From an uncultured Bacteroidales bacterium (GTDB lineage Bacteria; Bacteroidota; Bacteroidia; Bacteroidales; VadinHA17): DNA of 64,000 bases. The stretch lies in contig CAWFKI010000005.1 of NCBI GenBank assembly GCA_963816345.1, positions 1,695,572 through 1,759,571 on the forward strand. The letters are read 5' to 3'. A program made the position numbers and the translations under genes. Positions 1 to 64,000 of the stretch are shown here, in pieces (within the stretch, counting starts at the first letter, position 1; each line of letters starts with the position of its first letter). A model generated the notes under the pieces. The model saw only the letters and a program-made list of their open reading frames with translations, did not search any database and had not been told where the DNA came from.

Positions 1-282
1 TGAAACATTTGACGAAAAAACGGTATTATCAAGAAATTTGCCTGTATATCTGACAAAGGCTGAATCGCTTATGACAGGAGATCGTCCCGTACCTGTAACA
101 ACTTCAAGATAATATAAACCGCTGGGCTTCTGAACAAAATTAAGACCGGAGTTTTTTGAAAGGTAATCCTGAATCTGCCGCTTTTCTTCTTTCACATATT
201 TATCAGAGGGATTACATGAGGCAAAGAGAATCATGAATCCTGTCATAAGCAGCAGAATTGTTTTATTGCTATTTGTTCTCAT
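1..282 (-). CDS. FKBP-type peptidyl-prolyl isomerase lipoprotein, N-terminal part (gene runs off the window start)
   Basis: Absent from the ORF track because it is truncated by the window edge. Reverse complement from ATG (282-280) reads MRTNSNKTILLLMTGFMILFASCNPSD...SAFVRYTGKFLDNTVFSSNVS with no stop down to position 1. It has a lipobox-like FASC and the start of an FKBP core. Confidence 0.6.
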   Translation of the reverse strand, partial: MRTNSNKTILLLMTGFMILFASCNPSDKYVKEEKRQIQDYLSKNSGLNFVQKPSGLYYLEVVTGTGRSPVISDSAFVRYTGKFLDNTVFSSNVS

Positions 283-407
283 TTCAGGGAATTTGAATTA
301 AATGGATTATTAAAAATAATTAACGTAAAAATAGTAAAATTATTATACTCCCTTAATCCCTGATAGTACAGTCTGGTCAAAATTCTCAGCATCCGGGAAA
401 ATTGATA

Positions 408-923
408 TTATCCTCTTCTTACTTTTACGTGATATACAAGGGTAGCCCGTGGAGGAATTAATTTCCGGTCGCCGATTAATCCATAAGCCAGGAAAGGAGG
501 AATTATGAAGATTGCTTCGGCTCCCGGCCTGAGAAGATGAAGACCTTCATTCAGCCCGGCTTCCATTTCGCTTCGTCCCAGAACAACCTCTTTGGGTCCA
601 AGCTCCTCGGATGAATAGCATCTGGTGCCGTCAAGAAGAGAGCATTCATAATCAATAATAACCCTGTCATTATTTGCAAGGAGCTTCCCCTCCCCCTCTA
701 TAATGATCTGGTACCAGAGACCAGTCGGAGACTCTGACATTTTCAGATTCTTCCTTTCAATATAGTTCTCTATCCTTTCCTTGTCTTTTTTGACAAAATA
801 GCTGTTAAGGTCAGCCATTTCCCCGGTTCCGGGCTGACTCCGGGCAGGATTTTTCTCCGGGCCGTTCCTGCACGACATTAAGGCAAAAAGAAACAGCAAT
901 ATAGCAAGAGATCTGAAAGTCAT
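408..923 (-). CDS. FKBP-type peptidyl-prolyl cis-trans isomerase (lipoprotein)
   Basis: ORF 408..944. I start at the internal Met (MTFRSLAILLFLFALMSCRNG, lipobox), which removes the overlap with the upstream gene. FKBP core: VIIDYECSLLDGTRCYSS...GLNEGLHLLRPGAEAIFIIPPFLAYG. Confidence 0.85.
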   Translation of the reverse strand: MTFRSLAILLFLFALMSCRNGPEKNPARSQPGTGEMADLNSYFVKKDKERIENYIERKNLKMSESPTGLWYQIIIEGEGKLLANNDRVIIDYECSLLDGTRCYSSEELGPKEVVLGRSEMEAGLNEGLHLLRPGAEAIFIIPPFLAYGLIGDRKLIPPRATLVYHVKVRRG

Positions 924-927
924 ATAT

Positions 928-1989
928 TTACTCCGTATCACCAAATCTCCAGAGATTTTCCTTCAGAACTTTAAGGAAATAATCAACAGTGTTTTCAAGA
1001 GTATCCGGATATTCGCCCCCTGATGCGTTCTGATGACCTCCCCCGTAAAAATACTGTGCGGCGAATTCATTTGAACGAAATTTACCTTTTGACCTGAAAG
1101 AAAGCTTAATAAAACCATCTTTTTCTATAAAAAGTACAGAAAAATAGATTCCTTTTATAGTTAATGGCACATTGACAAATCCCTCAGTGTCACCCTTCAC
1201 ATGTTTATACTCCTTGAGGTCATCGCGGGAAAGAGAGATATAAGCCGTTTTGTATTCCGGCATAACGACCATTCTGTTGCTCAGGGCATACCCCTGCAAC
1301 TTTATCCGGTCAGAAGAGTAGTTGTTATATATGAGGTCAAGAATCCTGTCCTTATCGACTCCCACATCAAAAAGATCAGCAACGATCCTTAATGTTTCAG
1401 AGGTATAGGATCCGTATTCAAAGTTACCTGTGTCAGTTATTATGCCGACATAGACAGCCTCCGAATATGGCCTGCTGAGGAAGGGTCCTCCATTGATTCC
1501 GCATATAAGCCCGTGAACAAGCTCGGCGGTTGAGCTTTTGGTAGTATCGGAGATAATAAGATCTGTAAAAACAGAAGGTTCCAGATGATGATCAATCAAT
1601 ACTTTTCTGGCATGGGATGCGATGACATATTTTTCCGCTTCGCCAAGCCGGTTGGATTGGTTAAAATCAACCATTATTATAAGTTCAGCCTGTTCAATAA
1701 GCTTTCTGCAATTTTTCCGCCCGGCTATGAATATTTCTATCTGATCCGCTCCGGGCATCCATTTCAGAAACTCCTGGAGAAAATTTGGAGTTATCATTGA
1801 AACACTTTTTCCCTGAGCCTTAAGAAAATGATAAAGAGCCAGTTGTGAACCTATAGCATCCCCGTCGGGATTGATATGGGAAATTAGAAGTATATTACCT
1901 GATGTTGAGAAAAGATTTGATAATTCTTTTGTATATTTGGATAAATCTGCCACTTTTGCAACAATTTTTAAGCTGGTAAAGTTAAACAA
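928..1989 (-). CDS. DHH/DHHA1 phosphoesterase (NrnA-like oligoribonuclease/pAp phosphatase)
   Basis: 353 aa with a TTG start. Motifs: HINPDGDAIGS, LIDHH and the C-terminal DHHA1 GGGHQNASGG. Confidence 0.85.
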   Translation of the reverse strand: MFNFTSLKIVAKVADLSKYTKELSNLFSTSGNILLISHINPDGDAIGSQLALYHFLKAQGKSVSMITPNFLQEFLKWMPGADQIEIFIAGRKNCRKLIEQAELIIMVDFNQSNRLGEAEKYVIASHARKVLIDHHLEPSVFTDLIISDTTKSSTAELVHGLICGINGGPFLSRPYSEAVYVGIITDTGNFEYGSYTSETLRIVADLFDVGVDKDRILDLIYNNYSSDRIKLQGYALSNRMVVMPEYKTAYISLSRDDLKEYKHVKGDTEGFVNVPLTIKGIYFSVLFIEKDGFIKLSFRSKGKFRSNEFAAQYFYGGGHQNASGGEYPDTLENTVDYFLKVLKENLWRFGDTE

Positions 1990-2035
1990 TATTCGTGAAG
2001 GTCAGTTTTAATGTTAAATTTCAATAGTAAGCCGG

Positions 2036-2458
2036 ATGTACAGTGATTTTACTTTTTCCATTATTAAACCAAATGCAGTCAGGACCGGAAAGACCGGGCC
2101 CATTCTGGCGATGATAAATGAAGGTGGCTTTGAGATATGTGCCATGAGAATGTTAAAAATGACCCTGCCACAGGCAGAATCATTTTATTCAGTTCACAGA
2201 GGGAAGCCCTTTTTTGAAGGGCTGGTCGAATTTATGAGCTCTGGTCCTGTTGTTGTTATGATCCTCAGGCACGAGAATGCAGTAGATGAATTCCGGAAGC
2301 TTATCGGAGCCACTGATCCTGCAAAGGCAGAGCCGGGTACTATCAGAAAGACATTTGCCGTTTCTGTCCAGATGAATGCCGTTCATGGCTCAGACAGTAA
2401 TGAGAATGCGATAAGGGAAGCTAATTTTTTCTTTTCGGAAACAGACAGGTTTTATTAA
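2036..2458 (+). CDS. ndk: nucleoside-diphosphate kinase
   Basis: 140 aa. FSIIKPNAV start, FFEGLVEFMSSGPVVVMIL, and NAVHGSDS containing the active-site His. Confidence 0.95.
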   Translation: MYSDFTFSIIKPNAVRTGKTGPILAMINEGGFEICAMRMLKMTLPQAESFYSVHRGKPFFEGLVEFMSSGPVVVMILRHENAVDEFRKLIGATDPAKAEPGTIRKTFAVSVQMNAVHGSDSNENAIREANFFFSETDRFY

Positions 2459-2664
2459 CAGGGCTGTCGTATTGATTTTCTGATCCGGCTCAGATTTATA
2501 TTGAGCCATTGGGGTCTCCATATCAGGCATATATAAAGCCAATAAGATTAATTGCCTTCCTGCGGATGGCCCATAAGGTGACTTCCCTCACTTTTCCCTT
2601 TGCTGCAATCTATAAACATTAAATCCTGTTTTGTGTTATTAGCAATAGTATTTTATAAGATGAT

Positions 2665-4413
2665 ATGAGCTCAACTATAAACAAAGACTTCTCAGATAAA
2701 AAAAACCTGGAAAAATATTCCTCCGCGTTCACCCTGTCAGATATGGAGATTTTTATCTTCCCGGAATTGTTTTATCCTCTTGTGATAGCAGATATAATGT
2801 CTCCCATCCTGTGGAAATGGAGAGATGATCCGTGGTTTAAGGGAATAGAAAAGAAAAGCTTCAACGGAAAAGCCAACAGGATAAAGCAATTCATTATACA
2901 AAACTATGTATTCAATCTTGACCTTTCTACCTGGGGACTTACAACAAAACCAGCTGAATTAGCCAGGTTCAGTGACTTTTTTGATATGGACCTGCTTAAA
3001 CACTCCAATGCCCTCTTCGGTTATGAGGGTGACAAATACTATTTTGACATTGATATCAGAAAGCATTTCGGTCTTGACAAGTTTGACTCCGATATAATTC
3101 CCTACTGGAAGACTGAGACTATCGAGGCAATGACAGCATTCAGATACAAAGATACCTTTGCTACTGGTGCGGGGGAATGTGTTTCATTATCAGCGCTGTA
3201 TGCAGCTGCAATGTTTGTAATAGGCAGAATTCCCCTCGATAAGATCTTTCTGATAGCCACACCTCTTCATTCACAGAATTTCATTACCGAGAAGGAAGGA
3301 CTGATAACAAATAACAGAAGAATTGTCACAAAGAATATGTGGTTCAACGGAACCTCCCTTTCCGAAAAGGCCAGAAGAGCTATGGAGAACGAAAAGGTGA
3401 CAATTGTCTCTCACATTTCAGGATATATACATACTCTGTACAGGGAGGCAACAATTGACCGGAAGGCCTATGAACATTTTTCTGTAAAGCTGAGAGAATT
3501 CCTGAAAACAGGCCTTACCAGCCTTGTATTCATTAATTTCCTCCGGTTTAAATCGAGATATAAAAATCTGTTCCAGTATTGCTGCGATTGCGTGGGTGCG
3601 CAGAGATATGTCTCTCTTGAAAAAATGTTTGAATATGAACATTCAAGCAAATTCAATTTATCAGCAGAAACACGTGAATTACTTGTAATGGAGATCGAGG
3701 GTGACGAATTTCACCTGAGCCCGATATTGGGAAAAATGATCCTTAATGACTTCGAGGCAATTCTCGATGCATATTCGGGATCGGATCTTGAGGAGATAGA
3801 AAAGAAATTCATTGAGGCAGCAGCAGGCAATTCAGAAGATCAGATCCATCAGATGTTCATAGATCTGAAGGAATTTATTTACACAGATCCTGATATCCCG
3901 GATCCGGAAAAGGATTACGTGAATACTTATAAGTTATCCATTTCTGCTGATGACAGCCGGGAAGCAATAATTGAATCAATTGAGAAGCACTCAAAGCAAT
4001 CAGAGTCATCAAACCTTGCGCTCTACATCTTCAGACAGATGGATAAGATAGACTGGCTGCCATTTGTAAAGGCTGCTATTGAGAGAAATCCCGTCTGCTT
4101 CACCGATCTTGAAAAGAAAGGCTCTATGGAGGTTTACGATCTTCTGAAAAGGTTGCCTGACGAATCAATCTATGACGGTCAGAGAATGGCACTGCCTGAT
4201 GAAGTCTGGAATTTCAGAAGAGGTGATGGTATTGAGAAGGCGCTACTGTTTGCTGATTTTCTTGTTCATAAAAACAAATCCGCAGAAATCACCATTGAGG
4301 CGGATCACAGGAAGATCCTTCTGAAATACCGCGATTACGAATTTCATTTCACCTCAAACAAGAAATTCAGGAAGCTTATCCGGATAAATGGATTGAACTA
4401 TGTGATCAGTTAG
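2665..4413 (+). CDS. conserved hypothetical protein with a possible transglutaminase/papain-like Cys-His core
   Basis: 582-aa uninterrupted ORF with no signal peptide. The segment GAGECVSLSALYAAAMFVIGRIPLD...ATPLHSQNF resembles the G-x-C...R-x-x-G-I-P...H pattern of transglutaminase-like cores. The function is not established. Confidence 0.7.
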   Translation: MSSTINKDFSDKKNLEKYSSAFTLSDMEIFIFPELFYPLVIADIMSPILWKWRDDPWFKGIEKKSFNGKANRIKQFIIQNYVFNLDLSTWGLTTKPAELARFSDFFDMDLLKHSNALFGYEGDKYYFDIDIRKHFGLDKFDSDIIPYWKTETIEAMTAFRYKDTFATGAGECVSLSALYAAAMFVIGRIPLDKIFLIATPLHSQNFITEKEGLITNNRRIVTKNMWFNGTSLSEKARRAMENEKVTIVSHISGYIHTLYREATIDRKAYEHFSVKLREFLKTGLTSLVFINFLRFKSRYKNLFQYCCDCVGAQRYVSLEKMFEYEHSSKFNLSAETRELLVMEIEGDEFHLSPILGKMILNDFEAILDAYSGSDLEEIEKKFIEAAAGNSEDQIHQMFIDLKEFIYTDPDIPDPEKDYVNTYKLSISADDSREAIIESIEKHSKQSESSNLALYIFRQMDKIDWLPFVKAAIERNPVCFTDLEKKGSMEVYDLLKRLPDESIYDGQRMALPDEVWNFRRGDGIEKALLFADFLVHKNKSAEITIEADHRKILLKYRDYEFHFTSNKKFRKLIRINGLNYVIS

Positions 4414-4419
4414 GGGTTT

Positions 4420-4710
4420 CTATCGGAGTACAATATCCCTGATTACCTCACTCCCGGCCTTTTCATTAAGCTTTGACCTGAGAGTTTCCCTGAGCATGAG
4501 CAATTCATTCCTGACCACTGAGGAATTAAGATGAACGAACAATACATGATCTTTAATATAAATCTTTGTTGTCCGTGAACTGATTGCTTTCCCCACAATC
4601 TCTTCCCATGAATTGATAACTCCGGCTTCACTGAGCTTGTCACCAAAATTCATCTCTTTAATAAAATCGCTTACCGCCTCTGCAATTGATATGGTTTTGC
4701 TACGTCTCAT
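4420..4710 (-). CDS. DUF721 (RecF-associated, YbcI-like) protein
   Basis: ORF 4420..4779. I start at the internal Met (MRRSKTISIAEAVSDFIKE...). It sits immediately downstream of recF, overlapping it by 11 nt, which is the conserved position of DUF721. Confidence 0.75.
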   Translation of the reverse strand: MRRSKTISIAEAVSDFIKEMNFGDKLSEAGVINSWEEIVGKAISSRTTKIYIKDHVLFVHLNSSVVRNELLMLRETLRSKLNEKAGSEVIRDIVLR

Positions 4711-5833
4711 AACCGGTTGAGTTTTTCTTTGAAATCTCTTCGACTTTATTGTCTGATATATTAAACAATTTATAATCAACGTTGTGTGAAAACAGGATCT
4801 CTTTCAGACGATCCCGGTGAGTGTCTGTGATGAATATCTGGCCAAACTTGTTGTTGCTCACCAGCTTAATAATCTGTTCAACTCTTCCGGCATCAAATTT
4901 ATCAAAGATATCGTCGAGTAACAGGATCGGTGAAAAACCTGCCTTTCTTTTAATATATTCGAATTTTGCGAGCTTTAGAGCCACAAGAAATGATTTCTGC
5001 TGTCCCTGTGAACCCAGTGACTTCACCGGAAAGTCATTCATTTCCAGAAGCAGGTCATCTTTGTGTATGCCGACGGTTGTGTACTCCAGGATCCTGTCTT
5101 TCTCAAGTGATCTCGTCAGGCTTTCAAGAAAATTCCCTTCAGAAAGATGAGAGAGATATTGCAGTCTCACACGCTCCCTTCCACCTGATATCAAAGTATA
5201 ATATTCCTGGAAAACAGGTATAAGATCGTTAACGAGAATATCTCTTTCGGAATAGATATAATTTCCGTACTTATCAAGCTGGGCATCCCATACTGACAGG
5301 GATTCGGCATCAAACCTGCCTGATGACCTGAAGTCCTTGAGAAGCCGGTTTCGTTGCTGCAATGCCTTTCCGTACCGCAGTACCGAGTCAAGATATGCGG
5401 CATTGTACTGGCTGATAATTTTGTTAAGGAACTTCCTCCTCTCTTCACTCCCCTCGGTGATCAGGGAGGCATCGGCCGGTGACATCATAACAACAGGATA
5501 TCTTCCCACATGATCTGAAAGCTTCTGATATTCCTTCCCGTTCCTTTTCAATAATTTTTGTCTCTGCTTCTGAAAGGCACAATAGATATCTTCTTCATTT
5601 CCATCCCTCAGGAATGTTCCCTGTATAATAAAATAGTCCTCACCATGCCTTATGCTGATACTATCGATGCTGTTAAAAAAACTCTTTGTAAGGGAGAGAT
5701 AATGTATGGCATCCAGTATGTTGGTCTTACCGACTCCGTTATTTCCGACAAAGCAGTTTATCCTGGGAGAGAACTCAAGCCCGCTGAGCTCATAGTTCTT
5801 GAAATTGGTAAGTATAAGCTTCTTAAGATACAT
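4700..5833 (-). CDS. recF: DNA replication and repair protein RecF
   Basis: 377 aa. Walker A GNNGVGKTNILDAI, signature SQGQQKS, Walker B LLLDDIFDKFD. Confidence 0.95.
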   Translation of the reverse strand: MYLKKLILTNFKNYELSGLEFSPRINCFVGNNGVGKTNILDAIHYLSLTKSFFNSIDSISIRHGEDYFIIQGTFLRDGNEEDIYCAFQKQRQKLLKRNGKEYQKLSDHVGRYPVVMMSPADASLITEGSEERRKFLNKIISQYNAAYLDSVLRYGKALQQRNRLLKDFRSSGRFDAESLSVWDAQLDKYGNYIYSERDILVNDLIPVFQEYYTLISGGRERVRLQYLSHLSEGNFLESLTRSLEKDRILEYTTVGIHKDDLLLEMNDFPVKSLGSQGQQKSFLVALKLAKFEYIKRKAGFSPILLLDDIFDKFDAGRVEQIIKLVSNNKFGQIFITDTHRDRLKEILFSHNVDYKLFNISDNKVEEISKKNSTGYET

Positions 5834-5890
5834 GAAATATTAAATCAGCAGTAAAAAGAAAAAACAATCACGATAAATGATAATAATGTT

Positions 5891-5898
5891 CAAAGTTA
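5891..5898 (-). promoter_or_regulatory. Bacteroidota-type -7 box (TAACTTTG) upstream of recF
   Basis: The minus strand reads TAACTTTG, matching TAnnTTTG, 58 nt upstream of the recF ATG. Confidence 0.35.
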
Positions 5899-6058
5899 GA
5901 AAAAGATGCGAACGATAGGAACTGCAAAGAGGAAGTATATAATTATAACCTGCAGGAAGATTTTAAGAATTAACGCCTGATATTCAATAATATAGCATTT
6001 ATTTACTGCTCCCGGATATAATCATTAAATAATTGTTTTAAAATTACTTGAAAAAAAT

Positions 6059-6066
6059 TACTTTTG
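6059..6066 (+). promoter_or_regulatory. Bacteroidota-type -7 box (TACTTTTG) upstream of the TPR-ribH pair
   Basis: TACTTTTG matches TAnnTTTG, 37 nt upstream of the ATG at 6103. Confidence 0.4.
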
Positions 6067-6102
6067 CGGAGGTAAATTTTGAAGTTAAACTGTAAACCCG
6101 GT

Positions 6103-6801
6103 ATGGCAAAGAAGAAGAAGGATGCAAGTCCACAGACCATTTCAAATGTTGAGCAAACACTGACCAGCACTGAACAATTTCTTGAGGAGAACTATAAATC
6201 TTTGCTTGTCGGGCTTTCTGTAATTATTATTCTGGTAGGATTAGGCTGGCTTGGCAAGATCTATCTTAATAAGAGGAACGATGAAGCCCAGTCGCAGATG
6301 TACCAGGCACAGAGATACCTTGAAATGGATTCACTGAAACTGGCATTAAACGGAGATGGCAACTATCTAGGATTTCTTGATGTTGCAAAAAGCTATAAGC
6401 TTACTAATGCCGGCAACCTGGCTCTTTACAGTGCGGGAATATGCTATCTGCATCTGGGCCAGTACCAGGATGCAATTGATTTTCTGGATAAATACAAAAA
6501 GAAGGATAAAGTTATAGGCTCCATAGCAATTGGTGCAACCGGTGATGCTTACGTTCAACTTGGAGACCTTGCAAAAGGCGTCTCTAAATATCTGGAGGCA
6601 GCAGATTTCGCCAGCAATTCTTTCAACACGCCATTGTATCTGATGAAAGCTGCAGAGATCGATGAATTGTCAGGTAAATATCCCGACGCTCTTAAGCTCT
6701 ATGAAAGGATTGAAACAGAGTATCCTGAGAGCACGGAGGGGACAACAATAGATAAGTATATCGCCAGGGTAAAGATTCTTATGAAGCAGACTAAGCCCTG
6801 A
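6103..6801 (+). CDS. membrane-anchored tetratricopeptide-repeat protein (YfgM-like)
   Basis: ORF 6079..6801. I start at MAKKKKD. One TM segment (LLVGLSVIIILVGLGWLG) is followed by TPR-like helices (AGICYLHLGQYQDAIDFLDKY...). It sits directly upstream of ribH. Confidence 0.8.
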   Translation: MAKKKKDASPQTISNVEQTLTSTEQFLEENYKSLLVGLSVIIILVGLGWLGKIYLNKRNDEAQSQMYQAQRYLEMDSLKLALNGDGNYLGFLDVAKSYKLTNAGNLALYSAGICYLHLGQYQDAIDFLDKYKKKDKVIGSIAIGATGDAYVQLGDLAKGVSKYLEAADFASNSFNTPLYLMKAAEIDELSGKYPDALKLYERIETEYPESTEGTTIDKYIARVKILMKQTKP

Positions 6802-6872
6802 TGTGCTTTTAAAATAACTGTTGATTGCATATCACCCCGATGGCAATTGTATTTCTTATCAAAAAATTCATT

Positions 6873-7361
6873 ATGGCCACAGTAAATCTTTCTGCATATG
6901 ATCACAATGGTGTTCCTGATGCGACTGATATGCGGTTTGGCATTGTCGTTTCCGACTGGAACAGCGAGGTTACATTGTCATTGCTTGAAGGTGCCCTCAC
7001 TACACTGAAGAAACATGGTGTCGGTCATAATAATATTGTGGTAAAGCATGTACCCGGAAGCTTTGAACTTACTCTCGGGGCGCAGTTCCTTGCCGAATAC
7101 GATGATCCGGATGCAGTTATCTGCCTGGGATGCGTTATTCAGGGGGAGACACCCCACTTTAATTATATCTGCCAGGGGGTGACAGCCGGTATTACCCAGC
7201 TTAATTTGGAGTACAACATACCTTTTATTTTCGGTGTACTCACAACAGCCACCCATCAGCAGGCTGTTGACAGGGCCGGCGGAAAACTTGGAAATAAAGG
7301 TGATGAAGCAGCTGTTACGGCAATTAAAATGGCTGCCCTTCAGCGTGAAATGGAGAATTAG
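6873..7361 (+). CDS. ribH: 6,7-dimethyl-8-ribityllumazine synthase
   Basis: ORF 6825..7361. I start at MATVNLS. Motifs: [36 protein letters not shown]. Confidence 0.93.
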
Positions 7362-7363
7362 AG

Positions 7364-9172
7364 CTATCTGAGCACTTTACGCACAAATGCAACCGTAAAG
7401 TAAGACATCATAAATACCCCCATAAATCCTTCAAGACCGGATATCAACCGGCTGAGCCCTATAGGGTAAACATCTCCATAACCAATTGTAAAAAATGTAA
7501 TAGCACTGTGGTAGAACGATTGAACAACTACTGACAGCTGGTCGGGATTATTGACTGTTGAAACCGTGCTGCCAAGTCCTGTCAGATCAAGAACAATATA
7601 GACTGATCCAAAAAATAACCAGAATACCAGTACACTGAAAAGGACCCTCCCGGGCGATGTTGCAAAGAGTCCCATCTTATCAAATACGAGCCACTGGAAA
7701 GCATGCGGGATGTAACTTAATATTTTTATGATCCCTCCCCTTTCCTTCTGTTCGTCAAGCCATGATCCGGCCTCATACCGCTTGAACATTATGTAGGCTT
7801 CGTCCTCATCCTCATATTTCCCGGTACTGCTGAAATTCTCCTTCAGAATCCTGAACTGTTCGGCCTTTTGTCTTGAGGTAGTGCCTGGCTGCCTGATGAT
7901 CACCTCTTTACATTTATTTAATTTCCAGTCAATATACATTTTACCAGGCAGCCTCATACCTGACATATCTATAGTTTTTATATCAACCGGGAAATCATAT
8001 GGTTCAAGGTCTACTATATCCCTAACGATGGTATCTGAAATATCCAGCAGGTTTGCACCGGCCAGACGGAGATCAACGTAGTGATCAAGATGGCATGACC
8101 TTAACGACAAATTACCTAACTCCGACTGATAAAAGCTCACATCCCCGTTCCCGAAATCAGTTTTGTCGAAGCTGATATCCGTGTCAGCCATTTCCATAAG
8201 ACTGAAATTTTTTGATCCGGAGCCCATTTCCACTTTCTTGAAATGTATCTTACCTGCCGTGCAGGACGCCCCTTCAAAATTAACATCCCCGTTTCCAAAG
8301 ACCGAACGGTTAAAGTTTATTCTGCCTGAACCAAAATCCACAGTCCTGAAGTCAACGCGGCTATTGCCAAATTCTGTTCTTTCGAATATTATTTCGCAAT
8401 CACGAAAAACAGAATAATGAAAATCTACTTTGCCCCCTTCTATCCTGGTCACCTTGAAGCTGAATCGCCCGCTGTTAAAATGAGAATTGATGAAAAGAAG
8501 ATCTCCATAGTTAAACTCCGTATTGGCAAAACTTACTTCTCCCTTTCCAAACTGAATGTCCTGAAAATCTTTGGTCCCGTCTTTTACAACAGCGTTTTTA
8601 AAGAGAAAGTCACCTTCACCAAAAACCGAACCTGTAAACTCAATATTGCCATCGCGGAACAGGGTATTTGAGAAATTTATGTTCCCATTCTTAATCTGGG
8701 AGCCGGTAAAGAGGACTTTTCCTCTGGCAAAATGACTTCCCTCAAAACTTATATTACGTCCGCTAAAAGAGGAATATGAAAAATCGATGCTGATCCCCGA
8801 TTCAAAAAACGCATTTTTTGCGGAAAATTCCTTAATTGTAACAAGCTCCTTCTTATCCAATCCGTTTTTTCTCCTGTAGGCAGATAATGAGAATTCGCTG
8901 ATGTAACAATTATCAAGTAAAATCCTGCTCCCGGCCTTTATCTGGTCGTAAATTGAATCGGAATCTACCGCACCAAATAACTGCGAACCAGTTTCCTCGC
9001 CTTTGCCATCTAAAAAAGTTACGATGGCAGTAACCGGAAAAGTTCTGCCATCATCAGTAGTGAATTCGGCGTCTTTTAACCCGACATGATAATTTGAATA
9101 TCCGGAAATCATCCTCTCTTTTAATAAAGCCAAATTACTAAAAAATGAATACCGGGGCAAATCATTGTGCAA
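7364..9172 (-). CDS. pentapeptide-repeat domain fused to a two-TM K+ channel pore
   Basis: 602 aa. About 30 consecutive 5-residue repeats (FSNTLFRDGNIEFTGSVFGEGDFLFKNAVV...VDFGSGRINFNRSVFGNGDVNFEG). The C-terminus has M1-pore-M2 with selectivity filter FFTIGYGDVYP. The TTG at 9172 lies 1 nt after the AddB-like stop. An alternative ATG lies at 9112. Confidence 0.85.
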   Translation of the reverse strand: MHNDLPRYSFFSNLALLKERMISGYSNYHVGLKDAEFTTDDGRTFPVTAIVTFLDGKGEETGSQLFGAVDSDSIYDQIKAGSRILLDNCYISEFSLSAYRRKNGLDKKELVTIKEFSAKNAFFESGISIDFSYSSFSGRNISFEGSHFARGKVLFTGSQIKNGNINFSNTLFRDGNIEFTGSVFGEGDFLFKNAVVKDGTKDFQDIQFGKGEVSFANTEFNYGDLLFINSHFNSGRFSFKVTRIEGGKVDFHYSVFRDCEIIFERTEFGNSRVDFRTVDFGSGRINFNRSVFGNGDVNFEGASCTAGKIHFKKVEMGSGSKNFSLMEMADTDISFDKTDFGNGDVSFYQSELGNLSLRSCHLDHYVDLRLAGANLLDISDTIVRDIVDLEPYDFPVDIKTIDMSGMRLPGKMYIDWKLNKCKEVIIRQPGTTSRQKAEQFRILKENFSSTGKYEDEDEAYIMFKRYEAGSWLDEQKERGGIIKILSYIPHAFQWLVFDKMGLFATSPGRVLFSVLVFWLFFGSVYIVLDLTGLGSTVSTVNNPDQLSVVVQSFYHSAITFFTIGYGDVYPIGLSRLISGLEGFMGVFMMSYFTVAFVRKVLR

Positions 9173-9173
9173 C

Positions 9174-12071
9174 TTACCTGGTACATAATGCCCTGTAGGG
9201 ACAATAAGTGCATTTCCCCCTTATATCGGCGGTCATTAAAAATGGTTCATCGCTGCTGAAAATTGCTGAAATGACTGATTTCAGATTCTTCATAAATTCA
9301 TCCCTTACCTCCAGGTAATCATTTATTTCGATATCGCTTCTGCTACCTGTCTTTATCCTGAGTTTATCGTTTAATGGCGACCCTGAAAGTTTCCTGATCT
9401 TATAAATGGATGGTCTGACGTGTATTCCGGGATTAACCGCCATGTATGCTTCACAATAGAGAAGCGTCTGAAGCCAGCCATCCGACTCCTTCTTTCTGTC
9501 GGGACTGAAAAGATCATCAATTGAATTTATTGAATCTGAAACCAGACCGGTTTTGTAATCCACAATCCTGGTCACTCCTTCCACGATATCAATACGGTCA
9601 ACCGTTCCTCCCGTCAGAACCTCAGTATTGGCACTATCGGGTCCCGCAACAAGAAGAAAACTGAATACATCCTCAAGGTTCAGGATTTTGAAGGGGGCAA
9701 GTAACCTGTCGGCACGAAGGATCTTCATCGCATATGCCCTTAATACGTCTGTTACAATCAGTACATTTCCGTCAACCGGATTATCCGTTCCCTTGTTGAA
9801 CTTATCATTGATTGCCCTTATTATAACCTCATGCAGCCGGCTCCTGTTTCCGGTTATCGATTCAACCATGCTGCCGGTGACGACCTGATTGAGATACTCT
9901 CCGAAGAGATTCTTCATGATATCATGTAAAATATTTCCCAGCATTGCAGGATCAATATCTTTTGTCACCATATCTCTTTCCGTCAGTCCGTTCACGTAAC
10001 GGTAATAGAACTTCATCCTGCAATTCAGCCACATATTTATTGCAGAAGGCGACAGTATCCTTTTGTTATTTTCATCAAGAAATCTTGAGTTCAGCTGCTT
10101 AAGGTGCTCCTCAGTCCTCTCCAGTCTTTCACCTATTGATCCGTGCGTTTTGATTTCAAAGCTCAGATCCAGAAATTCAGGCTTCAGGGCAGGATCGTAC
10201 TTCATCTGAACAAGAAACCGGCTCATCTCCCCGCTCCTTAAACCTTCGGAATTGGAGTTATACAAAAATGTCACATTCTCCGCCCTGTGAAGAAGGCGGT
10301 AGAAGTGATAGGCATATACTGATTCGCGGTGATTGACGGAAGGAAGGCCAAACGCTTCGCGCAGGCTGAAAGGAATGAATGAGGAGCCGGAAGAGACAGC
10401 CGGAAGCGTACCTTCATTGACGGAAAGCATAATAAGATTCTTAAAGTCCAGCGCGCGTGTCTCAAGAATACCCATAATCTGTACTCCTGCCAGTGGCTCT
10501 CCTGAAAACGGGACTGACAAAACCCTTAACATTCTGTCCAGCACTCTCATATATGTTTCAGCAGAGAGGCAGACCTCCCCGTTGACTGTAAGCGCTTCAA
10601 GCCTGTTTATCGACAGAATTGTCCTGTATATAAATTCATTCCTGATCTTAAGGGAGGCTGTATCGGTACCGGGGTCAGACAGGGAAGTTTCTCCGCTTGT
10701 TGTAACAATGGAAAGAATATCCTTAAAATATTCTGAAAGGGAACAGGAGTCTGCCGGCCTGATAAAGATCCTTGAAAGGACCGGTGAGTTTTTAAAGCGA
10801 CCGGAGGATACCCTTATAAGATTTCCTGAATTGATCTCATTTATAATATGATCAGCTTCATCAGAAAAAATCCGTTCCAGTAAAGGATGTTTCAGGATTC
10901 TGATAACATCCCCGGCATTAAACCTGACCGGATCATCAGTCAGAAACGTATTCCTCTGAAGGTCCATCAGATTCTTTATAAGAGTATAAACCAGAGTCTG
11001 TTTAAGAGGATAACCCATTGTTATATTAAAGTCGCCGATATTCTCAGGAAGGCTGGTCAGAACAGGCATCAGCAGATTTTCATCAGATAATACAATAGCC
11101 GTATGGCGTGCAGTCGCCTCACTCAGATCAGGTAAATCGTTCAATAACCCTGATATCAGCTTGACCTGGGCAAGATCGGAGGAAGTCTCAATAACACGGT
11201 ACTTCCGTGGTGAATCCGTATTGGTAAGCATTGTATCATAATTCCAATCTGCAGGCATGTCATTTCCGAATAATTTCAGATTTTCCCGCATGAAAAAACC
11301 CGCAGAATTAATTTTGCCGTCTCCGGTATATGAATTATCGTAATCCCAGTAAAATCTCGCTTTACCTGCCTTCTGAAGTCGTTTCATCACCAACTTTTCA
11401 CATTCATTTATAGCATTAAATCCTATGAAATGAACCATATCCCACCGGATCCCCCCTGGAAAAATCTCATCACCTGATTCGGCAAGCTCCCTGAAGATCA
11501 TCCCCTCGTAAGCAAGATTACGATCTTTCAGAGCTCTCCTGAAACCATTATAAAGGTCATCAAGTATTGACCAGATATTGATGAATTCCGATTTTTCTTT
11601 TGTATGTCTGGCAGGATTGAAATTTGTCCAGAATTTACTGACAATCTTAATCTGATCCCCGGTCAGTCCACCAAATTCATTATCTATATTTTTAATATCC
11701 AGCACATTACTGAACAACTTCTGTGCATTCACAAGATATTTGTCGACATCATCAAAATCATTCAGCAGCATTTCTCCCCAGAAATAAAAATCATCGAAGC
11801 TCTCGGGCGATTTTTTCAATTTGCGGTAAAGCTTATAAAGTTCAAATAACAGGATCTCATTACCCGCAACCTGCATTGCAGAAAAAGTATTGAAGAGTTC
11901 ATTTACGGTTAATACTGAGGGAGTCCAGACAGGTTGTTGTATCCGTGCCGCCAGGTATTTCATAAAATATAAACCGGCCCTGCGGTTAGGAAATACAAGA
12001 GAGTGGCGGTTAAGCGTATTGCCGAACTCAGAGTGAATTGATCGGGCAATATTTTCCAGGAAGTATTCCAT
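9174..12071 (-). CDS. AddB-like PD-(D/E)XK nuclease subunit of a helicase-nuclease complex
   Basis: 965 aa with no Walker A. C-terminal nuclease motif DRIDIV...IVDYKTG and cysteine cluster CTYCPYRALC. Confidence 0.8.
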   Translation of the reverse strand: MEYFLENIARSIHSEFGNTLNRHSLVFPNRRAGLYFMKYLAARIQQPVWTPSVLTVNELFNTFSAMQVAGNEILLFELYKLYRKLKKSPESFDDFYFWGEMLLNDFDDVDKYLVNAQKLFSNVLDIKNIDNEFGGLTGDQIKIVSKFWTNFNPARHTKEKSEFINIWSILDDLYNGFRRALKDRNLAYEGMIFRELAESGDEIFPGGIRWDMVHFIGFNAINECEKLVMKRLQKAGKARFYWDYDNSYTGDGKINSAGFFMRENLKLFGNDMPADWNYDTMLTNTDSPRKYRVIETSSDLAQVKLISGLLNDLPDLSEATARHTAIVLSDENLLMPVLTSLPENIGDFNITMGYPLKQTLVYTLIKNLMDLQRNTFLTDDPVRFNAGDVIRILKHPLLERIFSDEADHIINEINSGNLIRVSSGRFKNSPVLSRIFIRPADSCSLSEYFKDILSIVTTSGETSLSDPGTDTASLKIRNEFIYRTILSINRLEALTVNGEVCLSAETYMRVLDRMLRVLSVPFSGEPLAGVQIMGILETRALDFKNLIMLSVNEGTLPAVSSGSSFIPFSLREAFGLPSVNHRESVYAYHFYRLLHRAENVTFLYNSNSEGLRSGEMSRFLVQMKYDPALKPEFLDLSFEIKTHGSIGERLERTEEHLKQLNSRFLDENNKRILSPSAINMWLNCRMKFYYRYVNGLTERDMVTKDIDPAMLGNILHDIMKNLFGEYLNQVVTGSMVESITGNRSRLHEVIIRAINDKFNKGTDNPVDGNVLIVTDVLRAYAMKILRADRLLAPFKILNLEDVFSFLLVAGPDSANTEVLTGGTVDRIDIVEGVTRIVDYKTGLVSDSINSIDDLFSPDRKKESDGWLQTLLYCEAYMAVNPGIHVRPSIYKIRKLSGSPLNDKLRIKTGSRSDIEINDYLEVRDEFMKNLKSVISAIFSSDEPFLMTADIRGKCTYCPYRALCTR

Positions 12072-12137
12072 TTATCAAGATCAGATTGACAGGATGAAAC
12101 CCACATGATTGACCAGAATCACAAATATGAATAAATA

Positions 12138-12198
12138 TAATTTACAATCATGTGTGGTTACATCATACCATTAAAATAAAAATTATATAATGATGAAC
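12138..12198 (+). repeat. 61-bp copy of the amidohydrolase leader (partner at 57707..57767)
   Basis: taatttacaatcatgtgtggttac...ataccattaaaataaaaattatataATGATGAAc matches 57707-57767 at about 55/61 positions, including a 24-nt identical block. Here the ATGATGAA is followed by a stop after 5 codons. Confidence 0.85.
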
Positions 12199-12426
12199 TT
12201 AAAATGATAAAAGACAAATGTAAAAACAATTAACAGAATTCGGGAAAGGCTTTCGGACAGAACCTCTCTGATTAATTGCAACAGGAGTTGATAAACGCAG
12301 GTAGCTGATAGATAGGGTTCTTAAAATTTTAATACCCTCCTGCCGGGTGGCCGATAAAGTGATTATATTTGTTCTTAACACCCGCTCTGACCAAAGTACT
12401 TCAATAATCTTCAAACAACGGAAATT

Positions 12427-13784
12427 ATGAACAGACGTGAATTCACAAAAATAGCTGCCGCCGGAACAGCCGGTATAGGCATATCGACAGTCATCCTTCC
12501 GGATTCAGGATGGAAAGGGAGCCAATGACCGTGTAAATGTTGCTGTCATAGGCATCAGAGGGCAGGGAGAGGCCCACATTGCCGGATATGGAAATTCTCA
12601 AACGCCAGGGTTGTTGCATTATGTGACGTGGACAGTAACCTTTTCGAAGACCGCATCAAAAGGCACTTCACGGAAAAGGGCCTTGACAGGCCACGGATAT
12701 ATACTGATCTGCGAAAGCTTTATGAGGATAAAGATATTGATGCAGTTTCAGTCGTAACACCCAACCACTGGCATGCACTTGCCTCAATATGGGCAATACA
12801 GGCAGGTAAACATGTCTCTGTAGAGAAACCCTGCTGCCATAATTTCTTTGAAGGATGAAGCTTGTTGAAGCTGCAGAAAAATACAAAGTAATAGTGCAGG
12901 ACGGTGCTGAGCAGAGAAGCAACCCATGTGCACAGAGCATGGCCGGTATCTGCACAGCGGAAAGCTTGGTGAGGTATATATGGCAAAAGGTCTTTGCTAT
13001 AAGTGGCGCGACACAATCGGCAAGACCCCTGACGAGTCTGTGCCATCCGGAGTTGATTATGATCTCTGGCTTGGACCGGCACCGAAGCGTCCCTTCTCAA
13101 AAAACAGGTTTCATTATAACTGGCACTGGAACTGGGACTATGGAAACGGAGACATGGGGAACCAGGGAGTCCATGAAATGGACATAGCCCGCTGGGGACT
13201 GAATGTGAGTCTGCCGGTAAAAATCAGCGCCAGCGGCGGACATTTTATGTTCGATGATGACCAGCAGACGCCCAATGATCTGATAGCTGTTTTTGAATTT
13301 CCCGGTCCCGGATGGCGGAGGAGACAAAAAGAAAATCCTCCAGTTCGAAGTACGTCACTGGATAACGAACCGTGAAGGGATAAAAAGTGAGGATCCCTCT
13401 TCCGGGAACACATATATGGTCAGCTCGGAAAATACTGTGGGGAATCTTTTTTATGGTTCAAAGGGATATATGACCAAAAATGTGAATGAATGGCAGGCCT
13501 ACATGGGGAAAGAAAGGGAAGCCGGCGAGACCGGAAACGGCCTGGGCGATCATTATGCCGATTTCATTGAAGCAATTCGTCAGAATGATCAGAAGCTGGC
13601 AAAGGGAGACATCAGGGAAGGATTTTATTCCTGTGCCCTTGTACATCTTGGGAATATCTCTTACAGGCTTGGAAGAACACTTGAATTTGATCCTGGCAAA
13701 ATGAAGTTCATAAATGCTCCGGATGCTGATGCCATGCTTACAAGACAGTACAGGAAACCGTTCGTTGTACCGGAAAATGTCTGA
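12427..13784 (+). pseudogene. Gfo/Idh/MocA-family oxidoreductase with Tat signal, inactivated by about 5 frameshifts
   Basis: MNRREFTKIAAAGTAGIG (twin-arginine signal), then NDRVNVAVIGIRGQG, NARVVALCDVDS..., VVTPNHWHA..VSVEKP, and C-terminal pieces. The pieces are spread over three frames. My estimated shift points are near 12520, 12600, 12855, 12940 and 13305. ORF-track fragments: 12628-12858, 12926-13375, 13293-13784. Confidence 0.8.
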
Positions 13785-13827
13785 TGAATTAATATGAGAA
13801 TGCATCACTGACTGGCTTCCTGACAGA

Positions 13828-15099
13828 ATGAAAATACTCCCGAAATATTATGGCATCAGGTGGATCGTTCTCCTCTTTCTGTTTTTTGCAACTGTTCTGC
13901 TTTACCTCGACCGTTCCGCACTCGGTATCATGGCTCCGTTTCTGCAAAAGGAGATTGGCTGGAGCGAACAGGAATATGGTAATATAAATACTGCATTTAT
14001 GGCAGGCTATGCAATCTGTTTCCTGATCATGGGGGCATTCATAGACAGGATAGGTACAAGGGCAGGATATGCTTTGTCAGTGGGATTATGGTCAGTTGCC
14101 CAGGCTTCTGCAGCCCTGGCAAAAACCTGGATTGGATTTGCAGTTTCCAGAGCCGGTTTATCTGTTGGCCAGTCCGGCAATTTTCCGGTTGCGAATAAGG
14201 TACTGGCAGAGTGGTTTCCAAAAAAGGAACGGGCGCTGGCTGTCGGTCTCTTTAACGGTGGTTCCAATGTCGGAACCCTGATCTCCCCGCTTGTCATCCC
14301 GGTTGTTGTTTCTTCGTTTTCTGACAACTGGAGGGCGGCATTTTTGTGGACACTGCCATTCAGTGCTGTCTGGATAATTATGTGGCTGCTGTTTTACAAA
14401 AAACCCGGAAGTCATAAGTCAGTAAGTATTGAGGAACTGAATTATATAAACAGTGACAGTAATGAAGAGACTACAGAAAAAATAAGCTGGTCAGTTTTAC
14501 TGAAGACAAGGGAGGTGTGGGGAATCTGCGTCGGAAAATTTATAGCCGATCCAATCTGGTGGTTCTACCTGTTCTGGGGTGCAAAATTCCTTAACAGCAA
14601 ATACGGGCTTAACTTAAAAGAGATTGGACTGCCCTTTTTTTCAATATATCTTATTTCCTGGATCTGCGGAATTTTCATCGGCTGGCTTACATCCTTTTTC
14701 ATTAAGAGAGGCTGGTCGCTTAATAAGGGAAGAAAAATGGGTTTTTTGGTATGTGCCATCTTTGCCCTCCCTGTTATGCTGGTCCCTCATACGGACAACA
14801 TGTGGCTGGCTGTAATGCTTATCGCAATCGCAGCGGGTGGGCATTGCGGGTGGTCTGCAAATATCTTCAGCCTGATGTCTGATATCTTTCCGAAGAAGGC
14901 AACTGCATCAGTCACCGGTATAGGAGGCTTTGCCGGTGCGGCAGGAGGCGCAATCATAGCCCAGACTGTAGGCAGATTGCTTCAAAACATGGGAACGGAG
15001 GGGTATGCGTTGCCATTTTTCATTGCATCAGTCGGTTATTTTATTGCCCTGGGCATAATGCAACTGCTCATTCCAAAAATAAAACAATTAAATTTTTAG
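13828..15099 (+). CDS. MFS transporter (hexuronate/ACS-family-like)
   Basis: 423 aa, about 12 TM segments. LDRSALGIMAPFLQKEIGWSEQEYGNINTAFMAGYA is typical of ExuT-like sugar-acid transporters. Confidence 0.88.
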   Translation: MKILPKYYGIRWIVLLFLFFATVLLYLDRSALGIMAPFLQKEIGWSEQEYGNINTAFMAGYAICFLIMGAFIDRIGTRAGYALSVGLWSVAQASAALAKTWIGFAVSRAGLSVGQSGNFPVANKVLAEWFPKKERALAVGLFNGGSNVGTLISPLVIPVVVSSFSDNWRAAFLWTLPFSAVWIIMWLLFYKKPGSHKSVSIEELNYINSDSNEETTEKISWSVLLKTREVWGICVGKFIADPIWWFYLFWGAKFLNSKYGLNLKEIGLPFFSIYLISWICGIFIGWLTSFFIKRGWSLNKGRKMGFLVCAIFALPVMLVPHTDNMWLAVMLIAIAAGGHCGWSANIFSLMSDIFPKKATASVTGIGGFAGAAGGAIIAQTVGRLLQNMGTEGYALPFFIASVGYFIALGIMQLLIPKIKQLNF

Positions 15100-15101
15100 C
15101 C

Positions 15102-16278
15102 GTGATGAAGAGTTCGGAAAGACTTGAAGCTGCAATAAACCATAAAGAGCCCGACAGGGTGCCATACGACCTGGCTGGAACAACAGTTACGGGTATCAGC
15201 AGAAAAGCCTTCATTAACGCAATGTCATACCGGGGATTTTCTACTGAGACAGACATGAAGGAAATTGATCCTGTCCAGCAGATTGTAACTCCTGTAGAGG
15301 CAACTTTAAGAGAGCTGAGGTCAGATACCAGACGAATTGGTGCAAGAAGAATCCCCGATTATGAACAGATTGTCACTATAAACAAAGGTATCTGGGAACT
15401 GACTGATATCTGGGGATGTAAATGGAAAATGGATGAAATGAAAGATTATTATTTCAACCAGGTTTCATACCCCATGGAGAAATTTACTTCAATTGATGAA
15501 GGATTAAGGCATTACGCATTACCTGAAATTGAAATTCATTCGGATCTTATCCGCAGCGATTTATCCGAACAGATCCTGAATATCGGCGACTATGGCGTTA
15601 TCGCTGACAGGAATTGTGCCGGGCTGACCGAAACCTCATTAAGAATAAGGGGATACGAAAACTGGTACCTCGATACAATTAACGATCCTGCAGGAGTTGA
15701 AAAACTTTTTGATATTATATTGAAATATAAAGCAGAATATTGGGACCTTGTAATTGACTGGCTTATTAGAGAATAATCTTCAGGAGACCGTAAAAGTAAT
15801 CTCCGAATGTGATGATCTCGGTACCCAGACATCAACCCTGCTGGAACCTGAATTTCTGAGAAAAACAGTGATCCCAAGGTACGGTTCATTATGGGCTCAT
15901 ATTAAAAAACGATTGCCGCATGTCAGAATATTTATGCATTCATGCGGATCAGTAAGAGTGTTGCTGCCTGACCTGATAGATGCCGGAATGGAGATATTAA
16001 ATCCGGTTCAGTTTACTGCTGCCGGGATGGAACTGAACGGTCTGAAAAAGGATTTCGGGAATGATCTCGTATTCTGGGGCGGAGGGGTCAATACACAATC
16101 GACACTAAAGAATGCCCGGCCGGAGGAGGTAAAGGATGAAGTAAAGAGGATACTGGACATTATGGCTCCCGGAGGCGGATTTGTATTCACACCGGTGCAT
16201 AATGTTCAGGAAGATGTTCCTCCTGAGAATTTCTGGGCAATGTGGGACACACTTATGGAATACGGAAAATACAGGTAA
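15102..16278 (+). pseudogene. uroporphyrinogen-decarboxylase-family (URO-D/MtaA-like) protein, one frameshift
   Basis: Two overlapping ORFs (15102..15776 and 15754..16278) together cover one URO-D-like protein (SERLEAAINHKEPDRVPYDL ... ISECDDLGTQ ... MHSCGSV ... GGGFVFTPVHNVQ). The frame changes near 15760-15775. Confidence 0.7.
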
Positions 16279-16322
16279 AAAAGAAATAAGATAATACTGA
16301 AAGAACCTGGATCAGCGGCCTT

Positions 16323-17287
16323 TCATAAATAAAGCCTCCCCTGCCAGGTGTCCAGCTCTTCGAGACGCTTCTCGACAAGATTTACTATCTCGTCGCTGCG
16401 TTTTTTCCCCCAGCCCTGACCTGTCAGAAAACGGGGAGGCGCTTCTCCCGTAAATCGTTCAACAACAATTGAAGGGTTGAGTCTTTCCAGGAAACTGATA
16501 AAGAAGCTGAGATATTCATCCCAGGAGAAGAGTTCAAAATCTTCGGGTTTCAGCTGGTATTCTTTTTCCATCGCAGTACCCTTTATGATCTGAAGCTGGT
16601 GAAACTTGACTGTTTTCAGAGGCATCGCCGATATAACGGAAGCCTCCCCCAGCATCTCCTCCCTTGTCTCTCCGGGCAGACCGAATATAAAATGTGCTCC
16701 GGTATTAATGCCTGCTGCCGCAGTTTTTTCAACAGCCAGTATGCATCTTCAAATGAATGTCCGCGGTTTATTCTTGCAAGTGTTTTATTGTTGCACGTTT
16801 CAATCCCGAATTCAACGGCCAGGTAACATTTACGTGAGAGCTCCTCAAGATATGAAAGAAGTTCATTATCAATACAGTCGGGCCTTGTTCCGATTATCAG
16901 ACCTGTAACACCGGGGTAGCTCAGCGCCTCTTCATAAAGATTTCTGAGAGTATCAAGTGATGCATAGGTATTTGAATATGCCTGAAAATATGCAAGATAC
17001 GAGGCAGCCTCCCGGTATCTCCGCCGGTGAAATTCTATGCCCTCCCCGATCTGCCGGGAGACTGATTTTGAGGGGCGGCAATAAGAAGGGTTAAAGGCGT
17101 CGTTATTACAATAGGTACATCCGCCGGATCCCTTTGTGCCATCCCTGTTTGGGCAGGAAAACCCGGCATCAATTGAAACTTTCTGAACCCTCGATCCGAA
17201 CCGGCTCCGGAAATAGTTGGAGTATGCATTGAATCTGCGTTCGTGCCCCCACGGATATATTGTTTTATCTTTTTTAATTACTGACAT
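16323..17287 (-). pseudogene. TIGR01212-type radical SAM protein, one frameshift
   Basis: The N-terminal ORF has [20 protein letters not shown] (radical SAM Cys cluster). The C-terminal part continues in another frame (...[32 protein letters not shown]). The shift lies between about 16655 and 16745. The ATG directly abuts the AddA-like stop. Confidence 0.75.
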
Positions 17288-20200
17288 TCAGGCGGTCACA
17301 ATTAAATTATTATCCACATACCAGATAAAAGCTTCAATATTGCTGTATCCCATTTCAGACAGCAGATTGCGGTAAAGGTTTATCTGTTTATAATATTCGG
17401 GTGATACCTCACCGAATTTAAAATCGATTATTATTGTTTTGCCTTCCCTTATAATTACCCTGTCGGGACGTCTTGAGCTGCCGGAAGGCAAAAGTATACC
17501 GGCTTCCGTCAGGATAAGATTTCCGGGTGCGAACCACTCAGCAACCTCATGTGTAGTGATAAGTGATTCGATTCTTTGTACAAGCTCCTGAGTCTCTCCT
17601 TCTGTCAGTTTACCCTCCAGCACCAGCTTTCTTACCGCAGAGGGGATATCGGCAGATGTTTCTATTCCTTCAAAAATTTCATGCATCAGCTTCCCGTAAT
17701 TGATCTTTTTCCTTACCTCCTCCCTTCCTGCAGCAAAATAATTCTCGCCATGCAGCTTCAGCTTAAGGGATCCTGTTGCCCGGCCTACAGGATATTCTGA
17801 CAGCAGTAAGCTGTTATCCTCACTTTCATGTATTCCGCTTGCGGGTATCTCCCCGTATTCAAAAAAATGATTTTCCACATCATAGAATACCTCAGGATCA
17901 AAATCCTTTAGCTTATCTTTTAAAGGTCCAGGAGAAAAAGCTTTCTTCAATATACAGGCAATTGAATTTTCAGTTTTCGGATTATCAACAGAGAAGCCGT
18001 ATATTACATCCCTTGCCCTGGTCAGGGCAACATACAGCAGGTTGATATTATCAATGTAAGCGGAGTGTCTCTCCTCTTTGTAATCATCATCAAAAAATGT
18101 CTTTGAAAGCTCCGAACTGTACTTTACAGGTACAACCGCTGCTTCATTGAAGGGTGCTACCCGGGGCCTTACCCACAAAAAGGGCTGCTTTGAAGAGATA
18201 TGATCTAAATTCCATGCCAGGAATGGCAGAATAACCACTTTGAACTCGAGTCCCTTTGATTTATGGATAGTGATAATCCGCATCGCATTCTGATTCCCCG
18301 GCAATACAACCGACTTACCTGAACCTGTGGTTTCCCACCAATCGAGGAATGATTGGATATCACCACTTTTGCTCCCCGTAAAACCAGCCATATAATCCTG
18401 GAATGTATTCAGATAGGCGACATTATGTGACAATTCCCCCAGCCTGAAGAAGCTGATAATGTTTTCAACCGACTCAAAGAGAGGCAGCTGTCTGAGGCTG
18501 CCGGTAAATGCTTCATACCCCTCCGGAAAATACCTCCGTGAAGTCTCCGGGAGCTTATCGCTGATAAGAGACACTTTCTCAGCATCAGGATCCCCCGCTG
18601 CCAGCAGGAAAAACCTTAACATAAGGGCTTTGCTTATCAAATCGGCAGGGTCATTGACAGATGATAAAACTGAAATTATAAAACTGATGACAGGAGCATT
18701 CGAAAGAAGCAGAGAATCGCTTGATACAACATTATAATTATAAGTTCTTCTCTTTTCATCACTGCAGGAATAGCTGTAATCAATAAAGGTTCTCAGCACA
18801 CTGGCACCCTCCTTCCCATCCCTTACTATGATTGCAATATCAGAAGCATTATAACCTTTATCCTGTAAATTTTCCACTACCGAAGGAAGCCTTCCAAGAA
18901 CCTTGTCCTGCCACTTCCCCTCCGGTTCATTCTCTATAAATTCAATCCTTACATACCCACCCTCACTCCGCAGGGGATCTTTCTGAATGGCTTCGGAATA
19001 GATCTTCTGAAAACCTGCCCGCTGAGGATCATCCTCAAACAGGCTGTCGACCTGTGCGGGGATGATGGTGAACATGGAATTATTGAATCTGATAATATTG
19101 GACCGGCTCCGCCAGTTAACTATCAGGGGATGGCTTATAAACCTGTCATTGTCTATCATGCTGTCAAGGAATGATCCCAGGATCTTCCAGTCGCTGTTGC
19201 GCCACCTGTATATTGATTGCTTGACATCACCCACGACAAGATTATCAAAACCTTCAGCCATGCTGTTCTCTATCAGTGGCTTCAGATTATTCCACTGAAT
19301 GATTGAGGTGTCCTGAAACTCATCTATCATAAAATTCTCGAAGCTGTTGCCTACTTTCTCATAAATGAAAGGAGTCTGATCTCCCCCGGTAATTTCATTC
19401 AGAAGCTGCCCTGCATCTGAGAGCAGAAAGCTGTTTTCCGCAGTTGTTGTAACATGCACATGATACAGCACATCGGAGAGAATTCCAAGGGCATAGATGT
19501 TCGACAGTATGGCATTTGCTGTTCTGTAACCGGTAATGTTCCCGTCATAATAATGAATTGCATCACGTAGAGCAGCATCAAGTCCGTTGTTCACTGCCTC
19601 CTGCAGCTGAGGGTCAACCGGGCCTGTCGACCACCGGGGAGGCTCTTTTTCAATCTCCCTGACATAACAGTTCGGCTCTTTTACCGATCCGGAAGCCAAT
19701 GACTTAATAAACCCGGGGATCCCCTGACTCTTCCTGTAAAACATATCGTCTGAAAGCTGATACCGGGAGATTATCCCTGCAGCCATCAACCCCGATTCAA
19801 GAAGGGTTTTTTCAAATGTGACCGGGATGGATCTTATCTTTTCAATATATCCCAGAAGGCGCTCCTTATTTTCGAGATCTGATTGCTCCTCAGATGAGAA
19901 CATTCTGAATTTTTCCCTGAAGAGCTCTTCGGAGAGCCTGCTGATCCCCTCCTTCAGATTCCAGCTCTTGTCTTCATCAATGTTTGACATGGCGTACTGA
20001 GTCAGCCATTTGTTCAGATGTGTGCCTGCAAGGGCCGATCCGATCATTCCGTCAATGGCTTTGGAGAGGATCAGACTGTGATCCAGCTCGATATCAAATC
20101 CTGCATGCAGGCCGGCCTCCCTGGCAAAGGCACGGAGGATCTTCTGGAAAAAGCTGTCTATTGTTGAAACTGAAAACCGTGAAAAGTCATGGAGAATTGA

Positions 20201-20485
20201 ATTCAATATCTCTTTTGATTCATTTCTTATCCACTCCTCCTGTTTTCCGCAGGACTTCATTAACTCCGGCAGATAATCCGAATGTTCGCCGGTAGCCAGC
20301 TTATGCAGATTATCCAGAATCCTGGACTTCATTTCGGCTGTGGCTTTATTGGTGAAGGTTACCGCAAGAATTTTCCTGTAATTATATCTTGACCTGAAGA
20401 GGCTCTTGAGGTAAACTTCAGTAAGCTTGTAGGTTTTACCTGATCCTGCAGAGGCACTGTATATGGTCAATGTTCCTTTTCCCAT
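17288..20485 (-). CDS. AddA-like UvrD-family helicase with C-terminal PD-(D/E)XK nuclease
   Basis: 1065 aa. Walker A SASAGSGKTYKLT, helicase motifs (FMIDEFQDTS, VGDVKQSIYRWR, TIHKSKGLEF, LLYVALTRAR). C-terminal nuclease RPDRVII...IIIDFKFGE. Confidence 0.9.
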   Translation of the reverse strand: MGKGTLTIYSASAGSGKTYKLTEVYLKSLFRSRYNYRKILAVTFTNKATAEMKSRILDNLHKLATGEHSDYLPELMKSCGKQEEWIRNESKEILNSILHDFSRFSVSTIDSFFQKILRAFAREAGLHAGFDIELDHSLILSKAIDGMIGSALAGTHLNKWLTQYAMSNIDEDKSWNLKEGISRLSEELFREKFRMFSSEEQSDLENKERLLGYIEKIRSIPVTFEKTLLESGLMAAGIISRYQLSDDMFYRKSQGIPGFIKSLASGSVKEPNCYVREIEKEPPRWSTGPVDPQLQEAVNNGLDAALRDAIHYYDGNITGYRTANAILSNIYALGILSDVLYHVHVTTTAENSFLLSDAGQLLNEITGGDQTPFIYEKVGNSFENFMIDEFQDTSIIQWNNLKPLIENSMAEGFDNLVVGDVKQSIYRWRNSDWKILGSFLDSMIDNDRFISHPLIVNWRSRSNIIRFNNSMFTIIPAQVDSLFEDDPQRAGFQKIYSEAIQKDPLRSEGGYVRIEFIENEPEGKWQDKVLGRLPSVVENLQDKGYNASDIAIIVRDGKEGASVLRTFIDYSYSCSDEKRRTYNYNVVSSDSLLLSNAPVISFIISVLSSVNDPADLISKALMLRFFLLAAGDPDAEKVSLISDKLPETSRRYFPEGYEAFTGSLRQLPLFESVENIISFFRLGELSHNVAYLNTFQDYMAGFTGSKSGDIQSFLDWWETTGSGKSVVLPGNQNAMRIITIHKSKGLEFKVVILPFLAWNLDHISSKQPFLWVRPRVAPFNEAAVVPVKYSSELSKTFFDDDYKEERHSAYIDNINLLYVALTRARDVIYGFSVDNPKTENSIACILKKAFSPGPLKDKLKDFDPEVFYDVENHFFEYGEIPASGIHESEDNSLLLSEYPVGRATGSLKLKLHGENYFAAGREEVRKKINYGKLMHEIFEGIETSADIPSAVRKLVLEGKLTEGETQELVQRIESLITTHEVAEWFAPGNLILTEAGILLPSGSSRRPDRVIIREGKTIIIDFKFGEVSPEYYKQINLYRNLLSEMGYSNIEAFIWYVDNNLIVTA

Positions 20486-20528
20486 GACCTGCCAAAGTTA
20501 ACCAAACTCCACATAAAGACAACTTTTA

Positions 20529-20536
20529 TTATCTTT
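20529..20536 (+). promoter_or_regulatory. -7 box (TATCTTTG) just upstream of mnmA
   Basis: TATCTTTG matches TAnnTTTG and ends 5 nt before the GTG start. This implies a very short or absent leader. Confidence 0.3.
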
Positions 20537-20541
20537 GCTGC

Positions 20542-21741
20542 GTGAAGAAAAAAGTAGTGATAGGCTTATCAGGCGGCGTTGATTCAAGTGTTGCGGCATG
20601 GGTCCTGAAAGAACAGGGATATGAAGTTTCCGCTCTTTTCATGAAGAACTGGTACGATACTACAGGTCTTCTTCAGAGTGAATGCCACTGGGAAGATGAT
20701 CTGATGTTCGCGGAGATGGTGGCAAGAAAGCTCAGGATTCCTTTCAGCCAGGTTGACCTCAGCCAGCCATACAGGGAAAAAGTTGTCGATTATATGTTCT
20801 CGGAATATGAGAAAGGTCGCACTCCAAACCCCGATGTACTTTGCAACAGGGAGATAAAATTTGACTCCTTTGCAGATGAAGCTCAAAAGCTCGGAGCTGA
20901 TTTTGTAGCTACCGGCCACTATTGCAGAAAGGAGGAGATAAAATCTGATGGCAAAAGTATTTACAGGCTCCTCTCGGGAGTTGACAATAACAAGGATCAG
21001 AGCTATTTTCTGTGCCAGGTCAGCCAGAAACAACTTTCCACAGCTCTTTTTCCTGTAGGGGATCTTAAAAAGACCGAGGTACGGGGCATAGCGGGTAAGC
21101 TCGGGCTTGCGACAGCTGAAAGGAAAGACTCCCAGGGAATCTGCTTTGTGGGAAAGGTACATCTGCCGACCTTCCTGCAGCAGAAGCTGAAGCCGGCGAA
21201 AGGAGAGATAATTGAAATTGACGGCAACCTGGCATATCCTGTGATTGAAGAAGGATTGCCCGGCTGCGAGGCAACGGAAGAAACGCTGCAGCGGCTTACA
21301 GAACCTGTCAGATATGAGCCGTCATCCGGAAAGGTCATAGGAGAACATAACGGAGCTCAGTTTTTTACAATCGGTCAGCGCAAAGGCATGAATGTAGGGG
21401 GTCACCGTGAGGCTCTTTTTGTTATAGGCATTGATGTTGACAGGAATATAATTTATACCGGCGAAGGTCAGTCCCACCCGGGACTGAACCGCAAGGGACT
21501 TTTTATCCGCAATGATGAAACTCACTGGATAAGAGATGATCTGGGGATGAAAAGCGGGGAATGCCGTGATTATATGGTCAGGATAAGATACCGGCAGCCA
21601 TTGCAGAAAGCCAGGATATACTGCCGCAACAATGGATTATATGTCATATTCAATGAACTGCAGAGAGGAATTGCTCCCGGCCAATTCGGTGCATGGTATG
21701 ATGGTGAAGAACTGATCGGTTCCGGTGTGATTCACCGTTAG
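20542..21741 (+). CDS. mnmA: tRNA 2-thiouridine(34) synthase
   Basis: 399 aa. PP-loop [10 protein letters not shown], then NPDVLCN and GHYCR motifs. Confidence 0.95.
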
Positions 21742-21769
21742 TCAACCTGCAGGATGGGCGGGTACATAA

Positions 21770-23368
21770 TTAAGAAGCCTTGTAAAGTTTAAACAGAAGG
21801 TTTACATCCGGATCGGGTATTATCTCCACCTCTCCTTTCGTGGAAAATCTGATCTTTGTCACCCTGTTTTTTACAGGTACATTTACCTTCCTTTCACCGG
21901 AGATATCTTTAATCAGCAGCTGAAGATTGAACTCAAACAGGTCCTTCTGTTTCTGTTCAATAGTTATTTCCGTTGTCCCTGCCCCTTTCATTGCCTTATG
22001 GGTTATCTTCAGTTCAGGCTGGCCCGGAGTATAGAGCCACTGCTTAAAAAACCAGTTAAGATCCATTCCGCTGACCTCTTCCATAACATGCTGAAAATCT
22101 GAGCTCAATGCATTTGAATTACGGAAGCGGGAATAGTAGAGCCGCAAACCTTTCATGAAATTCTCATCCCCTGTTTCACGCCTTAGCATATGAAGTACCC
22201 ATGCTCCTTTCTCATATGAATTTACGCTCAGCAGATCCATTAGATTTGTGATAGTTGTATCTATGACCGGTCTGCCCTGTTCTTTTGTATCTTTTAATAT
22301 CCTTTTCCTTGCCGAATTCATATCTGATTTAAGCCGCTCAGCTCCCTGAAAAGATTCAAAATAGAGTGAGGTAAGATACGTGGCAAATCCTTCGCTTAAC
22401 CAGATGTGATACCAGTCAGCCTCCGTTACACAGTCTCCAAACCATTGATGTGCTATTTCGTGGGCCTCGAGTCCCTCCGCTTTACCCAGGCCTGTTACTG
22501 ACCGCTCGGAATAGAATATTGCACTTGCATTTTCGAGTCCGCCATAAATTGTCCTTGACTGGACATTTGCAAGTTTTTCGTAGGGATACCTGCCTATGAT
22601 GCGGCTGTAGTACTCCATAGGTTTCACGGCAACCGAGTAATCGTAAAATCCCTCAAGGCGGTTCTGAGGGAAGACCCATGACCATACAGGAATATTATTC
22701 ACCTCCCCTGCGTATCTTCTGGCAAATCGTGCGGCACCAAAAGTCATTACCTTTACCGGAAGAGGTTCAGACTCCCTCCAGTGGGTAAGCTTCAGATTTC
22801 CTGCAAGTGAAGATTCTTCAATCAGCATGCCGTTTGACACAACACTGTACTCTTCCGGAGCTGTAATAATAAAATCCACAGTGGCTTTTTCATAAAGATG
22901 ATCGATGCATGGAATGTAGTTATGAGCCCTGTCAGGCCAATGATCGGCAAAAAAGGTACGGTCGCCGAATCTGTTCTTTGAAATTATTAATCCGTCAGCC
23001 GGTATCCCGCTGTACTCTATGACAAATGCAATAGTGTCTGAAGGAACAGCAGTTTTATTCAGAAAGATCTTCAGCTTATCATTTCCATGCTCCCATCTGA
23101 CATCATTCCTGCCAGACAATACCCTGCCGACCGTCATTCCCTTTCCTTCTCCGTTTATCCCGGACAGATCAAAAATAACTGAATCAGTGTTATCAAGGAT
23201 CTTTAATTCAATGACACTCCGGCCTTCAATCCTGTCGGTTGTATCATTGATCGCGATACCGAATTCATAGTGCAGGACATCCAGGTTGAGATAACGATGA
23301 TATCCGTCGGATGCGGAAATAAGCGGATAAATGAATAATAACAGAAAATAACCCAAAATCTTTTTCAT
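21770..23368 (-). CDS. M1-family zinc metallopeptidase (aminopeptidase N-like), secreted
   Basis: 532 aa with a signal peptide. HEIAHQWFGD (HEXXH) followed by WLSEGFATY. GGLENAS matches the GxMEN-like exopeptidase motif. Confidence 0.9.
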   Translation of the reverse strand: MKKILGYFLLLFIYPLISASDGYHRYLNLDVLHYEFGIAINDTTDRIEGRSVIELKILDNTDSVIFDLSGINGEGKGMTVGRVLSGRNDVRWEHGNDKLKIFLNKTAVPSDTIAFVIEYSGIPADGLIISKNRFGDRTFFADHWPDRAHNYIPCIDHLYEKATVDFIITAPEEYSVVSNGMLIEESSLAGNLKLTHWRESEPLPVKVMTFGAARFARRYAGEVNNIPVWSWVFPQNRLEGFYDYSVAVKPMEYYSRIIGRYPYEKLANVQSRTIYGGLENASAIFYSERSVTGLGKAEGLEAHEIAHQWFGDCVTEADWYHIWLSEGFATYLTSLYFESFQGAERLKSDMNSARKRILKDTKEQGRPVIDTTITNLMDLLSVNSYEKGAWVLHMLRRETGDENFMKGLRLYYSRFRNSNALSSDFQHVMEEVSGMDLNWFFKQWLYTPGQPELKITHKAMKGAGTTEITIEQKQKDLFEFNLQLLIKDISGERKVNVPVKNRVTKIRFSTKGEVEIIPDPDVNLLFKLYKAS

Positions 23369-23421
23369 ACGTCCCGAAATTAAATTTTTCTGAATATCCA
23401 GACAGAACTGCTGTTAGACAA

Positions 23422-24330
23422 TCAGGTTACTGCCGGTTCATTGTTCTTCTGCCTGCTGACGACGAAAACTCCGGCAAATATCAGGAGAGCTGATATAACC
23501 ATAACCATATCAATATGATCCTGTCCCATCATTGAAGCCAGGTATGCCGCAATTACCGGCTGGGTATAGGTATAGGTACTGACAACCGTAGGACTGAGCC
23601 GCCTGAGGCCGAAAGATATCAGAAGATATCCGAGATATGTTGCGAAGACGACTACAAACCCGATGGCGAGTAACCCGTTCATAGGAATGGCTGACCAATC
23701 CATTGTGCTCCACTGACCATAGCCTGCCGGTACGGTTGTTAACATTCCGAAAAGAAATGTCCATTTCATAACAGTAACAGGATGATATTTTTCAAGCATT
23801 CTCTTAATTATAACGGTATAAAATGCCCAGCTGATCGTATTTATAAGGGTTATCACATCTCCTATGAAAGTTGAGCTTCCGATGTCCGGAGTGCCGTTCT
23901 GAAGTATTAATAATAATACCCCGGAAAGACCAATAGCAAGGCCTGTTCCCTTAAGAAAAGTGATGCTCTCCTTCAGAATAAGGGCTGCGAAGACAAAAGC
24001 AAAAATAGGATTAGTGGAGATAATTATAGATGAATTTATCGGAGAGGTCAGATTCAGACCTGCAAGAAAAAGTATCTGGTTTATCACAACGCCAAAAAAA
24101 GAACACCCTAAAAGAAACAACAGATCCTTCCTGCTGACATGTTCCTTTGGTAAAAAAAGGCCTGTTATCCAGAAAAGAGCTGTTGCAAGGAGGCTTCTGA
24201 GGGAAACGAGGGCAAGAGGTTTAATAAATCCGGGCATTACAGCTTTTGCTACCGAGTAATTTATCCCGTATATTATATTGGCAGCCAGCAGTGCAAGGTG
24301 TGCCCAGGTCTTTAACCTTTTTTTGTGCAT
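23422..24330 (-). CDS. EamA/DMT-family transporter
   Basis: 302 aa, 10 predicted TM helices arranged as two EamA-like halves. Confidence 0.88.
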   Translation of the reverse strand: MHKKRLKTWAHLALLAANIIYGINYSVAKAVMPGFIKPLALVSLRSLLATALFWITGLFLPKEHVSRKDLLFLLGCSFFGVVINQILFLAGLNLTSPINSSIIISTNPIFAFVFAALILKESITFLKGTGLAIGLSGVLLLILQNGTPDIGSSTFIGDVITLINTISWAFYTVIIKRMLEKYHPVTVMKWTFLFGMLTTVPAGYGQWSTMDWSAIPMNGLLAIGFVVVFATYLGYLLISFGLRRLSPTVVSTYTYTQPVIAAYLASMMGQDHIDMVMVISALLIFAGVFVVSRQKNNEPAVT

Positions 24331-24347
24331 GTTCTGAATTTGAGTCG

Positions 24348-24355
24348 CAAAAGTA
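24348..24355 (-). promoter_or_regulatory. -7 box (TACTTTTG) upstream of the EamA gene
   Basis: The minus strand reads TACTTTTG, 18 nt upstream of the ATG at 24330. Confidence 0.35.
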
Positions 24356-24564
24356 TAAAAAGCGGGAGGAATATCAAATAAAGAAAAAATAATTCAAAAC
24401 CTGGCAGTTCAATACTTCCTGTTCGCCGGGTCCCAAAAAATTTAACCTGATTGTGGCAGGCTTTAAAAAATAGTTATCTTTCGAAGAATTCAGCCATAGT
24501 CTGAGTGTGAAGTCAGATGACATCTGGCACTCATTGGAATGGATCCAAATAAACAGCGATAAAA

Positions 24565-25269
24565 ATGAATGAAAAAATATCATTGATCAGCGGTGGAGCC
24601 AGCGGACTCGGACTGGAAATTGCCGATCTTCTTGTAAAATCGGGGAAAAATGTGATAATCCTTGGCCGTGATGAGATGAAGCTGAAAGAAGCTTCTGCCA
24701 GGCTCAAAAAATCTGCTGTTAAAAACCTGGCCGGTTCTGTTGCCAGTAATATTGGTCTTGAAGATGATATAAAAAGACTTGGCAAGCATCTTGTAAAAAA
24801 CAGATTATCAGTAGAATATCTCTTCAATAATGCAGGGATGGGGCTTTTTACAAAAGCAGAAACTTCGACATCGGCAATGATTGATAAGGTATTTGAGGCC
24901 AATCTAAAGGGAATGATACTGCTCACCTCAGAAATTTTGCGTTTAACTCCTGCAGAAGAGGAACTTACAATAGTAAATATAATGTCCACCTCGGCCCTGA
25001 TCGGGAGAGCTGAAGAGACAATCTACTGTGCTGCCAAATGGGGAGCGAGAGGATATACCGAGGCACTAAGGAGTGAACTGAAGGGAACCAGGCGGAATAT
25101 AATTGCCGTTTATCCCGGCGGCATGAAAACGGATTTCTGGAAAATTATCGGTAAGGACCGGGATGTCAGCAAGTTTATGGATCCTGCCGGGGTTGCTTCA
25201 AAAATAGTAAATGCAGTTATGGTCTCTGACAAAATGCTTGTCACTGATATTACAATAAACAGGAAGTGA
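24565..25269 (+). CDS. short-chain dehydrogenase/reductase (SDR)
   Basis: 234 aa. Cofactor motif ISGGASGLG, NNAG, and catalytic YCAAK. Confidence 0.9.
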   Translation: MNEKISLISGGASGLGLEIADLLVKSGKNVIILGRDEMKLKEASARLKKSAVKNLAGSVASNIGLEDDIKRLGKHLVKNRLSVEYLFNNAGMGLFTKAETSTSAMIDKVFEANLKGMILLTSEILRLTPAEEELTIVNIMSTSALIGRAEETIYCAAKWGARGYTEALRSELKGTRRNIIAVYPGGMKTDFWKIIGKDRDVSKFMDPAGVASKIVNAVMVSDKMLVTDITINRK

Positions 25270-25274
25270 ATATT

Positions 25275-25338
25275 GGGCTTCGGGCTTCATTTTCAATATT
25301 CAGTTGGCAGTTGGCAAAAAGCAGTTGGCAAAATTGGC
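25275..25338 (+). repeat. heptamer arrays GGGCTTC x2 and GTTGGCA x3 (+ partial)
   Basis: GGGCTTCGGGCTTC at 25275-25288. GTTGGCAGTTGGCAaaaagcaGTTGGCAaaattggc at 25303-25338. Confidence 0.9.
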
Positions 25339-25356
25339 TTTAAGAAGTTTTTTTTA

Positions 25357-25584
25357 AACCTTATTTGTATCTTCAAACCTTAGTAGAAAAAATCATATTT
25401 AAAAGAGTACAACCTTATTAGCTTATTAATAATACCAACCCGAATATCATAAGATACTTACATATAGATGAATATGATTCATTTATTAAATTTTACCAAA
25501 AAACAATAAAACCAAAAATAAGGTAATAAGGTTTGAAGATATTTTTTGTCATTTTCTACTAAGGTCAGGGAAGAAAATAAGGTT
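25357..25584. repeat. AT-rich block with AACCTTATT motif copies and nested inverted repeats
   Basis: AACCTTATT occurs at 25357 and 25411. Its complement AATAAGGTT occurs at 25517 (8/9), 25525 and 25576. ACCTTAGTAGAAAA (25377-25390) is the exact complement of 25552-25565. ATCTTCAAACC (25369-25379) is the complement of 25530-25540. Confidence 0.85.
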
Positions 25585-25635
25585 TTTTCGACCCTGGCAA
25601 AACACCAGTGTAACTCTGTGGTAATCATCTTCTCT

Positions 25636-25677
25636 CTTCGGTCTTCGGTCTCCGGTCTTCGGTCTTCAGGCTTCACG
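25636..25677 (+). repeat. heptamer array CTTCGGT x6 (degenerate)
   Basis: CTTCGGT CTTCGGT CTCCGGT CTTCGGT CTTCAGG CTTCACG, exact 7-bp period. Confidence 0.9.
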
Positions 25678-25703
25678 ATCACAGTTATCTGACAGACACG
25701 GCA

Positions 25704-26843
25704 CTAGGACAACCTGTTCTTATAATCGGTATAGCCGAATTCCCTGATCAATCTGAATTCGCCCTCAGTTGTCCATATGCCAATAGAAGGATGATGGACC
25801 CCGTTGAAGGTGGTTGTTTTTACCATCGTGTAATGGATCATGTCGAGGAATATTATTCTGTCTCCCGGTTTGAGAGGCTTTTCGAACGACCAGTCACCCA
25901 TTACATCGCCGGAGAGACATGAGTTCCCCCCTATTCTGTATGCAGGTTTTCCGGGAACAGGATCAGAACCTCCTATAATTCTGGGTTTGTAAGGCATCTC
26001 CAGGCAGTCAGGCATATGAGCAGTAAAAGAGACATCAAGAATTGCAGTTTTAATACCCTGATTTTCGACTATGTCTTCAACGGTGGCTACCAACTCCCCG
26101 GTCTCCCATGCAAATGCACTTCCCGGTTCAAGAATGACCTGAAGTCCTGTCCTTTTACGGAAGCTTTTCAGGAGTTTAATAAGATGCTCCGTATCGTAAT
26201 TTTTGCCTGTTATCAGATGCCCGCCTCCCATATTGATCCATTTCAGAAAGGGGAAAAACCTTCCGAATTTCGCCTCCACGATCTCCAGTACTTTTTCCAG
26301 GGCGTAAGAGTCTGATTCAAACAGGACATGAAAATGCAGGCCTTCAATTCCCGGAGGCAGACCTCCTTTAAGATCATCTGCAACTATTCCAAGCCTGGAA
26401 CCTGGCGAGCAGGGATTGTACAATCCGTTGCTGACCTCCGAAAACTCAGGATTGATACGTAAACCCGGGGAAACTTTTCCTGCATATCGCTGCAATTCAC
26501 CGGAATACTTATTGTACTGGCTCAATGAGTTAAATGTAATATGCGAACTGAAGTTCAGAAGGGAATAGAAGTCGCGCTCCTTAATAACGGGTGAATATGT
26601 ATGGGCATATCCATGTACCTCTTCGAAGCAAAGGCGGGCCTCATCTACCGAACTGGCAGCGGCACCCGAGATATATTCCCTCAGGATCGGGAATACTCCC
26701 CACATTGCAAAACCCTTGAATGCAAGAATTATCTCTGCACCGGATTCCTTCGAAACATGCTTTATCAGTGACAGATTTTTCCTGAATCTCTCCTCCTCCA
26801 TCACATAGCACGGGGAAGGCAATATGCTGTAATCAACAGGCAA
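25704..26843 (-). CDS. nspC: carboxynorspermidine/carboxyspermidine decarboxylase
   Basis: 379 aa. PSPCYVMEEERFRKNL start and a PLP-decarboxylase fold (INMGGGH...). It is paired with a saccharopine-dehydrogenase-family gene immediately upstream. Confidence 0.88.
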   Translation of the reverse strand: MPVDYSILPSPCYVMEEERFRKNLSLIKHVSKESGAEIILAFKGFAMWGVFPILREYISGAAASSVDEARLCFEEVHGYAHTYSPVIKERDFYSLLNFSSHITFNSLSQYNKYSGELQRYAGKVSPGLRINPEFSEVSNGLYNPCSPGSRLGIVADDLKGGLPPGIEGLHFHVLFESDSYALEKVLEIVEAKFGRFFPFLKWINMGGGHLITGKNYDTEHLIKLLKSFRKRTGLQVILEPGSAFAWETGELVATVEDIVENQGIKTAILDVSFTAHMPDCLEMPYKPRIIGGSDPVPGKPAYRIGGNSCLSGDVMGDWSFEKPLKPGDRIIFLDMIHYTMVKTTTFNGVHHPSIGIWTTEGEFRLIREFGYTDYKNRLS

Positions 26844-26884
26844 CTCTTTTAATATTATGGGGTGTCAAAATATTCTGCATCCTG

Positions 26885-28078
26885 TCATAGTTCCAGATCG
26901 ATATCGTGCAATTCAACCCAGGGCAGACCAAGGATATTCAGCTGTTCCATGAACGGATCCGGATCGAATTCTTCTACATTAAAGACACCTGCCTTTTTCC
27001 AGATGCCTTTGAGATACATCATTGCACCTATAGCTGCCGGGACTCCCGTAGTATAGCTGACTGCCTGAGACCCGGTTTCAGCATAGGCATCCTCATGCCT
27101 GCAATTATTGTAAATATAATATGTCTTTTCCCTGCCGTCCTTTATGCCTTTAATCCTGCAACCGATTGATGTCTGACCCGTATAGTTCTGCCCGAGCTCA
27201 CCCGGATCAGGAAGTACGGCTTTCAGGAACTGAATGGGAATGATCTCCCTGCCCTGAAACATAATCGGTTCTATTCCGGCCATTCCGATATTCTGTATTA
27301 CACGCAGGTGAGTAAGATACTCCTTACCGAATGTCATCCAGAACCTGGCCCTCTTAAGTGTGGGAAAATTTTTCACCAGCGATTCAAGTTCCTCATGATA
27401 GATCAGATAGGATTCCTTTTCCCCTATTTCGGGGTAATTCAATGGTTTATGAATAGCATGGGGTTTGGTAGTAACCCATTTCCCGTTTTCCCAGTACTTA
27501 CCTTTTTGCGTCACCTCCCTGATGTTTATTTCAGGATTGAAGTTTGTAGCAAACGCTTTGCCATGTTCGCCTGCATTGCAATCAACGATATCCAGATAAT
27601 GCAGTTCATCAAAATGATGTTTTGCTGCATAGGCTGTAAATACAGAGGTCGCCCCGGGGTCAAATCCGCAACCCAGGATAGCCGTAATACCTTTATTCTT
27701 AAACCTTTCCCTGTAAGCCCACTGCCAGCGGTATTCAAATTTGGCCTCTTCAAGAGGTTCATAGTTTGCAGTATCGAGATATGAAACACCCGTTTCAAGA
27801 CAGGCATCCATAATATGCAGATCCTGGTAAGGTAATGCCACATTTACAATAATATCAGGTTTATATGACTTTATAAGCCTTATAAGCTGGGGAACATTAT
27901 CTGCATCAACCTCAGCTGTTTCAATACGGTTTCTGCCTGTTTTTTCAGCTATGGCGTCACACTTTGACTTTGTGCGGCTCGCCAGCATAATTTCCGTAAA
28001 AACTTCCGGGAGAGAGGCCATTTTATGAATAACAACGGATCCGACTCCTCCTGCACCGATAACCAATACTTTTCCCAT
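26885..28078 (-). CDS. carboxynorspermidine synthase (saccharopine dehydrogenase family, CANSDH)
   Basis: 397 aa. Rossmann motif VLVIGAGGVGSVV. Size and pairing with nspC are typical of the alternative spermidine/norspermidine pathway. Confidence 0.85.
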   Translation of the reverse strand: MGKVLVIGAGGVGSVVIHKMASLPEVFTEIMLASRTKSKCDAIAEKTGRNRIETAEVDADNVPQLIRLIKSYKPDIIVNVALPYQDLHIMDACLETGVSYLDTANYEPLEEAKFEYRWQWAYRERFKNKGITAILGCGFDPGATSVFTAYAAKHHFDELHYLDIVDCNAGEHGKAFATNFNPEINIREVTQKGKYWENGKWVTTKPHAIHKPLNYPEIGEKESYLIYHEELESLVKNFPTLKRARFWMTFGKEYLTHLRVIQNIGMAGIEPIMFQGREIIPIQFLKAVLPDPGELGQNYTGQTSIGCRIKGIKDGREKTYYIYNNCRHEDAYAETGSQAVSYTTGVPAAIGAMMYLKGIWKKAGVFNVEEFDPDPFMEQLNILGLPWVELHDIDLEL

Positions 28079-28320
28079 GTATAAATAATTGTTAGAATTA
28101 CTGCAATATCTGAAGACCGGTAAGGCCGGTATAGCTTAACTCCTCTCATTACAAGCTGATCCAAATATAAGACTTAATTACGACCAATCAATCAATTTCC
28201 TGTTTCAAAATGTTATGTCAGGCTGATCCGGCCGGTAAATTTACCAATGCTTTTTCATCATTATATCAATGATGTGGGTTTCTGCTTATATTTACAATCT
28301 GAAATTTCCCGGACCTGCTT

Positions 28321-29766
28321 ATGAAGCTGATCAATCCTCTGTTGATTTTACGTATATTGAGTACGATCCTTATTATAGAAACAGTATCCTTTCTGTTTTG
28401 TCTCCCGGTTGTCTATATTTATAAAGAACCTGCATCACCCTTCTTCCTTTCCGCTGCCATTGCTTTCTTATTGTCAGTAATATTATATACTATATCAGGA
28501 AATGCCGATGCAAAGAAATTCAGCAGCAGGGATGCATATCTGTCAGTAGTACTTTCCTGGATCCTATTTTCACTGATGGGTACACTGCCTTACCTGATTA
28601 CTGGTACAATTCCCTCTTTCATAGATGCTTTTTTTGAATCAACATCCGGCTTTACATCTACCGGCTCCTCAGTTATTAAGGATGTTGAGATACTGCCGTA
28701 TTCAATTCTTTTCTTCAGAAGTCTTACACACTGGGTGGGTGGAATAAGTATAATAGAACTGGCGATAATTGTTCTCCCGTCGCTCAGCGCAACCGGTTAC
28801 CAGCTCTTCACACTGGAATCTTCCATGAAGGAGAAATTCCATGCCAGAACAAGGACTATCGGATTCAGGGTTTTGTTTATTTACCTGGGACTGACACTTG
28901 CGGAGATATTATTACTTAATCTTGGAGATATGTCGCTCTTTGACAGTATCTGCCACTCATTCGGAACAATTGCAACCGGGAGTTTTTCAACAAAGAACAA
29001 CAGTCTGATGTCGTACTCTTCATATAGTCAATATATTGTACTAATATTCATGTTCCTGGCCGGAACGAGTCAGATTATTTATTATTGGCTGGTGAAATTA
29101 AATTTCAAAAAAATCAGGCAAAACGAAGAACTATGGTTCTATATGGTGGTTGTTGTTATCGCAGGCTCTGTTGCCACAATTATGCTGCTTGCTAACTCTG
29201 CAAGGACCTTTGAGGAGTCATTCCGGGAAGGTTTCTTTCAGATTGTTTCCATTATTACATGCACAGGATTCACATCGGCAGATTATATACTATGGCCTAT
29301 GTCGGCTGTCCTGCTGATATTTCTTATGATGTTTGCAGGCGGTAGTACCGGTTCCACAAGCGGCGGGATAAAGATGGCAAGGCATTTAATTGTGCTGAAG
29401 AATATAAAGAATATCTTTCAGAGACTCAATCATCCGAAATCAATTTCATTTTCCCGGCTAAATGGAAAGATAATTCCGGAGAACACAAACATATCAATCC
29501 TTTCCTTTGTGGTCTTATATCTATTTCTTTTTTTATGCGGGACAATAATTGTTGTACTGACCGGTGTTGATCCGGTTACTGCATCCGGTTCAGTTGCAAC
29601 CTGCATGGCCGGGATAGGACCAGGTCTTGGCACAGTGGGCCCGATGAGCAATTTTGCTCATCTTCCGGATCTGAGCAAAGTAATTCTGAGTTTCCTGATG
29701 ATCGCAGGCAGGCTGGAATTTATTACGGTATTCGCTATTTTCACCCGTACTTTCTGGAAACTCTGA
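28321..29766 (+). CDS. trkH: TrkH-family K+ uptake membrane subunit
   Basis: 481 aa polytopic protein. Repeated pore-loop-like segments (TSGFTSTGSS, TIATGSFST, CTGFTSAD, AGGSTGSTSGGIK). Confidence 0.9.
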   Translation: MKLINPLLILRILSTILIIETVSFLFCLPVVYIYKEPASPFFLSAAIAFLLSVILYTISGNADAKKFSSRDAYLSVVLSWILFSLMGTLPYLITGTIPSFIDAFFESTSGFTSTGSSVIKDVEILPYSILFFRSLTHWVGGISIIELAIIVLPSLSATGYQLFTLESSMKEKFHARTRTIGFRVLFIYLGLTLAEILLLNLGDMSLFDSICHSFGTIATGSFSTKNNSLMSYSSYSQYIVLIFMFLAGTSQIIYYWLVKLNFKKIRQNEELWFYMVVVVIAGSVATIMLLANSARTFEESFREGFFQIVSIITCTGFTSADYILWPMSAVLLIFLMMFAGGSTGSTSGGIKMARHLIVLKNIKNIFQRLNHPKSISFSRLNGKIIPENTNISILSFVVLYLFLFLCGTIIVVLTGVDPVTASGSVATCMAGIGPGLGTVGPMSNFAHLPDLSKVILSFLMIAGRLEFITVFAIFTRTFWKL

Positions 29767-30489
29767 TCAGGTTTGCCGGGCGAGCAGCCTTCTTACATGC
29801 ACAAGGCTCTCAGGGGTACCAACGTCCACCCAATATCCTTCATCGTGCTTCATAGTGTAGATATTGTTAGCTGCTGCAAGCTCCAGATAGAGATCAACCA
29901 TTGAGTAAATACCCTCTTTCATATAACCGAATATAGCAGGTTCGGCTATATGCATGCTTGAAAACGCAATTTCAGATAACTCTTCAGCATAATCCCCGGG
30001 GATTATTTGTTCACCCGTGGAGATATTTCTCCATCCCCTCAATTGTCCTTCTTTATCCACGAGTAAAAATCTCTTGCCCGGCCTGTGTCTTACGGCGAGA
30101 GTGGCAAGACCTTTTTTTTCAAGATGCAGCCTGTACAAAGCCGTAAGATCCAGATCAGATATGATATCGACGTTGTACAGGAGGAAAGGGTTATTGTCAA
30201 AGAAATGCCTGGCCCGGTACAGCCCTCCTCCGTTTTCGAGAAGTCCATCCCTTTCATCTGAAACCGAAACACTGAATCCCATCCTGTTCAGCCTCTCCAC
30301 CTCCTCCTCAACCATGCCGGCAAAGTGATGGACATTTATTATTATATCATTAAACCCTGCAGAGGAGCACTTTTCGACGGCTCTCTGAAGAAGTGACTTT
30401 CCGTTAATATCGACCAGGGCCTTTGGAATTGTCGTGGTAATTGTACCGAGCCGTCTGCCCATACCAGCGGCGAATATCATTGCTTTCAT
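29767..30489 (-). CDS. sugar-1-phosphate nucleotidyltransferase, MurU-like
   Basis: 240 aa. N-terminal FAAGMGRRLG...PKALV nucleotidyltransferase motif. It sits directly downstream of an AmgK-like kinase gene. Confidence 0.75.
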   Translation of the reverse strand: MKAMIFAAGMGRRLGTITTTIPKALVDINGKSLLQRAVEKCSSAGFNDIIINVHHFAGMVEEEVERLNRMGFSVSVSDERDGLLENGGGLYRARHFFDNNPFLLYNVDIISDLDLTALYRLHLEKKGLATLAVRHRPGKRFLLVDKEGQLRGWRNISTGEQIIPGDYAEELSEIAFSSMHIAEPAIFGYMKEGIYSMVDLYLELAAANNIYTMKHDEGYWVDVGTPESLVHVRRLLARQT

Positions 30490-30612
30490 AATCTTCTTTA
30501 AACATTGAGTAACACTGAATATTATGGAATTATACTGCTTCCTCTGTGGATTTACACCGTGTCACTCTGTGAAACTCAGTGGTTAATTGGCTTTGTTCTC
30601 AGATATCTCATT

Positions 30613-31653
30613 TCAATAGATATTCCCTCCCTTTTCGAGCTCTTTATAAATCTGAACACAGGGTATTGATCTTGCAGTCTGGGTCAGCTCGGGAACCGAC
30701 ACAGGAAGATTTCCCGAATCAATAAGCTCTGTCAGAAGCACTACGGCAGGAACAATACTGCCTGTGAATGTAGGTTTCCTTTCGTACAATCCCCTGAAGC
30801 CGAAGGCCCCGAGCGCCTGCATGAGCCTTATCATACTGAAGCCGGTAAAGTACCCGGTGAACTTTTCTTCCTTCTCACCCGATATCATACAGAATCTGGT
30901 TATATAATGCCCGAGCAGACCCTGACGGGATTTTTCGGGAATATGAGCTTTTGCGTCATAAAGGAGTGATGCCACATCATACTGGGGAGCGCCCTTCCTC
31001 CCGCCCTGGTAATCAATAAACCACGGTTCTCCGCCAATAATCATAACATTTGCCGACTGGAAATCCCTGTAAAGAAAATACTCCTGCCCTGGTTCAAGCA
31101 GGAAATCAGCCAGCTTTTCAAAGTCGTGCTCCAGCCTCCTTTCGTTAAAGGGCACTGCCAGGAGCTTGAGAAACATATATTTAAAATAATTCATGTCCCA
31201 CATCATCGATTGCCTGTCAAAGCTCCTGTGCGGATAACACAGATCGAGATTCAGACCAGTAATCCCGTTCACCTGGAACCTGATCAGTGAATCAAGTACT
31301 TTCTTATATATTTTTTCACATTCCTCATCAAACCCGACTGTCGCATGCTTTTTCTGAAGCCATGTAAACAGGTTAATATCACCCAGATCCTTAAGGAAGT
31401 AGACCGATTTTAAAGGCAGGTATCCGAATAATTCCGGAACAGGCAATCCCTTGCTGATGAAATGGTGCGTAAATCCGATAAATGCCTCATTTTCCTCAGT
31501 ATTGAGATTAAATGCTCCGATAACACTCTCACTCCCGGATATTATTCTGAAATATTTCCTGTCCGATCCTGACTGAGGCAGAGGTGTTATATTAAAATCT
31601 GAACGCCCGAATAGTTCCCTGTACCCCTCGGATACCATATTTATCTCACTCAT
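30613..31653 (-). CDS. phosphotransferase-family sugar kinase, AmgK-like
   Basis: 346 aa. Kinase catalytic loop RDFQSANVMI and metal-binding FIDYQGG. Gene order is as in AmgK-MurU MurNAc/GlcNAc salvage pairs. Confidence 0.72.
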   Translation of the reverse strand: MSEINMVSEGYRELFGRSDFNITPLPQSGSDRKYFRIISGSESVIGAFNLNTEENEAFIGFTHHFISKGLPVPELFGYLPLKSVYFLKDLGDINLFTWLQKKHATVGFDEECEKIYKKVLDSLIRFQVNGITGLNLDLCYPHRSFDRQSMMWDMNYFKYMFLKLLAVPFNERRLEHDFEKLADFLLEPGQEYFLYRDFQSANVMIIGGEPWFIDYQGGRKGAPQYDVASLLYDAKAHIPEKSRQGLLGHYITRFCMISGEKEEKFTGYFTGFSMIRLMQALGAFGFRGLYERKPTFTGSIVPAVVLLTELIDSGNLPVSVPELTQTARSIPCVQIYKELEKGGNIY

Positions 31654-31697
31654 TCAACTTACATTTAACTTTCCGCTTTTTATTTTATTAACCCGCG

Positions 31698-31754
31698 TGC
31701 CCTTTGCCTTTTTGCCAACTGCCCTTTGCCTTCTGCCATCTGCCCTCTGCCATC
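31698..31754 (+). repeat. heptamer array TGCCNNN x8
   Basis: TGCC starts at 31698, 705, 713, 720, 727, 734, 741 and 748 (7-bp period with one 8-bp step). The other strand reads ...GGCAgagGGCAgatGGCAgaaGGCAaag... Confidence 0.9.
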
Positions 31755-31759
31755 TTCCC

Positions 31760-32872
31760 CTAAAGCCTTATCATGATCTTCTTCCTGTACAGGAACAGGG
31801 CTAAACTCCAGAGAAGCAGTACCTGTATAATGGCGAACATCAGGCTTCCATTCATATTACCGGCAACCGGTACACAGAGCTTTTCATAGAACCAGTTGTA
31901 AAAACTGACCTTTCCGCCTGCAACGGGTATCTTGATTACATACAGCATAAGCTTTGTCCAGATGCCTGCAAGTGCAAATGTGAACAGGGCATTTGTTCCG
32001 AATACAATAAAGAATGTTCCCCATATTTTGAATTTCAATACATCTGCAACCAGGTAGATTACGGATAAAACAATCATTGCAAGCCCGCCGGAGAAAAGAA
32101 CGTAGGAGCTTGTCCACAATGCTTTATTTATCGGAAAAACCATTCCCCACAAATATCCCAGTCCGGTGAGTCCTGCTCCGATCACAAGAAGCTTTAATAC
32201 AGTCTTTCCGCTGGCCGATCCCCTGTCCACCAGATCGCCTGTAAAGTAACCGATTATAACTGTGCATATTGCAGGAATAGTGCTCAGTAAGCCTTCAGGA
32301 TCAAACGGGATCCCAAAACCCCTGTACATATGATTTTTGCCAAGAATTGCCAGGTCTGTTTTAAGTGCAAAGTTATCATTGAGGCTGTATGGATCAGCAC
32401 CTCCGAAAAATGCCAGCAAAGCCCAGTAAAGAAGAAGAAGAACAGCTACAACACCCCACAGATAATTCTTACTTATTGACAGGCAGATTGTTGCACCTAT
32501 TCCATATGCCAGGGCAATCCTCTGCAGGACTCCCATAATCCTCAGGGTGGAATAGTCCCTGTCAAAATAAGGAAATATTGTAAGCAACAGTCCGACTGCA
32601 AATATTGTTACTGTCCGCCTGAAGATCCTCAGAAGGGAACTGCCGTTTATCTCATTGCCATATTTTTTGAGCGAGTACCATGTTGACATTCCGACAATAA
32701 ACAGAAAAAATGGAAATACAAGATCTGTAGGCGTGCAGCCATTCCATTTTGCGTGTTCCAGAGGAGCATATACGTATTTCCAGCTTCCGGGGGTATTAAC
32801 TATGATCATGAATGCAATGGTCATGCCCCTGAATATATCAAGCGATATCAATCTGCTGTTTGCTTTCGCCAT
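31760..32872 (-). CDS. polytopic acyltransferase-like protein (DUF5009/DUF1624, heparan-alpha-glucosaminide N-acetyltransferase-like)
   Basis: 370 aa, about 10 TM. N-terminal RLISLDIFRGMTIAFMIIVNTPGSW is typical of this family. Confidence 0.75.
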   Translation of the reverse strand: MAKANSRLISLDIFRGMTIAFMIIVNTPGSWKYVYAPLEHAKWNGCTPTDLVFPFFLFIVGMSTWYSLKKYGNEINGSSLLRIFRRTVTIFAVGLLLTIFPYFDRDYSTLRIMGVLQRIALAYGIGATICLSISKNYLWGVVAVLLLLYWALLAFFGGADPYSLNDNFALKTDLAILGKNHMYRGFGIPFDPEGLLSTIPAICTVIIGYFTGDLVDRGSASGKTVLKLLVIGAGLTGLGYLWGMVFPINKALWTSSYVLFSGGLAMIVLSVIYLVADVLKFKIWGTFFIVFGTNALFTFALAGIWTKLMLYVIKIPVAGGKVSFYNWFYEKLCVPVAGNMNGSLMFAIIQVLLLWSLALFLYRKKIMIRL

Positions 32873-33043
32873 AACCGGGTTAAAATTATGCGTAAAAATA
32901 GTAATTATGGCGGATAAATTTTACCGGCATACTATCAGCCTTGACCTTCTCTCATGAAAAATAGTGAATGTGATTGAATTAATTAATCGCCCGGGACTGG
33001 TTCGCACCTTTTCCGGGTTGCCCTTGCGCCGCTAAAGAACTTT

Positions 33044-33077
33044 ACCGATTACCGATTATTTGTCCCTAAGTCCCTAA
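33044..33077 (+). repeat. two short doublets: ACCGATT x2 and GTCCCTAA x2
   Basis: ACCGATTACCGATT at 33044-33057. GTCCCTAAGTCCCTAA at 33062-33077. Confidence 0.85.
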
Positions 33078-33103
33078 TTCTCATAGTCTCTTTATTCTAC
33101 ACT

Positions 33104-33180
33104 CTGTGCTCTGTGCTCTGTGCCCTGTGCTCTGTGCCCTGTGCTCCGTGCTCTGTGTTCCGTGCTCTGTGTTCTGCGCC
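33104..33180 (+). repeat. heptamer array CTGTGCT-type x11
   Basis: Eleven exact-period heptamers: ctgtgct ctgtgct ctgtgcc ctgtgct ctgtgcc ctgtgct ccgtgct ctgtgtt ccgtgct ctgtgtt ctgcgcc. Three more units lie at 33233-33253. Confidence 0.95.
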
Positions 33181-33277
33181 CTTCCCTTAAACCCACCCCT
33201 GGCCCCTCCAGAGAGGGGAATCTGAAGAAGCTCTGTGCTCCGTGCCTTTGCTCTCACGGGACGGGATCCAGCTGAAG

Positions 33278-35200
33278 TTACCTGATTCTGATAAAAGCCA
33301 TTTTGCCTTCATCCGAGCGGGAGATCTTCTCAAAAAAATTTACAAAATCAGGATATTCTGCTGCAGGATAATTACCCTTGAATAGTTTGAATGTCCTGAT
33401 ATAGCTTACACCTTTATTACCGGATATTACTTCAGATGAATAATCTCCGAATTTTGTTGTAATTGATATTTTTTCAGGAAGCAGGTCCATTTTAAATCCG
33501 GCCGGCATTTTGAATATTACAGTATCAATTTCATTATATGGTCTCCTGATGCAGATCTCAGATTTCCTCTCCCTGGTCATGTAAGGCGGCTTGTTAACCC
33601 TGGTCATTAAGTTAGGCTTTATAATGATCTTATTTCCCGTAATTACACCATAGTTAATCAGCTTTAAGTTCAAATCTTCTCTGACAGAGGGAATGAGGCT
33701 TTTATCCTCCCTGAATGAAAGACTGACAAGATTATAACTGGGGATTGAAATACCGGATTGAACGAATTTTCTCCTGTCAGTTTCGTCCTTGTGCAGGATC
33801 ATAAATTCCTTATCATAAAGTATCCCTTTATAACTGGTCACCACATTGGAGGTTGCATTTCCGTCAGGGCTAAGCTCGACAACAGCTTTGCGGAGCTGCA
33901 AATTATCAGATATGGAATATTTCCTTGTTGAAACAAGCGTTCCTCCTGTTTCATCAGTAAGCAGGGCTTTACGGTCATCAGTAAAAGACCCTAAATAACC
34001 GAATGGGATCAGCTGACTGGTGCACTCAAGCCATATAGTGTCATTCTTAACCGGAACGCACAGAATAGCATGATTAAACTGGTTTGACGGGAAATCAGCT
34101 CTGATTGCCGGAGCGGATTCTCCGGCTCTTACAAGGGTATAATAGCTTTTGATTCCTGCAACATCGAGAAGGGATTTCATATAATTTGTAAGTGCCTTGC
34201 AGTCGCCATAGGAAACATGATCAACTTTTTCAGCCTCAATTGTCTGCCAGCCTCCGATTCCTATCGACACATTAACGTACCTCACTTTATTCTGAAAGTA
34301 ATTGTAGAGTACCCTGATTTTCTCATTGTCAGAATCAATACCGGAAACCATGCTTTTAATTTTTGCATTTGTTTCCGCATCCAGAACATTCCTTCCCTTT
34401 CCAAGCAGATTAATCCATGATCCGAAACTCTTCCACGATTCAATGTTTCCCTTATATCCCTCAACTTCGAAATCACCGGGAGCAGAATAAACAACCGGAG
34501 TATAATCTTCCCAGGAGGTACTGAATGGTTCCTTTTTTATAGCCGGCATATTCTTATATGCCCAGCTATACTTTGTTTTTCCCTCTGCTTCCGTAATCCT
34601 GCAACTGTCAATTGCATTTTTTTCCAGGTATCTGAATTTGAATCCTTTGGGTGTCAATACTGTAAGTGATGCCTTTTCGACAGAGATATTGTAATCATTA
34701 TAAACCATCCAGTCGGGGTAATAAAAGAGAGCGTCATAGGAGATCTCATACGTATACTCGACAGTGAAAGGCAGGGTACGGTATTTGGGATCAATAAATT
34801 TAACCCTGATATCTGCATACAGGGAAGATCCATCATTGGCAGAATAATCCTCCACCCTTACGTTCGCTTTGTTTTTTACTGGAACGCCGTATTGATCATA
34901 GAGATCTGCCTTTATTTTTCTTACAGAAAGAAATTTATCATAAAACTCCGTCAGTACCGATTTTTCGATGCCCTTTTCATTCAGGATTGTAATTGCGTAG
35001 GTAACTCTCTGAACAACAGTATTTTTATCTGAAATTTCAAATACTGTTTCACTGTTCCGGACAACTGCACTTGCATTTGAAATAAGCTCCTTTGGGATAT
35101 CCGCCACCTTATACTTTACATCCGCGGCATTGGCTGAAATGACAACCAGGTGAATTATAAGGAATGTCAAAAGACCAGCCTTTAGTGCAGTTTTCATCAT
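33278..35200 (-). CDS. DUF3857-type N-domain + transglutaminase-like core lipoprotein/secreted protein (catalytic residues intact)
   Basis: 640 aa with a signal peptide. Transglutaminase-like core YGDCKALTNYMKSLLDVAGI ... FNHAILCV ... WLECT. Confidence 0.85.
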   Translation of the reverse strand: MMKTALKAGLLTFLIIHLVVISANAADVKYKVADIPKELISNASAVVRNSETVFEISDKNTVVQRVTYAITILNEKGIEKSVLTEFYDKFLSVRKIKADLYDQYGVPVKNKANVRVEDYSANDGSSLYADIRVKFIDPKYRTLPFTVEYTYEISYDALFYYPDWMVYNDYNISVEKASLTVLTPKGFKFRYLEKNAIDSCRITEAEGKTKYSWAYKNMPAIKKEPFSTSWEDYTPVVYSAPGDFEVEGYKGNIESWKSFGSWINLLGKGRNVLDAETNAKIKSMVSGIDSDNEKIRVLYNYFQNKVRYVNVSIGIGGWQTIEAEKVDHVSYGDCKALTNYMKSLLDVAGIKSYYTLVRAGESAPAIRADFPSNQFNHAILCVPVKNDTIWLECTSQLIPFGYLGSFTDDRKALLTDETGGTLVSTRKYSISDNLQLRKAVVELSPDGNATSNVVTSYKGILYDKEFMILHKDETDRRKFVQSGISIPSYNLVSLSFREDKSLIPSVREDLNLKLINYGVITGNKIIIKPNLMTRVNKPPYMTRERKSEICIRRPYNEIDTVIFKMPAGFKMDLLPEKISITTKFGDYSSEVISGNKGVSYIRTFKLFKGNYPAAEYPDFVNFFEKISRSDEGKMAFIRIR

Positions 35201-35215
35201 TATATAATTTTGAGT

Positions 35216-37069
35216 TTAAATCTTTTTAATGATTATAGGTTCCGAATGCTTTTTGATAACCTCATTATAAAATTCCTTCAGGTTCTTATATTCGGTGAAA
35301 AGAAACATGGTTTTGTTGATTGAAAAAACTGATTTGACGTTAAGGGTATTCCCTGATCTGGCAGTAATATAAGTCAGGGATGCAGCATTATCAGGCATTT
35401 TAAGGCTGAGCGGAGCCGGCAACTGAACAACCTCATAGTTTTCAGGAATTTCAATACTGCTTGTTATTGTCTCTTCAATCCTGTATCCGTAGTCGACCGG
35501 ATATTTTCTTTCGTCTGCCCGCAAGGGGTTCTCTTTCATCTGATGATAGAACATCGGAAAAATGTAAATCTCATTCCCGTTTTCAGTAAGCTGATCATTT
35601 ATCGTTACATTATAATCTTCAATCACAGGCAGGTAAATACTATCTATATTACTAATGCCTGACCCGGAAATCCTAAGACCCTGCTTATCTTTTTTAAAAT
35701 CATCGAGATACTCATCAACACCGCTGAATGTCTGGTATTTCTTTCTGAAGTCAAGAGCTGAATAATCAACTTTTTTCAGAATAAGCTTACCCTCCAGGGT
35801 GTTGTTGTCAAGAAGCCTGAGATTGTATGTTGTAAATTTTTTATCCTTGTAATCAGTGCTAATAGTAAGCGGTGTGCTGTTGGTTTCATCCATTAATATA
35901 CCGGTATAGTTCAGGCATCTGAACGGGATCAGGTAATAGGGCATATGCGGTTCGGTGGCGTCGAGTAAAAAGGATTTGCCACCGGTTTTCACCTGTACAA
36001 TTATGTAGTTAAGCCTTTCGATACTTGGAGAAGAAGGTGAGATGAATCCGTGACTCCTGGTGCTCATAATTACCGGAGTTGCATCAAATCCAAGCTTCTT
36101 CAGCAACTGAAGAAGGATCAGATTGACGTCGGCAGAATTTCCAATCTTCATTCTGTATGCAAATCCCAGGGTACCTGTGGAGGCAAAAAGAGATTCCTTC
36201 TCATTCCACTTTACAACGGATTGTATGGCTTCAAAGGCTTTTTTCATCATTTCCTCCCTGCCGGGGTTTAAATCTTCAATTGACTTAGCAATCTTATTAA
36301 GATATGCAGAACTGCTAAGAGATAATCCAAAGGAGGGAACCTCCATCAGTAATCTGCTTAATTCCTCCCATGATGTTGTAACGGGGTGATAGTCAATATT
36401 AAGAATATCAAACTCCAGTTTCGTCAGGTAGTTCTCCTTTGAGGTCATAAAGGGTTCCACCTTAAAGGAAGGCATATTTTTTGCAACCCATCTTACAGGT
36501 GTTGAAATATAGAGGGGTTGATAACCAAAAAAATTATATTTAAACTTTACTTCCTTCGTATCCTCCATCTCCAGTTCGCTGTACTTTACCGGTATAAGGT
36601 CCTGAAACCGCCAGACCGGCATGATACCCTTAAAGGAAAACTCCAGATCAATGACAGAACCTACCTTAACATTCGGCATGGCAATACGCACGATGCAAAT
36701 ATTTTCGGTGATCTTATCCTTGAATATGGATTCGTTTTTCAGATAGTCTTTGATGATTTTACCGTTTTCAAGGTTAAAAGTAATGCCTTTGATCTGAGTG
36801 TCAATATTGTACGGATAGCCGCTGTTTGCCCAGTCATATCCCTCTTTTTTCAGAATTTTAATTCTCTGGATCCGGGTAAAAAGAAAGGAGGTGGAATTGA
36901 AATGTCCATAATCGCACAGTATCACTGCGGAAGCTGATGTATCTTCCGGATAGGTATCCATCCTGAGTTCCTCGATAGTGACATCACCAAATTTAACCGG
37001 AGCTTTCTGTCCTGATGTCAGTGAATAACAAATGAACAGAGCTGACAGAATAAGAATTGCTTTATTCAT
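35216..37069 (-). CDS. DUF3857/DUF3858-type transglutaminase-like paralogue lacking the Cys/His residues
   Basis: 617 aa with a signal peptide. The equivalent core reads GNSADVNLILLQLLKKLGF ... LNYIIVQV ... LLDAT (Cys->Ser and His->Tyr in my by-eye alignment). Confidence 0.85.
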   Translation of the reverse strand: MNKAILILSALFICYSLTSGQKAPVKFGDVTIEELRMDTYPEDTSASAVILCDYGHFNSTSFLFTRIQRIKILKKEGYDWANSGYPYNIDTQIKGITFNLENGKIIKDYLKNESIFKDKITENICIVRIAMPNVKVGSVIDLEFSFKGIMPVWRFQDLIPVKYSELEMEDTKEVKFKYNFFGYQPLYISTPVRWVAKNMPSFKVEPFMTSKENYLTKLEFDILNIDYHPVTTSWEELSRLLMEVPSFGLSLSSSAYLNKIAKSIEDLNPGREEMMKKAFEAIQSVVKWNEKESLFASTGTLGFAYRMKIGNSADVNLILLQLLKKLGFDATPVIMSTRSHGFISPSSPSIERLNYIIVQVKTGGKSFLLDATEPHMPYYLIPFRCLNYTGILMDETNSTPLTISTDYKDKKFTTYNLRLLDNNTLEGKLILKKVDYSALDFRKKYQTFSGVDEYLDDFKKDKQGLRISGSGISNIDSIYLPVIEDYNVTINDQLTENGNEIYIFPMFYHQMKENPLRADERKYPVDYGYRIEETITSSIEIPENYEVVQLPAPLSLKMPDNAASLTYITARSGNTLNVKSVFSINKTMFLFTEYKNLKEFYNEVIKKHSEPIIIKKI

Positions 37070-37268
37070 ATTATTAACATTAAAATATGGAAAACAAAAT
37101 GAAATATATCAACTTTCAAATTCAGTCAGTATATCCTGTTCCGATATTCACAGTATTCTCTCACACAGTATTTATCCTTTATCAGAAGACTGATTCAAAC
37201 ATAGCATAATTTATTGATATTACAAACTTACTGCCGGTTATATTTATCTGCAGGTTTCAGGTTGAAAT

Positions 37269-37295
37269 GGCGTAATGGCAAAACGGCAAAACGGC
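37269..37295 (+). repeat. octamer array GGCGTAAT GGCAAAAC GGCAAAAC GGC
   Basis: Exact 8-bp period, read directly from the sequence. Confidence 0.9.
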
Positions 37296-37346
37296 TCCAC
37301 CGCATCGCTTGTCACGCCTGCCCCATCTCCCCGCCGGACCGACCCC

Positions 37347-37404
37347 CCGCTCTACGCTCTATGCTCTACGCTCTCTTCTCCCCATCTCCCCTTCCCCGCT
37401 CCCC
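37347..37404 (+). repeat. heptamer array (CCGCTCT ACGCTCT ATGCTCT ACGCTCT ...) running into four C4 tracts
   Basis: Eight 7-bp units. The last 25 nt are CCCCatctCCCCttCCCCgctCCCC (37380-37404). Confidence 0.9.
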
Positions 37405-37461
37405 GACAGTGCCACCCCCGGGAAATGTTCAAATAATTTCAGGGTGAAATGCAATTTATGT

Positions 37462-37469
37462 TACTTTTG
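37462..37469 (+). promoter_or_regulatory. -7 box (TACTTTTG) upstream of the GH3-beta-lactamase gene
   Basis: TACTTTTG matches TAnnTTTG, 38 nt upstream of the ATG at 37507. Confidence 0.4.
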
Positions 37470-37506
37470 AATCTATTCCATTAATGATTCTTTATTATAT
37501 AAGGAT

Positions 37507-40476
37507 ATGATGTCAAAAAAATCACTTAACGCTGTAACACTCCTGGCAGCCATAATATTATCTGCATCAGGAATTTCAGCACAGCAGTCCGACCCGCCGT
37601 TTTTAAAATACATGAACCATCCCTGGGTCGATTCTGTGATGAACACTCTGAACATGGATCAGAAAATTGCACAGACAATATGGATAGCCGGCTGGTCGGG
37701 CAACGACATTGAACAGGAAGTAGAGGTCAGTGATCTGATAAGAAAACAGGGAGTCGGAGGAATTATATTCTTTCAGGGTACCGCTGAAAAACAGGCTGAG
37801 CTGACAAATTACTATCAGAAAATCTCAAAGGTACCTCTTCTGATAGCCATGGATGCAGAATGGGGTACAGGAATGAGACTTGAAAAAGTGGAAAAGTTCC
37901 CGTACCAGATGACACTGGGGGCCATAAAGAATGATTCGCTTATATACAGGCTCGGAGAAGCGGTTGCCGGCCAGTTCCGAAGACTGGGCATGCAGATCAA
38001 TCTTGCACCGGTAGCCGATATCAACATCAACCCCGGTAATCCGGTTATTAACTACAGATCATTCGGCGAGAACAGGGTTAATGTTGCAGAAAAGGCTGTA
38101 ATGTACATGAAAGGGATGCAGGATAACGGGATAATTGCCACTGCAAAACATTTTCCAGGCCATGGAGATACAAATGTCGATTCACATAATGATCTTCCCG
38201 TAATAATTCAAAACAGGGCAAGACTCGACAGCATCGAGCTCTATCCCTTCAGGAAATTAATTCAGGAAGGTACCGGCAGCATAATGACAGCGCACCTGAG
38301 CCTTCCGTCGCTCGATTCAACCTCCGGGCTTCCATCGACTCTCTCACCACTTATAATAAATGACCTTCTCAAAAAGCAGCTCGGATTTCGCGGTCTCGTA
38401 ATAACCGATGCAATGAACATGAAGGGTGTGACAAAATACTTTAAACAGGGAGAAGCTGACGCAAAAGCACTTGCAGCAGGTAATGATGTTGTGGAATTTG
38501 TCACCGAAGTTGATGCCGCAATCAGGGAAATAAGGAACTATATCCTTGAAAAAAAAATAACAAAGGAAGATCTCGATCTTAAATGCAGAAAGATCCTCGC
38601 GCTGAAATACTGGTCAGGGCTGAACAGGATAACTGATGTAAGTAAATTAAAAATCGAAAGCGAATTATCACCCCCGTCAGACAAGGCTCTTATAACCGAA
38701 CTCTACTCAAATGCCCTTACGATCCTGAACAATAACCAGAATATACTCCCGCTTAAAAATCTTCAGAACCAGAGGATAGCAACGGTAGGTATCAACAGCG
38801 ATAAGATAACAGTGTACCAGAAGCGTATCACGAGCTACCTTCCTGCAGACAATTTTATTATAAATCCGTCGGATACTTCGGCTTGTACCAAACTGCTAAA
38901 GAAGCTTGAAGGATATGATCTTGTAATAGCCGGTGTTTCCGGACTGGATCAGAGACCCACCATGGATTTTGGGATTAAGCCTTCCCTTGTGGCATTCCTT
39001 GATAAACTGACAGCTAAAAATAAAACGATAATAACATGGTTTGGAAATCCATACGGAATAACCGCGATAAAATCACTCGAAAATACTGACGGACTCATTC
39101 TGGCATACCAGGATAATAATTATACCGAAGATCTTTCAGCCCAGCTCATTTTTGGCGGGATAGGTGCACGCGGAGCCCTTCCTGTAACAATCAGCGAGAA
39201 GTGGCCATCAGATTTCGGCATAACTACTCCGGGCAACCTGAGGTTAAAATACGGGATCCCCGAAACTGCAGGATTGTCCTCGCAAATTCTTGACAGAAGA
39301 ATTGACTCTATAGCGCTGGCGGGACTGAATGCCAGGGCATACCCCGGCTGTGAAGTACTGGTGGCACGCAAGGGCACGGTAGTCTTCGATAAGTGCTATG
39401 GATTCCATACTTATGATGACTGCACTCCGGTAAATGAAACAGATCTGTTTGATCTTGCTTCCGTTACAAAGATCTCGGGATCGCTGCCGGGATTCATGCT
39501 ACTGAACACCGAGGGTAAATTCTCGCCCGACCAGACCCTGGGTCATTATCTCCCCTATTTTAAACACTCCAATAAGGGAAATTTAACAATGCGCGAGATA
39601 TTTGCCCACCAGGCCGGCCTTACTCCTTTCATTATCTTCTGGAAAGAGACTCTGAGAAAAAACGGAAAATACAAAAGACGTTACTACAGTCATGAATATT
39701 CAGAGAAGTATTCTCTCGAGGTTGCTCACGACCTGTACATAACTAAAAACTTCAGGAAGAAGATGTTTCGTGAAATAAAGAGAAGTCCGCTCGGAGAAAA
39801 AAAATATGTATACTCCGACCTGACATTCATTATAACTCCCGGGATCATTGAAAAAATCACGGGTGAAAAGTGGTATGATTATGTTTCTGAAAATATCTAC
39901 AAAAAGATCGGAGCTGATGATATTGTATTCAATCCTGACCAGAAATATCCCCTGTGCCGTATCATTCCAACCGAATATGACTCACTTTTCAGGAAACAGC
40001 AGCTAATCGGGACTGTGCACGACGAGACCTCTGCAATGCTCGGCGGGATATCGGGTCATGCCGGATTGTTTGCCACGGGAAACGATCTGATGAAGCTTAT
40101 GGAGCTCTACCGCAGGATGGGAGATTACGGTGGGGAACAGGTGATCGGCAGAAAAGTAATGGAAGAATACACCACGGTTCAGTTTCCCGGAAACAATAAC
40201 CGGCGGGCCCTTGGCTTTGATAAACCTCTTCTGAATAATTCCCGGTTGCCGCAAAGCGAGGCCTATCCGACGAAAAGTGCACCTCCTTCCAGTTTCGGCC
40301 ATTCCGGTTATACGGGAACATTTGTATGGATGGACCCGGAAAACGAGATCACCTATGTTTTTTTGTGCAACAGGGTATATCCTACAAGGAAAAGTGAAGT
40401 ATTATATAATATGAATATCCGCACGGAAATATTACAATCTGTATATGATTCCATTATCAGACCGACGAAGAACTGA
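37507..40476 (+). CDS. secreted GH3 (NagZ-like beta-N-acetylhexosaminidase) domain fused to a serine beta-lactamase/PBP-like hydrolase domain
   Basis: 989 aa with a signal peptide. GH3 motifs KHFPGHGDT and LVITDAMNMKG. C-terminal domain has SxxK (ASVTKISG), YSD and HSGYTG motifs. Confidence 0.88.
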   Translation: MMSKKSLNAVTLLAAIILSASGISAQQSDPPFLKYMNHPWVDSVMNTLNMDQKIAQTIWIAGWSGNDIEQEVEVSDLIRKQGVGGIIFFQGTAEKQAELTNYYQKISKVPLLIAMDAEWGTGMRLEKVEKFPYQMTLGAIKNDSLIYRLGEAVAGQFRRLGMQINLAPVADININPGNPVINYRSFGENRVNVAEKAVMYMKGMQDNGIIATAKHFPGHGDTNVDSHNDLPVIIQNRARLDSIELYPFRKLIQEGTGSIMTAHLSLPSLDSTSGLPSTLSPLIINDLLKKQLGFRGLVITDAMNMKGVTKYFKQGEADAKALAAGNDVVEFVTEVDAAIREIRNYILEKKITKEDLDLKCRKILALKYWSGLNRITDVSKLKIESELSPPSDKALITELYSNALTILNNNQNILPLKNLQNQRIATVGINSDKITVYQKRITSYLPADNFIINPSDTSACTKLLKKLEGYDLVIAGVSGLDQRPTMDFGIKPSLVAFLDKLTAKNKTIITWFGNPYGITAIKSLENTDGLILAYQDNNYTEDLSAQLIFGGIGARGALPVTISEKWPSDFGITTPGNLRLKYGIPETAGLSSQILDRRIDSIALAGLNARAYPGCEVLVARKGTVVFDKCYGFHTYDDCTPVNETDLFDLASVTKISGSLPGFMLLNTEGKFSPDQTLGHYLPYFKHSNKGNLTMREIFAHQAGLTPFIIFWKETLRKNGKYKRRYYSHEYSEKYSLEVAHDLYITKNFRKKMFREIKRSPLGEKKYVYSDLTFIITPGIIEKITGEKWYDYVSENIYKKIGADDIVFNPDQKYPLCRIIPTEYDSLFRKQQLIGTVHDETSAMLGGISGHAGLFATGNDLMKLMELYRRMGDYGGEQVIGRKVMEEYTTVQFPGNNNRRALGFDKPLLNNSRLPQSEAYPTKSAPPSSFGHSGYTGTFVWMDPENEITYVFLCNRVYPTRKSEVLYNMNIRTEILQSVYDSIIRPTKN

Positions 40477-40518
40477 CAGAGCTTGACGGAATATTTTAGC
40501 ATCAATAATATTCTTATC

Positions 40519-42415
40519 ATGAAACAATTAAAACCGGTTATAATATTATTGCTGGCCCTGACTGCTGAATATTCCTGTCTGGGGCGTTTTTGTTACCACA
40601 CCTGAGGTCTCTGAGGATAAAGCAGCAGTCAAAGCTTTGGTGTCTGTCGAAAACAGATCAGGATCAGAATATGAATTCACATTAAGAAATACGATTCTTT
40701 CCCCTGAAAAAGAGGAAGTTGCGGTGTCTGAAAAGATTGAAAAGCTTGGAGCGGGAGAGAAAAAGGAGGTTGAACAATTATTTGATGTCCACAAGCCTAA
40801 GTTATGGTCAGATGAATCACCATCTCTCTACTCACTTAAATCCGAGTTAATATCAGGAGGGAAAATCATTGACAGTGAAGTGACGACCTTTGGCATACGA
40901 AGTATCTCATTCACCCCTGAAAATGGATTTCTGATGAACGGGAAGCATGTTATTCTGAAGGGGGCTTGCATCCATCACGATAATGGTCCTCTTGGATCAG
41001 TGGCTTTTGACAGGGCTGACCAGCGTAAGATCGGTATTTTAAAAGCCGCCGGCTTTAACGCAATCCGTACCAGTCATAATCCCCCATCACAGGGGTTCCT
41101 CGATGCCTGCGACCGCGCGGGAATTCTTGTCATGGACGAAGCGTTTGATATGTGGGAGAAGCCAAAGCGAGCCGATGATTACCATCTGTTTTTCGACGAA
41201 TGGCATAAGAGAGATCTGCAATCAATGATATATCGTGACCGCAATCATCCTTGTGTAATTCTCTGGAGCATAGGAAATGAGATATCTGAACGGGCCGACC
41301 CTGCAGGATTAAAAATAGCCATAGAACTGAAGGGAATTATAAAGGATCTGGATACCACAAGACCCGTTACGGAAGCAATCTGCGAATTCTGGGAGACTAA
41401 AGGACGTCCATGGGACAGATTCGGCCCCGGCATTTGCCTTGTTTGATGTCTGCAGTTACAACTACGTATATCGGAGAGTATGAAAAAGACCATGCGCAGA
41501 TATCCTGAGAGGGTCATTGCGGGAACAGAATCATTTGCACTCGATATCTATCGATAACTGGAAGATGGACAACTGAAAAATCATATGTTACCGGCGATTT
41601 TGTATGGACAGGGATGGATTACCTTGGGGAGGCAGGGATCGGACAGGCAATGACCGATTCCACCACAATGTGCTGGCCATGGATCAATTCCAATTGCGGG
41701 GATATAGACCTGATCGGCTACAAAAAACCTCAGGCCTTTTACCGCGATGTGGTCTGGGACCGCAGTAAGCTTGAAATGGCCGTTGAAGAAATAGCGCCTG
41801 AAGGTAAAGCTGGCTCATAAGAGGCGTGGGGCTGGCCGCGCGAGTACCCGGGCTGGACCTGGCCCGGCAACGAGGGTAAACATGATGAAAGTGAATGTTT
41901 ATACCAAATGTGATGAGGTAAAACTGGAACTGAACGGAAAACTGATTGCAACACAAAGATCAGCACCGGGTTCAAGATTTACATATAAGTTCAATGTACC
42001 CTATGAAGCCGGGGAACTTAAAGCAATTGCATTCTCCTCCGGTAAAGAGCAGGCGGTAAAATCACTGATAACAACCGGACCTGTGGAAATGATTAAAATC
42101 ATTCCTGACCGTCAGGTAATTACATCAGACAGGAACGATCTTGCCTACCTTACTGTCGAACTGTCGGATGCAGGCGGGAACAGGGTCCCTTATGCTGAAT
42201 CAGGGATAAAGTTTCATGTGGCAGGAGATGCTGTGCTTGCAGCAGTGGATAATGGCAATCCCAGGGATCCGAAAAGCTTTCAGGCTGACAGCTGCAATGC
42301 CTGGCACGGGAGGTGCCTGGTAATATTGCGTCCCACCGGGAGAAGCGGCAAAGTGACACTGACTGCAGTTGCCGCCGGATTGCCCGTTGAAAAGTGCATT
42401 ATTGATATTAAGTAG
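40519..42415 (+). pseudogene. GH2 beta-galactosidase-like relic (N-terminal domain deleted, at least 3 frameshifts)
   Basis: The signal peptide MKQLKPVIILLLALTA runs, after a stop, straight into the middle Ig-like domain (VSVENRSGSEYEF...). The TIM-barrel motifs NAIRTSHNPPSQ and WSIGNEISE are present. Later parts (FVWTGMDYLGEAGIG, MKVNVYTKCDEVKLELNG) lie in other frames. Confidence 0.8.
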
Positions 42416-42464
42416 TTTCCTGGAGAATACAAGACAGTCGTAATGTCTGTTTATGAAAGTACTA

Positions 42465-44375
42465 TTACCGGATCAGAGCTATCTGCCTGTTATCCTCATT
42501 ATTAACCTTTTCGAAAAAATCCACAAAGGCTTCATACATTTCAACAGGGAAATTTCCTTTAAGTAATTTGAACCCTCTTATATAAGTTAACTTACTGTCA
42601 GTATAATAATATTCAGAATCATACTCTCCAAATGGCGTTTTCAGAGAAAATTTTCCTGGTTTATTATCAGATCTGAAGCGGACCGGTAAAAAATATGTAA
42701 CGGTATCATATTCACAAAATGATCGCCTGATACAAACGGGGGCTTTTCTCTGCACCGATCTTAACGGGATATCGCTTAACCTGGTAAAAAGGTTTGGTCT
42801 TAAGATCAGACCTCTTCCGGTAATTGTTGCATAGGCCGGGGATCGATATTTTTAATTCTTCAGACAGAGAGGGAACAATTGATTTATCCTGGCTATAATT
42901 AAAGCTTGCCAGATTGCCGCCGGCGATCTTTATTGTGCTGTATATGAATCTTTTTCTATCTTCATCATCCATCCTCAGGACCCTGCTCCTTTCATCATAT
43001 TTAATTCCTGTATAACTTGTATTGACAGACATTGCGGCGCTTCCATCATCATTCATTTTCACTGTTATATTTCTGATCTGTTTGTTATCCCCGGCTGAAT
43101 AGGCAGTAGTATTTACAATTTTTCCACCTGATTCACTGATGATTAACGCTTTCCTGTCATCCGTAAAGGATCCTAAAAATCCAAACGGAATCTGCTGATC
43201 TGTGCATTCAAGCCATATTGTATCATTATTGACCGGGACACAGACGATTGCATGATTAAACTGATTTGAGGGAAATCCATCCCTGAGACCCGGTGCATTT
43301 TCCCCTGCCCGTATTATTGTATAATAAGAAGTAATGCCAGCTATGTCAAGCAAAGCCTTCATGTAATTCGCCAAGGCCTTGCAATCTCCGTAAGAAACCC
43401 TGTCAACAGTCTCAGCATCTATAGGTTGCCACCCTCCCAGCCCTTCCGTTATACTTACATATCTGACCTTGTTCTGAAGATAATTATAAAGCAGTTTCAC
43501 TTTTTCATAATCATCCCCGGCCTCACTGGTAATGCGATTTTACAGTTTCCCTTGTCTTTTGACCAAGCAGGGTTTTGTTTTCACCAAGTTTTTTAATCCA
43601 TAATCCCAGGTTTGACCAACTCTCACAATTTCCCCTGATACCTCCCATTTCAAAATCATCAGGCGCAACAAATACTGCAGGCGAATATTCTTCAGGATCA
43701 GGGCTGTAGAGTTCCTTTTTTAATGCCGGCAACCCTGAAATTGCCCATTCATACAGAATTTTCGATGGTTTATTATATGTATTACAATGGTCTTTAATGT
43801 TTTGCTCGAGGTATCTGAGCCTGAATCCTTCGGGAGATATGATCCTGAAGGTTGAATTCTCAACGGCTACATTATAATCTTCATAAAGTATCCAGTTGGG
43901 ATAGTTGAAAAGTCCGTCATAGCTTATTTCATATGTGTATTCCACTGTAAATGGAGTAGTTGGTATATCCGGGATCATATACTTTCAACCTGTTGTCACT
44001 ATATAAAGAGTAGCCCGAAAGTGCAGCAACATCGGTTGCATTGGTATTAAGGCCGGTTCTGATCTGTTTGCCATTACCGTCGTAAAGCGAAGCCTTAATT
44101 TTCCGAACTGACGAAAATTTATCGTAGCCCTTTACCAACACTGAATTGCTGATCCCGTTCCTGTTCAGTATTGTTATGGCATAAGTAACTTTTATGACAG
44201 CTTTGTCGTAATCAGCAATCTCAAAGACAATATCCTGCTTTCTGATAACTGCCTTTGAATCAACGAGAAGAGCCGAGGGAATATCGGAAATAGCATATTT
44301 AGGATTATCTGCCCTGGAAGTTGCAGGATATAGCAGGAGGCAAAATAAAACCGCGCGTATGGAATCTGCTTGCAT
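42465..44375 (-). pseudogene. decayed paralogue of 33278..35200 (DUF3857 + transglutaminase-like), 3 frameshifts
   Basis: Four consecutive ORF fragments (43929-44375, 43523-43978, 42712-43500, 42465-42755) are colinear with the 640-aa protein and highly similar to it (YGDCKALANYM, FNHAIVCV, WLECTD). Shifts lie near 43960, 43510 and 42730. Confidence 0.85.
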
Positions 44376-44376
44376 A

Positions 44377-46233
44377 CTAAACTTTCTTTTTTAAAACAAT
44401 CGGCTCTGATTGCTTTTTAATTACCTGATTATAAAATTCTTTGAGAGCTACATAATCATCCGGCAGGAACAAAACCCTGTTAATTCCCAATTTTGTCGTA
44501 ATTTTTATACTCTTATCCATTCTTGTTACTTCATACATAAAGAAAGCTGCATTATCAGTAAGCTTCAGGATCTGGGATTTTGGCGACGCGACAACTGAAT
44601 AGCCATCGGGAAGAGTCAGGTTCAGGATCAAAGTTTTATCTGTGGGAACTCCAAAATCGACAGGGTATTTCCGTGTTTCAAGCTTAAAAGGATTCTCTCT
44701 GAGCTCCTCAAAGTAGGCAGGAATAATAAAGAGGCTGCTGTCTGCCTGGTAAACCTGATTGGCAATATCTACAACAAGTCTCTCCGTAAGTGATTTATAG
44801 ATACTATCGAGATTTTCGATTTTCATCTCTCTTACCGTCATGCCGGGCATTGCTCTCAGAAAATCTTCAGTATACTCCGATTGGCTATTATATTTGAAAT
44901 ATTTTTTTCTGAAATCAAATGCTGAATAATCATATCTGCTTGAGGTCATATTACCTCTCATTATCAGATCATCTGTAATATTCAGATCATAAATAATTAT
45001 ATCCAGGCCTTTCTTTTTTGTTGCAACAGGAATCCATTCATCTTTTATTTTATCAACAAGCCTGCCATCAGTGTTAAGGATCCTGGTAGGAAGCAGGTAT
45101 GACGGCATATACCGTTCTGTTGCATCCAGCAGATAATCCTTACTTCCAATCCGTACATATACAATAGCATAATTAAGTTGCTGTATACTTGGATAGTATT
45201 TTGAGACAGATCCAAAATCTTTTGTGCTTAAAGCAACAGGATATACCTCGAAATCCATTTTTTTGAGAAGCTGGAAAAGCATCAGATTGATATCGGCAGA
45301 ATTCCCGGTTCCTGATTTATAAATTGCAGAAATATTGTCATCCGATAATGCAACACCTGTTTTTTCATTCCAGTTGACTTTCAATCTTATTGTATCATAC
45401 GCTGCCCTTAGCAGGTCTTCCCTGTTATTATACCTTGAAGATAACAGCTTTGCCAGATCATTCAGATAAACTGTACTCGTGGCTGGCATTCCAAAGTAGG
45501 GACTTTCTTCCAGGATCTTATTTACTTTTTCCCAGGTCGTATTAAAGAGCATTCCTGAAAATTCAAGTATATCGATTTTCATCTTGGAAATGTAATTTTC
45601 TATTGAGCTCATAAGTGGCTCCATCTTGAAGGCATGCATGTCCCTGGCTATCCACCTTGTTGATGTAGAGTAGGCAAGCCGTTCATATCCAACAAAATTC
45701 TTTCTCATTCTCACAACGGGAGATTCCTCAAGTATCAGTTCACTGTGCAAGACAGGGATCTCTTCCTGAAATCTCCATTCGGAAGGTATTCCGGGAAAGA
45801 CGTATTCAATATCAATTACAGATCCGACTTTGACGTTTGGCATAGCCACCCTGATCAGATAATAATCACTTATGATCCTGGTTTCAAAAACAGATTCGTT
45901 CCTGAGTTTTGTCTGAACAGCTTTGCCATTCTCAAGATTTGTGGTCACACCCCTGATTGTTGATTTCCAGTCTGTACGGAAAGTTCTGTTTGCCCATTCA
46001 TATCCTTCCTTTTTCAGGATTTTTATCCTTAGAGTGCGGGTAAAGCTTAGTGTGGTAGCCCTGAAGAATCCATAGTCACATAAAACAACTGCAGGAGCTG
46101 TTGAATCAAGGTAGCACGAAGTCATCTGAAGTTCTTCCATGCTTACATTTCCAAATTTTATCGGAGCTTTCTGAGCATTAACTGAATTGACAGCAAGGAA
46201 TATCAGAATAATGAAAGATGCTGCTTTGTCCAT
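44377..46233 (-). CDS. DUF3857/DUF3858-type transglutaminase-like paralogue lacking Cys/His (paralogue of 35216..37069)
   Basis: ORF 44377..46266. I start at MDKAASFIILIFLAV. Core reads GNSADINLMLFQLLKKMDF ... LNYAIVYV ... LLDAT. The stop is 1 nt from the start of the decayed partner. Confidence 0.85.
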   Translation of the reverse strand: MDKAASFIILIFLAVNSVNAQKAPIKFGNVSMEELQMTSCYLDSTAPAVVLCDYGFFRATTLSFTRTLRIKILKKEGYEWANRTFRTDWKSTIRGVTTNLENGKAVQTKLRNESVFETRIISDYYLIRVAMPNVKVGSVIDIEYVFPGIPSEWRFQEEIPVLHSELILEESPVVRMRKNFVGYERLAYSTSTRWIARDMHAFKMEPLMSSIENYISKMKIDILEFSGMLFNTTWEKVNKILEESPYFGMPATSTVYLNDLAKLLSSRYNNREDLLRAAYDTIRLKVNWNEKTGVALSDDNISAIYKSGTGNSADINLMLFQLLKKMDFEVYPVALSTKDFGSVSKYYPSIQQLNYAIVYVRIGSKDYLLDATERYMPSYLLPTRILNTDGRLVDKIKDEWIPVATKKKGLDIIIYDLNITDDLIMRGNMTSSRYDYSAFDFRKKYFKYNSQSEYTEDFLRAMPGMTVREMKIENLDSIYKSLTERLVVDIANQVYQADSSLFIIPAYFEELRENPFKLETRKYPVDFGVPTDKTLILNLTLPDGYSVVASPKSQILKLTDNAAFFMYEVTRMDKSIKITTKLGINRVLFLPDDYVALKEFYNQVIKKQSEPIVLKKKV

Positions 46234-46440
46234 ACGCGTGTAAATAATTTCAAACAAAATAAACACATCACAGAAAGAAGCCTGTAACTCAATTTAGTTA
46301 CAAATATTCAATTATCAGCTTGTTTTATTGTTTCTCTACCTTTTATCAGTTGGTAATCTCAAAATTAATTTTTTTTCTACGAAAAGCAAATAAGAAGGAT
46401 TGTTTTAAAGCGGCATTTTAATATAAAGAGAATAAGGATA

Positions 46441-46487
46441 TCAAAAAGAAAAACGCAACCACTTGATAATTCAGTGATTGCGTTTTT
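46441..46487 (-). terminator. intrinsic terminator after the tRNA-Leu pair
   Basis: The minus strand reads AAAAACGCAAtcactgaattatcaagtggTTGCGTTTTT followed by CTTTTT. Confidence 0.55.
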
Positions 46488-46494
46488 AGCGTAG

Positions 46495-46578
46495 TGCCCA
46501 GAACAAGACTCGAACTTGCACACCCTTGCGAGCACCAGCCCCTCAAGCTGGCGTGTCTACCAATTTCACCATCTGGGC
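46495..46578 (-). tRNA. tRNA-Leu (anticodon GAG)
   Basis: GCCCAGATGGTGAAATTGGTAGACACGCCAGCTTGAGGGGCTGG...long variable arm...GCAAGTTCGAGTCTTGTTCTGGGCA. Cloverleaf folded by hand with anticodon loop TTGAGGG. No encoded CCA. Confidence 0.9.
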
Positions 46579-46589
46579 GGATGGGGTTG

Positions 46590-46673
46590 TGCCCAGAACA
46601 GGACTCGAACCTGCACATCATTACTGACACTAGTCCCTGAAACTAGCGCGTCTACCAATTTCGCCATCTGGGC
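46590..46673 (-). tRNA. tRNA-Leu (anticodon CAG)
   Basis: GCCCAGATGGCGAAATTGGTAGACGCGCTAGTTTCAGGGACTAG...GCAGGTTCGAGTCCTGTTCTGGGCA. Anticodon loop TTCAGGG, long variable arm. Confidence 0.9.
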
Positions 46674-46720
46674 TTGCCCTGGAAAAAGAACATGCTGCTT
46701 GCGTGTTATCACAGCGGCTG

Positions 46721-46728
46721 CAAAAATA
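46721..46728 (-). promoter_or_regulatory. -7 box (TATTTTTG) upstream of the tRNA-Leu pair
   Basis: The minus strand reads TATTTTTG, 48 nt upstream of the first tRNA 5' end. Confidence 0.35.
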
Positions 46729-47140
46729 AATAAAAATTTCAAAATATAAGATTGTTACAGCAAAAAAGTAAACAAACTGATAACCTGATTCTAATTACCT
46801 GTCCATTAAGGCTACTGAGGGATGTGCCATATCCTGAACATCCGGCTAAACAAGGGAAATGCTATGGAAAGCAATATAACCGGATTAATAATCTTAACAG
46901 TTTTTGCTATTCAATTGTAAGAGTTGCAAAATATGCACCTTTTAACTTTTACATATTAATTAAAAGTATATTTTTGATCCCTGATTAAAATTCATGAAAA
47001 CACTTTTTAAAAAGCTATCAGGTTGTATCGGGTATCTGCCAGACAGGTATGCATTTTCATCTTACTCTTATTAAGAATGTTAAATGATCAGGTCTGACTT
47101 CCGGAGATAGCAGGTTTTTTTAAAGCAAAATGCGAGAGAT

Positions 47141-48460
47141 ATGAAAATAATGAAATTCGGCGGCACTTCAGTAGGAACTCCTGAGAGGATGAAAGCACTG
47201 ATACCGTTAATAAGCGACGACGACAGAAAGATTGTTGTGCTCTCTGCCCTGTCCGGAACAACAAACAGCCTCGTTGAGATCACAGAGTTACTCTATGCTG
47301 ACAAGATCGGAGAAGCATCGGTTAAAAACGAGGAATTGAGGTCGCGGTATCACGGAGTTGTAGATGATCTTTATGCCACGGATGAATTCAGAAAATCGGG
47401 TCATGAACTTATTGATTCCCATTTTGAATATATAAGGAACTTTACCCTCAGGGTTTTTACCAGGCTCCAGGAAAAAGCTATTCTGGCCCAGGGAGAACTT
47501 ATATCCACCTCATTATTTCAAATGCTGCTGCAGGAAAGGAAGATCAGATCAGTTCTTCTTCCGGCATTATCCTTTATGCGTATTGACAAAGACGGGGAGC
47601 CTGATGCATTTTATATCAGGGAAAACATCAGAAGAGAACTGAAGAAATTTGCCTCGGAAAAGATTATTATCACACAGGGCTATATTTGCCGGAATGCCTA
47701 CGGGGAGGTCGATAATCTCAAAAGAGGCGGAAGTGATTTTACGGCTTCTTTGATTGGCGCCGCATTAAAAGTCTCGGAGATCCAGATATGGACAGATATA
47801 AACGGGTTTCATAATAATGATCCGCGCTTCGTTGAAAATACCGAGGTACTGAGGGAATTATCGTTTGATGAAGCTGCTGAACTTGCATATTTCGGTGCGA
47901 AAATTTTACATCCCTACAGCGTGAACCCTGCCCGGGAAAAGAACATTCCGGTCAGACTTAAGAACACAATGGAACCTGAGGATCCGGGCACTCTGATCAC
48001 ATCAGAATGTAAACTTCAGGATTATAAGGCAGTAGCTGCAAAGGACGGAATATCTGCATTAAGGATAAAATCTGCCCGTATGCTGATGGCATATGGCTTC
48101 CTCAGGAAGGTATTTGAAATATTTGAGGCTTACAGGACTCCCATTGATATGATCACGACTTCGGAGGTCTCAGTCTCTATAACCATAGATAATCCTCAGT
48201 ATCTGAACGAGATCGCAAAGGATCTGAGGGAACTGGGTTCGGTAGAGGTTGAAGAAAACCTGTCGATAGTCTGCATTGTTGGGGATTTCCGCACTGAACG
48301 GACCGGTTCTGCCCCTGAGATTTTCGAAGCACTGAACACTATACCCCTCAAGATGATCTCTTACGGGGGAAGCCCAAACAGCCTGTCGCTGCTTATTGAC
48401 ACAAAGAATAAGACCAGGGCCCTGAGACTGCTGAGTGAACATCTTTTTAACGCTTTTTAA
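47141..48460 (+). CDS. lysC: aspartate kinase
   Basis: 439 aa. MKFGGTSVG start, SALSGTTN, RGGSDFTA, and C-terminal ACT domains. Confidence 0.95.
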   Translation: MKIMKFGGTSVGTPERMKALIPLISDDDRKIVVLSALSGTTNSLVEITELLYADKIGEASVKNEELRSRYHGVVDDLYATDEFRKSGHELIDSHFEYIRNFTLRVFTRLQEKAILAQGELISTSLFQMLLQERKIRSVLLPALSFMRIDKDGEPDAFYIRENIRRELKKFASEKIIITQGYICRNAYGEVDNLKRGGSDFTASLIGAALKVSEIQIWTDINGFHNNDPRFVENTEVLRELSFDEAAELAYFGAKILHPYSVNPAREKNIPVRLKNTMEPEDPGTLITSECKLQDYKAVAAKDGISALRIKSARMLMAYGFLRKVFEIFEAYRTPIDMITTSEVSVSITIDNPQYLNEIAKDLRELGSVEVEENLSIVCIVGDFRTERTGSAPEIFEALNTIPLKMISYGGSPNSLSLLIDTKNKTRALRLLSEHLFNAF

Positions 48461-48481
48461 TAGAACTCAGATGACACTGAT

Positions 48482-48520
48482 GGCACAATGGCGTAACGGC
48501 GCAATGGCGTAACGGCGAAT
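48482..48520 (+). repeat. octamer array GGCACAAT GGCGTAAC GGCGCAAT GGCGTAAC GGCGAAT
   Basis: Exact 8-bp period. Same unit class as 37269-37295. Confidence 0.9.
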
Positions 48521-48563
48521 TACACCTGGTCTGTTACAAATCGGCGCCAGCGGGGCAATGCCT

Positions 48564-48605
48564 GCGCCCCGTGCCCTGTGCCCCGTGCTCTCTGCCCCGT
48601 GCTCT
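48564..48605 (+). repeat. heptamer array GCGCCCC GTGCCCT GTGCCCC GTGCTCT CTGCCCC GTGCTCT
   Basis: Exact 7-bp period. It abuts the stop codon of the permease gene. Confidence 0.9.
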
Positions 48606-50198
48606 CTATTCCGGAGTGTTTTGTCTGATCTTGCTATGCTTAACACTGTAAAAGAAGTAGATTACAAATCCTATCGCCATCCATATAATAAGCCTTAACC
48701 AGGTATCCAGTGGCAGTGCTGCCATCTGAATGAAGCAGATCGAGGCGCCAAGTATGGGAACAAGGGGTACCATTGGGGTTTTAAAGGGACGTTCAATATC
48801 GGGTTTTGATTTTCTTAAAACTATTATGCTGATGCAGACTATTATAAACGCCAGCAGGGTACCAATTGATACCAACTCGCCAAGGATTCTTATCGGAAGC
48901 ACACCTGCAATTATCATGGCAACACTGCCTGTTATAATTGTACTTACATAGGGAGTTTTGAATTTCGGATGTACCTTTGAAAAAACAGGGGGCAACAAGC
49001 CATCCTTTGACATTGAGTAAAATATCCTCGGCTGGCCCAGAAGCATTACGAGAATTACCGAACTTAGTCCTGCTATAGCAGCAATTTTTACAATGGGTCT
49101 GAGCCAGAACATCCCCTTACCCATAGCATCAACACCAACTGCCACAGGATCAGCCACATTTAAAGTAGTATAGCTCACAATTCCTGTAAGTACGATAGCA
49201 ACAAGAATGTATAAAACTGTTGAGATCCCAAGCGATCCGAGAATTCCTACAGGCATATCGCGCTGAGGATTTTTGGCCTCCTGGGCTGCTGTTGATACTG
49301 CATCGAATCCGATATATGCAAAAAATATCACTCCGGCCCCTCTCAGTACACCGCTGATACCATATTTTCCGAACTCATGGCTGTATGCCTGAAGCCAACC
49401 CCAGAATGAGCCATATGCAGATATGGGAGTATTTTCAACTTTGTTGGCGGGGATAAACGGGTGCCAGTTAGCTGACTTGACAAACATGAATCCCAGAGCA
49501 ATAAAGAGTATTATTACCGACACCTTCGTAATTACCATTATGTTGTTGAAATTTGCCGATTCCCTGATACCAATCACAAGAAGGGTCGACAAAAGCGCCA
49601 CAATGAACATGGCAGGAATATTAAGGACACAGGTAACATGAGTTAATGAATCAACCTGTAATCCTGATGCCGAGAGGGTCTGCACAAGGGTATCCGAAAG
49701 CGGCTTCCATCCCATATCCGGGACGTTTACAAGGACAGTCCCCACGGCTCCCGTGAACTGCGGCGGAATGAAAATGTGCAGGTCCTTCAGAAAGCTGACA
49801 ACATATCCCGACCACCCTACAGCAACAGTTGAGGCTGCAAAAAGATATTCAAGTATCAGGTCCCAGCCGATAATCCATGCAAGAAATTCACCAAGGGTGG
49901 CATACGAATAGGTATAGGCGCTTCCTGCAATAGGGATCATAGATGCAAACTCTGCATAGCATAATCCGGCAAAGCCACAGGCCAGACCTGAGATAATAAA
50001 AGATAAGACAATCCCAGGACCGGCGTACTGTGCAGCCGCCTGTCCGGTAAGTACAAAAATGCCGGCACCGATTATCGCTCCGATACCTAACGTTGTAAGA
50101 TTCAGCGCTGTCAGTGATCTTTTTAAACCTCCTGACTCCTGCGATTCACTGAATAATTGCGGAAGTGGTTTTGTTAGAAATAGCCGGCTTTTTGACAT
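48606..50198 (-). CDS. APC-superfamily amino-acid permease (cationic amino-acid transporter-like)
   Basis: 530 aa, about 12-14 TM. LTTLGIGAIIGAGIFVLTG is typical of the APC family. Confidence 0.9.
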   Translation of the reverse strand: MSKSRLFLTKPLPQLFSESQESGGLKRSLTALNLTTLGIGAIIGAGIFVLTGQAAAQYAGPGIVLSFIISGLACGFAGLCYAEFASMIPIAGSAYTYSYATLGEFLAWIIGWDLILEYLFAASTVAVGWSGYVVSFLKDLHIFIPPQFTGAVGTVLVNVPDMGWKPLSDTLVQTLSASGLQVDSLTHVTCVLNIPAMFIVALLSTLLVIGIRESANFNNIMVITKVSVIILFIALGFMFVKSANWHPFIPANKVENTPISAYGSFWGWLQAYSHEFGKYGISGVLRGAGVIFFAYIGFDAVSTAAQEAKNPQRDMPVGILGSLGISTVLYILVAIVLTGIVSYTTLNVADPVAVGVDAMGKGMFWLRPIVKIAAIAGLSSVILVMLLGQPRIFYSMSKDGLLPPVFSKVHPKFKTPYVSTIITGSVAMIIAGVLPIRILGELVSIGTLLAFIIVCISIIVLRKSKPDIERPFKTPMVPLVPILGASICFIQMAALPLDTWLRLIIWMAIGFVIYFFYSVKHSKIRQNTPE

Positions 50199-50239
50199 CT
50201 GGATAATTTGATAGGTTGTAGTTCATAGTTTAATTATTA

Positions 50240-50247
50240 CAAACGTA
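50240..50247 (-). promoter_or_regulatory. -7 box (TACGTTTG) upstream of the permease gene
   Basis: The minus strand reads TACGTTTG, 42 nt upstream of the ATG at 50198. Confidence 0.35.
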
Positions 50248-50371
50248 GCTTTTTTTTTGTAAAAAAAAATTATTTAATCTTATGTAAAGGGACAAGATTT
50301 TGCTGAAATTGCGTTTTTAAAATTCTTAAGATATTATCCTGCTTTTAGCTCAGAATTTAAACTGTAACAAA

Positions 50372-51067
50372 ATGAACAGAACCCTCCTTTTACTGCTGTC
50401 ATCTGTTTTGATATCATGCTCCCCGGTCAGAAAATATCAGAAGCTTCCTGAAGTACTCTCCTGGGAAAATGAGATTCAGAAATTCGAACAGCTCGACAGG
50501 AGTGAGAAATATCCCGGCGATGCTGTACTCTTTGCAGGAAGTTCAAGCATAAGATTGTGGACCTCCCTCGACAGGGATATGGAGCCTTACACTGTAATCA
50601 GACGAGGATATGGAGGTGCAAAGCTGAGCGATTTTGCGGTTTATGCCGGCCGGATAATTGCTCCTCATAAATGCAGGGCAATTCTGTTATTCGTTGCCAA
50701 TGATATCTCAGGCGGTAAGGATGATAAAAGCCCCCGCGAAGTCGGAGATCTGTTCCTGAACATTCTTAAGACAATCCGAAAAACACACCCTGACACCCCG
50801 GTATTCTGGATAGCTATTACTCCTACGCCTTCAAGATGGAGCGCCTGGACTGAAATTGAGAAGGCTAATGCCAGGATCAGGAACATCTGTGAGAAGAGGA
50901 AGAATACCTACTTCATCCGCACGGATTTTGCCTTTCTGGATGAATCTGGCAAACCACGAAGAGGATTATTCATGGATGACATGCTGCATCTGAACAAGGA
51001 TGGCTACGCAGTCTGGACTGAAATAATTAAAAAGGAGCTGATGAAAGTTGTTCCGGTAAAGAACTGA
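50372..51067 (+). CDS. SGNH/GDSL-family hydrolase (lipoprotein)
   Basis: 231 aa with lipobox LISCS. Block I FAGSSSI, block II GYGGAK, block V DDMLHLN. Confidence 0.85.
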   Translation: MNRTLLLLLSSVLISCSPVRKYQKLPEVLSWENEIQKFEQLDRSEKYPGDAVLFAGSSSIRLWTSLDRDMEPYTVIRRGYGGAKLSDFAVYAGRIIAPHKCRAILLFVANDISGGKDDKSPREVGDLFLNILKTIRKTHPDTPVFWIAITPTPSRWSAWTEIEKANARIRNICEKRKNTYFIRTDFAFLDESGKPRRGLFMDDMLHLNKDGYAVWTEIIKKELMKVVPVKN

Positions 51068-51120
51068 ACAACTTTCATTTATTCAATTCCTGCTCCAGGG
51101 AAAAGGAACGCTTTTCACAT

Positions 51121-51861
51121 TCATTTATTTACCCTGCGGTTATACAGATCCCTCCAGTTTTGAGTATCTGTCCCGGTTTGTACCTGTTCCGGGGCTTTCC
51201 TCTGCAGTTTCCTGATAACCATCTCTCTTGTACCTCCTGCTGTTCCTTTGGTATGCACCACATAATCTACCCATGCGGTAAACCTGTTTATCTGGTGAGG
51301 TATTATTTCGGGTGTGCGGACAAATCCTATATCCTCTGCACGCAGTGCGTAATTATCATAATTCTGTTCCCACACATCAACATAGTAAACAAAGGGATCA
51401 AGACCTGAAAATACGACTATTCCATTCTCATCAGTAAATCCCTCATAAACGCTGTTAGTCTGGTTATCCCAATCGGTAATCGTGGGATAGAGAATCACAC
51501 TTGCAGCCGGAACTACTAACTGATCATAATATTCAGCCACCTCAATTTCAAGCAGTGTCGGAATGACGACATTGAGAGTAAGGGAGGAAACAGACTCATG
51601 TCCGCTCTTGGAAATTGCAGTCAGCCTGACTTCAAATGTGCCGTTTGCAGCAAAAATATGAGTCGGATTCGGTTCTTCCGAAATGTAACCGTCTCCGAAA
51701 TCCCATTCAAATCTGTCTGCATTCTGAGAATCATTGTAAAAGTATACGGTATTGCCTACAACAGGCTCATCAGTATCGGTATGAAACCCTGCCTCAGGTG
51801 TTTTTTCACAGGAATACAGGATCATGGAGAGGAACAGGGTAAAGTAAATTATCTTTTTCAT
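51121..51861 (-). CDS. PKD-domain lipoprotein
   Basis: 246 aa with lipobox LYSCE. PKD signature FEWDFGDGYISEEPNPTHIFAANGTFEVRL. Confidence 0.8.
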   Translation of the reverse strand: MKKIIYFTLFLSMILYSCEKTPEAGFHTDTDEPVVGNTVYFYNDSQNADRFEWDFGDGYISEEPNPTHIFAANGTFEVRLTAISKSGHESVSSLTLNVVIPTLLEIEVAEYYDQLVVPAASVILYPTITDWDNQTNSVYEGFTDENGIVVFSGLDPFVYYVDVWEQNYDNYALRAEDIGFVRTPEIIPHQINRFTAWVDYVVHTKGTAGGTREMVIRKLQRKAPEQVQTGTDTQNWRDLYNRRVNK

Positions 51862-52093
51862 ATGGTTGATAGTTAGAGTTATATAATGAATAATTAAAAT
51901 ATATGCTTAAATATTTGTGATCGGTGTACCGGTTGCAGGGTTCAGGGCAAAAATCCTGCCAAAATACAGCCATGCAAATTTAATCTTTGGAGAAAAATCA
52001 GGTTTCTGTCCAATTTATCCGGGTAGAATAAATTAATGCAGAGAAAATCAATATACCCTGAACATTTTAGCTCCCGGATTTAAAAATTATAAT

Positions 52094-52101
52094 TATTTTT
52101 G
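52094..52101 (+). promoter_or_regulatory. -7 box (TATTTTTG) upstream of thrS
   Basis: TATTTTTG matches TAnnTTTG, 26 nt upstream of the thrS ATG. Confidence 0.4.
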
Positions 52102-52126
52102 CACTCCATTAAAACTGGCAATCAAA

Positions 52127-54067
52127 ATGATAAAGATAACTTTTCCTGACGGAACAGCAAGAGATTATAAGGAAGGCATCACAAGCCTTGAAATTGCTGA
52201 TCAGATCAGTCCACGGCTTGCAAAGGAGATATACAGTGCCACTGTAAACGGCGAGATATGGGATCTTACAAGGCCGATCAATAAAAATGCCACAATAAAG
52301 CTTCACAAGTGGGATGATGAAGCCGGGAAGCATGCATTCTGGCACTCCTCTGCTCATCTGATGGCTGAAGCACTTGAATCCTTATATCCGGGTATGAAAT
52401 TTGGTATTGGTCCCGCCATTGAAAACGGATTTTACTATGATGTGGACCCGGGTGACGATAAAGTTATAACAGAGGCTGACCTGCTTACAATAGAAAACCG
52501 GATGAAGGAGCTCGCAGCTAATAACCTTACTTTTAAAAGAAGAGAGGTGAGCAAAAAAGAGGCTATGGATTTCTTCACTAAGAAGGGTGATGAATACAAG
52601 GTCGAACTGATAAAGGAACTTGAAGACGGTACCATAACATTATACACACAGGGGAATTTTACTGACCTCTGCAGGGGACCTCATCTCCCATCGACCGAGC
52701 CTCTTAAGGCGATAAAGCTCTTAAGCGTAGCCGGTGCCTACTGGCGGGGAGATGAAAAACGGAAAATGCTTACCCGGATCTATGGCATTACCTTCCCGAA
52801 ACAAAAATTACTCGATGAGTATCTTGTTTTCCTTGAGGAGGCCAAAAGAAGGGATCATCGCAGGATCGGCAAGGAACTTGAATTATTCACCTTCTCCCAA
52901 AAAGTAGGGATGGGTCTGCCATTGTGGCTTCCAAAGGGTTCCGACATCAGGCAGAATCTGATTACATTCCTGACAGGGGTGCTCAGGAAAAGAGGATACA
53001 AGATTGTGACAACCCCTCATATCGGCAATGTGAATCTGTACAAGACATCAGGCCATTTTGAAAAATACGGGGCAGACTCCTTCCAGCCTATATCAACTCC
53101 ACAGGAAGGTGAGCAGTTCATGCTTAAGCCTATGAACTGCCCGCATCATTGCGAGATCTACAATTCCACACCTCACTCATATAAAGATCTCCCTCTGAGA
53201 ATGGCAGAGTTCGGGACAGTATACAGGTATGAACAGAGCGGAGAACTGCATGGTCTTACACGGGTCAGAAGCTTCACCCAGGACGATGCCCACCACTTTT
53301 GCCGTCACGACCAGCTGAGGGATGAGTTCAAGAATATTATCGACCTTATATTATATGTCTTCAGGATCCTTAATTTCAATGAATTTACAGCTCAGGTATC
53401 ATTACGTGACCCGGATAACAAACAGAAATATATCGGATCAGATGAAAACTGGGAAAGGGCTGAGAGGGATATTATTGAGGTCGCAGCGGAAAAAGGCCTT
53501 GAGACCACCGTGGTTAAAGGTGAAGCCGCTTTTTATGGTCCGAAACTTGATTTTATGGTCAGGGATGCCATTGGAAGAAAGTGGCAACTTGGTACTATCC
53601 AGGTGGATTACAACCTCCCCGAGAGGTTCGATCTTACCTATAACGGCAGCGACAACCAGAAACACAGACCGGTAATGATACACCGGACAATCTTCGGATC
53701 ATTGGAACGCTTTGTGGCAGTTCTTATTGAAAATACTGCCGGAAAATTTCCGCTCTGGCTTGCCCCTGAGAAAGCCGTCATATTACCCATAAGTGAAAAA
53801 TTCAATGATTATGCCTCAAAAGTTTTGGAAATCCTAAATAATTCCGATATTTGCACTCTGATTGACGAAAGAAGCGAAAAAATAGGTAAGAAGATAAGGG
53901 ATAATGAATTAAAGAGAATTCCCTACCTGCTTATTATAGGCGAAAAAGAGGTTGAGAGTGGTACAGTTTCTGTCAGAAAGCAGGGAGAAGGCGATAAAGG
54001 GAGCATGAAAATTGAAGATTTTGCAAAATTTATTACCGCTGAGATCAGCAAAGAAATTGCAGTTTAA
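52127..54067 (+). CDS. thrS: threonine--tRNA ligase
   Basis: 646 aa. TGS domain start MIKITFPDG, editing-domain HSSAHLMA, class II motifs ([31 protein letters not shown]). Confidence 0.97.
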
Positions 54068-54115
54068 AGAATAACAGTAAATTTAGTATTAACAAAAAAG
54101 AAGGAGGAAAGAGCT

Positions 54116-54664
54116 ATAGCTTTACCAATCAGGCGAAGCCCGGCAAGGGTTACCCAGCCGGCTCACAAAATTAATCAAAGGATCACTGCAAAAGTGGTCA
54201 GGGTTGTCGGTGATGAAGTAGAAGCAGACGTAATGAGTATTCAGGATGCTTTGCGTATGGCTGATAACCTGGAACTTGATCTGGTGGAAATTTCCCCGAA
54301 TGCAGATCCTCCCGTCTGCAGAATAGTTGATTATCAGAAATTCCTGTATCAGCAGAAAAAAAAGCAGAAGGAGATTAAGGCTAAAACATCAAAAGTTGTA
54401 GTAAAGGAGATACGATTTGGTCCCAACACTGATGATCACGATTATAAGTTCAAGCTTAAACATGCAATGCGGTTTCTCGAAGAGGGCGCAAAAGTCAGAG
54501 CTTATGTGTTCTTTAAAGGCCGTTCGATCTTATTCAAGGAACAGGGAGAGGTACTGTTGTTAAGATTTGCCAACGACCTCGAAGAATATGGCAAGGTTGA
54601 ACAGCTTCCGCGCCTTGAAGGGAAAAGGATGATAATATCCTTCTCACCAAAAAAGAAAAAATAG
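54116..54664 (+). CDS. infC: translation initiation factor IF-3, probable non-AUG (ATA) start
   Basis: The ORF track starts at GTG 54194, but the frame is open back to the thrS stop. It encodes [18 protein letters not shown], the conserved IF-3 N-terminus. AGGAGG (54102-54107) lies 8 nt before ATA 54116. The rest is typical ([19 protein letters not shown]). Confidence 0.8.
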
Positions 54665-54690
54665 TTTTTTAATATATCTGATATAGAGAA

Positions 54691-54888
54691 ATGCCAAAAA
54701 TGAAGACGAATCCCGGTGCAAAAAAGAGATTTACTCTGACCGGAACAGGAAAGATCAAACGTAAACATGCATTTAAAAGCCACATCCTGACAAAAAAATC
54801 AACCAAACGTAAGAGAAATCTTACCTATGCAGGTCAGGTTCACAAGACAGATCTTAAAAATGTCAAACTGATGCTGGCAAGTAAATAA
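54691..54888 (+). CDS. rpmI: 50S ribosomal protein L35
   Basis: 65 aa. [14 protein letters not shown]... Confidence 0.95.
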
Positions 54889-54982
54889 ATGTAACACGGT
54901 TTGAGAGAAATTTATAGTACTAACAGATTGTTCAGCTTTTAAGAGTCATTTAAATGACCGCTGACATTCAAAAAAATGAGTT

Positions 54983-55327
54983 ATGCCAAGATCAGTAAAT
55001 TCAGTAGCTTCAAGAGCCAGAAGGAAAAAGGTTCTTAAGCAGACGAGAGGTAACTTCGGATCAAGAAGAAATGTTATCACAGTTGCAAAAAATACCCTTG
55101 ACAAAGGTTTAGGGTATGCCTATCGCGACAGGAAGAAAAAGAAAGGTTTGTTCAGGGCATTATGGATCCAGAGGATCAATGCCGGAGTACGTCAGTACGA
55201 TATGAGCTATTCAGAGTTCATTGGAAAAGTAGCAAAGAAGGGAATAACACTTAACAGGAAAACGCTGGCTGACCTTGCCATGAATCATCCCGAAGCCTTT
55301 AAAGCTGTTGTGGAGAAAGTAAAATAA
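54983..55327 (+). CDS. rplT: 50S ribosomal protein L20
   Basis: 114 aa. [19 protein letters not shown]...RDRKKKK... Confidence 0.95.
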
Positions 55328-55353
55328 GATACATTAAGAATATTAAAAAAAAC

Positions 55354-55385
55354 CGTCTCAGATATTGATCTGAGACGTTTTTTTT
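55354..55385. terminator. bidirectional intrinsic terminator between rplT and lepB
   Basis: CGTCTCAGAtattgaTCTGAGACG followed by T8 and preceded by an A-run. The flanking genes are convergent. Confidence 0.7.
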
Positions 55386-55421
55386 GTGGAGTATTTCACC
55401 ACAGTATGGCTTTATTAGAAT

Positions 55422-56811
55422 CTATCGTACTTTCATAAACATCCTTCCAAGCCTGATCTTCTTTATACCAGTTGCTTCCTTATCCAGTGAGAGCCAGATG
55501 AACTTTGGCTTTCCAACTATGTGATCCTCCGGCACAAAACCCCAATACCTTGAATCGGCTGAATTATGACGGTTATCCCCCATCATCCAGTAGTAATTCA
55601 TTTTAAATTTATAGCTGTCAGAGGGTACATCATTAATAAATATCTTATCACCTTCCACCCTAAGCTTATTTGCTTCGTAAACCTCTATAATACGTTCGTA
55701 CAGACAGAGATTAGAGGTGTCAAGTTTTACGGTGGCTCCTTTGGCAGGGATCCATATAGGCCCATAATTGTCTTCATTCCAGGCGTAAACCGGATTATAT
55801 GGGAAAATATGCGGAGCGAATTCACCTGCCCTTGCAATAACCGGCGATACCTCTGTAACATTGGAAAACCTTGAAATAGTCTCAGCATTTGACTTTGTCA
55901 ATGGCAAAAGATAAGCCGAACCTGAGATCATTGTCTGGTCAGATCTGGAGATGTCCAGCCGTTCAAAGGCTTTTGGATTGATTGTAGTGCCGTTTGTCTG
56001 AACCACATATGTGGTCTGCTGGGTCGGATTATCAGGTACAACCTTTCCGTTCAGGTAAAGAACAGTGCCTTTGATGATAAGCGTATCACCAGGTATTGCA
56101 ATACATCTTTTGACATAATTATCCCTCCTGTCGACAGGACGGTATTCGATTGTGTATTTTGAGCGGATATCATCCCTTGCCATCCTCCATATAGTAACTT
56201 AAAGGCTTTACGGGTGAGCCGCCGTAACTATCCCTGGATCTCAGTTCCCTGGCGCTCCTTCTTACAATCTCATAATAACTTGTAGCAGTCTCTTCAAGTA
56301 CAACAGTATCGCCGGCCGGAAAGTTAAAGACTATGGGATCATTATTTTTTACATTTCCGCAGCCTGCAAGTCTTTTATAAGGCCATATGATAAGATTTGA
56401 CCACGATTTTCCCCCGGTAAGTGGCATCGTATTCTGGGTAAAGGGAAAGGCCAGCGGCGTATTCGGCATTCGCGGTCCGTATGCAAGCTTGCTGACAAAA
56501 AGATGATCGCCTACAAGCAGTGATTTCTCCATTGAGGGTGTCGGAATCCGGTAATTCTGAAAAAGGAAAATGTTAATCAGTGTCACTGCTATTACTGCAA
56601 ATATCAGCGCGTCAAGCCATTCTATAAAGGCGCTGTTCTTGCCATGACGCTTTTTCCAGAATGTCCAGTTTACCTTTTCACTGATATACAGATCATAGAT
56701 TATTCCCAGGCCCAGCAGCAACCAATAATTTCCGATCCAGATAACTACGAGGATATAAAGAATTGCCACAATCGCAAACCTTATATTTTTTTTTGAAAAT
56801 AATTCCTTCAT
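55422..56811 (-). pseudogene. lepB: signal peptidase I, split by a single frameshift (or sequence error)
   Basis: The N-terminal ORF (56170-56811) has the TM anchor and Ser box PTPSMEKSLLVGDHLFVSK. The C-terminal ORF (55422-56183) has the Lys box YVKRCIAIPGD and GDNRHNSADSRYWGFVP. The two frames overlap at 56170-56200. Confidence 0.8.
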
Positions 56812-56850
56812 GATTAATTGTTTTAGAAGCGGTAAAAGTAAAAATAATTA

Positions 56851-57567
56851 TCAGAATCCCATTACATCATTCATTGTGAATATTCCGGTCCTTGCTTGAA
56901 TATACTCTGCCGCTACTACGGCTCCCAGTGCAAGCCCCTTTCTGTTTTTTGATTCATGTCTGAGACTGAGGGAGTCAGTCTCCGAATCCCAGAGTACAGT
57001 ATGTATTCCCGGAACATTACCCTCACGGACCGACCGTACCGGAATGCAACCCTCTGAAATATCATTTTCAAAACACCATTTTGTGTACCCGGAATGGTTG
57101 CCGGCAATCCCTTCCGCAAGAGTTATTGCAGTTCCGCTTGGTGCATCAAGCTTTTTTGTATGATGGATCTCTTCAATAGAAGCACCATAGTTGCGGTACC
57201 TGTCCATCTGCCTTGCCAGTTCTGCATTAAGCCTGAAAAGAATATTAACCCCGATACTGAAATTTGTCGAGTGAATAAAGGAGGTTCCTTTCTTTTTGCA
57301 AATATCTGCAGCTTTCCCGTAATTCTCAAGCCAGCCCGTTGTACCCGAAACAACAGGAACAGATAACCCAAGACATTTTGAAATGTTATCAAATGCTGCG
57401 TCAGGTGAGGAAAACTCAATGGCAACATCAATACCTGTGAGATTTTTCTCTGACAGATCCTCTGTATTATCCTGATCTACAATAAGTTTAATAACATGAC
57501 CCCTTTTAAGCGCTATAGCTTCAATTTCATGGCCCATCCGTCCATAACCAATAAGTGCAATGTTCAT
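56851..57567 (-). CDS. dapB: 4-hydroxy-tetrahydrodipicolinate reductase
   Basis: ORF 56851..57624. I start at MNIALIGYGRMG (Rossmann motif). Also EIHHTKKLDAPSGTA. Confidence 0.92.
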   Translation of the reverse strand: MNIALIGYGRMGHEIEAIALKRGHVIKLIVDQDNTEDLSEKNLTGIDVAIEFSSPDAAFDNISKCLGLSVPVVSGTTGWLENYGKAADICKKKGTSFIHSTNFSIGVNILFRLNAELARQMDRYRNYGASIEEIHHTKKLDAPSGTAITLAEGIAGNHSGYTKWCFENDISEGCIPVRSVREGNVPGIHTVLWDSETDSLSLRHESKNRKGLALGAVVAAEYIQARTGIFTMNDVMGF

Positions 57568-57706
57568 ATAACTAATTTTTACTAAATTACCTGTTTTGAT
57601 ATTTTGTACATCATTAATATTCAAGAAAAATCTTTATGTGAGGTAAAATTTTACTCAAAAAACAATTTTATTATATATAATTGCAGTGCCTTCAGATTTT
57701 CTCCTG

Positions 57707-57767
57707 TAATTTACAATCATGTGTGGTTACCTAATACCGTTAAAATCAAAATTATACAATGATGAAA
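57707..57767 (+). repeat. 61-bp leader/start region, partner of 12138..12198
   Basis: taatttacaatcatgtgtggttac...ataccgttaaaatcaaaattatacaATGATGAAa. Here it includes the true start of the amidohydrolase gene. Confidence 0.85.
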
Positions 57768-59450
57768 AACATAATCATCTTATTATCAATAATTGCCATG
57801 ATCTATCTCGGTTCGTGCTCAGGTACTGAAAAAGCAGACCTCGTTATAATTAACGGGAAGGTTCTCACAATAAATAAGGATGAACCTGCAGCTGAAGCAA
57901 TTGCCATCAGGGGAGAAAAAATAATTGCAGTTGGTTCAACGGCAAAAATATCTGCCATGATACAGAACGGAACCACGAAAGTGATTGATGCAGGAGGAAG
58001 GCTTGTCATCCCGGGATTTAATGATGCCCATGTACATTTTGGTCCGCTCGATCCTGACTATATTGAGCTCCGGTACACAACAGACCCTTCTGTCATTACT
58101 GAAAAAGTGAAAGCACAGGTGGCAAGGTGCCGGCCGGGCGAACTGATCAAAGGGGGTCATTGGGAGCATGAAATGTTCATAGATAAGAAGTGGCCGACAA
58201 AAGAGCTCCTTGATAAAGTCGCTCCCGATAATCCTGTTATTCTCAGCAGGGCAGATGGCCATTCTGTCCTGGTAAATACATTTGTACTAAAGGCATCCGG
58301 CATTACAAAAGAGACTCCCGATCCCTTTGGCGGCGAGATCCAGAAAGATCCTGTGACAGGTGAGCCTACAGGTATTCTGAAGGAGAATGCTGAAGGCATG
58401 ATTAAAACAGGAGAGTCAAAACCCCTGAGAACTTCCGCAGAAGAGGCTGCCCGTCTGTGGCAGGGTTATCTGATGGCAATGAAGGAGGCGCGGGAACTGG
58501 GAGTCACAAGTATACAGGTTCCGGGAAGCGCTGATTTTGAATCATATGAAAAGCTTCAGAAAGAGGGATTGCTGACAAGCCGGATCGATATAGGGAGCAC
58601 TCTGACCGCCGATACCGGGCAGCTCAAAAAATACCTTGAACTTGAAAAGAAATATCCGAAAAACGGCAACTGGATCCGATTCGGATACCTGAAAGCATTT
58701 ATTGACGGCACCATCGGATCAGGAACTGCTTTAATGTTCGGACCCTTCACCGACAATCCGGAAACATCCGGACTGTCAATGATGCCCTACGCGGAATTTG
58801 AAAATATGGTCGTCACTGCCGATAAATACGGCTTTCAGATAGGGGTCCATTCAATCGGTGATAAGGGCAATAACTGGACACTTAATGCTTTTGAAAAAGC
58901 ACAGCAGCAAAACGGAAAACGGGACAGCAGGCACCGTGATGAACATGCCCAGACTCTGCAGCCTTCCGATATCCCGCGTTTTGCATCCCTGGGAGTAATA
59001 GCTTCCATGCAGCCAACACATTGCATATCAGATAAAAAGTTCTGCGTCAAACGTATAGGGCCCGAAAGAGCTAAAGGTGCATATGCCTGGAAAAGTCTTG
59101 CCGACGCGGGCGCATCGATTGCATTTGGAACTGATTACCAGGTGGAACCTCTTAATCCGATGGAAGGACTTTATGCATCAGTAACGAGAAAAGACCGTCT
59201 GGGAGAAGAAGGTGACGGGTGGTTCCCCGAACAAAAGATCGGAATGGAAGATGCTATCAGGTACTATACTCTGGGTTCCGCATTTGCCCAGTTCATGGAA
59301 GACAGGAAAGGGATGATAAAACCCGGCTACCTGGCTGATATTGTAATAACTGATAAAGACCTGCTCACCATTCCCGAAGAGGAGATCATGAAAACAAAGG
59401 TCGATTATACAATAACCGGCGGTAAAGTAGTATATTCTTCAGGGAGGTAG
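57759..59450 (+). CDS. amidohydrolase-family metallohydrolase (YtcJ-like), lipoprotein
   Basis: 563 aa with lipobox LGSCSG. Metal-binding GFNDAHVHF, plus HSIGD and FGTDY motifs. Confidence 0.88.
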   Translation: MMKNIIILLSIIAMIYLGSCSGTEKADLVIINGKVLTINKDEPAAEAIAIRGEKIIAVGSTAKISAMIQNGTTKVIDAGGRLVIPGFNDAHVHFGPLDPDYIELRYTTDPSVITEKVKAQVARCRPGELIKGGHWEHEMFIDKKWPTKELLDKVAPDNPVILSRADGHSVLVNTFVLKASGITKETPDPFGGEIQKDPVTGEPTGILKENAEGMIKTGESKPLRTSAEEAARLWQGYLMAMKEARELGVTSIQVPGSADFESYEKLQKEGLLTSRIDIGSTLTADTGQLKKYLELEKKYPKNGNWIRFGYLKAFIDGTIGSGTALMFGPFTDNPETSGLSMMPYAEFENMVVTADKYGFQIGVHSIGDKGNNWTLNAFEKAQQQNGKRDSRHRDEHAQTLQPSDIPRFASLGVIASMQPTHCISDKKFCVKRIGPERAKGAYAWKSLADAGASIAFGTDYQVEPLNPMEGLYASVTRKDRLGEEGDGWFPEQKIGMEDAIRYYTLGSAFAQFMEDRKGMIKPGYLADIVITDKDLLTIPEEEIMKTKVDYTITGGKVVYSSGR

Positions 59451-59640
59451 TTCGCGCCAAGCGCCAATGACTATTTAATGACGGCCGCAGGCCAAATGAC
59501 GCGCGAAGCGCCAATGACTATTTAATGACGGCCGCAGGCCAAATGACGCGCGAAGCGCCAATGACCATTAATGACGGCCGCAGGCCAAATGACGCGCGAA
59601 GCGCCAATGACTATTTAATGACGGCCGCAGTCCAAATGAC
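59451..59640 (+). repeat. 47-bp tandem repeat, about 4 copies, carrying 12 AATGAC motifs
   Basis: The unit gcgccAATGACtatttAATGACggccgcaggccaAATGACgcgcgaa starts at 59461, 59508, 59555 (46 bp) and 59601 (truncated). Confidence 0.95.
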
Positions 59641-59643
59641 CCT

Positions 59644-59889
59644 TCATCCGATGGAAAGCGAGTACAGGATTTTTATAGCCTCTTCCCTGTCCTTACCACA
59701 AAACTCCTGTTCCGGTTTAAAGCCGGTACATACTTCAGGCTTGGATGTCATATTGTAGATTGAGCATCTGTAATTGTCAAGCAGATGAATGCACCTCACT
59801 CCCGCCGGTTTGCCATCCGGCATTCCGGGGAGTGGCGAGGAGATAGAGAGGGCTATGCAACAGGCACCGCAACCGGGACGACATTCCAT
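59644..59889 (-). CDS. YkgJ-family (UPF0153) cysteine-cluster protein
   Basis: ORF 59644..59985. I start at MECRPGCGACCIALSISSP. The upstream 32 codons of the ORF are a translation of a short tandem array. Confidence 0.78.
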   Translation of the reverse strand: MECRPGCGACCIALSISSPLPGMPDGKPAGVRCIHLLDNYRCSIYNMTSKPEVCTGFKPEQEFCGKDREEAIKILYSLSIG

Positions 59890-59891
59890 AT

Positions 59892-59925
59892 TATGAGATT
59901 TATGAGATGTGAGATGTGAGTGTGA
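59892..59925 (+). repeat. short tandem array TGAGAT/GTGAGAT-type x4
   Basis: tatgagat ttatgagat gtgagat gtgagt gtga, immediately upstream of the ykgJ-like start. Confidence 0.8.
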
Positions 59926-60052
59926 AAAATATGATGCAAAACTACAAAAATAATATGACACTAAACCCTGGCTCAGATACAACATTCATAACAGGAAGTA
60001 TCTCTTATTGCTCCTGTGCTATATTGTTACTACATTTACGAAAACGCCAGAC

Positions 60053-60736
60053 ATGAGGATTGATATAATCACAGTTCTGCCCGAATTGCTTGAAAGCCCT
60101 TTAAACTATTCTATTGTAAAAAGGGCCAGGGAAAAGAAAATAGTCGAGATAAACGTGATAAATCTGCGTGATTTTACCACCGATAAATATAAAACTGTGG
60201 ATGATTATGCTTTCGGAGGTGGTGCAGGAATGGTTATGATGATCGAACCTGTGTACAAGGCTATCGAAAAGCTTAAAAGCGAAAGAGAATATGATGAGAT
60301 CATTTATACTTCACCTGATGGCATAAGGTTCGACCAGAAAACGGCCAACAGGCTTTCAATGAAGAATAATCTGCTGATCCTTGCCGGTCATTATAAGGGA
60401 GTGGACCAGAGGATACGCGACAATCTGGTAACCATGGAAATATCGATCGGAGATTATGTTCTCTCCGGAGGTGAAATACCGGCTGCTGTGATTACCGATG
60501 CTATTGTAAGACTTCTTCCCGGAGCTATGTCAGATGAACAATCCGCGCTGTCGGACTCATTCCAGGATGATCTCCTTGCTCCTCCCGTATACACCCGACC
60601 GTCAGATTTCAGGGGATGGAAGGTGCCGGATATCCTCTTATCGGGCAATACTGGTGAAATAGAAAAATGGAGACATGAACAATCAATTGAGAGAACAAGT
60701 AAACTCAGACCAGACCTGTTAAGTGATGAAAATTAA
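60053..60736 (+). CDS. trmD: tRNA (guanine37-N1)-methyltransferase
   Basis: ORF 60008..60736. I start at [13 protein letters not shown]. Motifs: [13 protein letters not shown] and GHYKGVDQR. Confidence 0.95.
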
Positions 60737-63700
60737 GGCTTCATTATTAAGATTGACAACAGCTTTTTCAGTTGCCATAATATTTATTTCATGTGCACGT
60801 ACTGTTCCCCATGATATCGTAAGAGAAGGGTTTCTGAATCCTCCCGACTCGGCAAGACCCGGCGTATACTGGTATTTCATGGATGGGAATCTCGACCGGG
60901 AGGCAATGACGAAAGATCTTGAGTCTATGAAGAAGGCAGGAATCGGTTGGGTTCTGTTCCTTGAAGTCAATGTTGGTATTCCCCGGGGAAAGGTCGATTT
61001 TCTGACTGATGAATGGCAGGATCTTTTCGCCCATGCCGTAAGGGAATCGGAACGGCTTGGGATCAGGTTAATACTGGGATCCGGTCCGGGATGGGCCGGA
61101 AGTGGCGGACCATGGGTCACTCCTGCCCGATCGATGGTTCACCTTGTGGCCGCAGATACTACAGTAACCGGTCCGGCTTCATTCGATGCAGTACTTCCTG
61201 TACCACAGCCAAAAAGACCGTTTTTCGGAGAGGAAAGCCTTACCCCGGCGCTCAGGCAACTGCGCAACAACTGGTATGAAGATGTAGTTGTGCTTGCCTT
61301 TCCTTCACCAGCAGCACCGGAAAAGATAAATGATACTGATGAGAAGGCGCTTTATTACCGTGCTCCCTACACCTCCCAGCCCGGAGTGGTGCCATATATA
61401 TCAACAGCTTACTCCTCATCCCGGGCAAAAGGCACACCAATTGATCAGAAGAGAATAATTGACCTGACAGGAAGAACCGGAGCCGACGGCAGGCTAAACT
61501 GGAATATACCTGAAGGCAAATGGACAATTATGAGGTTCGGCAAGCGTAATAACGGGGCGGTTACCCGGCCGGCTCCGGCTCCCGGTCTGGGGTTTGAGTG
61601 TGATAAGTTCGACACTGCCTCCTTTGATTCCCATTACAACGCATACGTCGGAAAGCTTATAAAAAAGGTCAACCCTGCAAAAACCAGGAGAGCCGGCGGC
61701 TGGACAATGATTCATATTGACAGCTGGGAGATGGGAGCCCAGAACTGGAGCCCCGGTTTCAGGGAACAATTCATAAAGCGCCGCGGCTATGATCCACTGC
61801 CTTTTCTGCCGGTTTATACCGGGCTGGCTGTTAACAGTGCCGCTAATCAGTGAAAGGTTCCTTTGGGATGTGCGTCAGACTTCAAACGAACTTATTGCCG
61901 AAAACCATGCCGGACAGTTTAAAAAGCTCGGCAGAAGAAACGGATTCCGCCTTTCAATCGAACCTTATGATATGAATCCCGCTGCAGATCTCGATCTTGG
62001 AGCAGTAGCTGATGTCCCGATGTGCGAATTCTGGAGTGACGGATTTGGTTTTAATTCATCATTCAGCTGCATTGAGGCAACCTCAATTGCTCATGTGTCA
62101 GGGCTCCCTGTTGTGGCTGCAGAGGCATTCACCGCTGATTCTCCCGAGGCCTGGAAAAAATATCCGGGTAATATGAAAAACCAGGGTGACTGGGCCTTCT
62201 GCATGGGGATCAACAGGCTGATTTATCACACCTTTGTCCATAAAGCCCTTCCGGATAAATACCGGCCGGGAATGACAATGGGACCTTACGGGGTGCACTG
62301 GGACAGGGGTCAGACGTGGTGGTCAATGGCTGCCGCATATCACAAATATATTTCAAGATGCCAGTTTGTCCTTTCGCAGGGAAAAGCGGTTGCAGATATT
62401 CTTTATCTTACTCCCGAGGGTGCACCCCAGGTATTTCTGCCGCCAGAATCGGCACTCTCAGGTACTCCGGTAATGCCGGACAAGGGAGGTTACTCATTCG
62501 ATGGCTGTTCTCCCTCCTTTTTAATTAAAAACGCAGCTGTAAAGGATCACCGGATCGTCTTTTCCGGCGGCGCTTCCTACGATGTAATTGTACTGCCTCT
62601 GATCCAGACAATGACACCTGAACTTATCACCACGATCGGAGAACTGATAAGCGCCGGAGCAACTGTTATAGGGAATCCTCCCGTGAGGTCTCCTTCCCTT
62701 GCAAACTTCCCAGAATGTGATTCAATTGTCAAATCATTGGCTGACAATATCTGGGGTTCAGGAACCATTCCGGAAAACCTCACTGTCAGACAATACGGAA
62801 CGGGGAAAATTTTATGGGGAGAGAATTTGTCTGTCAGAAAGCCAGGGGTTCTGCAAAAACAGGATTCACCCGGGCTTTATCCCGACTATCAGGTTGCTGT
62901 TGACATTTTGAGAGACAAGGGTTTAAATCCCGATTTCAGCTCTTCAGGAAATATTCGTTATACTCACCGGAGTTTTCCGGACAGGGATATATATTTTATA
63001 TCAAACAAATCAGGGGAGCCGGTAAAGGACACCTGCCTGTTCCGCGAAGGAACACTGAATGCTGAATTGTGGAACCCTGTGAGCGGTGAAACAAGCAGGG
63101 TAGAATGTTATACGAATGCTGACGGCAGAGTGGCATTAACTGTCATGCTGGATGCTTATCAGAGCTATTTTGTTGTATTTTCCCATAATCAAAAGAGAGA
63201 TAATTTAAAAAATCCTGAAACGGAAAGATTTGCTGAAAAACAAACTCTTTTCACACTGCAGGGATCCTGGAACGTTTCGTTCGATACTTCATGGGGAGGT
63301 CCGGCCCATATTGTTTTCAGTGACCTTACAGACTGGTCGGCCCGGGCCGAAGAGGGAATAAAATACTATTCCGGCAGTGCCACCTATACAAAAACATTTG
63401 ATATTCCGGATGGCACGAAGATAAAAGGAGATGCTGCCTGCTTTCTTGATCTCGGTATTGTCAGGAACCTTGCAGAGGTCAGCCTGAACGGGCATGATCT
63501 GGGCATTTTATGGACGGCTCCCTGGCAGGTGAGAGTAACAGGTATCATTAAGGAGAAAGACAACCGGCTCGAAGTTAAAGTATCCAATTTATGGATCAAC
63601 AGGCTGATAGGTGATGAATCACTGCCATGGGATGGAGTAAAGGACGGAAAGTGGCCCGATTGGCTGCTGAATGGAACAAAACGCAACAGCGGGCGATATA

Positions 63701-63786
63701 CCTTCACAACACACCGTTTTTATAAGAAGGATGATCCCCTTTCAGAATCAGGTCTTATAGGTCCCGTAACTCTGACAACTGAATGA
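60723..63786 (+). pseudogene. large secreted glycosyl-hydrolase-like lipoprotein (about 1020 aa), one frameshift
   Basis: ORFs 60723-61853 and 61789-63786 are colinear parts of one protein. It has lipobox FISCA, N-terminal FLNPPDSARPGVYWYFMDGN...MKKAGIG, and a C-terminal galactose-binding-like LNGHDLGILWTAPWQVRV. The frame changes near 61845. I cannot assign the family by eye. Confidence 0.7.
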
Positions 63787-63800
63787 CAATTGAATGGTTA

Positions 63801-63936
63801 TTGGCGCTTCGCGCGTCATTCGCTTCGCTGTCATTGGTGGTCATTAGCGCTGCGCGCGTCATTAATGGTCATTTGTGGTCATTTGTGGTCATTTTTGGTC
63901 ATTTGCGCTGTGCGCGTCATTCGCTTCGCTGTCATT
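63801..63936 (+). repeat. GTCATT array (10 motifs), inverted relative to 59451..59640
   Basis: ttggcgcttcgcgcgtcatt (63801-63820) is the exact reverse complement of 59495-59514. A 25-bp direct repeat gcgcgtcattcgcttcgctgtcatt occurs at 63811 and 63912. GGTCATTTGT-type 10-mers x4 lie at 63867-63905. Confidence 0.92.
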
Positions 63937-64000
63937 AGTACTTATGAATTTTGATTTTGAAATAATAAAAAGCTTTTGTAAGATTGTAATCATAATTATC

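Follow-up and report, generated by a model that had tools for sequence, protein, structure and literature searches.

The window, a stretch of 64,000 nucleotides from an uncultured Bacteroidales bacterium, carries short tandem arrays of 7- or 8-bp units in the spacers between its genes, together with several companion elements (Table 1). The array sites listed in a first-pass annotation were all confirmed by Tandem Repeats Finder and direct sequence reading.

Table 1. Arrays and companion elements along the window.
Positions	Strand	Feature	Context or source
25275-25338	+	GGGCTTC x2 (25276-25289) and GTTGGCA type (25301-25333)	Tandem Repeats Finder, direct reading
25635-25677	-	CTTCGGT ~x6, last two units degenerate (ACCGAAG in sense of minus-strand gene)	
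31698-31755	-	TGCCNNN x8 (mRNA sense NNNGGCA), 7-mer array	
33042-33253	-	Array cluster	Downstream of DUF3857 stop (33278)
33192-33218	-	Conserved hairpin element CCCCTCTCTGGAGGGGCCAGGGGTGGG	Interrupts arrays of the 33042-33253 cluster
37269-37404	.	Arrays in divergent spacer	Minority class
48482-48517	+	GGCRYAAY 8-mer x4.5	21 nt past aspartate kinase stop (48460)
48532-48551	+	REP-like palindromic element GTTACAAATCGGCGCCAGC, one copy	Between arrays 48482-48517 and 48561-48607
48561-48607	-	GYGCYCY 7-mer x6 (sense AGAGCAC/GGGGCAC)	Overlaps amino-acid permease stop (48606-48608)
59453-59640	+	47-bp unit x4	Fills entire convergent spacer
59891-59925	-	TGAGATG-type array (CACATCT in ykgJ-like sense)	
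63773-63936	-	Composite region	Overlaps and extends past GH106 stop (63786)

Array sites in the window

The leftmost array begins 6 nt past the stop codon of a short-chain dehydrogenase gene (25269) and is G-rich on the sense strand of that gene; its GTTGGCA part consists of two tandem units, a degenerate unit and then one more unit. The CTTCGGT array occupies the right side of a convergent spacer, 27 nt past the stop of an Orn/DAP-decarboxylase-like gene (25704), and the TGCCNNN array begins 4 nt past the DUF5009 stop (31760), 44 nt ahead of the start of an APH/amgK-like gene. The cluster behind the DUF3857 gene is made up of ACCGATT x2.4 (33042-33058), GTCCCTAA x2 (33062-33077) and CTCTGTG x10.7 (33102-33176), the last recurring as about three units at 33230-33253 (sense GCACAGA). 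For its RNA, less structure is predicted than for shuffled sequences (z +1.8). The hairpin element CCCCTCTCTGGAGGGGCCAGGGGTGGG within this cluster has no match in Rfam, and related loci have it between arrays at 11 further sites, mostly in sense orientation.

The divergent spacer holds GGCRNAAY x3 on its left side (37269-37295), G-rich on the top strand, and CGCTCTA x3.9 (37348-37374) with CCCCATCTCCCC x2 on its right side, C-rich on the top strand; the eight NNGCTCT units previously annotated there were an over-count. Copies of the REP-like element GTTACAAATCGGCGCCAGC are scattered over 8 of the fetched loci, many of them in inverted pairs. Each 47-bp unit at 59453-59640, between the stops of an amidohydrolase (59450) and a ykgJ-like gene (59644), contains two small GC hairpins and three AATGAC motifs, and the repeat represents a higher level of organisation within the extragenic repeat landscape to which the arrays belong. 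The composite region at the GH106 stop combines a GTCATTTGTG 10-mer x4.8 with three inverted GCGCGAAGCGCC-AATGAC units, as at 59453-59640. The array at 59891-59925 adjoins the probable true start codon of the ykgJ-like gene at 59889 (MECRPGCGACC).

Period-7 arrays of at least three copies numbered six in the window against 0.08 expected from spacer-wise dinucleotide shuffles, and period-8 arrays one against none expected, an intergenic excess far above chance. It is true that the first 25 kb contains no array, but this is not meaningful, because only about three 3'-flank spacers of at least 60 bp occur there; the apparent restriction to the last 39 kb mirrors where 3' spacers happen to fall. 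The two unit classes proposed earlier, one centred on GGCA/GGCG and the other on GTGC..CT, are a single compositional class read on opposite strands.

Occurrence and position in related genomes

The survey was extended to 1.47 Mb, comprising the window and 80 related loci from uncultured Bacteroidales MAGs, with gene calls made from our own ORF and codon-usage analysis, in which stops are reliable and starts are not. Periods 7 and 8 gave 169 and 45 arrays, every other period at most 26. About 93% of the arrays were intergenic (157 of 169 and 41 of 45, respectively), compared with 11% of the DNA, and 14 of the 16 apparently coding arrays lay at the edges of ORFs, through over-extension of the start codon or C-terminal overlap, or in spurious ORFs that the arrays themselves generate. 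The claim that arrays are confined to intergenic DNA thus holds across the survey as it does in the window, where none lies inside an intact coding sequence. The 131 period-7 arrays compared fell into 72 rotation/strand classes, and the GTTGGCA, CTCTGTG, GATTACC, GGCGTAAC and AAAGACA families recur in genomes that are only 50-78% identical, which suggests dispersal or selection beyond local slippage. No Rfam family accounting for the arrays was found. The arrays are a real, non-random, dispersed family across a broad clade of uncultured Bacteroidales; the pattern is common to this group and not a quirk of the window.

Independent assemblies carry arrays at the same sites (the window, L081/L087 from one JGI contig, L083/L084 from one NCBI metagenome assembly, L085 and L086), so that the arrays are not an assembly artefact; they are also present in Microflora Danica contigs of several Mb. 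As had been suspected, copy number varies between strains. Among strains 94–99% identical, unit number and even unit type differ at two sites. The array at 31698-31755 is hypervariable, with 8 units in the window, 6 in L081 and about 12 in L083, and that at 48561-48607 has 6 or 7 units in related strains. In L084-L086, whose aspartate kinase is 99% identical, a GGTATTC-type 7-mer array replaces the 8-mer of 48482-48517, and the L081 spacer homologous to 37269-37404 holds other, longer arrays. Array position persists across species while unit number and type change: the orthologous 3' flanks of the DUF5009, APH and GH3 genes carry arrays in most species, and more distant relatives have overlapping stop and start codons at these junctions instead.

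Arrays occupied 40 of 109 convergent spacers (37%), 72 of 278 co-directional spacers (26%) and 6 of 192 divergent ones (3%); that is, 112 of 387 spacers containing a gene 3' end against 6 of 192 with promoters only (Fisher p = 1e-15). Within co-directional spacers, 90 arrays were closer to the stop and 35 closer to the next start. Array starts had their mode at -2 to +2 nt relative to the stop-codon end, about a third beginning within a few bases of the codon, and 17 arrays lay within 20 nt of a start codon. There was no association with canonical hairpin-plus-T terminators; in L070, an array lies between the stop codon and such a terminator. Two window sites, 37269-37404 and 59891-59925, go against the 3' rule. 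The arrays belong to gene 3' ends and are kept out of both coding DNA and spacers that hold only promoters.

It had been suggested that slippage at four sites upstream of genes could change promoter spacing. This would make the arrays contingency loci, in which altered promoter spacing or 5' leader length switches downstream genes on and off, and the strain differences in copy number are consistent with it. Two of the four sites, divergent 37269-37404 and start-proximal 59891-59925, do belong to the minority of divergent or start-adjacent arrays that such a role would involve, whereas the amgK-like and DUF5009 sites adjoin the stop of the gene before them, at distances of 4 nt and 25 nt. However, the strong depletion from divergent spacers and the preference for the stop side between co-directional genes run against a promoter function. 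The flanking genes are ordinary metabolic ones (aspartate kinase, short-chain dehydrogenase, permease, amidohydrolase) and not surface or restriction-modification genes, and even in the divergent spacer of the window every array is situated upstream of, and not within, the conserved GH3 promoter-like region. The distribution of the arrays already largely refutes the contingency-locus reading, which we regard as highly improbable; a role as promoter-spacing switches is not supported.

Strand polarity and probable origin

Whether an array lies by the start or the stop of its nearest gene, its G-rich strand reads outward from that gene, and this holds for all four spacer classes. Arrays within 15 nt of a stop (89 informative of 90) were purine-rich in 74 cases and not in 15, with G>C in 70 and C>G in 19. 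By spacer half, the polarity was 60:26 on the left and 26:71 on the right. Relative to the nearest stop, 46 arrays in convergent spacers had G>C and 12 had C>G; since a single spacer can hold both orientations, this cannot be an effect of the replication strand. The skew flips between the stop-proximal and start-proximal sides: arrays within 25 nt of an ATG, which leave no room for a promoter, have C>G in the sense of the following gene, as at 59891-59925. Arrays in divergent spacers obey the same rule though they have no gene 3' end. Neutral slippage with simple tolerance alone predicts neither the G/C polarity nor the flip between stop and start sides.

Predicted structure differs between spacer classes. 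Co-directional spacers are A-rich and T-poor on the mRNA-sense strand, and no structure is predicted for them. Over half of the arrays in convergent spacers are matched by a complementary array, and each such pair is predicted to fold into a long hairpin with period-7 arms; the convergent spacers of the window itself were not significantly structured. The role between convergent genes proposed in the first-pass annotation is plausible; arrays there are often such inverted pairs.

We consider it probable that the arrays are hypermutable long simple-sequence repeats with 7/8-bp units, which originate and turn over by slipped-strand mispairing at gene 3' ends and in co-directional spacers throughout the clade. 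Slippage would create them, as the differences between strains suggest, and their position implies that they would be transcribed. Selection at the transcript level might then leave only certain compositions in each context, filtering out those that damage promoters, terminate transcription prematurely or mask the next start codon. Hairpin-forming pairs could contribute to 3'-end formation or mRNA stability. A dispersed REP-like palindrome may seed the GATTACC and GGCGCAAY families, in which case palindromes and arrays would together make up BIME-like mosaic extragenic regions.

The polarity could instead reflect a selected device. Rut sites are rich in C and poor in G, and Rho termination can be brought about by synthetic pyrimidine repeats. 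The C-rich, G-poor, unstructured periodic strand might thus be a putative Rho-loading site that insulates genes: polymerase entering a gene from its flank would transcribe the C-rich strand first, so that upstream read-through and downstream antisense transcription would be stopped at the gene border, while the outgoing mRNA would bear the G-rich, Rho-resistant strand. The polarity at both gene ends, its independence of the replication strand in convergent spacers and the predicted lack of structure in co-directional ones fit this proposal. On the other hand, start-proximal arrays, C>G in the sense of their own gene, would terminate the mRNA of that gene, and the free variation of array presence, length and unit type between strains argues against a strongly selected device. 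We therefore hold insulation to be unlikely.

A mutational source of the polarity appears somewhat less likely still. Hybrids of purine-rich RNA with DNA have exceptional stability, and in eukaryotes repeat instability is driven by R-loops. Untranslated G- and purine-rich RNA past the stop might form R-loops with the template, the displaced strand promoting slippage so that arrays G-rich in sense expand preferentially from the stop onward. This would agree with the mode of array starts at the stop codon, where ribosome cover ends, with the G/A-rich sense of near-stop arrays and with the depletion in divergent spacers, which would be largely untranscribed if promoters lie close to genes. It does not fit the flip in skew near start codons on the same transcript, or the adherence of divergent-spacer arrays to the rule.

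Sequence-specific recognition is very doubtful. Heptad binding is known for the omega repressor, for ToxR (TTTTGAT heptads) and for SARPs (heptamers), and the arrays could be iteron-like sites for a DNA- or RNA-binding protein that reads a short motif every 7-8 nt. Their strict periods, the recurrence of unit families in distant genomes, a modest excess of GGC (found in 41 arrays, 21 being expected) and the orientation of GRC (sense in 72 of 184 units, antisense in 30) would suit such sites. However, no motif common to even half of the arrays was found among the 184 units compared, period-7 arrays are spread over 72 classes, and the unit type was swapped outright at one site between strains with 99% identical flanking proteins.

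Comparison with known repeat systems

The earlier comparison with the STRR repeats of heterocystous cyanobacteria is apt as an analogy. These are also dispersed non-coding tandem heptamers with several unit families per genome, in a different phylum, and their defining units, CCCCAGT, TTGGTCA and CAACAGT, were absent from our data set. The REP/BIME elements of enterobacteria are likewise extragenic and dispersed, located at 3' ends and between operon genes and not at promoters. They form mosaics of palindromes and short motifs, as the hairpin and REP-like elements interleave with arrays here, but consist of ~35-bp palindromes instead of 7/8-bp tandem units.

It was also stated that no equivalent had been described for Bacteroidota. 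This is incorrect: TAACTGA direct repeats were reported in Beggiatoaceae, cyanobacteria and five Bacteroidetes, including the Bacteroidales species Paludibacter propionicigenes (MacGregor, 2015; PMC4679880). Those are intergenic heptamer arrays as well, with other heptamer arrays in the same spacers, but they have a single unit, absent in tandem from our data set, and mostly lie a few nt upstream of start codons (PMC4679880), whereas the arrays described here mostly lie beside stops. As summarized in PMC4679880 and PMC4692102, the LSSR5-11 repeats (5-11 bp units) of free-living bacteria (Mrazek et al., 2007) also occur in non-pathogens with ordinary-sized genomes; heptanucleotides are their commonest class and polymerase slippage is their proposed origin (PMC4679880). 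That survey predates these uncultured Bacteroidales genomes. According to PMC9879509, Borg tandem repeats share fast evolution, independent origin, proposed slippage and an A-enriched, T-depleted coding strand, but differ in having units of ~18-21 nt in the examples given, about half of the arrays lying inside ORFs with lengths divisible by three, and in residing on archaeal extrachromosomal elements.

Matching rules of position and strand are described for the heptameric intergenic repeats GGGAATC in Xanthomonas and GGGGA(C/T)T in Nostoc (Rehm et al., 2015; PMC4692102). There too, 7-bp tandem units are ~90% intergenic and scarce between divergent ORFs; most lie either less than 50 bp from a stop with the G-rich strand in sense, some overlapping the stop, or ahead of an ORF with the G-rich strand antisense. 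Some form inverted tandem pairs, and length and sequence vary among close relatives at conserved positions (PMC4692102). One G-tract unit dominates each of those genomes, arrays of four units are favoured and could plausibly form G-quadruplexes (PMC4692102), whereas we found dozens of unit families, including 8-mers, mostly without G tracts, and neither of those units in our data set. The shared positional and strand rules, and four GG tracts on one strand in 76 of 198 arrays, would be compatible with quadruplexes in these Bacteroidales. Against this, only 13 of the 198 had four G3 tracts, the most frequent family, AAAGACA, lacks G tracts altogether, and copy numbers fall smoothly from three upward with no preference for four units, which makes a quadruplex role extremely improbable. 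The arrays belong to a class of long simple-sequence repeats known in other bacteria, for which the same rules have been published in Xanthomonas and Nostoc.

Intergenic arrays in the window and in related genomes

The period-7 and period-8 arrays reported by the first-pass annotation, head-to-tail repeats of 7- or 8-bp units, were found at every listed site in the window by Tandem Repeats Finder (TRF) and direct reading. Two descriptions had to be amended. The array given as NNGCTCT x8 at 37.3 kb is real, and its count is replaced by CGCTCTA x3.9 plus two copies of CCCCATCTCCCC; likewise, the GTTGGCA x3 array exists, with two units in tandem and the third beyond a degenerate unit. Rows of at least three copies numbered six for period 7 and one for period 8, against 0.08 and 0 expected by chance from dinucleotide shuffles kept within each spacer of the window.

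The same repeat landscape includes a 47-bp unit that fills one convergent spacer four times over, exactly from stop codon to stop codon. This unit contains two small GC hairpins (GCGC-GAA-GCGC and GGCC-GCA-GGCC) and three AATGAC motifs, recurs as three diverged inverted copies at the right end of the window, and had no copy in the 83 related loci searched.

According to Pfam scans, the gene content around the arrays is that of an ordinary Bacteroidota chromosomal region, with genes for a short-chain dehydrogenase, a DAP-decarboxylase-like protein, saccharopine dehydrogenase, TrkH, an NTP-transferase, an APH/amgK-like kinase, DUF5009, two DUF3857 proteins, a GH3/beta-lactamase fusion, aspartate kinase, an amino-acid permease, ThrRS, IF3, L20, DapB, an amidohydrolase, a CxxCxxCC protein, TrmD and a GH106 protein. 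Three genes are apparently pseudogenes or frameshifted (GH2, one DUF3857 gene and GH106); GH2 is an intact gene of 824 aa in the related contigs L081 and L082. About 1.2 kb of the window holds no convincing gene, only overlapping short ORFs on both strands with a strong A>T skew, and it had no Rfam match and no arrays. Two neighbouring tRNA-Leu genes (anticodons GAG and CAG) are 83% identical to each other, and in many related species a sequence matching the tRNA-Leu end directly follows the GH3 gene, behind a bidirectional terminator.

Scanning species-representative genomes with the GH3 protein of the window yielded 80 loci, all from uncultured Bacteroidales/Bacteroidota MAGs of fens, lakes, soils and digesters, with protein identities of 49-78%. 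TRF detected 341 arrays in these loci (1.40 Mb), of which 131 had period 7, 43 period 8 and 44 period 14. When the window was included (1.47 Mb) and at least three copies were required, period 7 was the dominant unit length with 169 arrays, followed by periods 8 (45), 6 (26) and 9 (17). By our own ORF and codon-usage gene calls, which assign 89% of the DNA to coding sequence, 157 of the 169 period-7 and 41 of the 45 period-8 arrays were intergenic, a total of 198/214 though only 11% of the DNA is intergenic. Fourteen of the 16 remaining arrays lay at ORF ends or in short spurious ORFs made by the array itself, and only two of the 214 were well inside a called gene. The original proposals that the arrays are confined to intergenic DNA and that they generate spurious ORFs are thus upheld. 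The longest array seen, TCTCTTCG x47 (378 bp), makes a spurious ORF of 190 aa.

The units are diverse, since the 131 period-7 arrays of the 80 loci fall into 72 rotation and strand classes. The commonest family is AAAGACA, and the window families GTTGGCA, CTCTGTG, GATTACC, CTTCGGT and GGCGTAAC recur in genomes only 50-78% identical. Arrays were also found in Microflora Danica contigs of several Mb, besides other assemblies. That they could be assembly artefacts, a concern raised at the outset, is contradicted by the recurrence of arrays at the same sites when the same species is assembled independently.

Positions of repeat regions and other features in the window and in related loci
Feature	Sequence	Position	Remark
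Stretch lacking a convincing gene	window	12072-13292	
Nested inverted repeat	window	25356-25585	AT-rich, 230 nt
Hairpin element	window	33192-33218 (-)	
DUF3857 gene pair	window	33278-37069	
Divergent spacer upstream of GH3	window	37070-37506	exception to 3' placement
Composite array site	window	37269-37404	
GH2 in fragments	window	40637-42415	
DUF3857 gene in three ORFs	window	42712-44375	
Two tRNA-Leu genes	window	46494-46673 (-)	
Composite array site	window	48482-48607	between aspartate kinase and permease genes
REP-like palindrome	window	48532-48551	
47-bp unit x4	window	59453-59640	convergent spacer
TGAGATG array	window	59891-59925	exception to 3' placement
GH106 in two overlapping ORFs	window	60723-63786	
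Composite repeat region	window	63773-63936	10-mer x4.8 plus inverted copies of the GCGCGAAGCGCC-AATGAC unit of 59453-59640
Inverted copies of 47-bp unit	window	63797-63915	
Hairpin element, four copies	L029	8081-8678	
Hairpin element	L071	8174-8335	
Hairpin element	L067		
Hairpin element	L008		
REP-like palindrome	L055	16156-16282	
REP-like palindrome	L087	4975-5219	
REP-like palindrome	L032	11887-11949	
REP-like palindrome	L014	1855-1936	
REP-like palindrome	L084-L086		
Hairpin with two period-7 arms	L020	9115-9179	
Hairpin with two period-7 arms	L022	12929-12993	
Hairpin with two period-7 arms	L063	12938-13015	
Hairpin with two period-7 arms	L013	7978-8052	
DUF5009 and GH3 directly divergent	L081	9465-10000	closest strain
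Longest array	L038	15912-16289	

Placement and strand polarity relative to genes

Arrays sit at the 3' ends of genes. Among spacers of at least 60 bp, 40 of 109 convergent and 72 of 278 co-directional ones carried arrays, against 6 of 192 (3%) divergent ones (Fisher p = 1.4e-15 for divergent versus all other spacers). In co-directional spacers, 90 arrays were closer to the upstream stop and 35 to the next start (p = 9e-7), and for about 45 of these 125 the first base lies 7 nt or less from the stop codon's end, most often at -2 to -1. Negative offsets are to be expected of purine-rich arrays, since each of the three stop codons has purines at its last two positions. Overall, an array lay no more than 15 nt from the stop in 92 of 1002 genes (about 9%), and no preference in stop-codon choice was linked to the arrays.

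Orthologous junctions follow the same pattern. In most species of the nearer clade, arrays begin directly behind the DUF5009 and APH stops, whereas in more distant relatives these genes overlap instead (TGAaATG). The array takes up the whole stop-to-ATG spacer in three of the related loci (L038, L046 and L077), and in another (L070) it separates the GH3 stop from a canonical hairpin-plus-T terminator. These placements are indirect evidence that arrays may belong to transcripts. Seven of the nine repeat regions of the window obey the 3' rule. One of the two exceptions is the divergent spacer upstream of GH3; the other directly adjoins the probable true start of the ykgJ-like gene (ATG at 59889, MECRPGCGACC). 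The longest ORF of this CxxCxxCC gene (start 59985) over-extends through the TGAGATG array.

It had been suggested that copy-number slippage upstream of genes could change promoter spacing. With arrays in only 3% of divergent spacers and closer to stops than to starts, this hypothesis is not supported. Phase-variable contingency loci have their SSR between promoter hexamers or in the 5' part of the coding region, and are associated with surface, antigen or restriction-modification genes. The arrays were rejected as members of this class on the same occupancy of divergent spacers, on the near absence of arrays well inside genes, and on the genes that flank them in the window, namely aspartate kinase, short-chain dehydrogenase, permease, amidohydrolase and glycoside hydrolases.

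For the analysis of polarity, every array was oriented to the sense of the gene with the nearest stop. The 90 arrays no more than 15 nt from a stop then had a composition of A 0.34, G 0.31, C 0.18 and T 0.16, compared with A 0.33, T 0.29, G 0.19 and C 0.18 in background spacer DNA in sense orientation. Of the 89 informative ones, 74 were purine-rich and 15 were not (p = 1.5e-10), and G exceeded C in 70 and C exceeded G in 19. The same bias relative to the nearest stop held in convergent spacers (46 arrays with G>C, 12 with C>G). Both orientations occur inside single convergent spacers, and therefore replication direction cannot cause the polarity.

A tabulation of 250 arrays expresses this as a rule of position that holds regardless of spacer class. 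In the left 40% of spacers, the top strand had G>C in 60 arrays and the reverse in 26; in the right 40%, C>G was found in 71 and the reverse in 26. Even in divergent spacers, 10 of 11 informative arrays obey the rule. Arrays within 25 nt of a start codon had, in the sense of that gene, C>G in 21 versus 11 and A>T in 25 versus 8. At both gene ends, then, the G-rich strand points away from the nearest gene; the A/T skew, unlike G/C, goes with mRNA sense in co-directional spacers. The polarity tabulation also merges the two unit classes distinguished in the first-pass annotation, which are one class viewed on opposite strands.

Turnover, interleaved elements and predicted structure

Contigs of the same species were reached by protein searches and one DNA pattern, and a metagenome scan with one 30-mer added only one further strain. 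Exact-sequence look-ups with three proteins of the window and with the 100%-identical aspartate kinase P0121 had no match. The comparisons use L081/L087, which form one JGI contig with DUF5009 and aspartate kinase each 98% identical to those of the window, L083 (about 94.6% nucleotide identity) and L084-L086 (aspartate kinase 99% identical). The array behind the DUF5009 stop, set between conserved flanks, numbers 8 units in the window, 6 in L081 and about 12 in L083. Upstream of DUF5009, the array clusters differ entirely between the same three sequences. The GYGCYCY units of the aspartate kinase/permease spacer number 6 in L084 and L086 and 7 in L085, and the array on the aspartate kinase side is GGTATTC-type in L084-L086 versus GGCRYAAY in the window. 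Unit number therefore differs between strains, as had been proposed for checking, and unit type is replaced as well. It is exactly at the arrays that BLAST alignments of one strain with another break off.

The closest strain has DUF5009 and the GH3 gene as immediate divergent neighbours; in the window, the array-rich spacer between them contains a pair of DUF3857 genes, with GYGCYCT-type arrays on either side, so the arrays may mark or promote rearrangement breakpoints. A recent duplication was rejected as the origin of the inserted pair, which is only a distant paralogue of the DUF3857 genes at 42.7-46.3 kb. For the two composite sites, a MITE-like mobile unit was likewise rejected, as the two arrays at each share unit types and no further sequence. 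Between two arrays of a convergent spacer, the window has a 230-nt inverted repeat (fold z -4.8), single-copy in the window, that could be a MITE-like insertion, a long terminator or a small RNA.

Two dispersed hairpin elements interleave with the arrays and may form REP/BIME-like mosaics with them; the window has only one copy of each. The first, a conserved 27-nt element of the form CCCCTCC-N3-GGAGGGG-N3-GGGGTGGG, usually followed by TT, occurs in 12 copies in the window and related loci, between arrays in 3' or intercistronic spacers and usually in sense orientation. The second is a REP-like palindrome, GGCAC-CGATTACAAATCG-GCGCCAGC, which is spread over 8 loci in 19 copies, frequently in inverted pairs that make long hairpins. 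Its GCTGGCGC core has GATTACY and GGCGCAAY arrays immediately beside it in L081 and L083, and these unit families may therefore derive from the palindrome. Higher-order repeats of 14, 16, 21, 47 and about 135-170 bp are also present, and together the spacers resemble mosaic extragenic regions.

Folding predictions separate the spacer classes. Median z was 0.0 for array-bearing co-directional spacers, which are predicted to be unstructured, and -2.9 (-0.31 kcal/mol per nt) for the convergent ones, predicted to be strongly structured. A complementary partner in the same spacer (duplex z < -2) was predicted for 20 of 36 arrays in convergent and 9 of 62 in co-directional spacers, and in loci such as L020, L022, L063 and L013 both arms of a hairpin are period-7 arrays. 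The hairpin pairs are a finding from the related loci, because the window's own convergent spacers had no significant structure relative to shuffles. The long CACAGAG array of the window was less structured than shuffles (z +1.8).

No shared motif or Rfam family accounted for the arrays. In a crude scan, canonical hairpin-plus-T terminators were not commoner near arrays than elsewhere. Rfam 15 contained no family for the arrays or the hairpin element, and only the two tRNA-Leu genes matched in the window. No core motif was found among the units, only weak enrichments of GGC (41 units versus 21 expected) and TAA; GRC occurred in sense orientation in 72 of 184 units. With 72 unit classes and no motif common to sites, iteron- or centromere-like protein-binding arrays were rejected. 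So were G-quadruplex heptamers, as just 13 of 198 arrays had at least four G3 tracts and copy numbers fall smoothly from three upwards. Start- and stop-codon content, considered for a "translationally inert" or "three-frame stop" role, gave no clear signal against a mononucleotide-shuffle control that is ill-matched to repeats.

Interpretation and known repeat classes

In the best-supported reading, slippage would generate the arrays as long SSRs, these would be retained in untranslated 3' flanks and intercistronic DNA, and their composition would be filtered, or driven, by position relative to the flanking genes. The main candidates for the G/C polarity are Rho-based insulation and R-loop-driven expansion, each of which accounts for some features and conflicts with others. 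It is conceivable, though in our judgement improbable, that the arrays are selected and evolvable boundaries of transcription units. The inward-reading strand would then be a periodic, C-rich, unstructured platform for Rho loading and the outward-reading strand Rho-resistant; the two modules of a convergent spacer would pair into hairpins, and slippage would tune boundary length. If true, the polarity rule, which also holds for the heptamers of Xanthomonas and Nostoc, would represent a general insulation mechanism for bacterial genes.

The clade is an unusually rich natural data set for the commonest long SSR of bacteria, heptamer arrays. About 9% of genes have a stop-proximal array, and dozens of unit families and all four spacer orientations are represented, so that gene orientation can be separated from replication direction. 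The polarity rule of the Xanthomonas and Nostoc heptamers is also shown to be independent of G-quadruplex potential. In practice, arrays are places where alignments of closely related strains fail; annotation and strain-resolved binning of environmental Bacteroidales should allow for them, and they could act as multi-locus strain-typing markers.

The STRR class comprises the units STRR1-3 of heterocystous cyanobacteria. Membership was rejected, as no STRR1-3 unit was present in tandem in the data set and the host lineage is Bacteroidales; tandem TAACTGA, GGGAATC and GGGGAYT units were equally absent. Heptamer arrays have been described in five Bacteroidetes (MacGregor, 2015; PMC4679880). The TAACTGA repeats of that study are mostly just upstream of starts, and assignment to them was rejected because the arrays here are closer to stops and include no TAACTGA tandem. 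In Borgs, the coding strand of tandem repeats is enriched in A and depleted of T (PMC9879509), and according to a Nostoc preprint, heptamer repeats close to promoters and start codons have regulatory effects.

The closest match is with the long SSR/heptamer class. As quoted by MacGregor (2015), Mrazek (2007) found heptanucleotides to be the commonest long SSR and proposed polymerase slippage. The heptamers of Xanthomonas and Nostoc are about 90% intergenic and under-represented between divergent ORFs; they are found on the sense strand no more than 50 bp from a stop codon, which some of them overlap, or on the antisense strand ahead of ORFs, are mostly transcribed, vary between close relatives, and have a function given as unknown (Rehm et al., 2015; PMC4692102). 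Our arrays match the class of Mrazek (2007) and Rehm et al. (2015) in having head-to-tail units within the 5-11 bp range, at least three copies, a frequency far above chance, dominance of period 7 and a strong excess in non-coding DNA. What is new is a lineage with an unusually diverse unit repertoire, the placement rules of the repeat class being already published. With the heptamers of Rehm et al. (2015), the arrays share scarcity between divergent ORFs, a G-rich strand that is sense near stops and antisense upstream of ORFs, and variation in length and sequence at conserved positions in close relatives.
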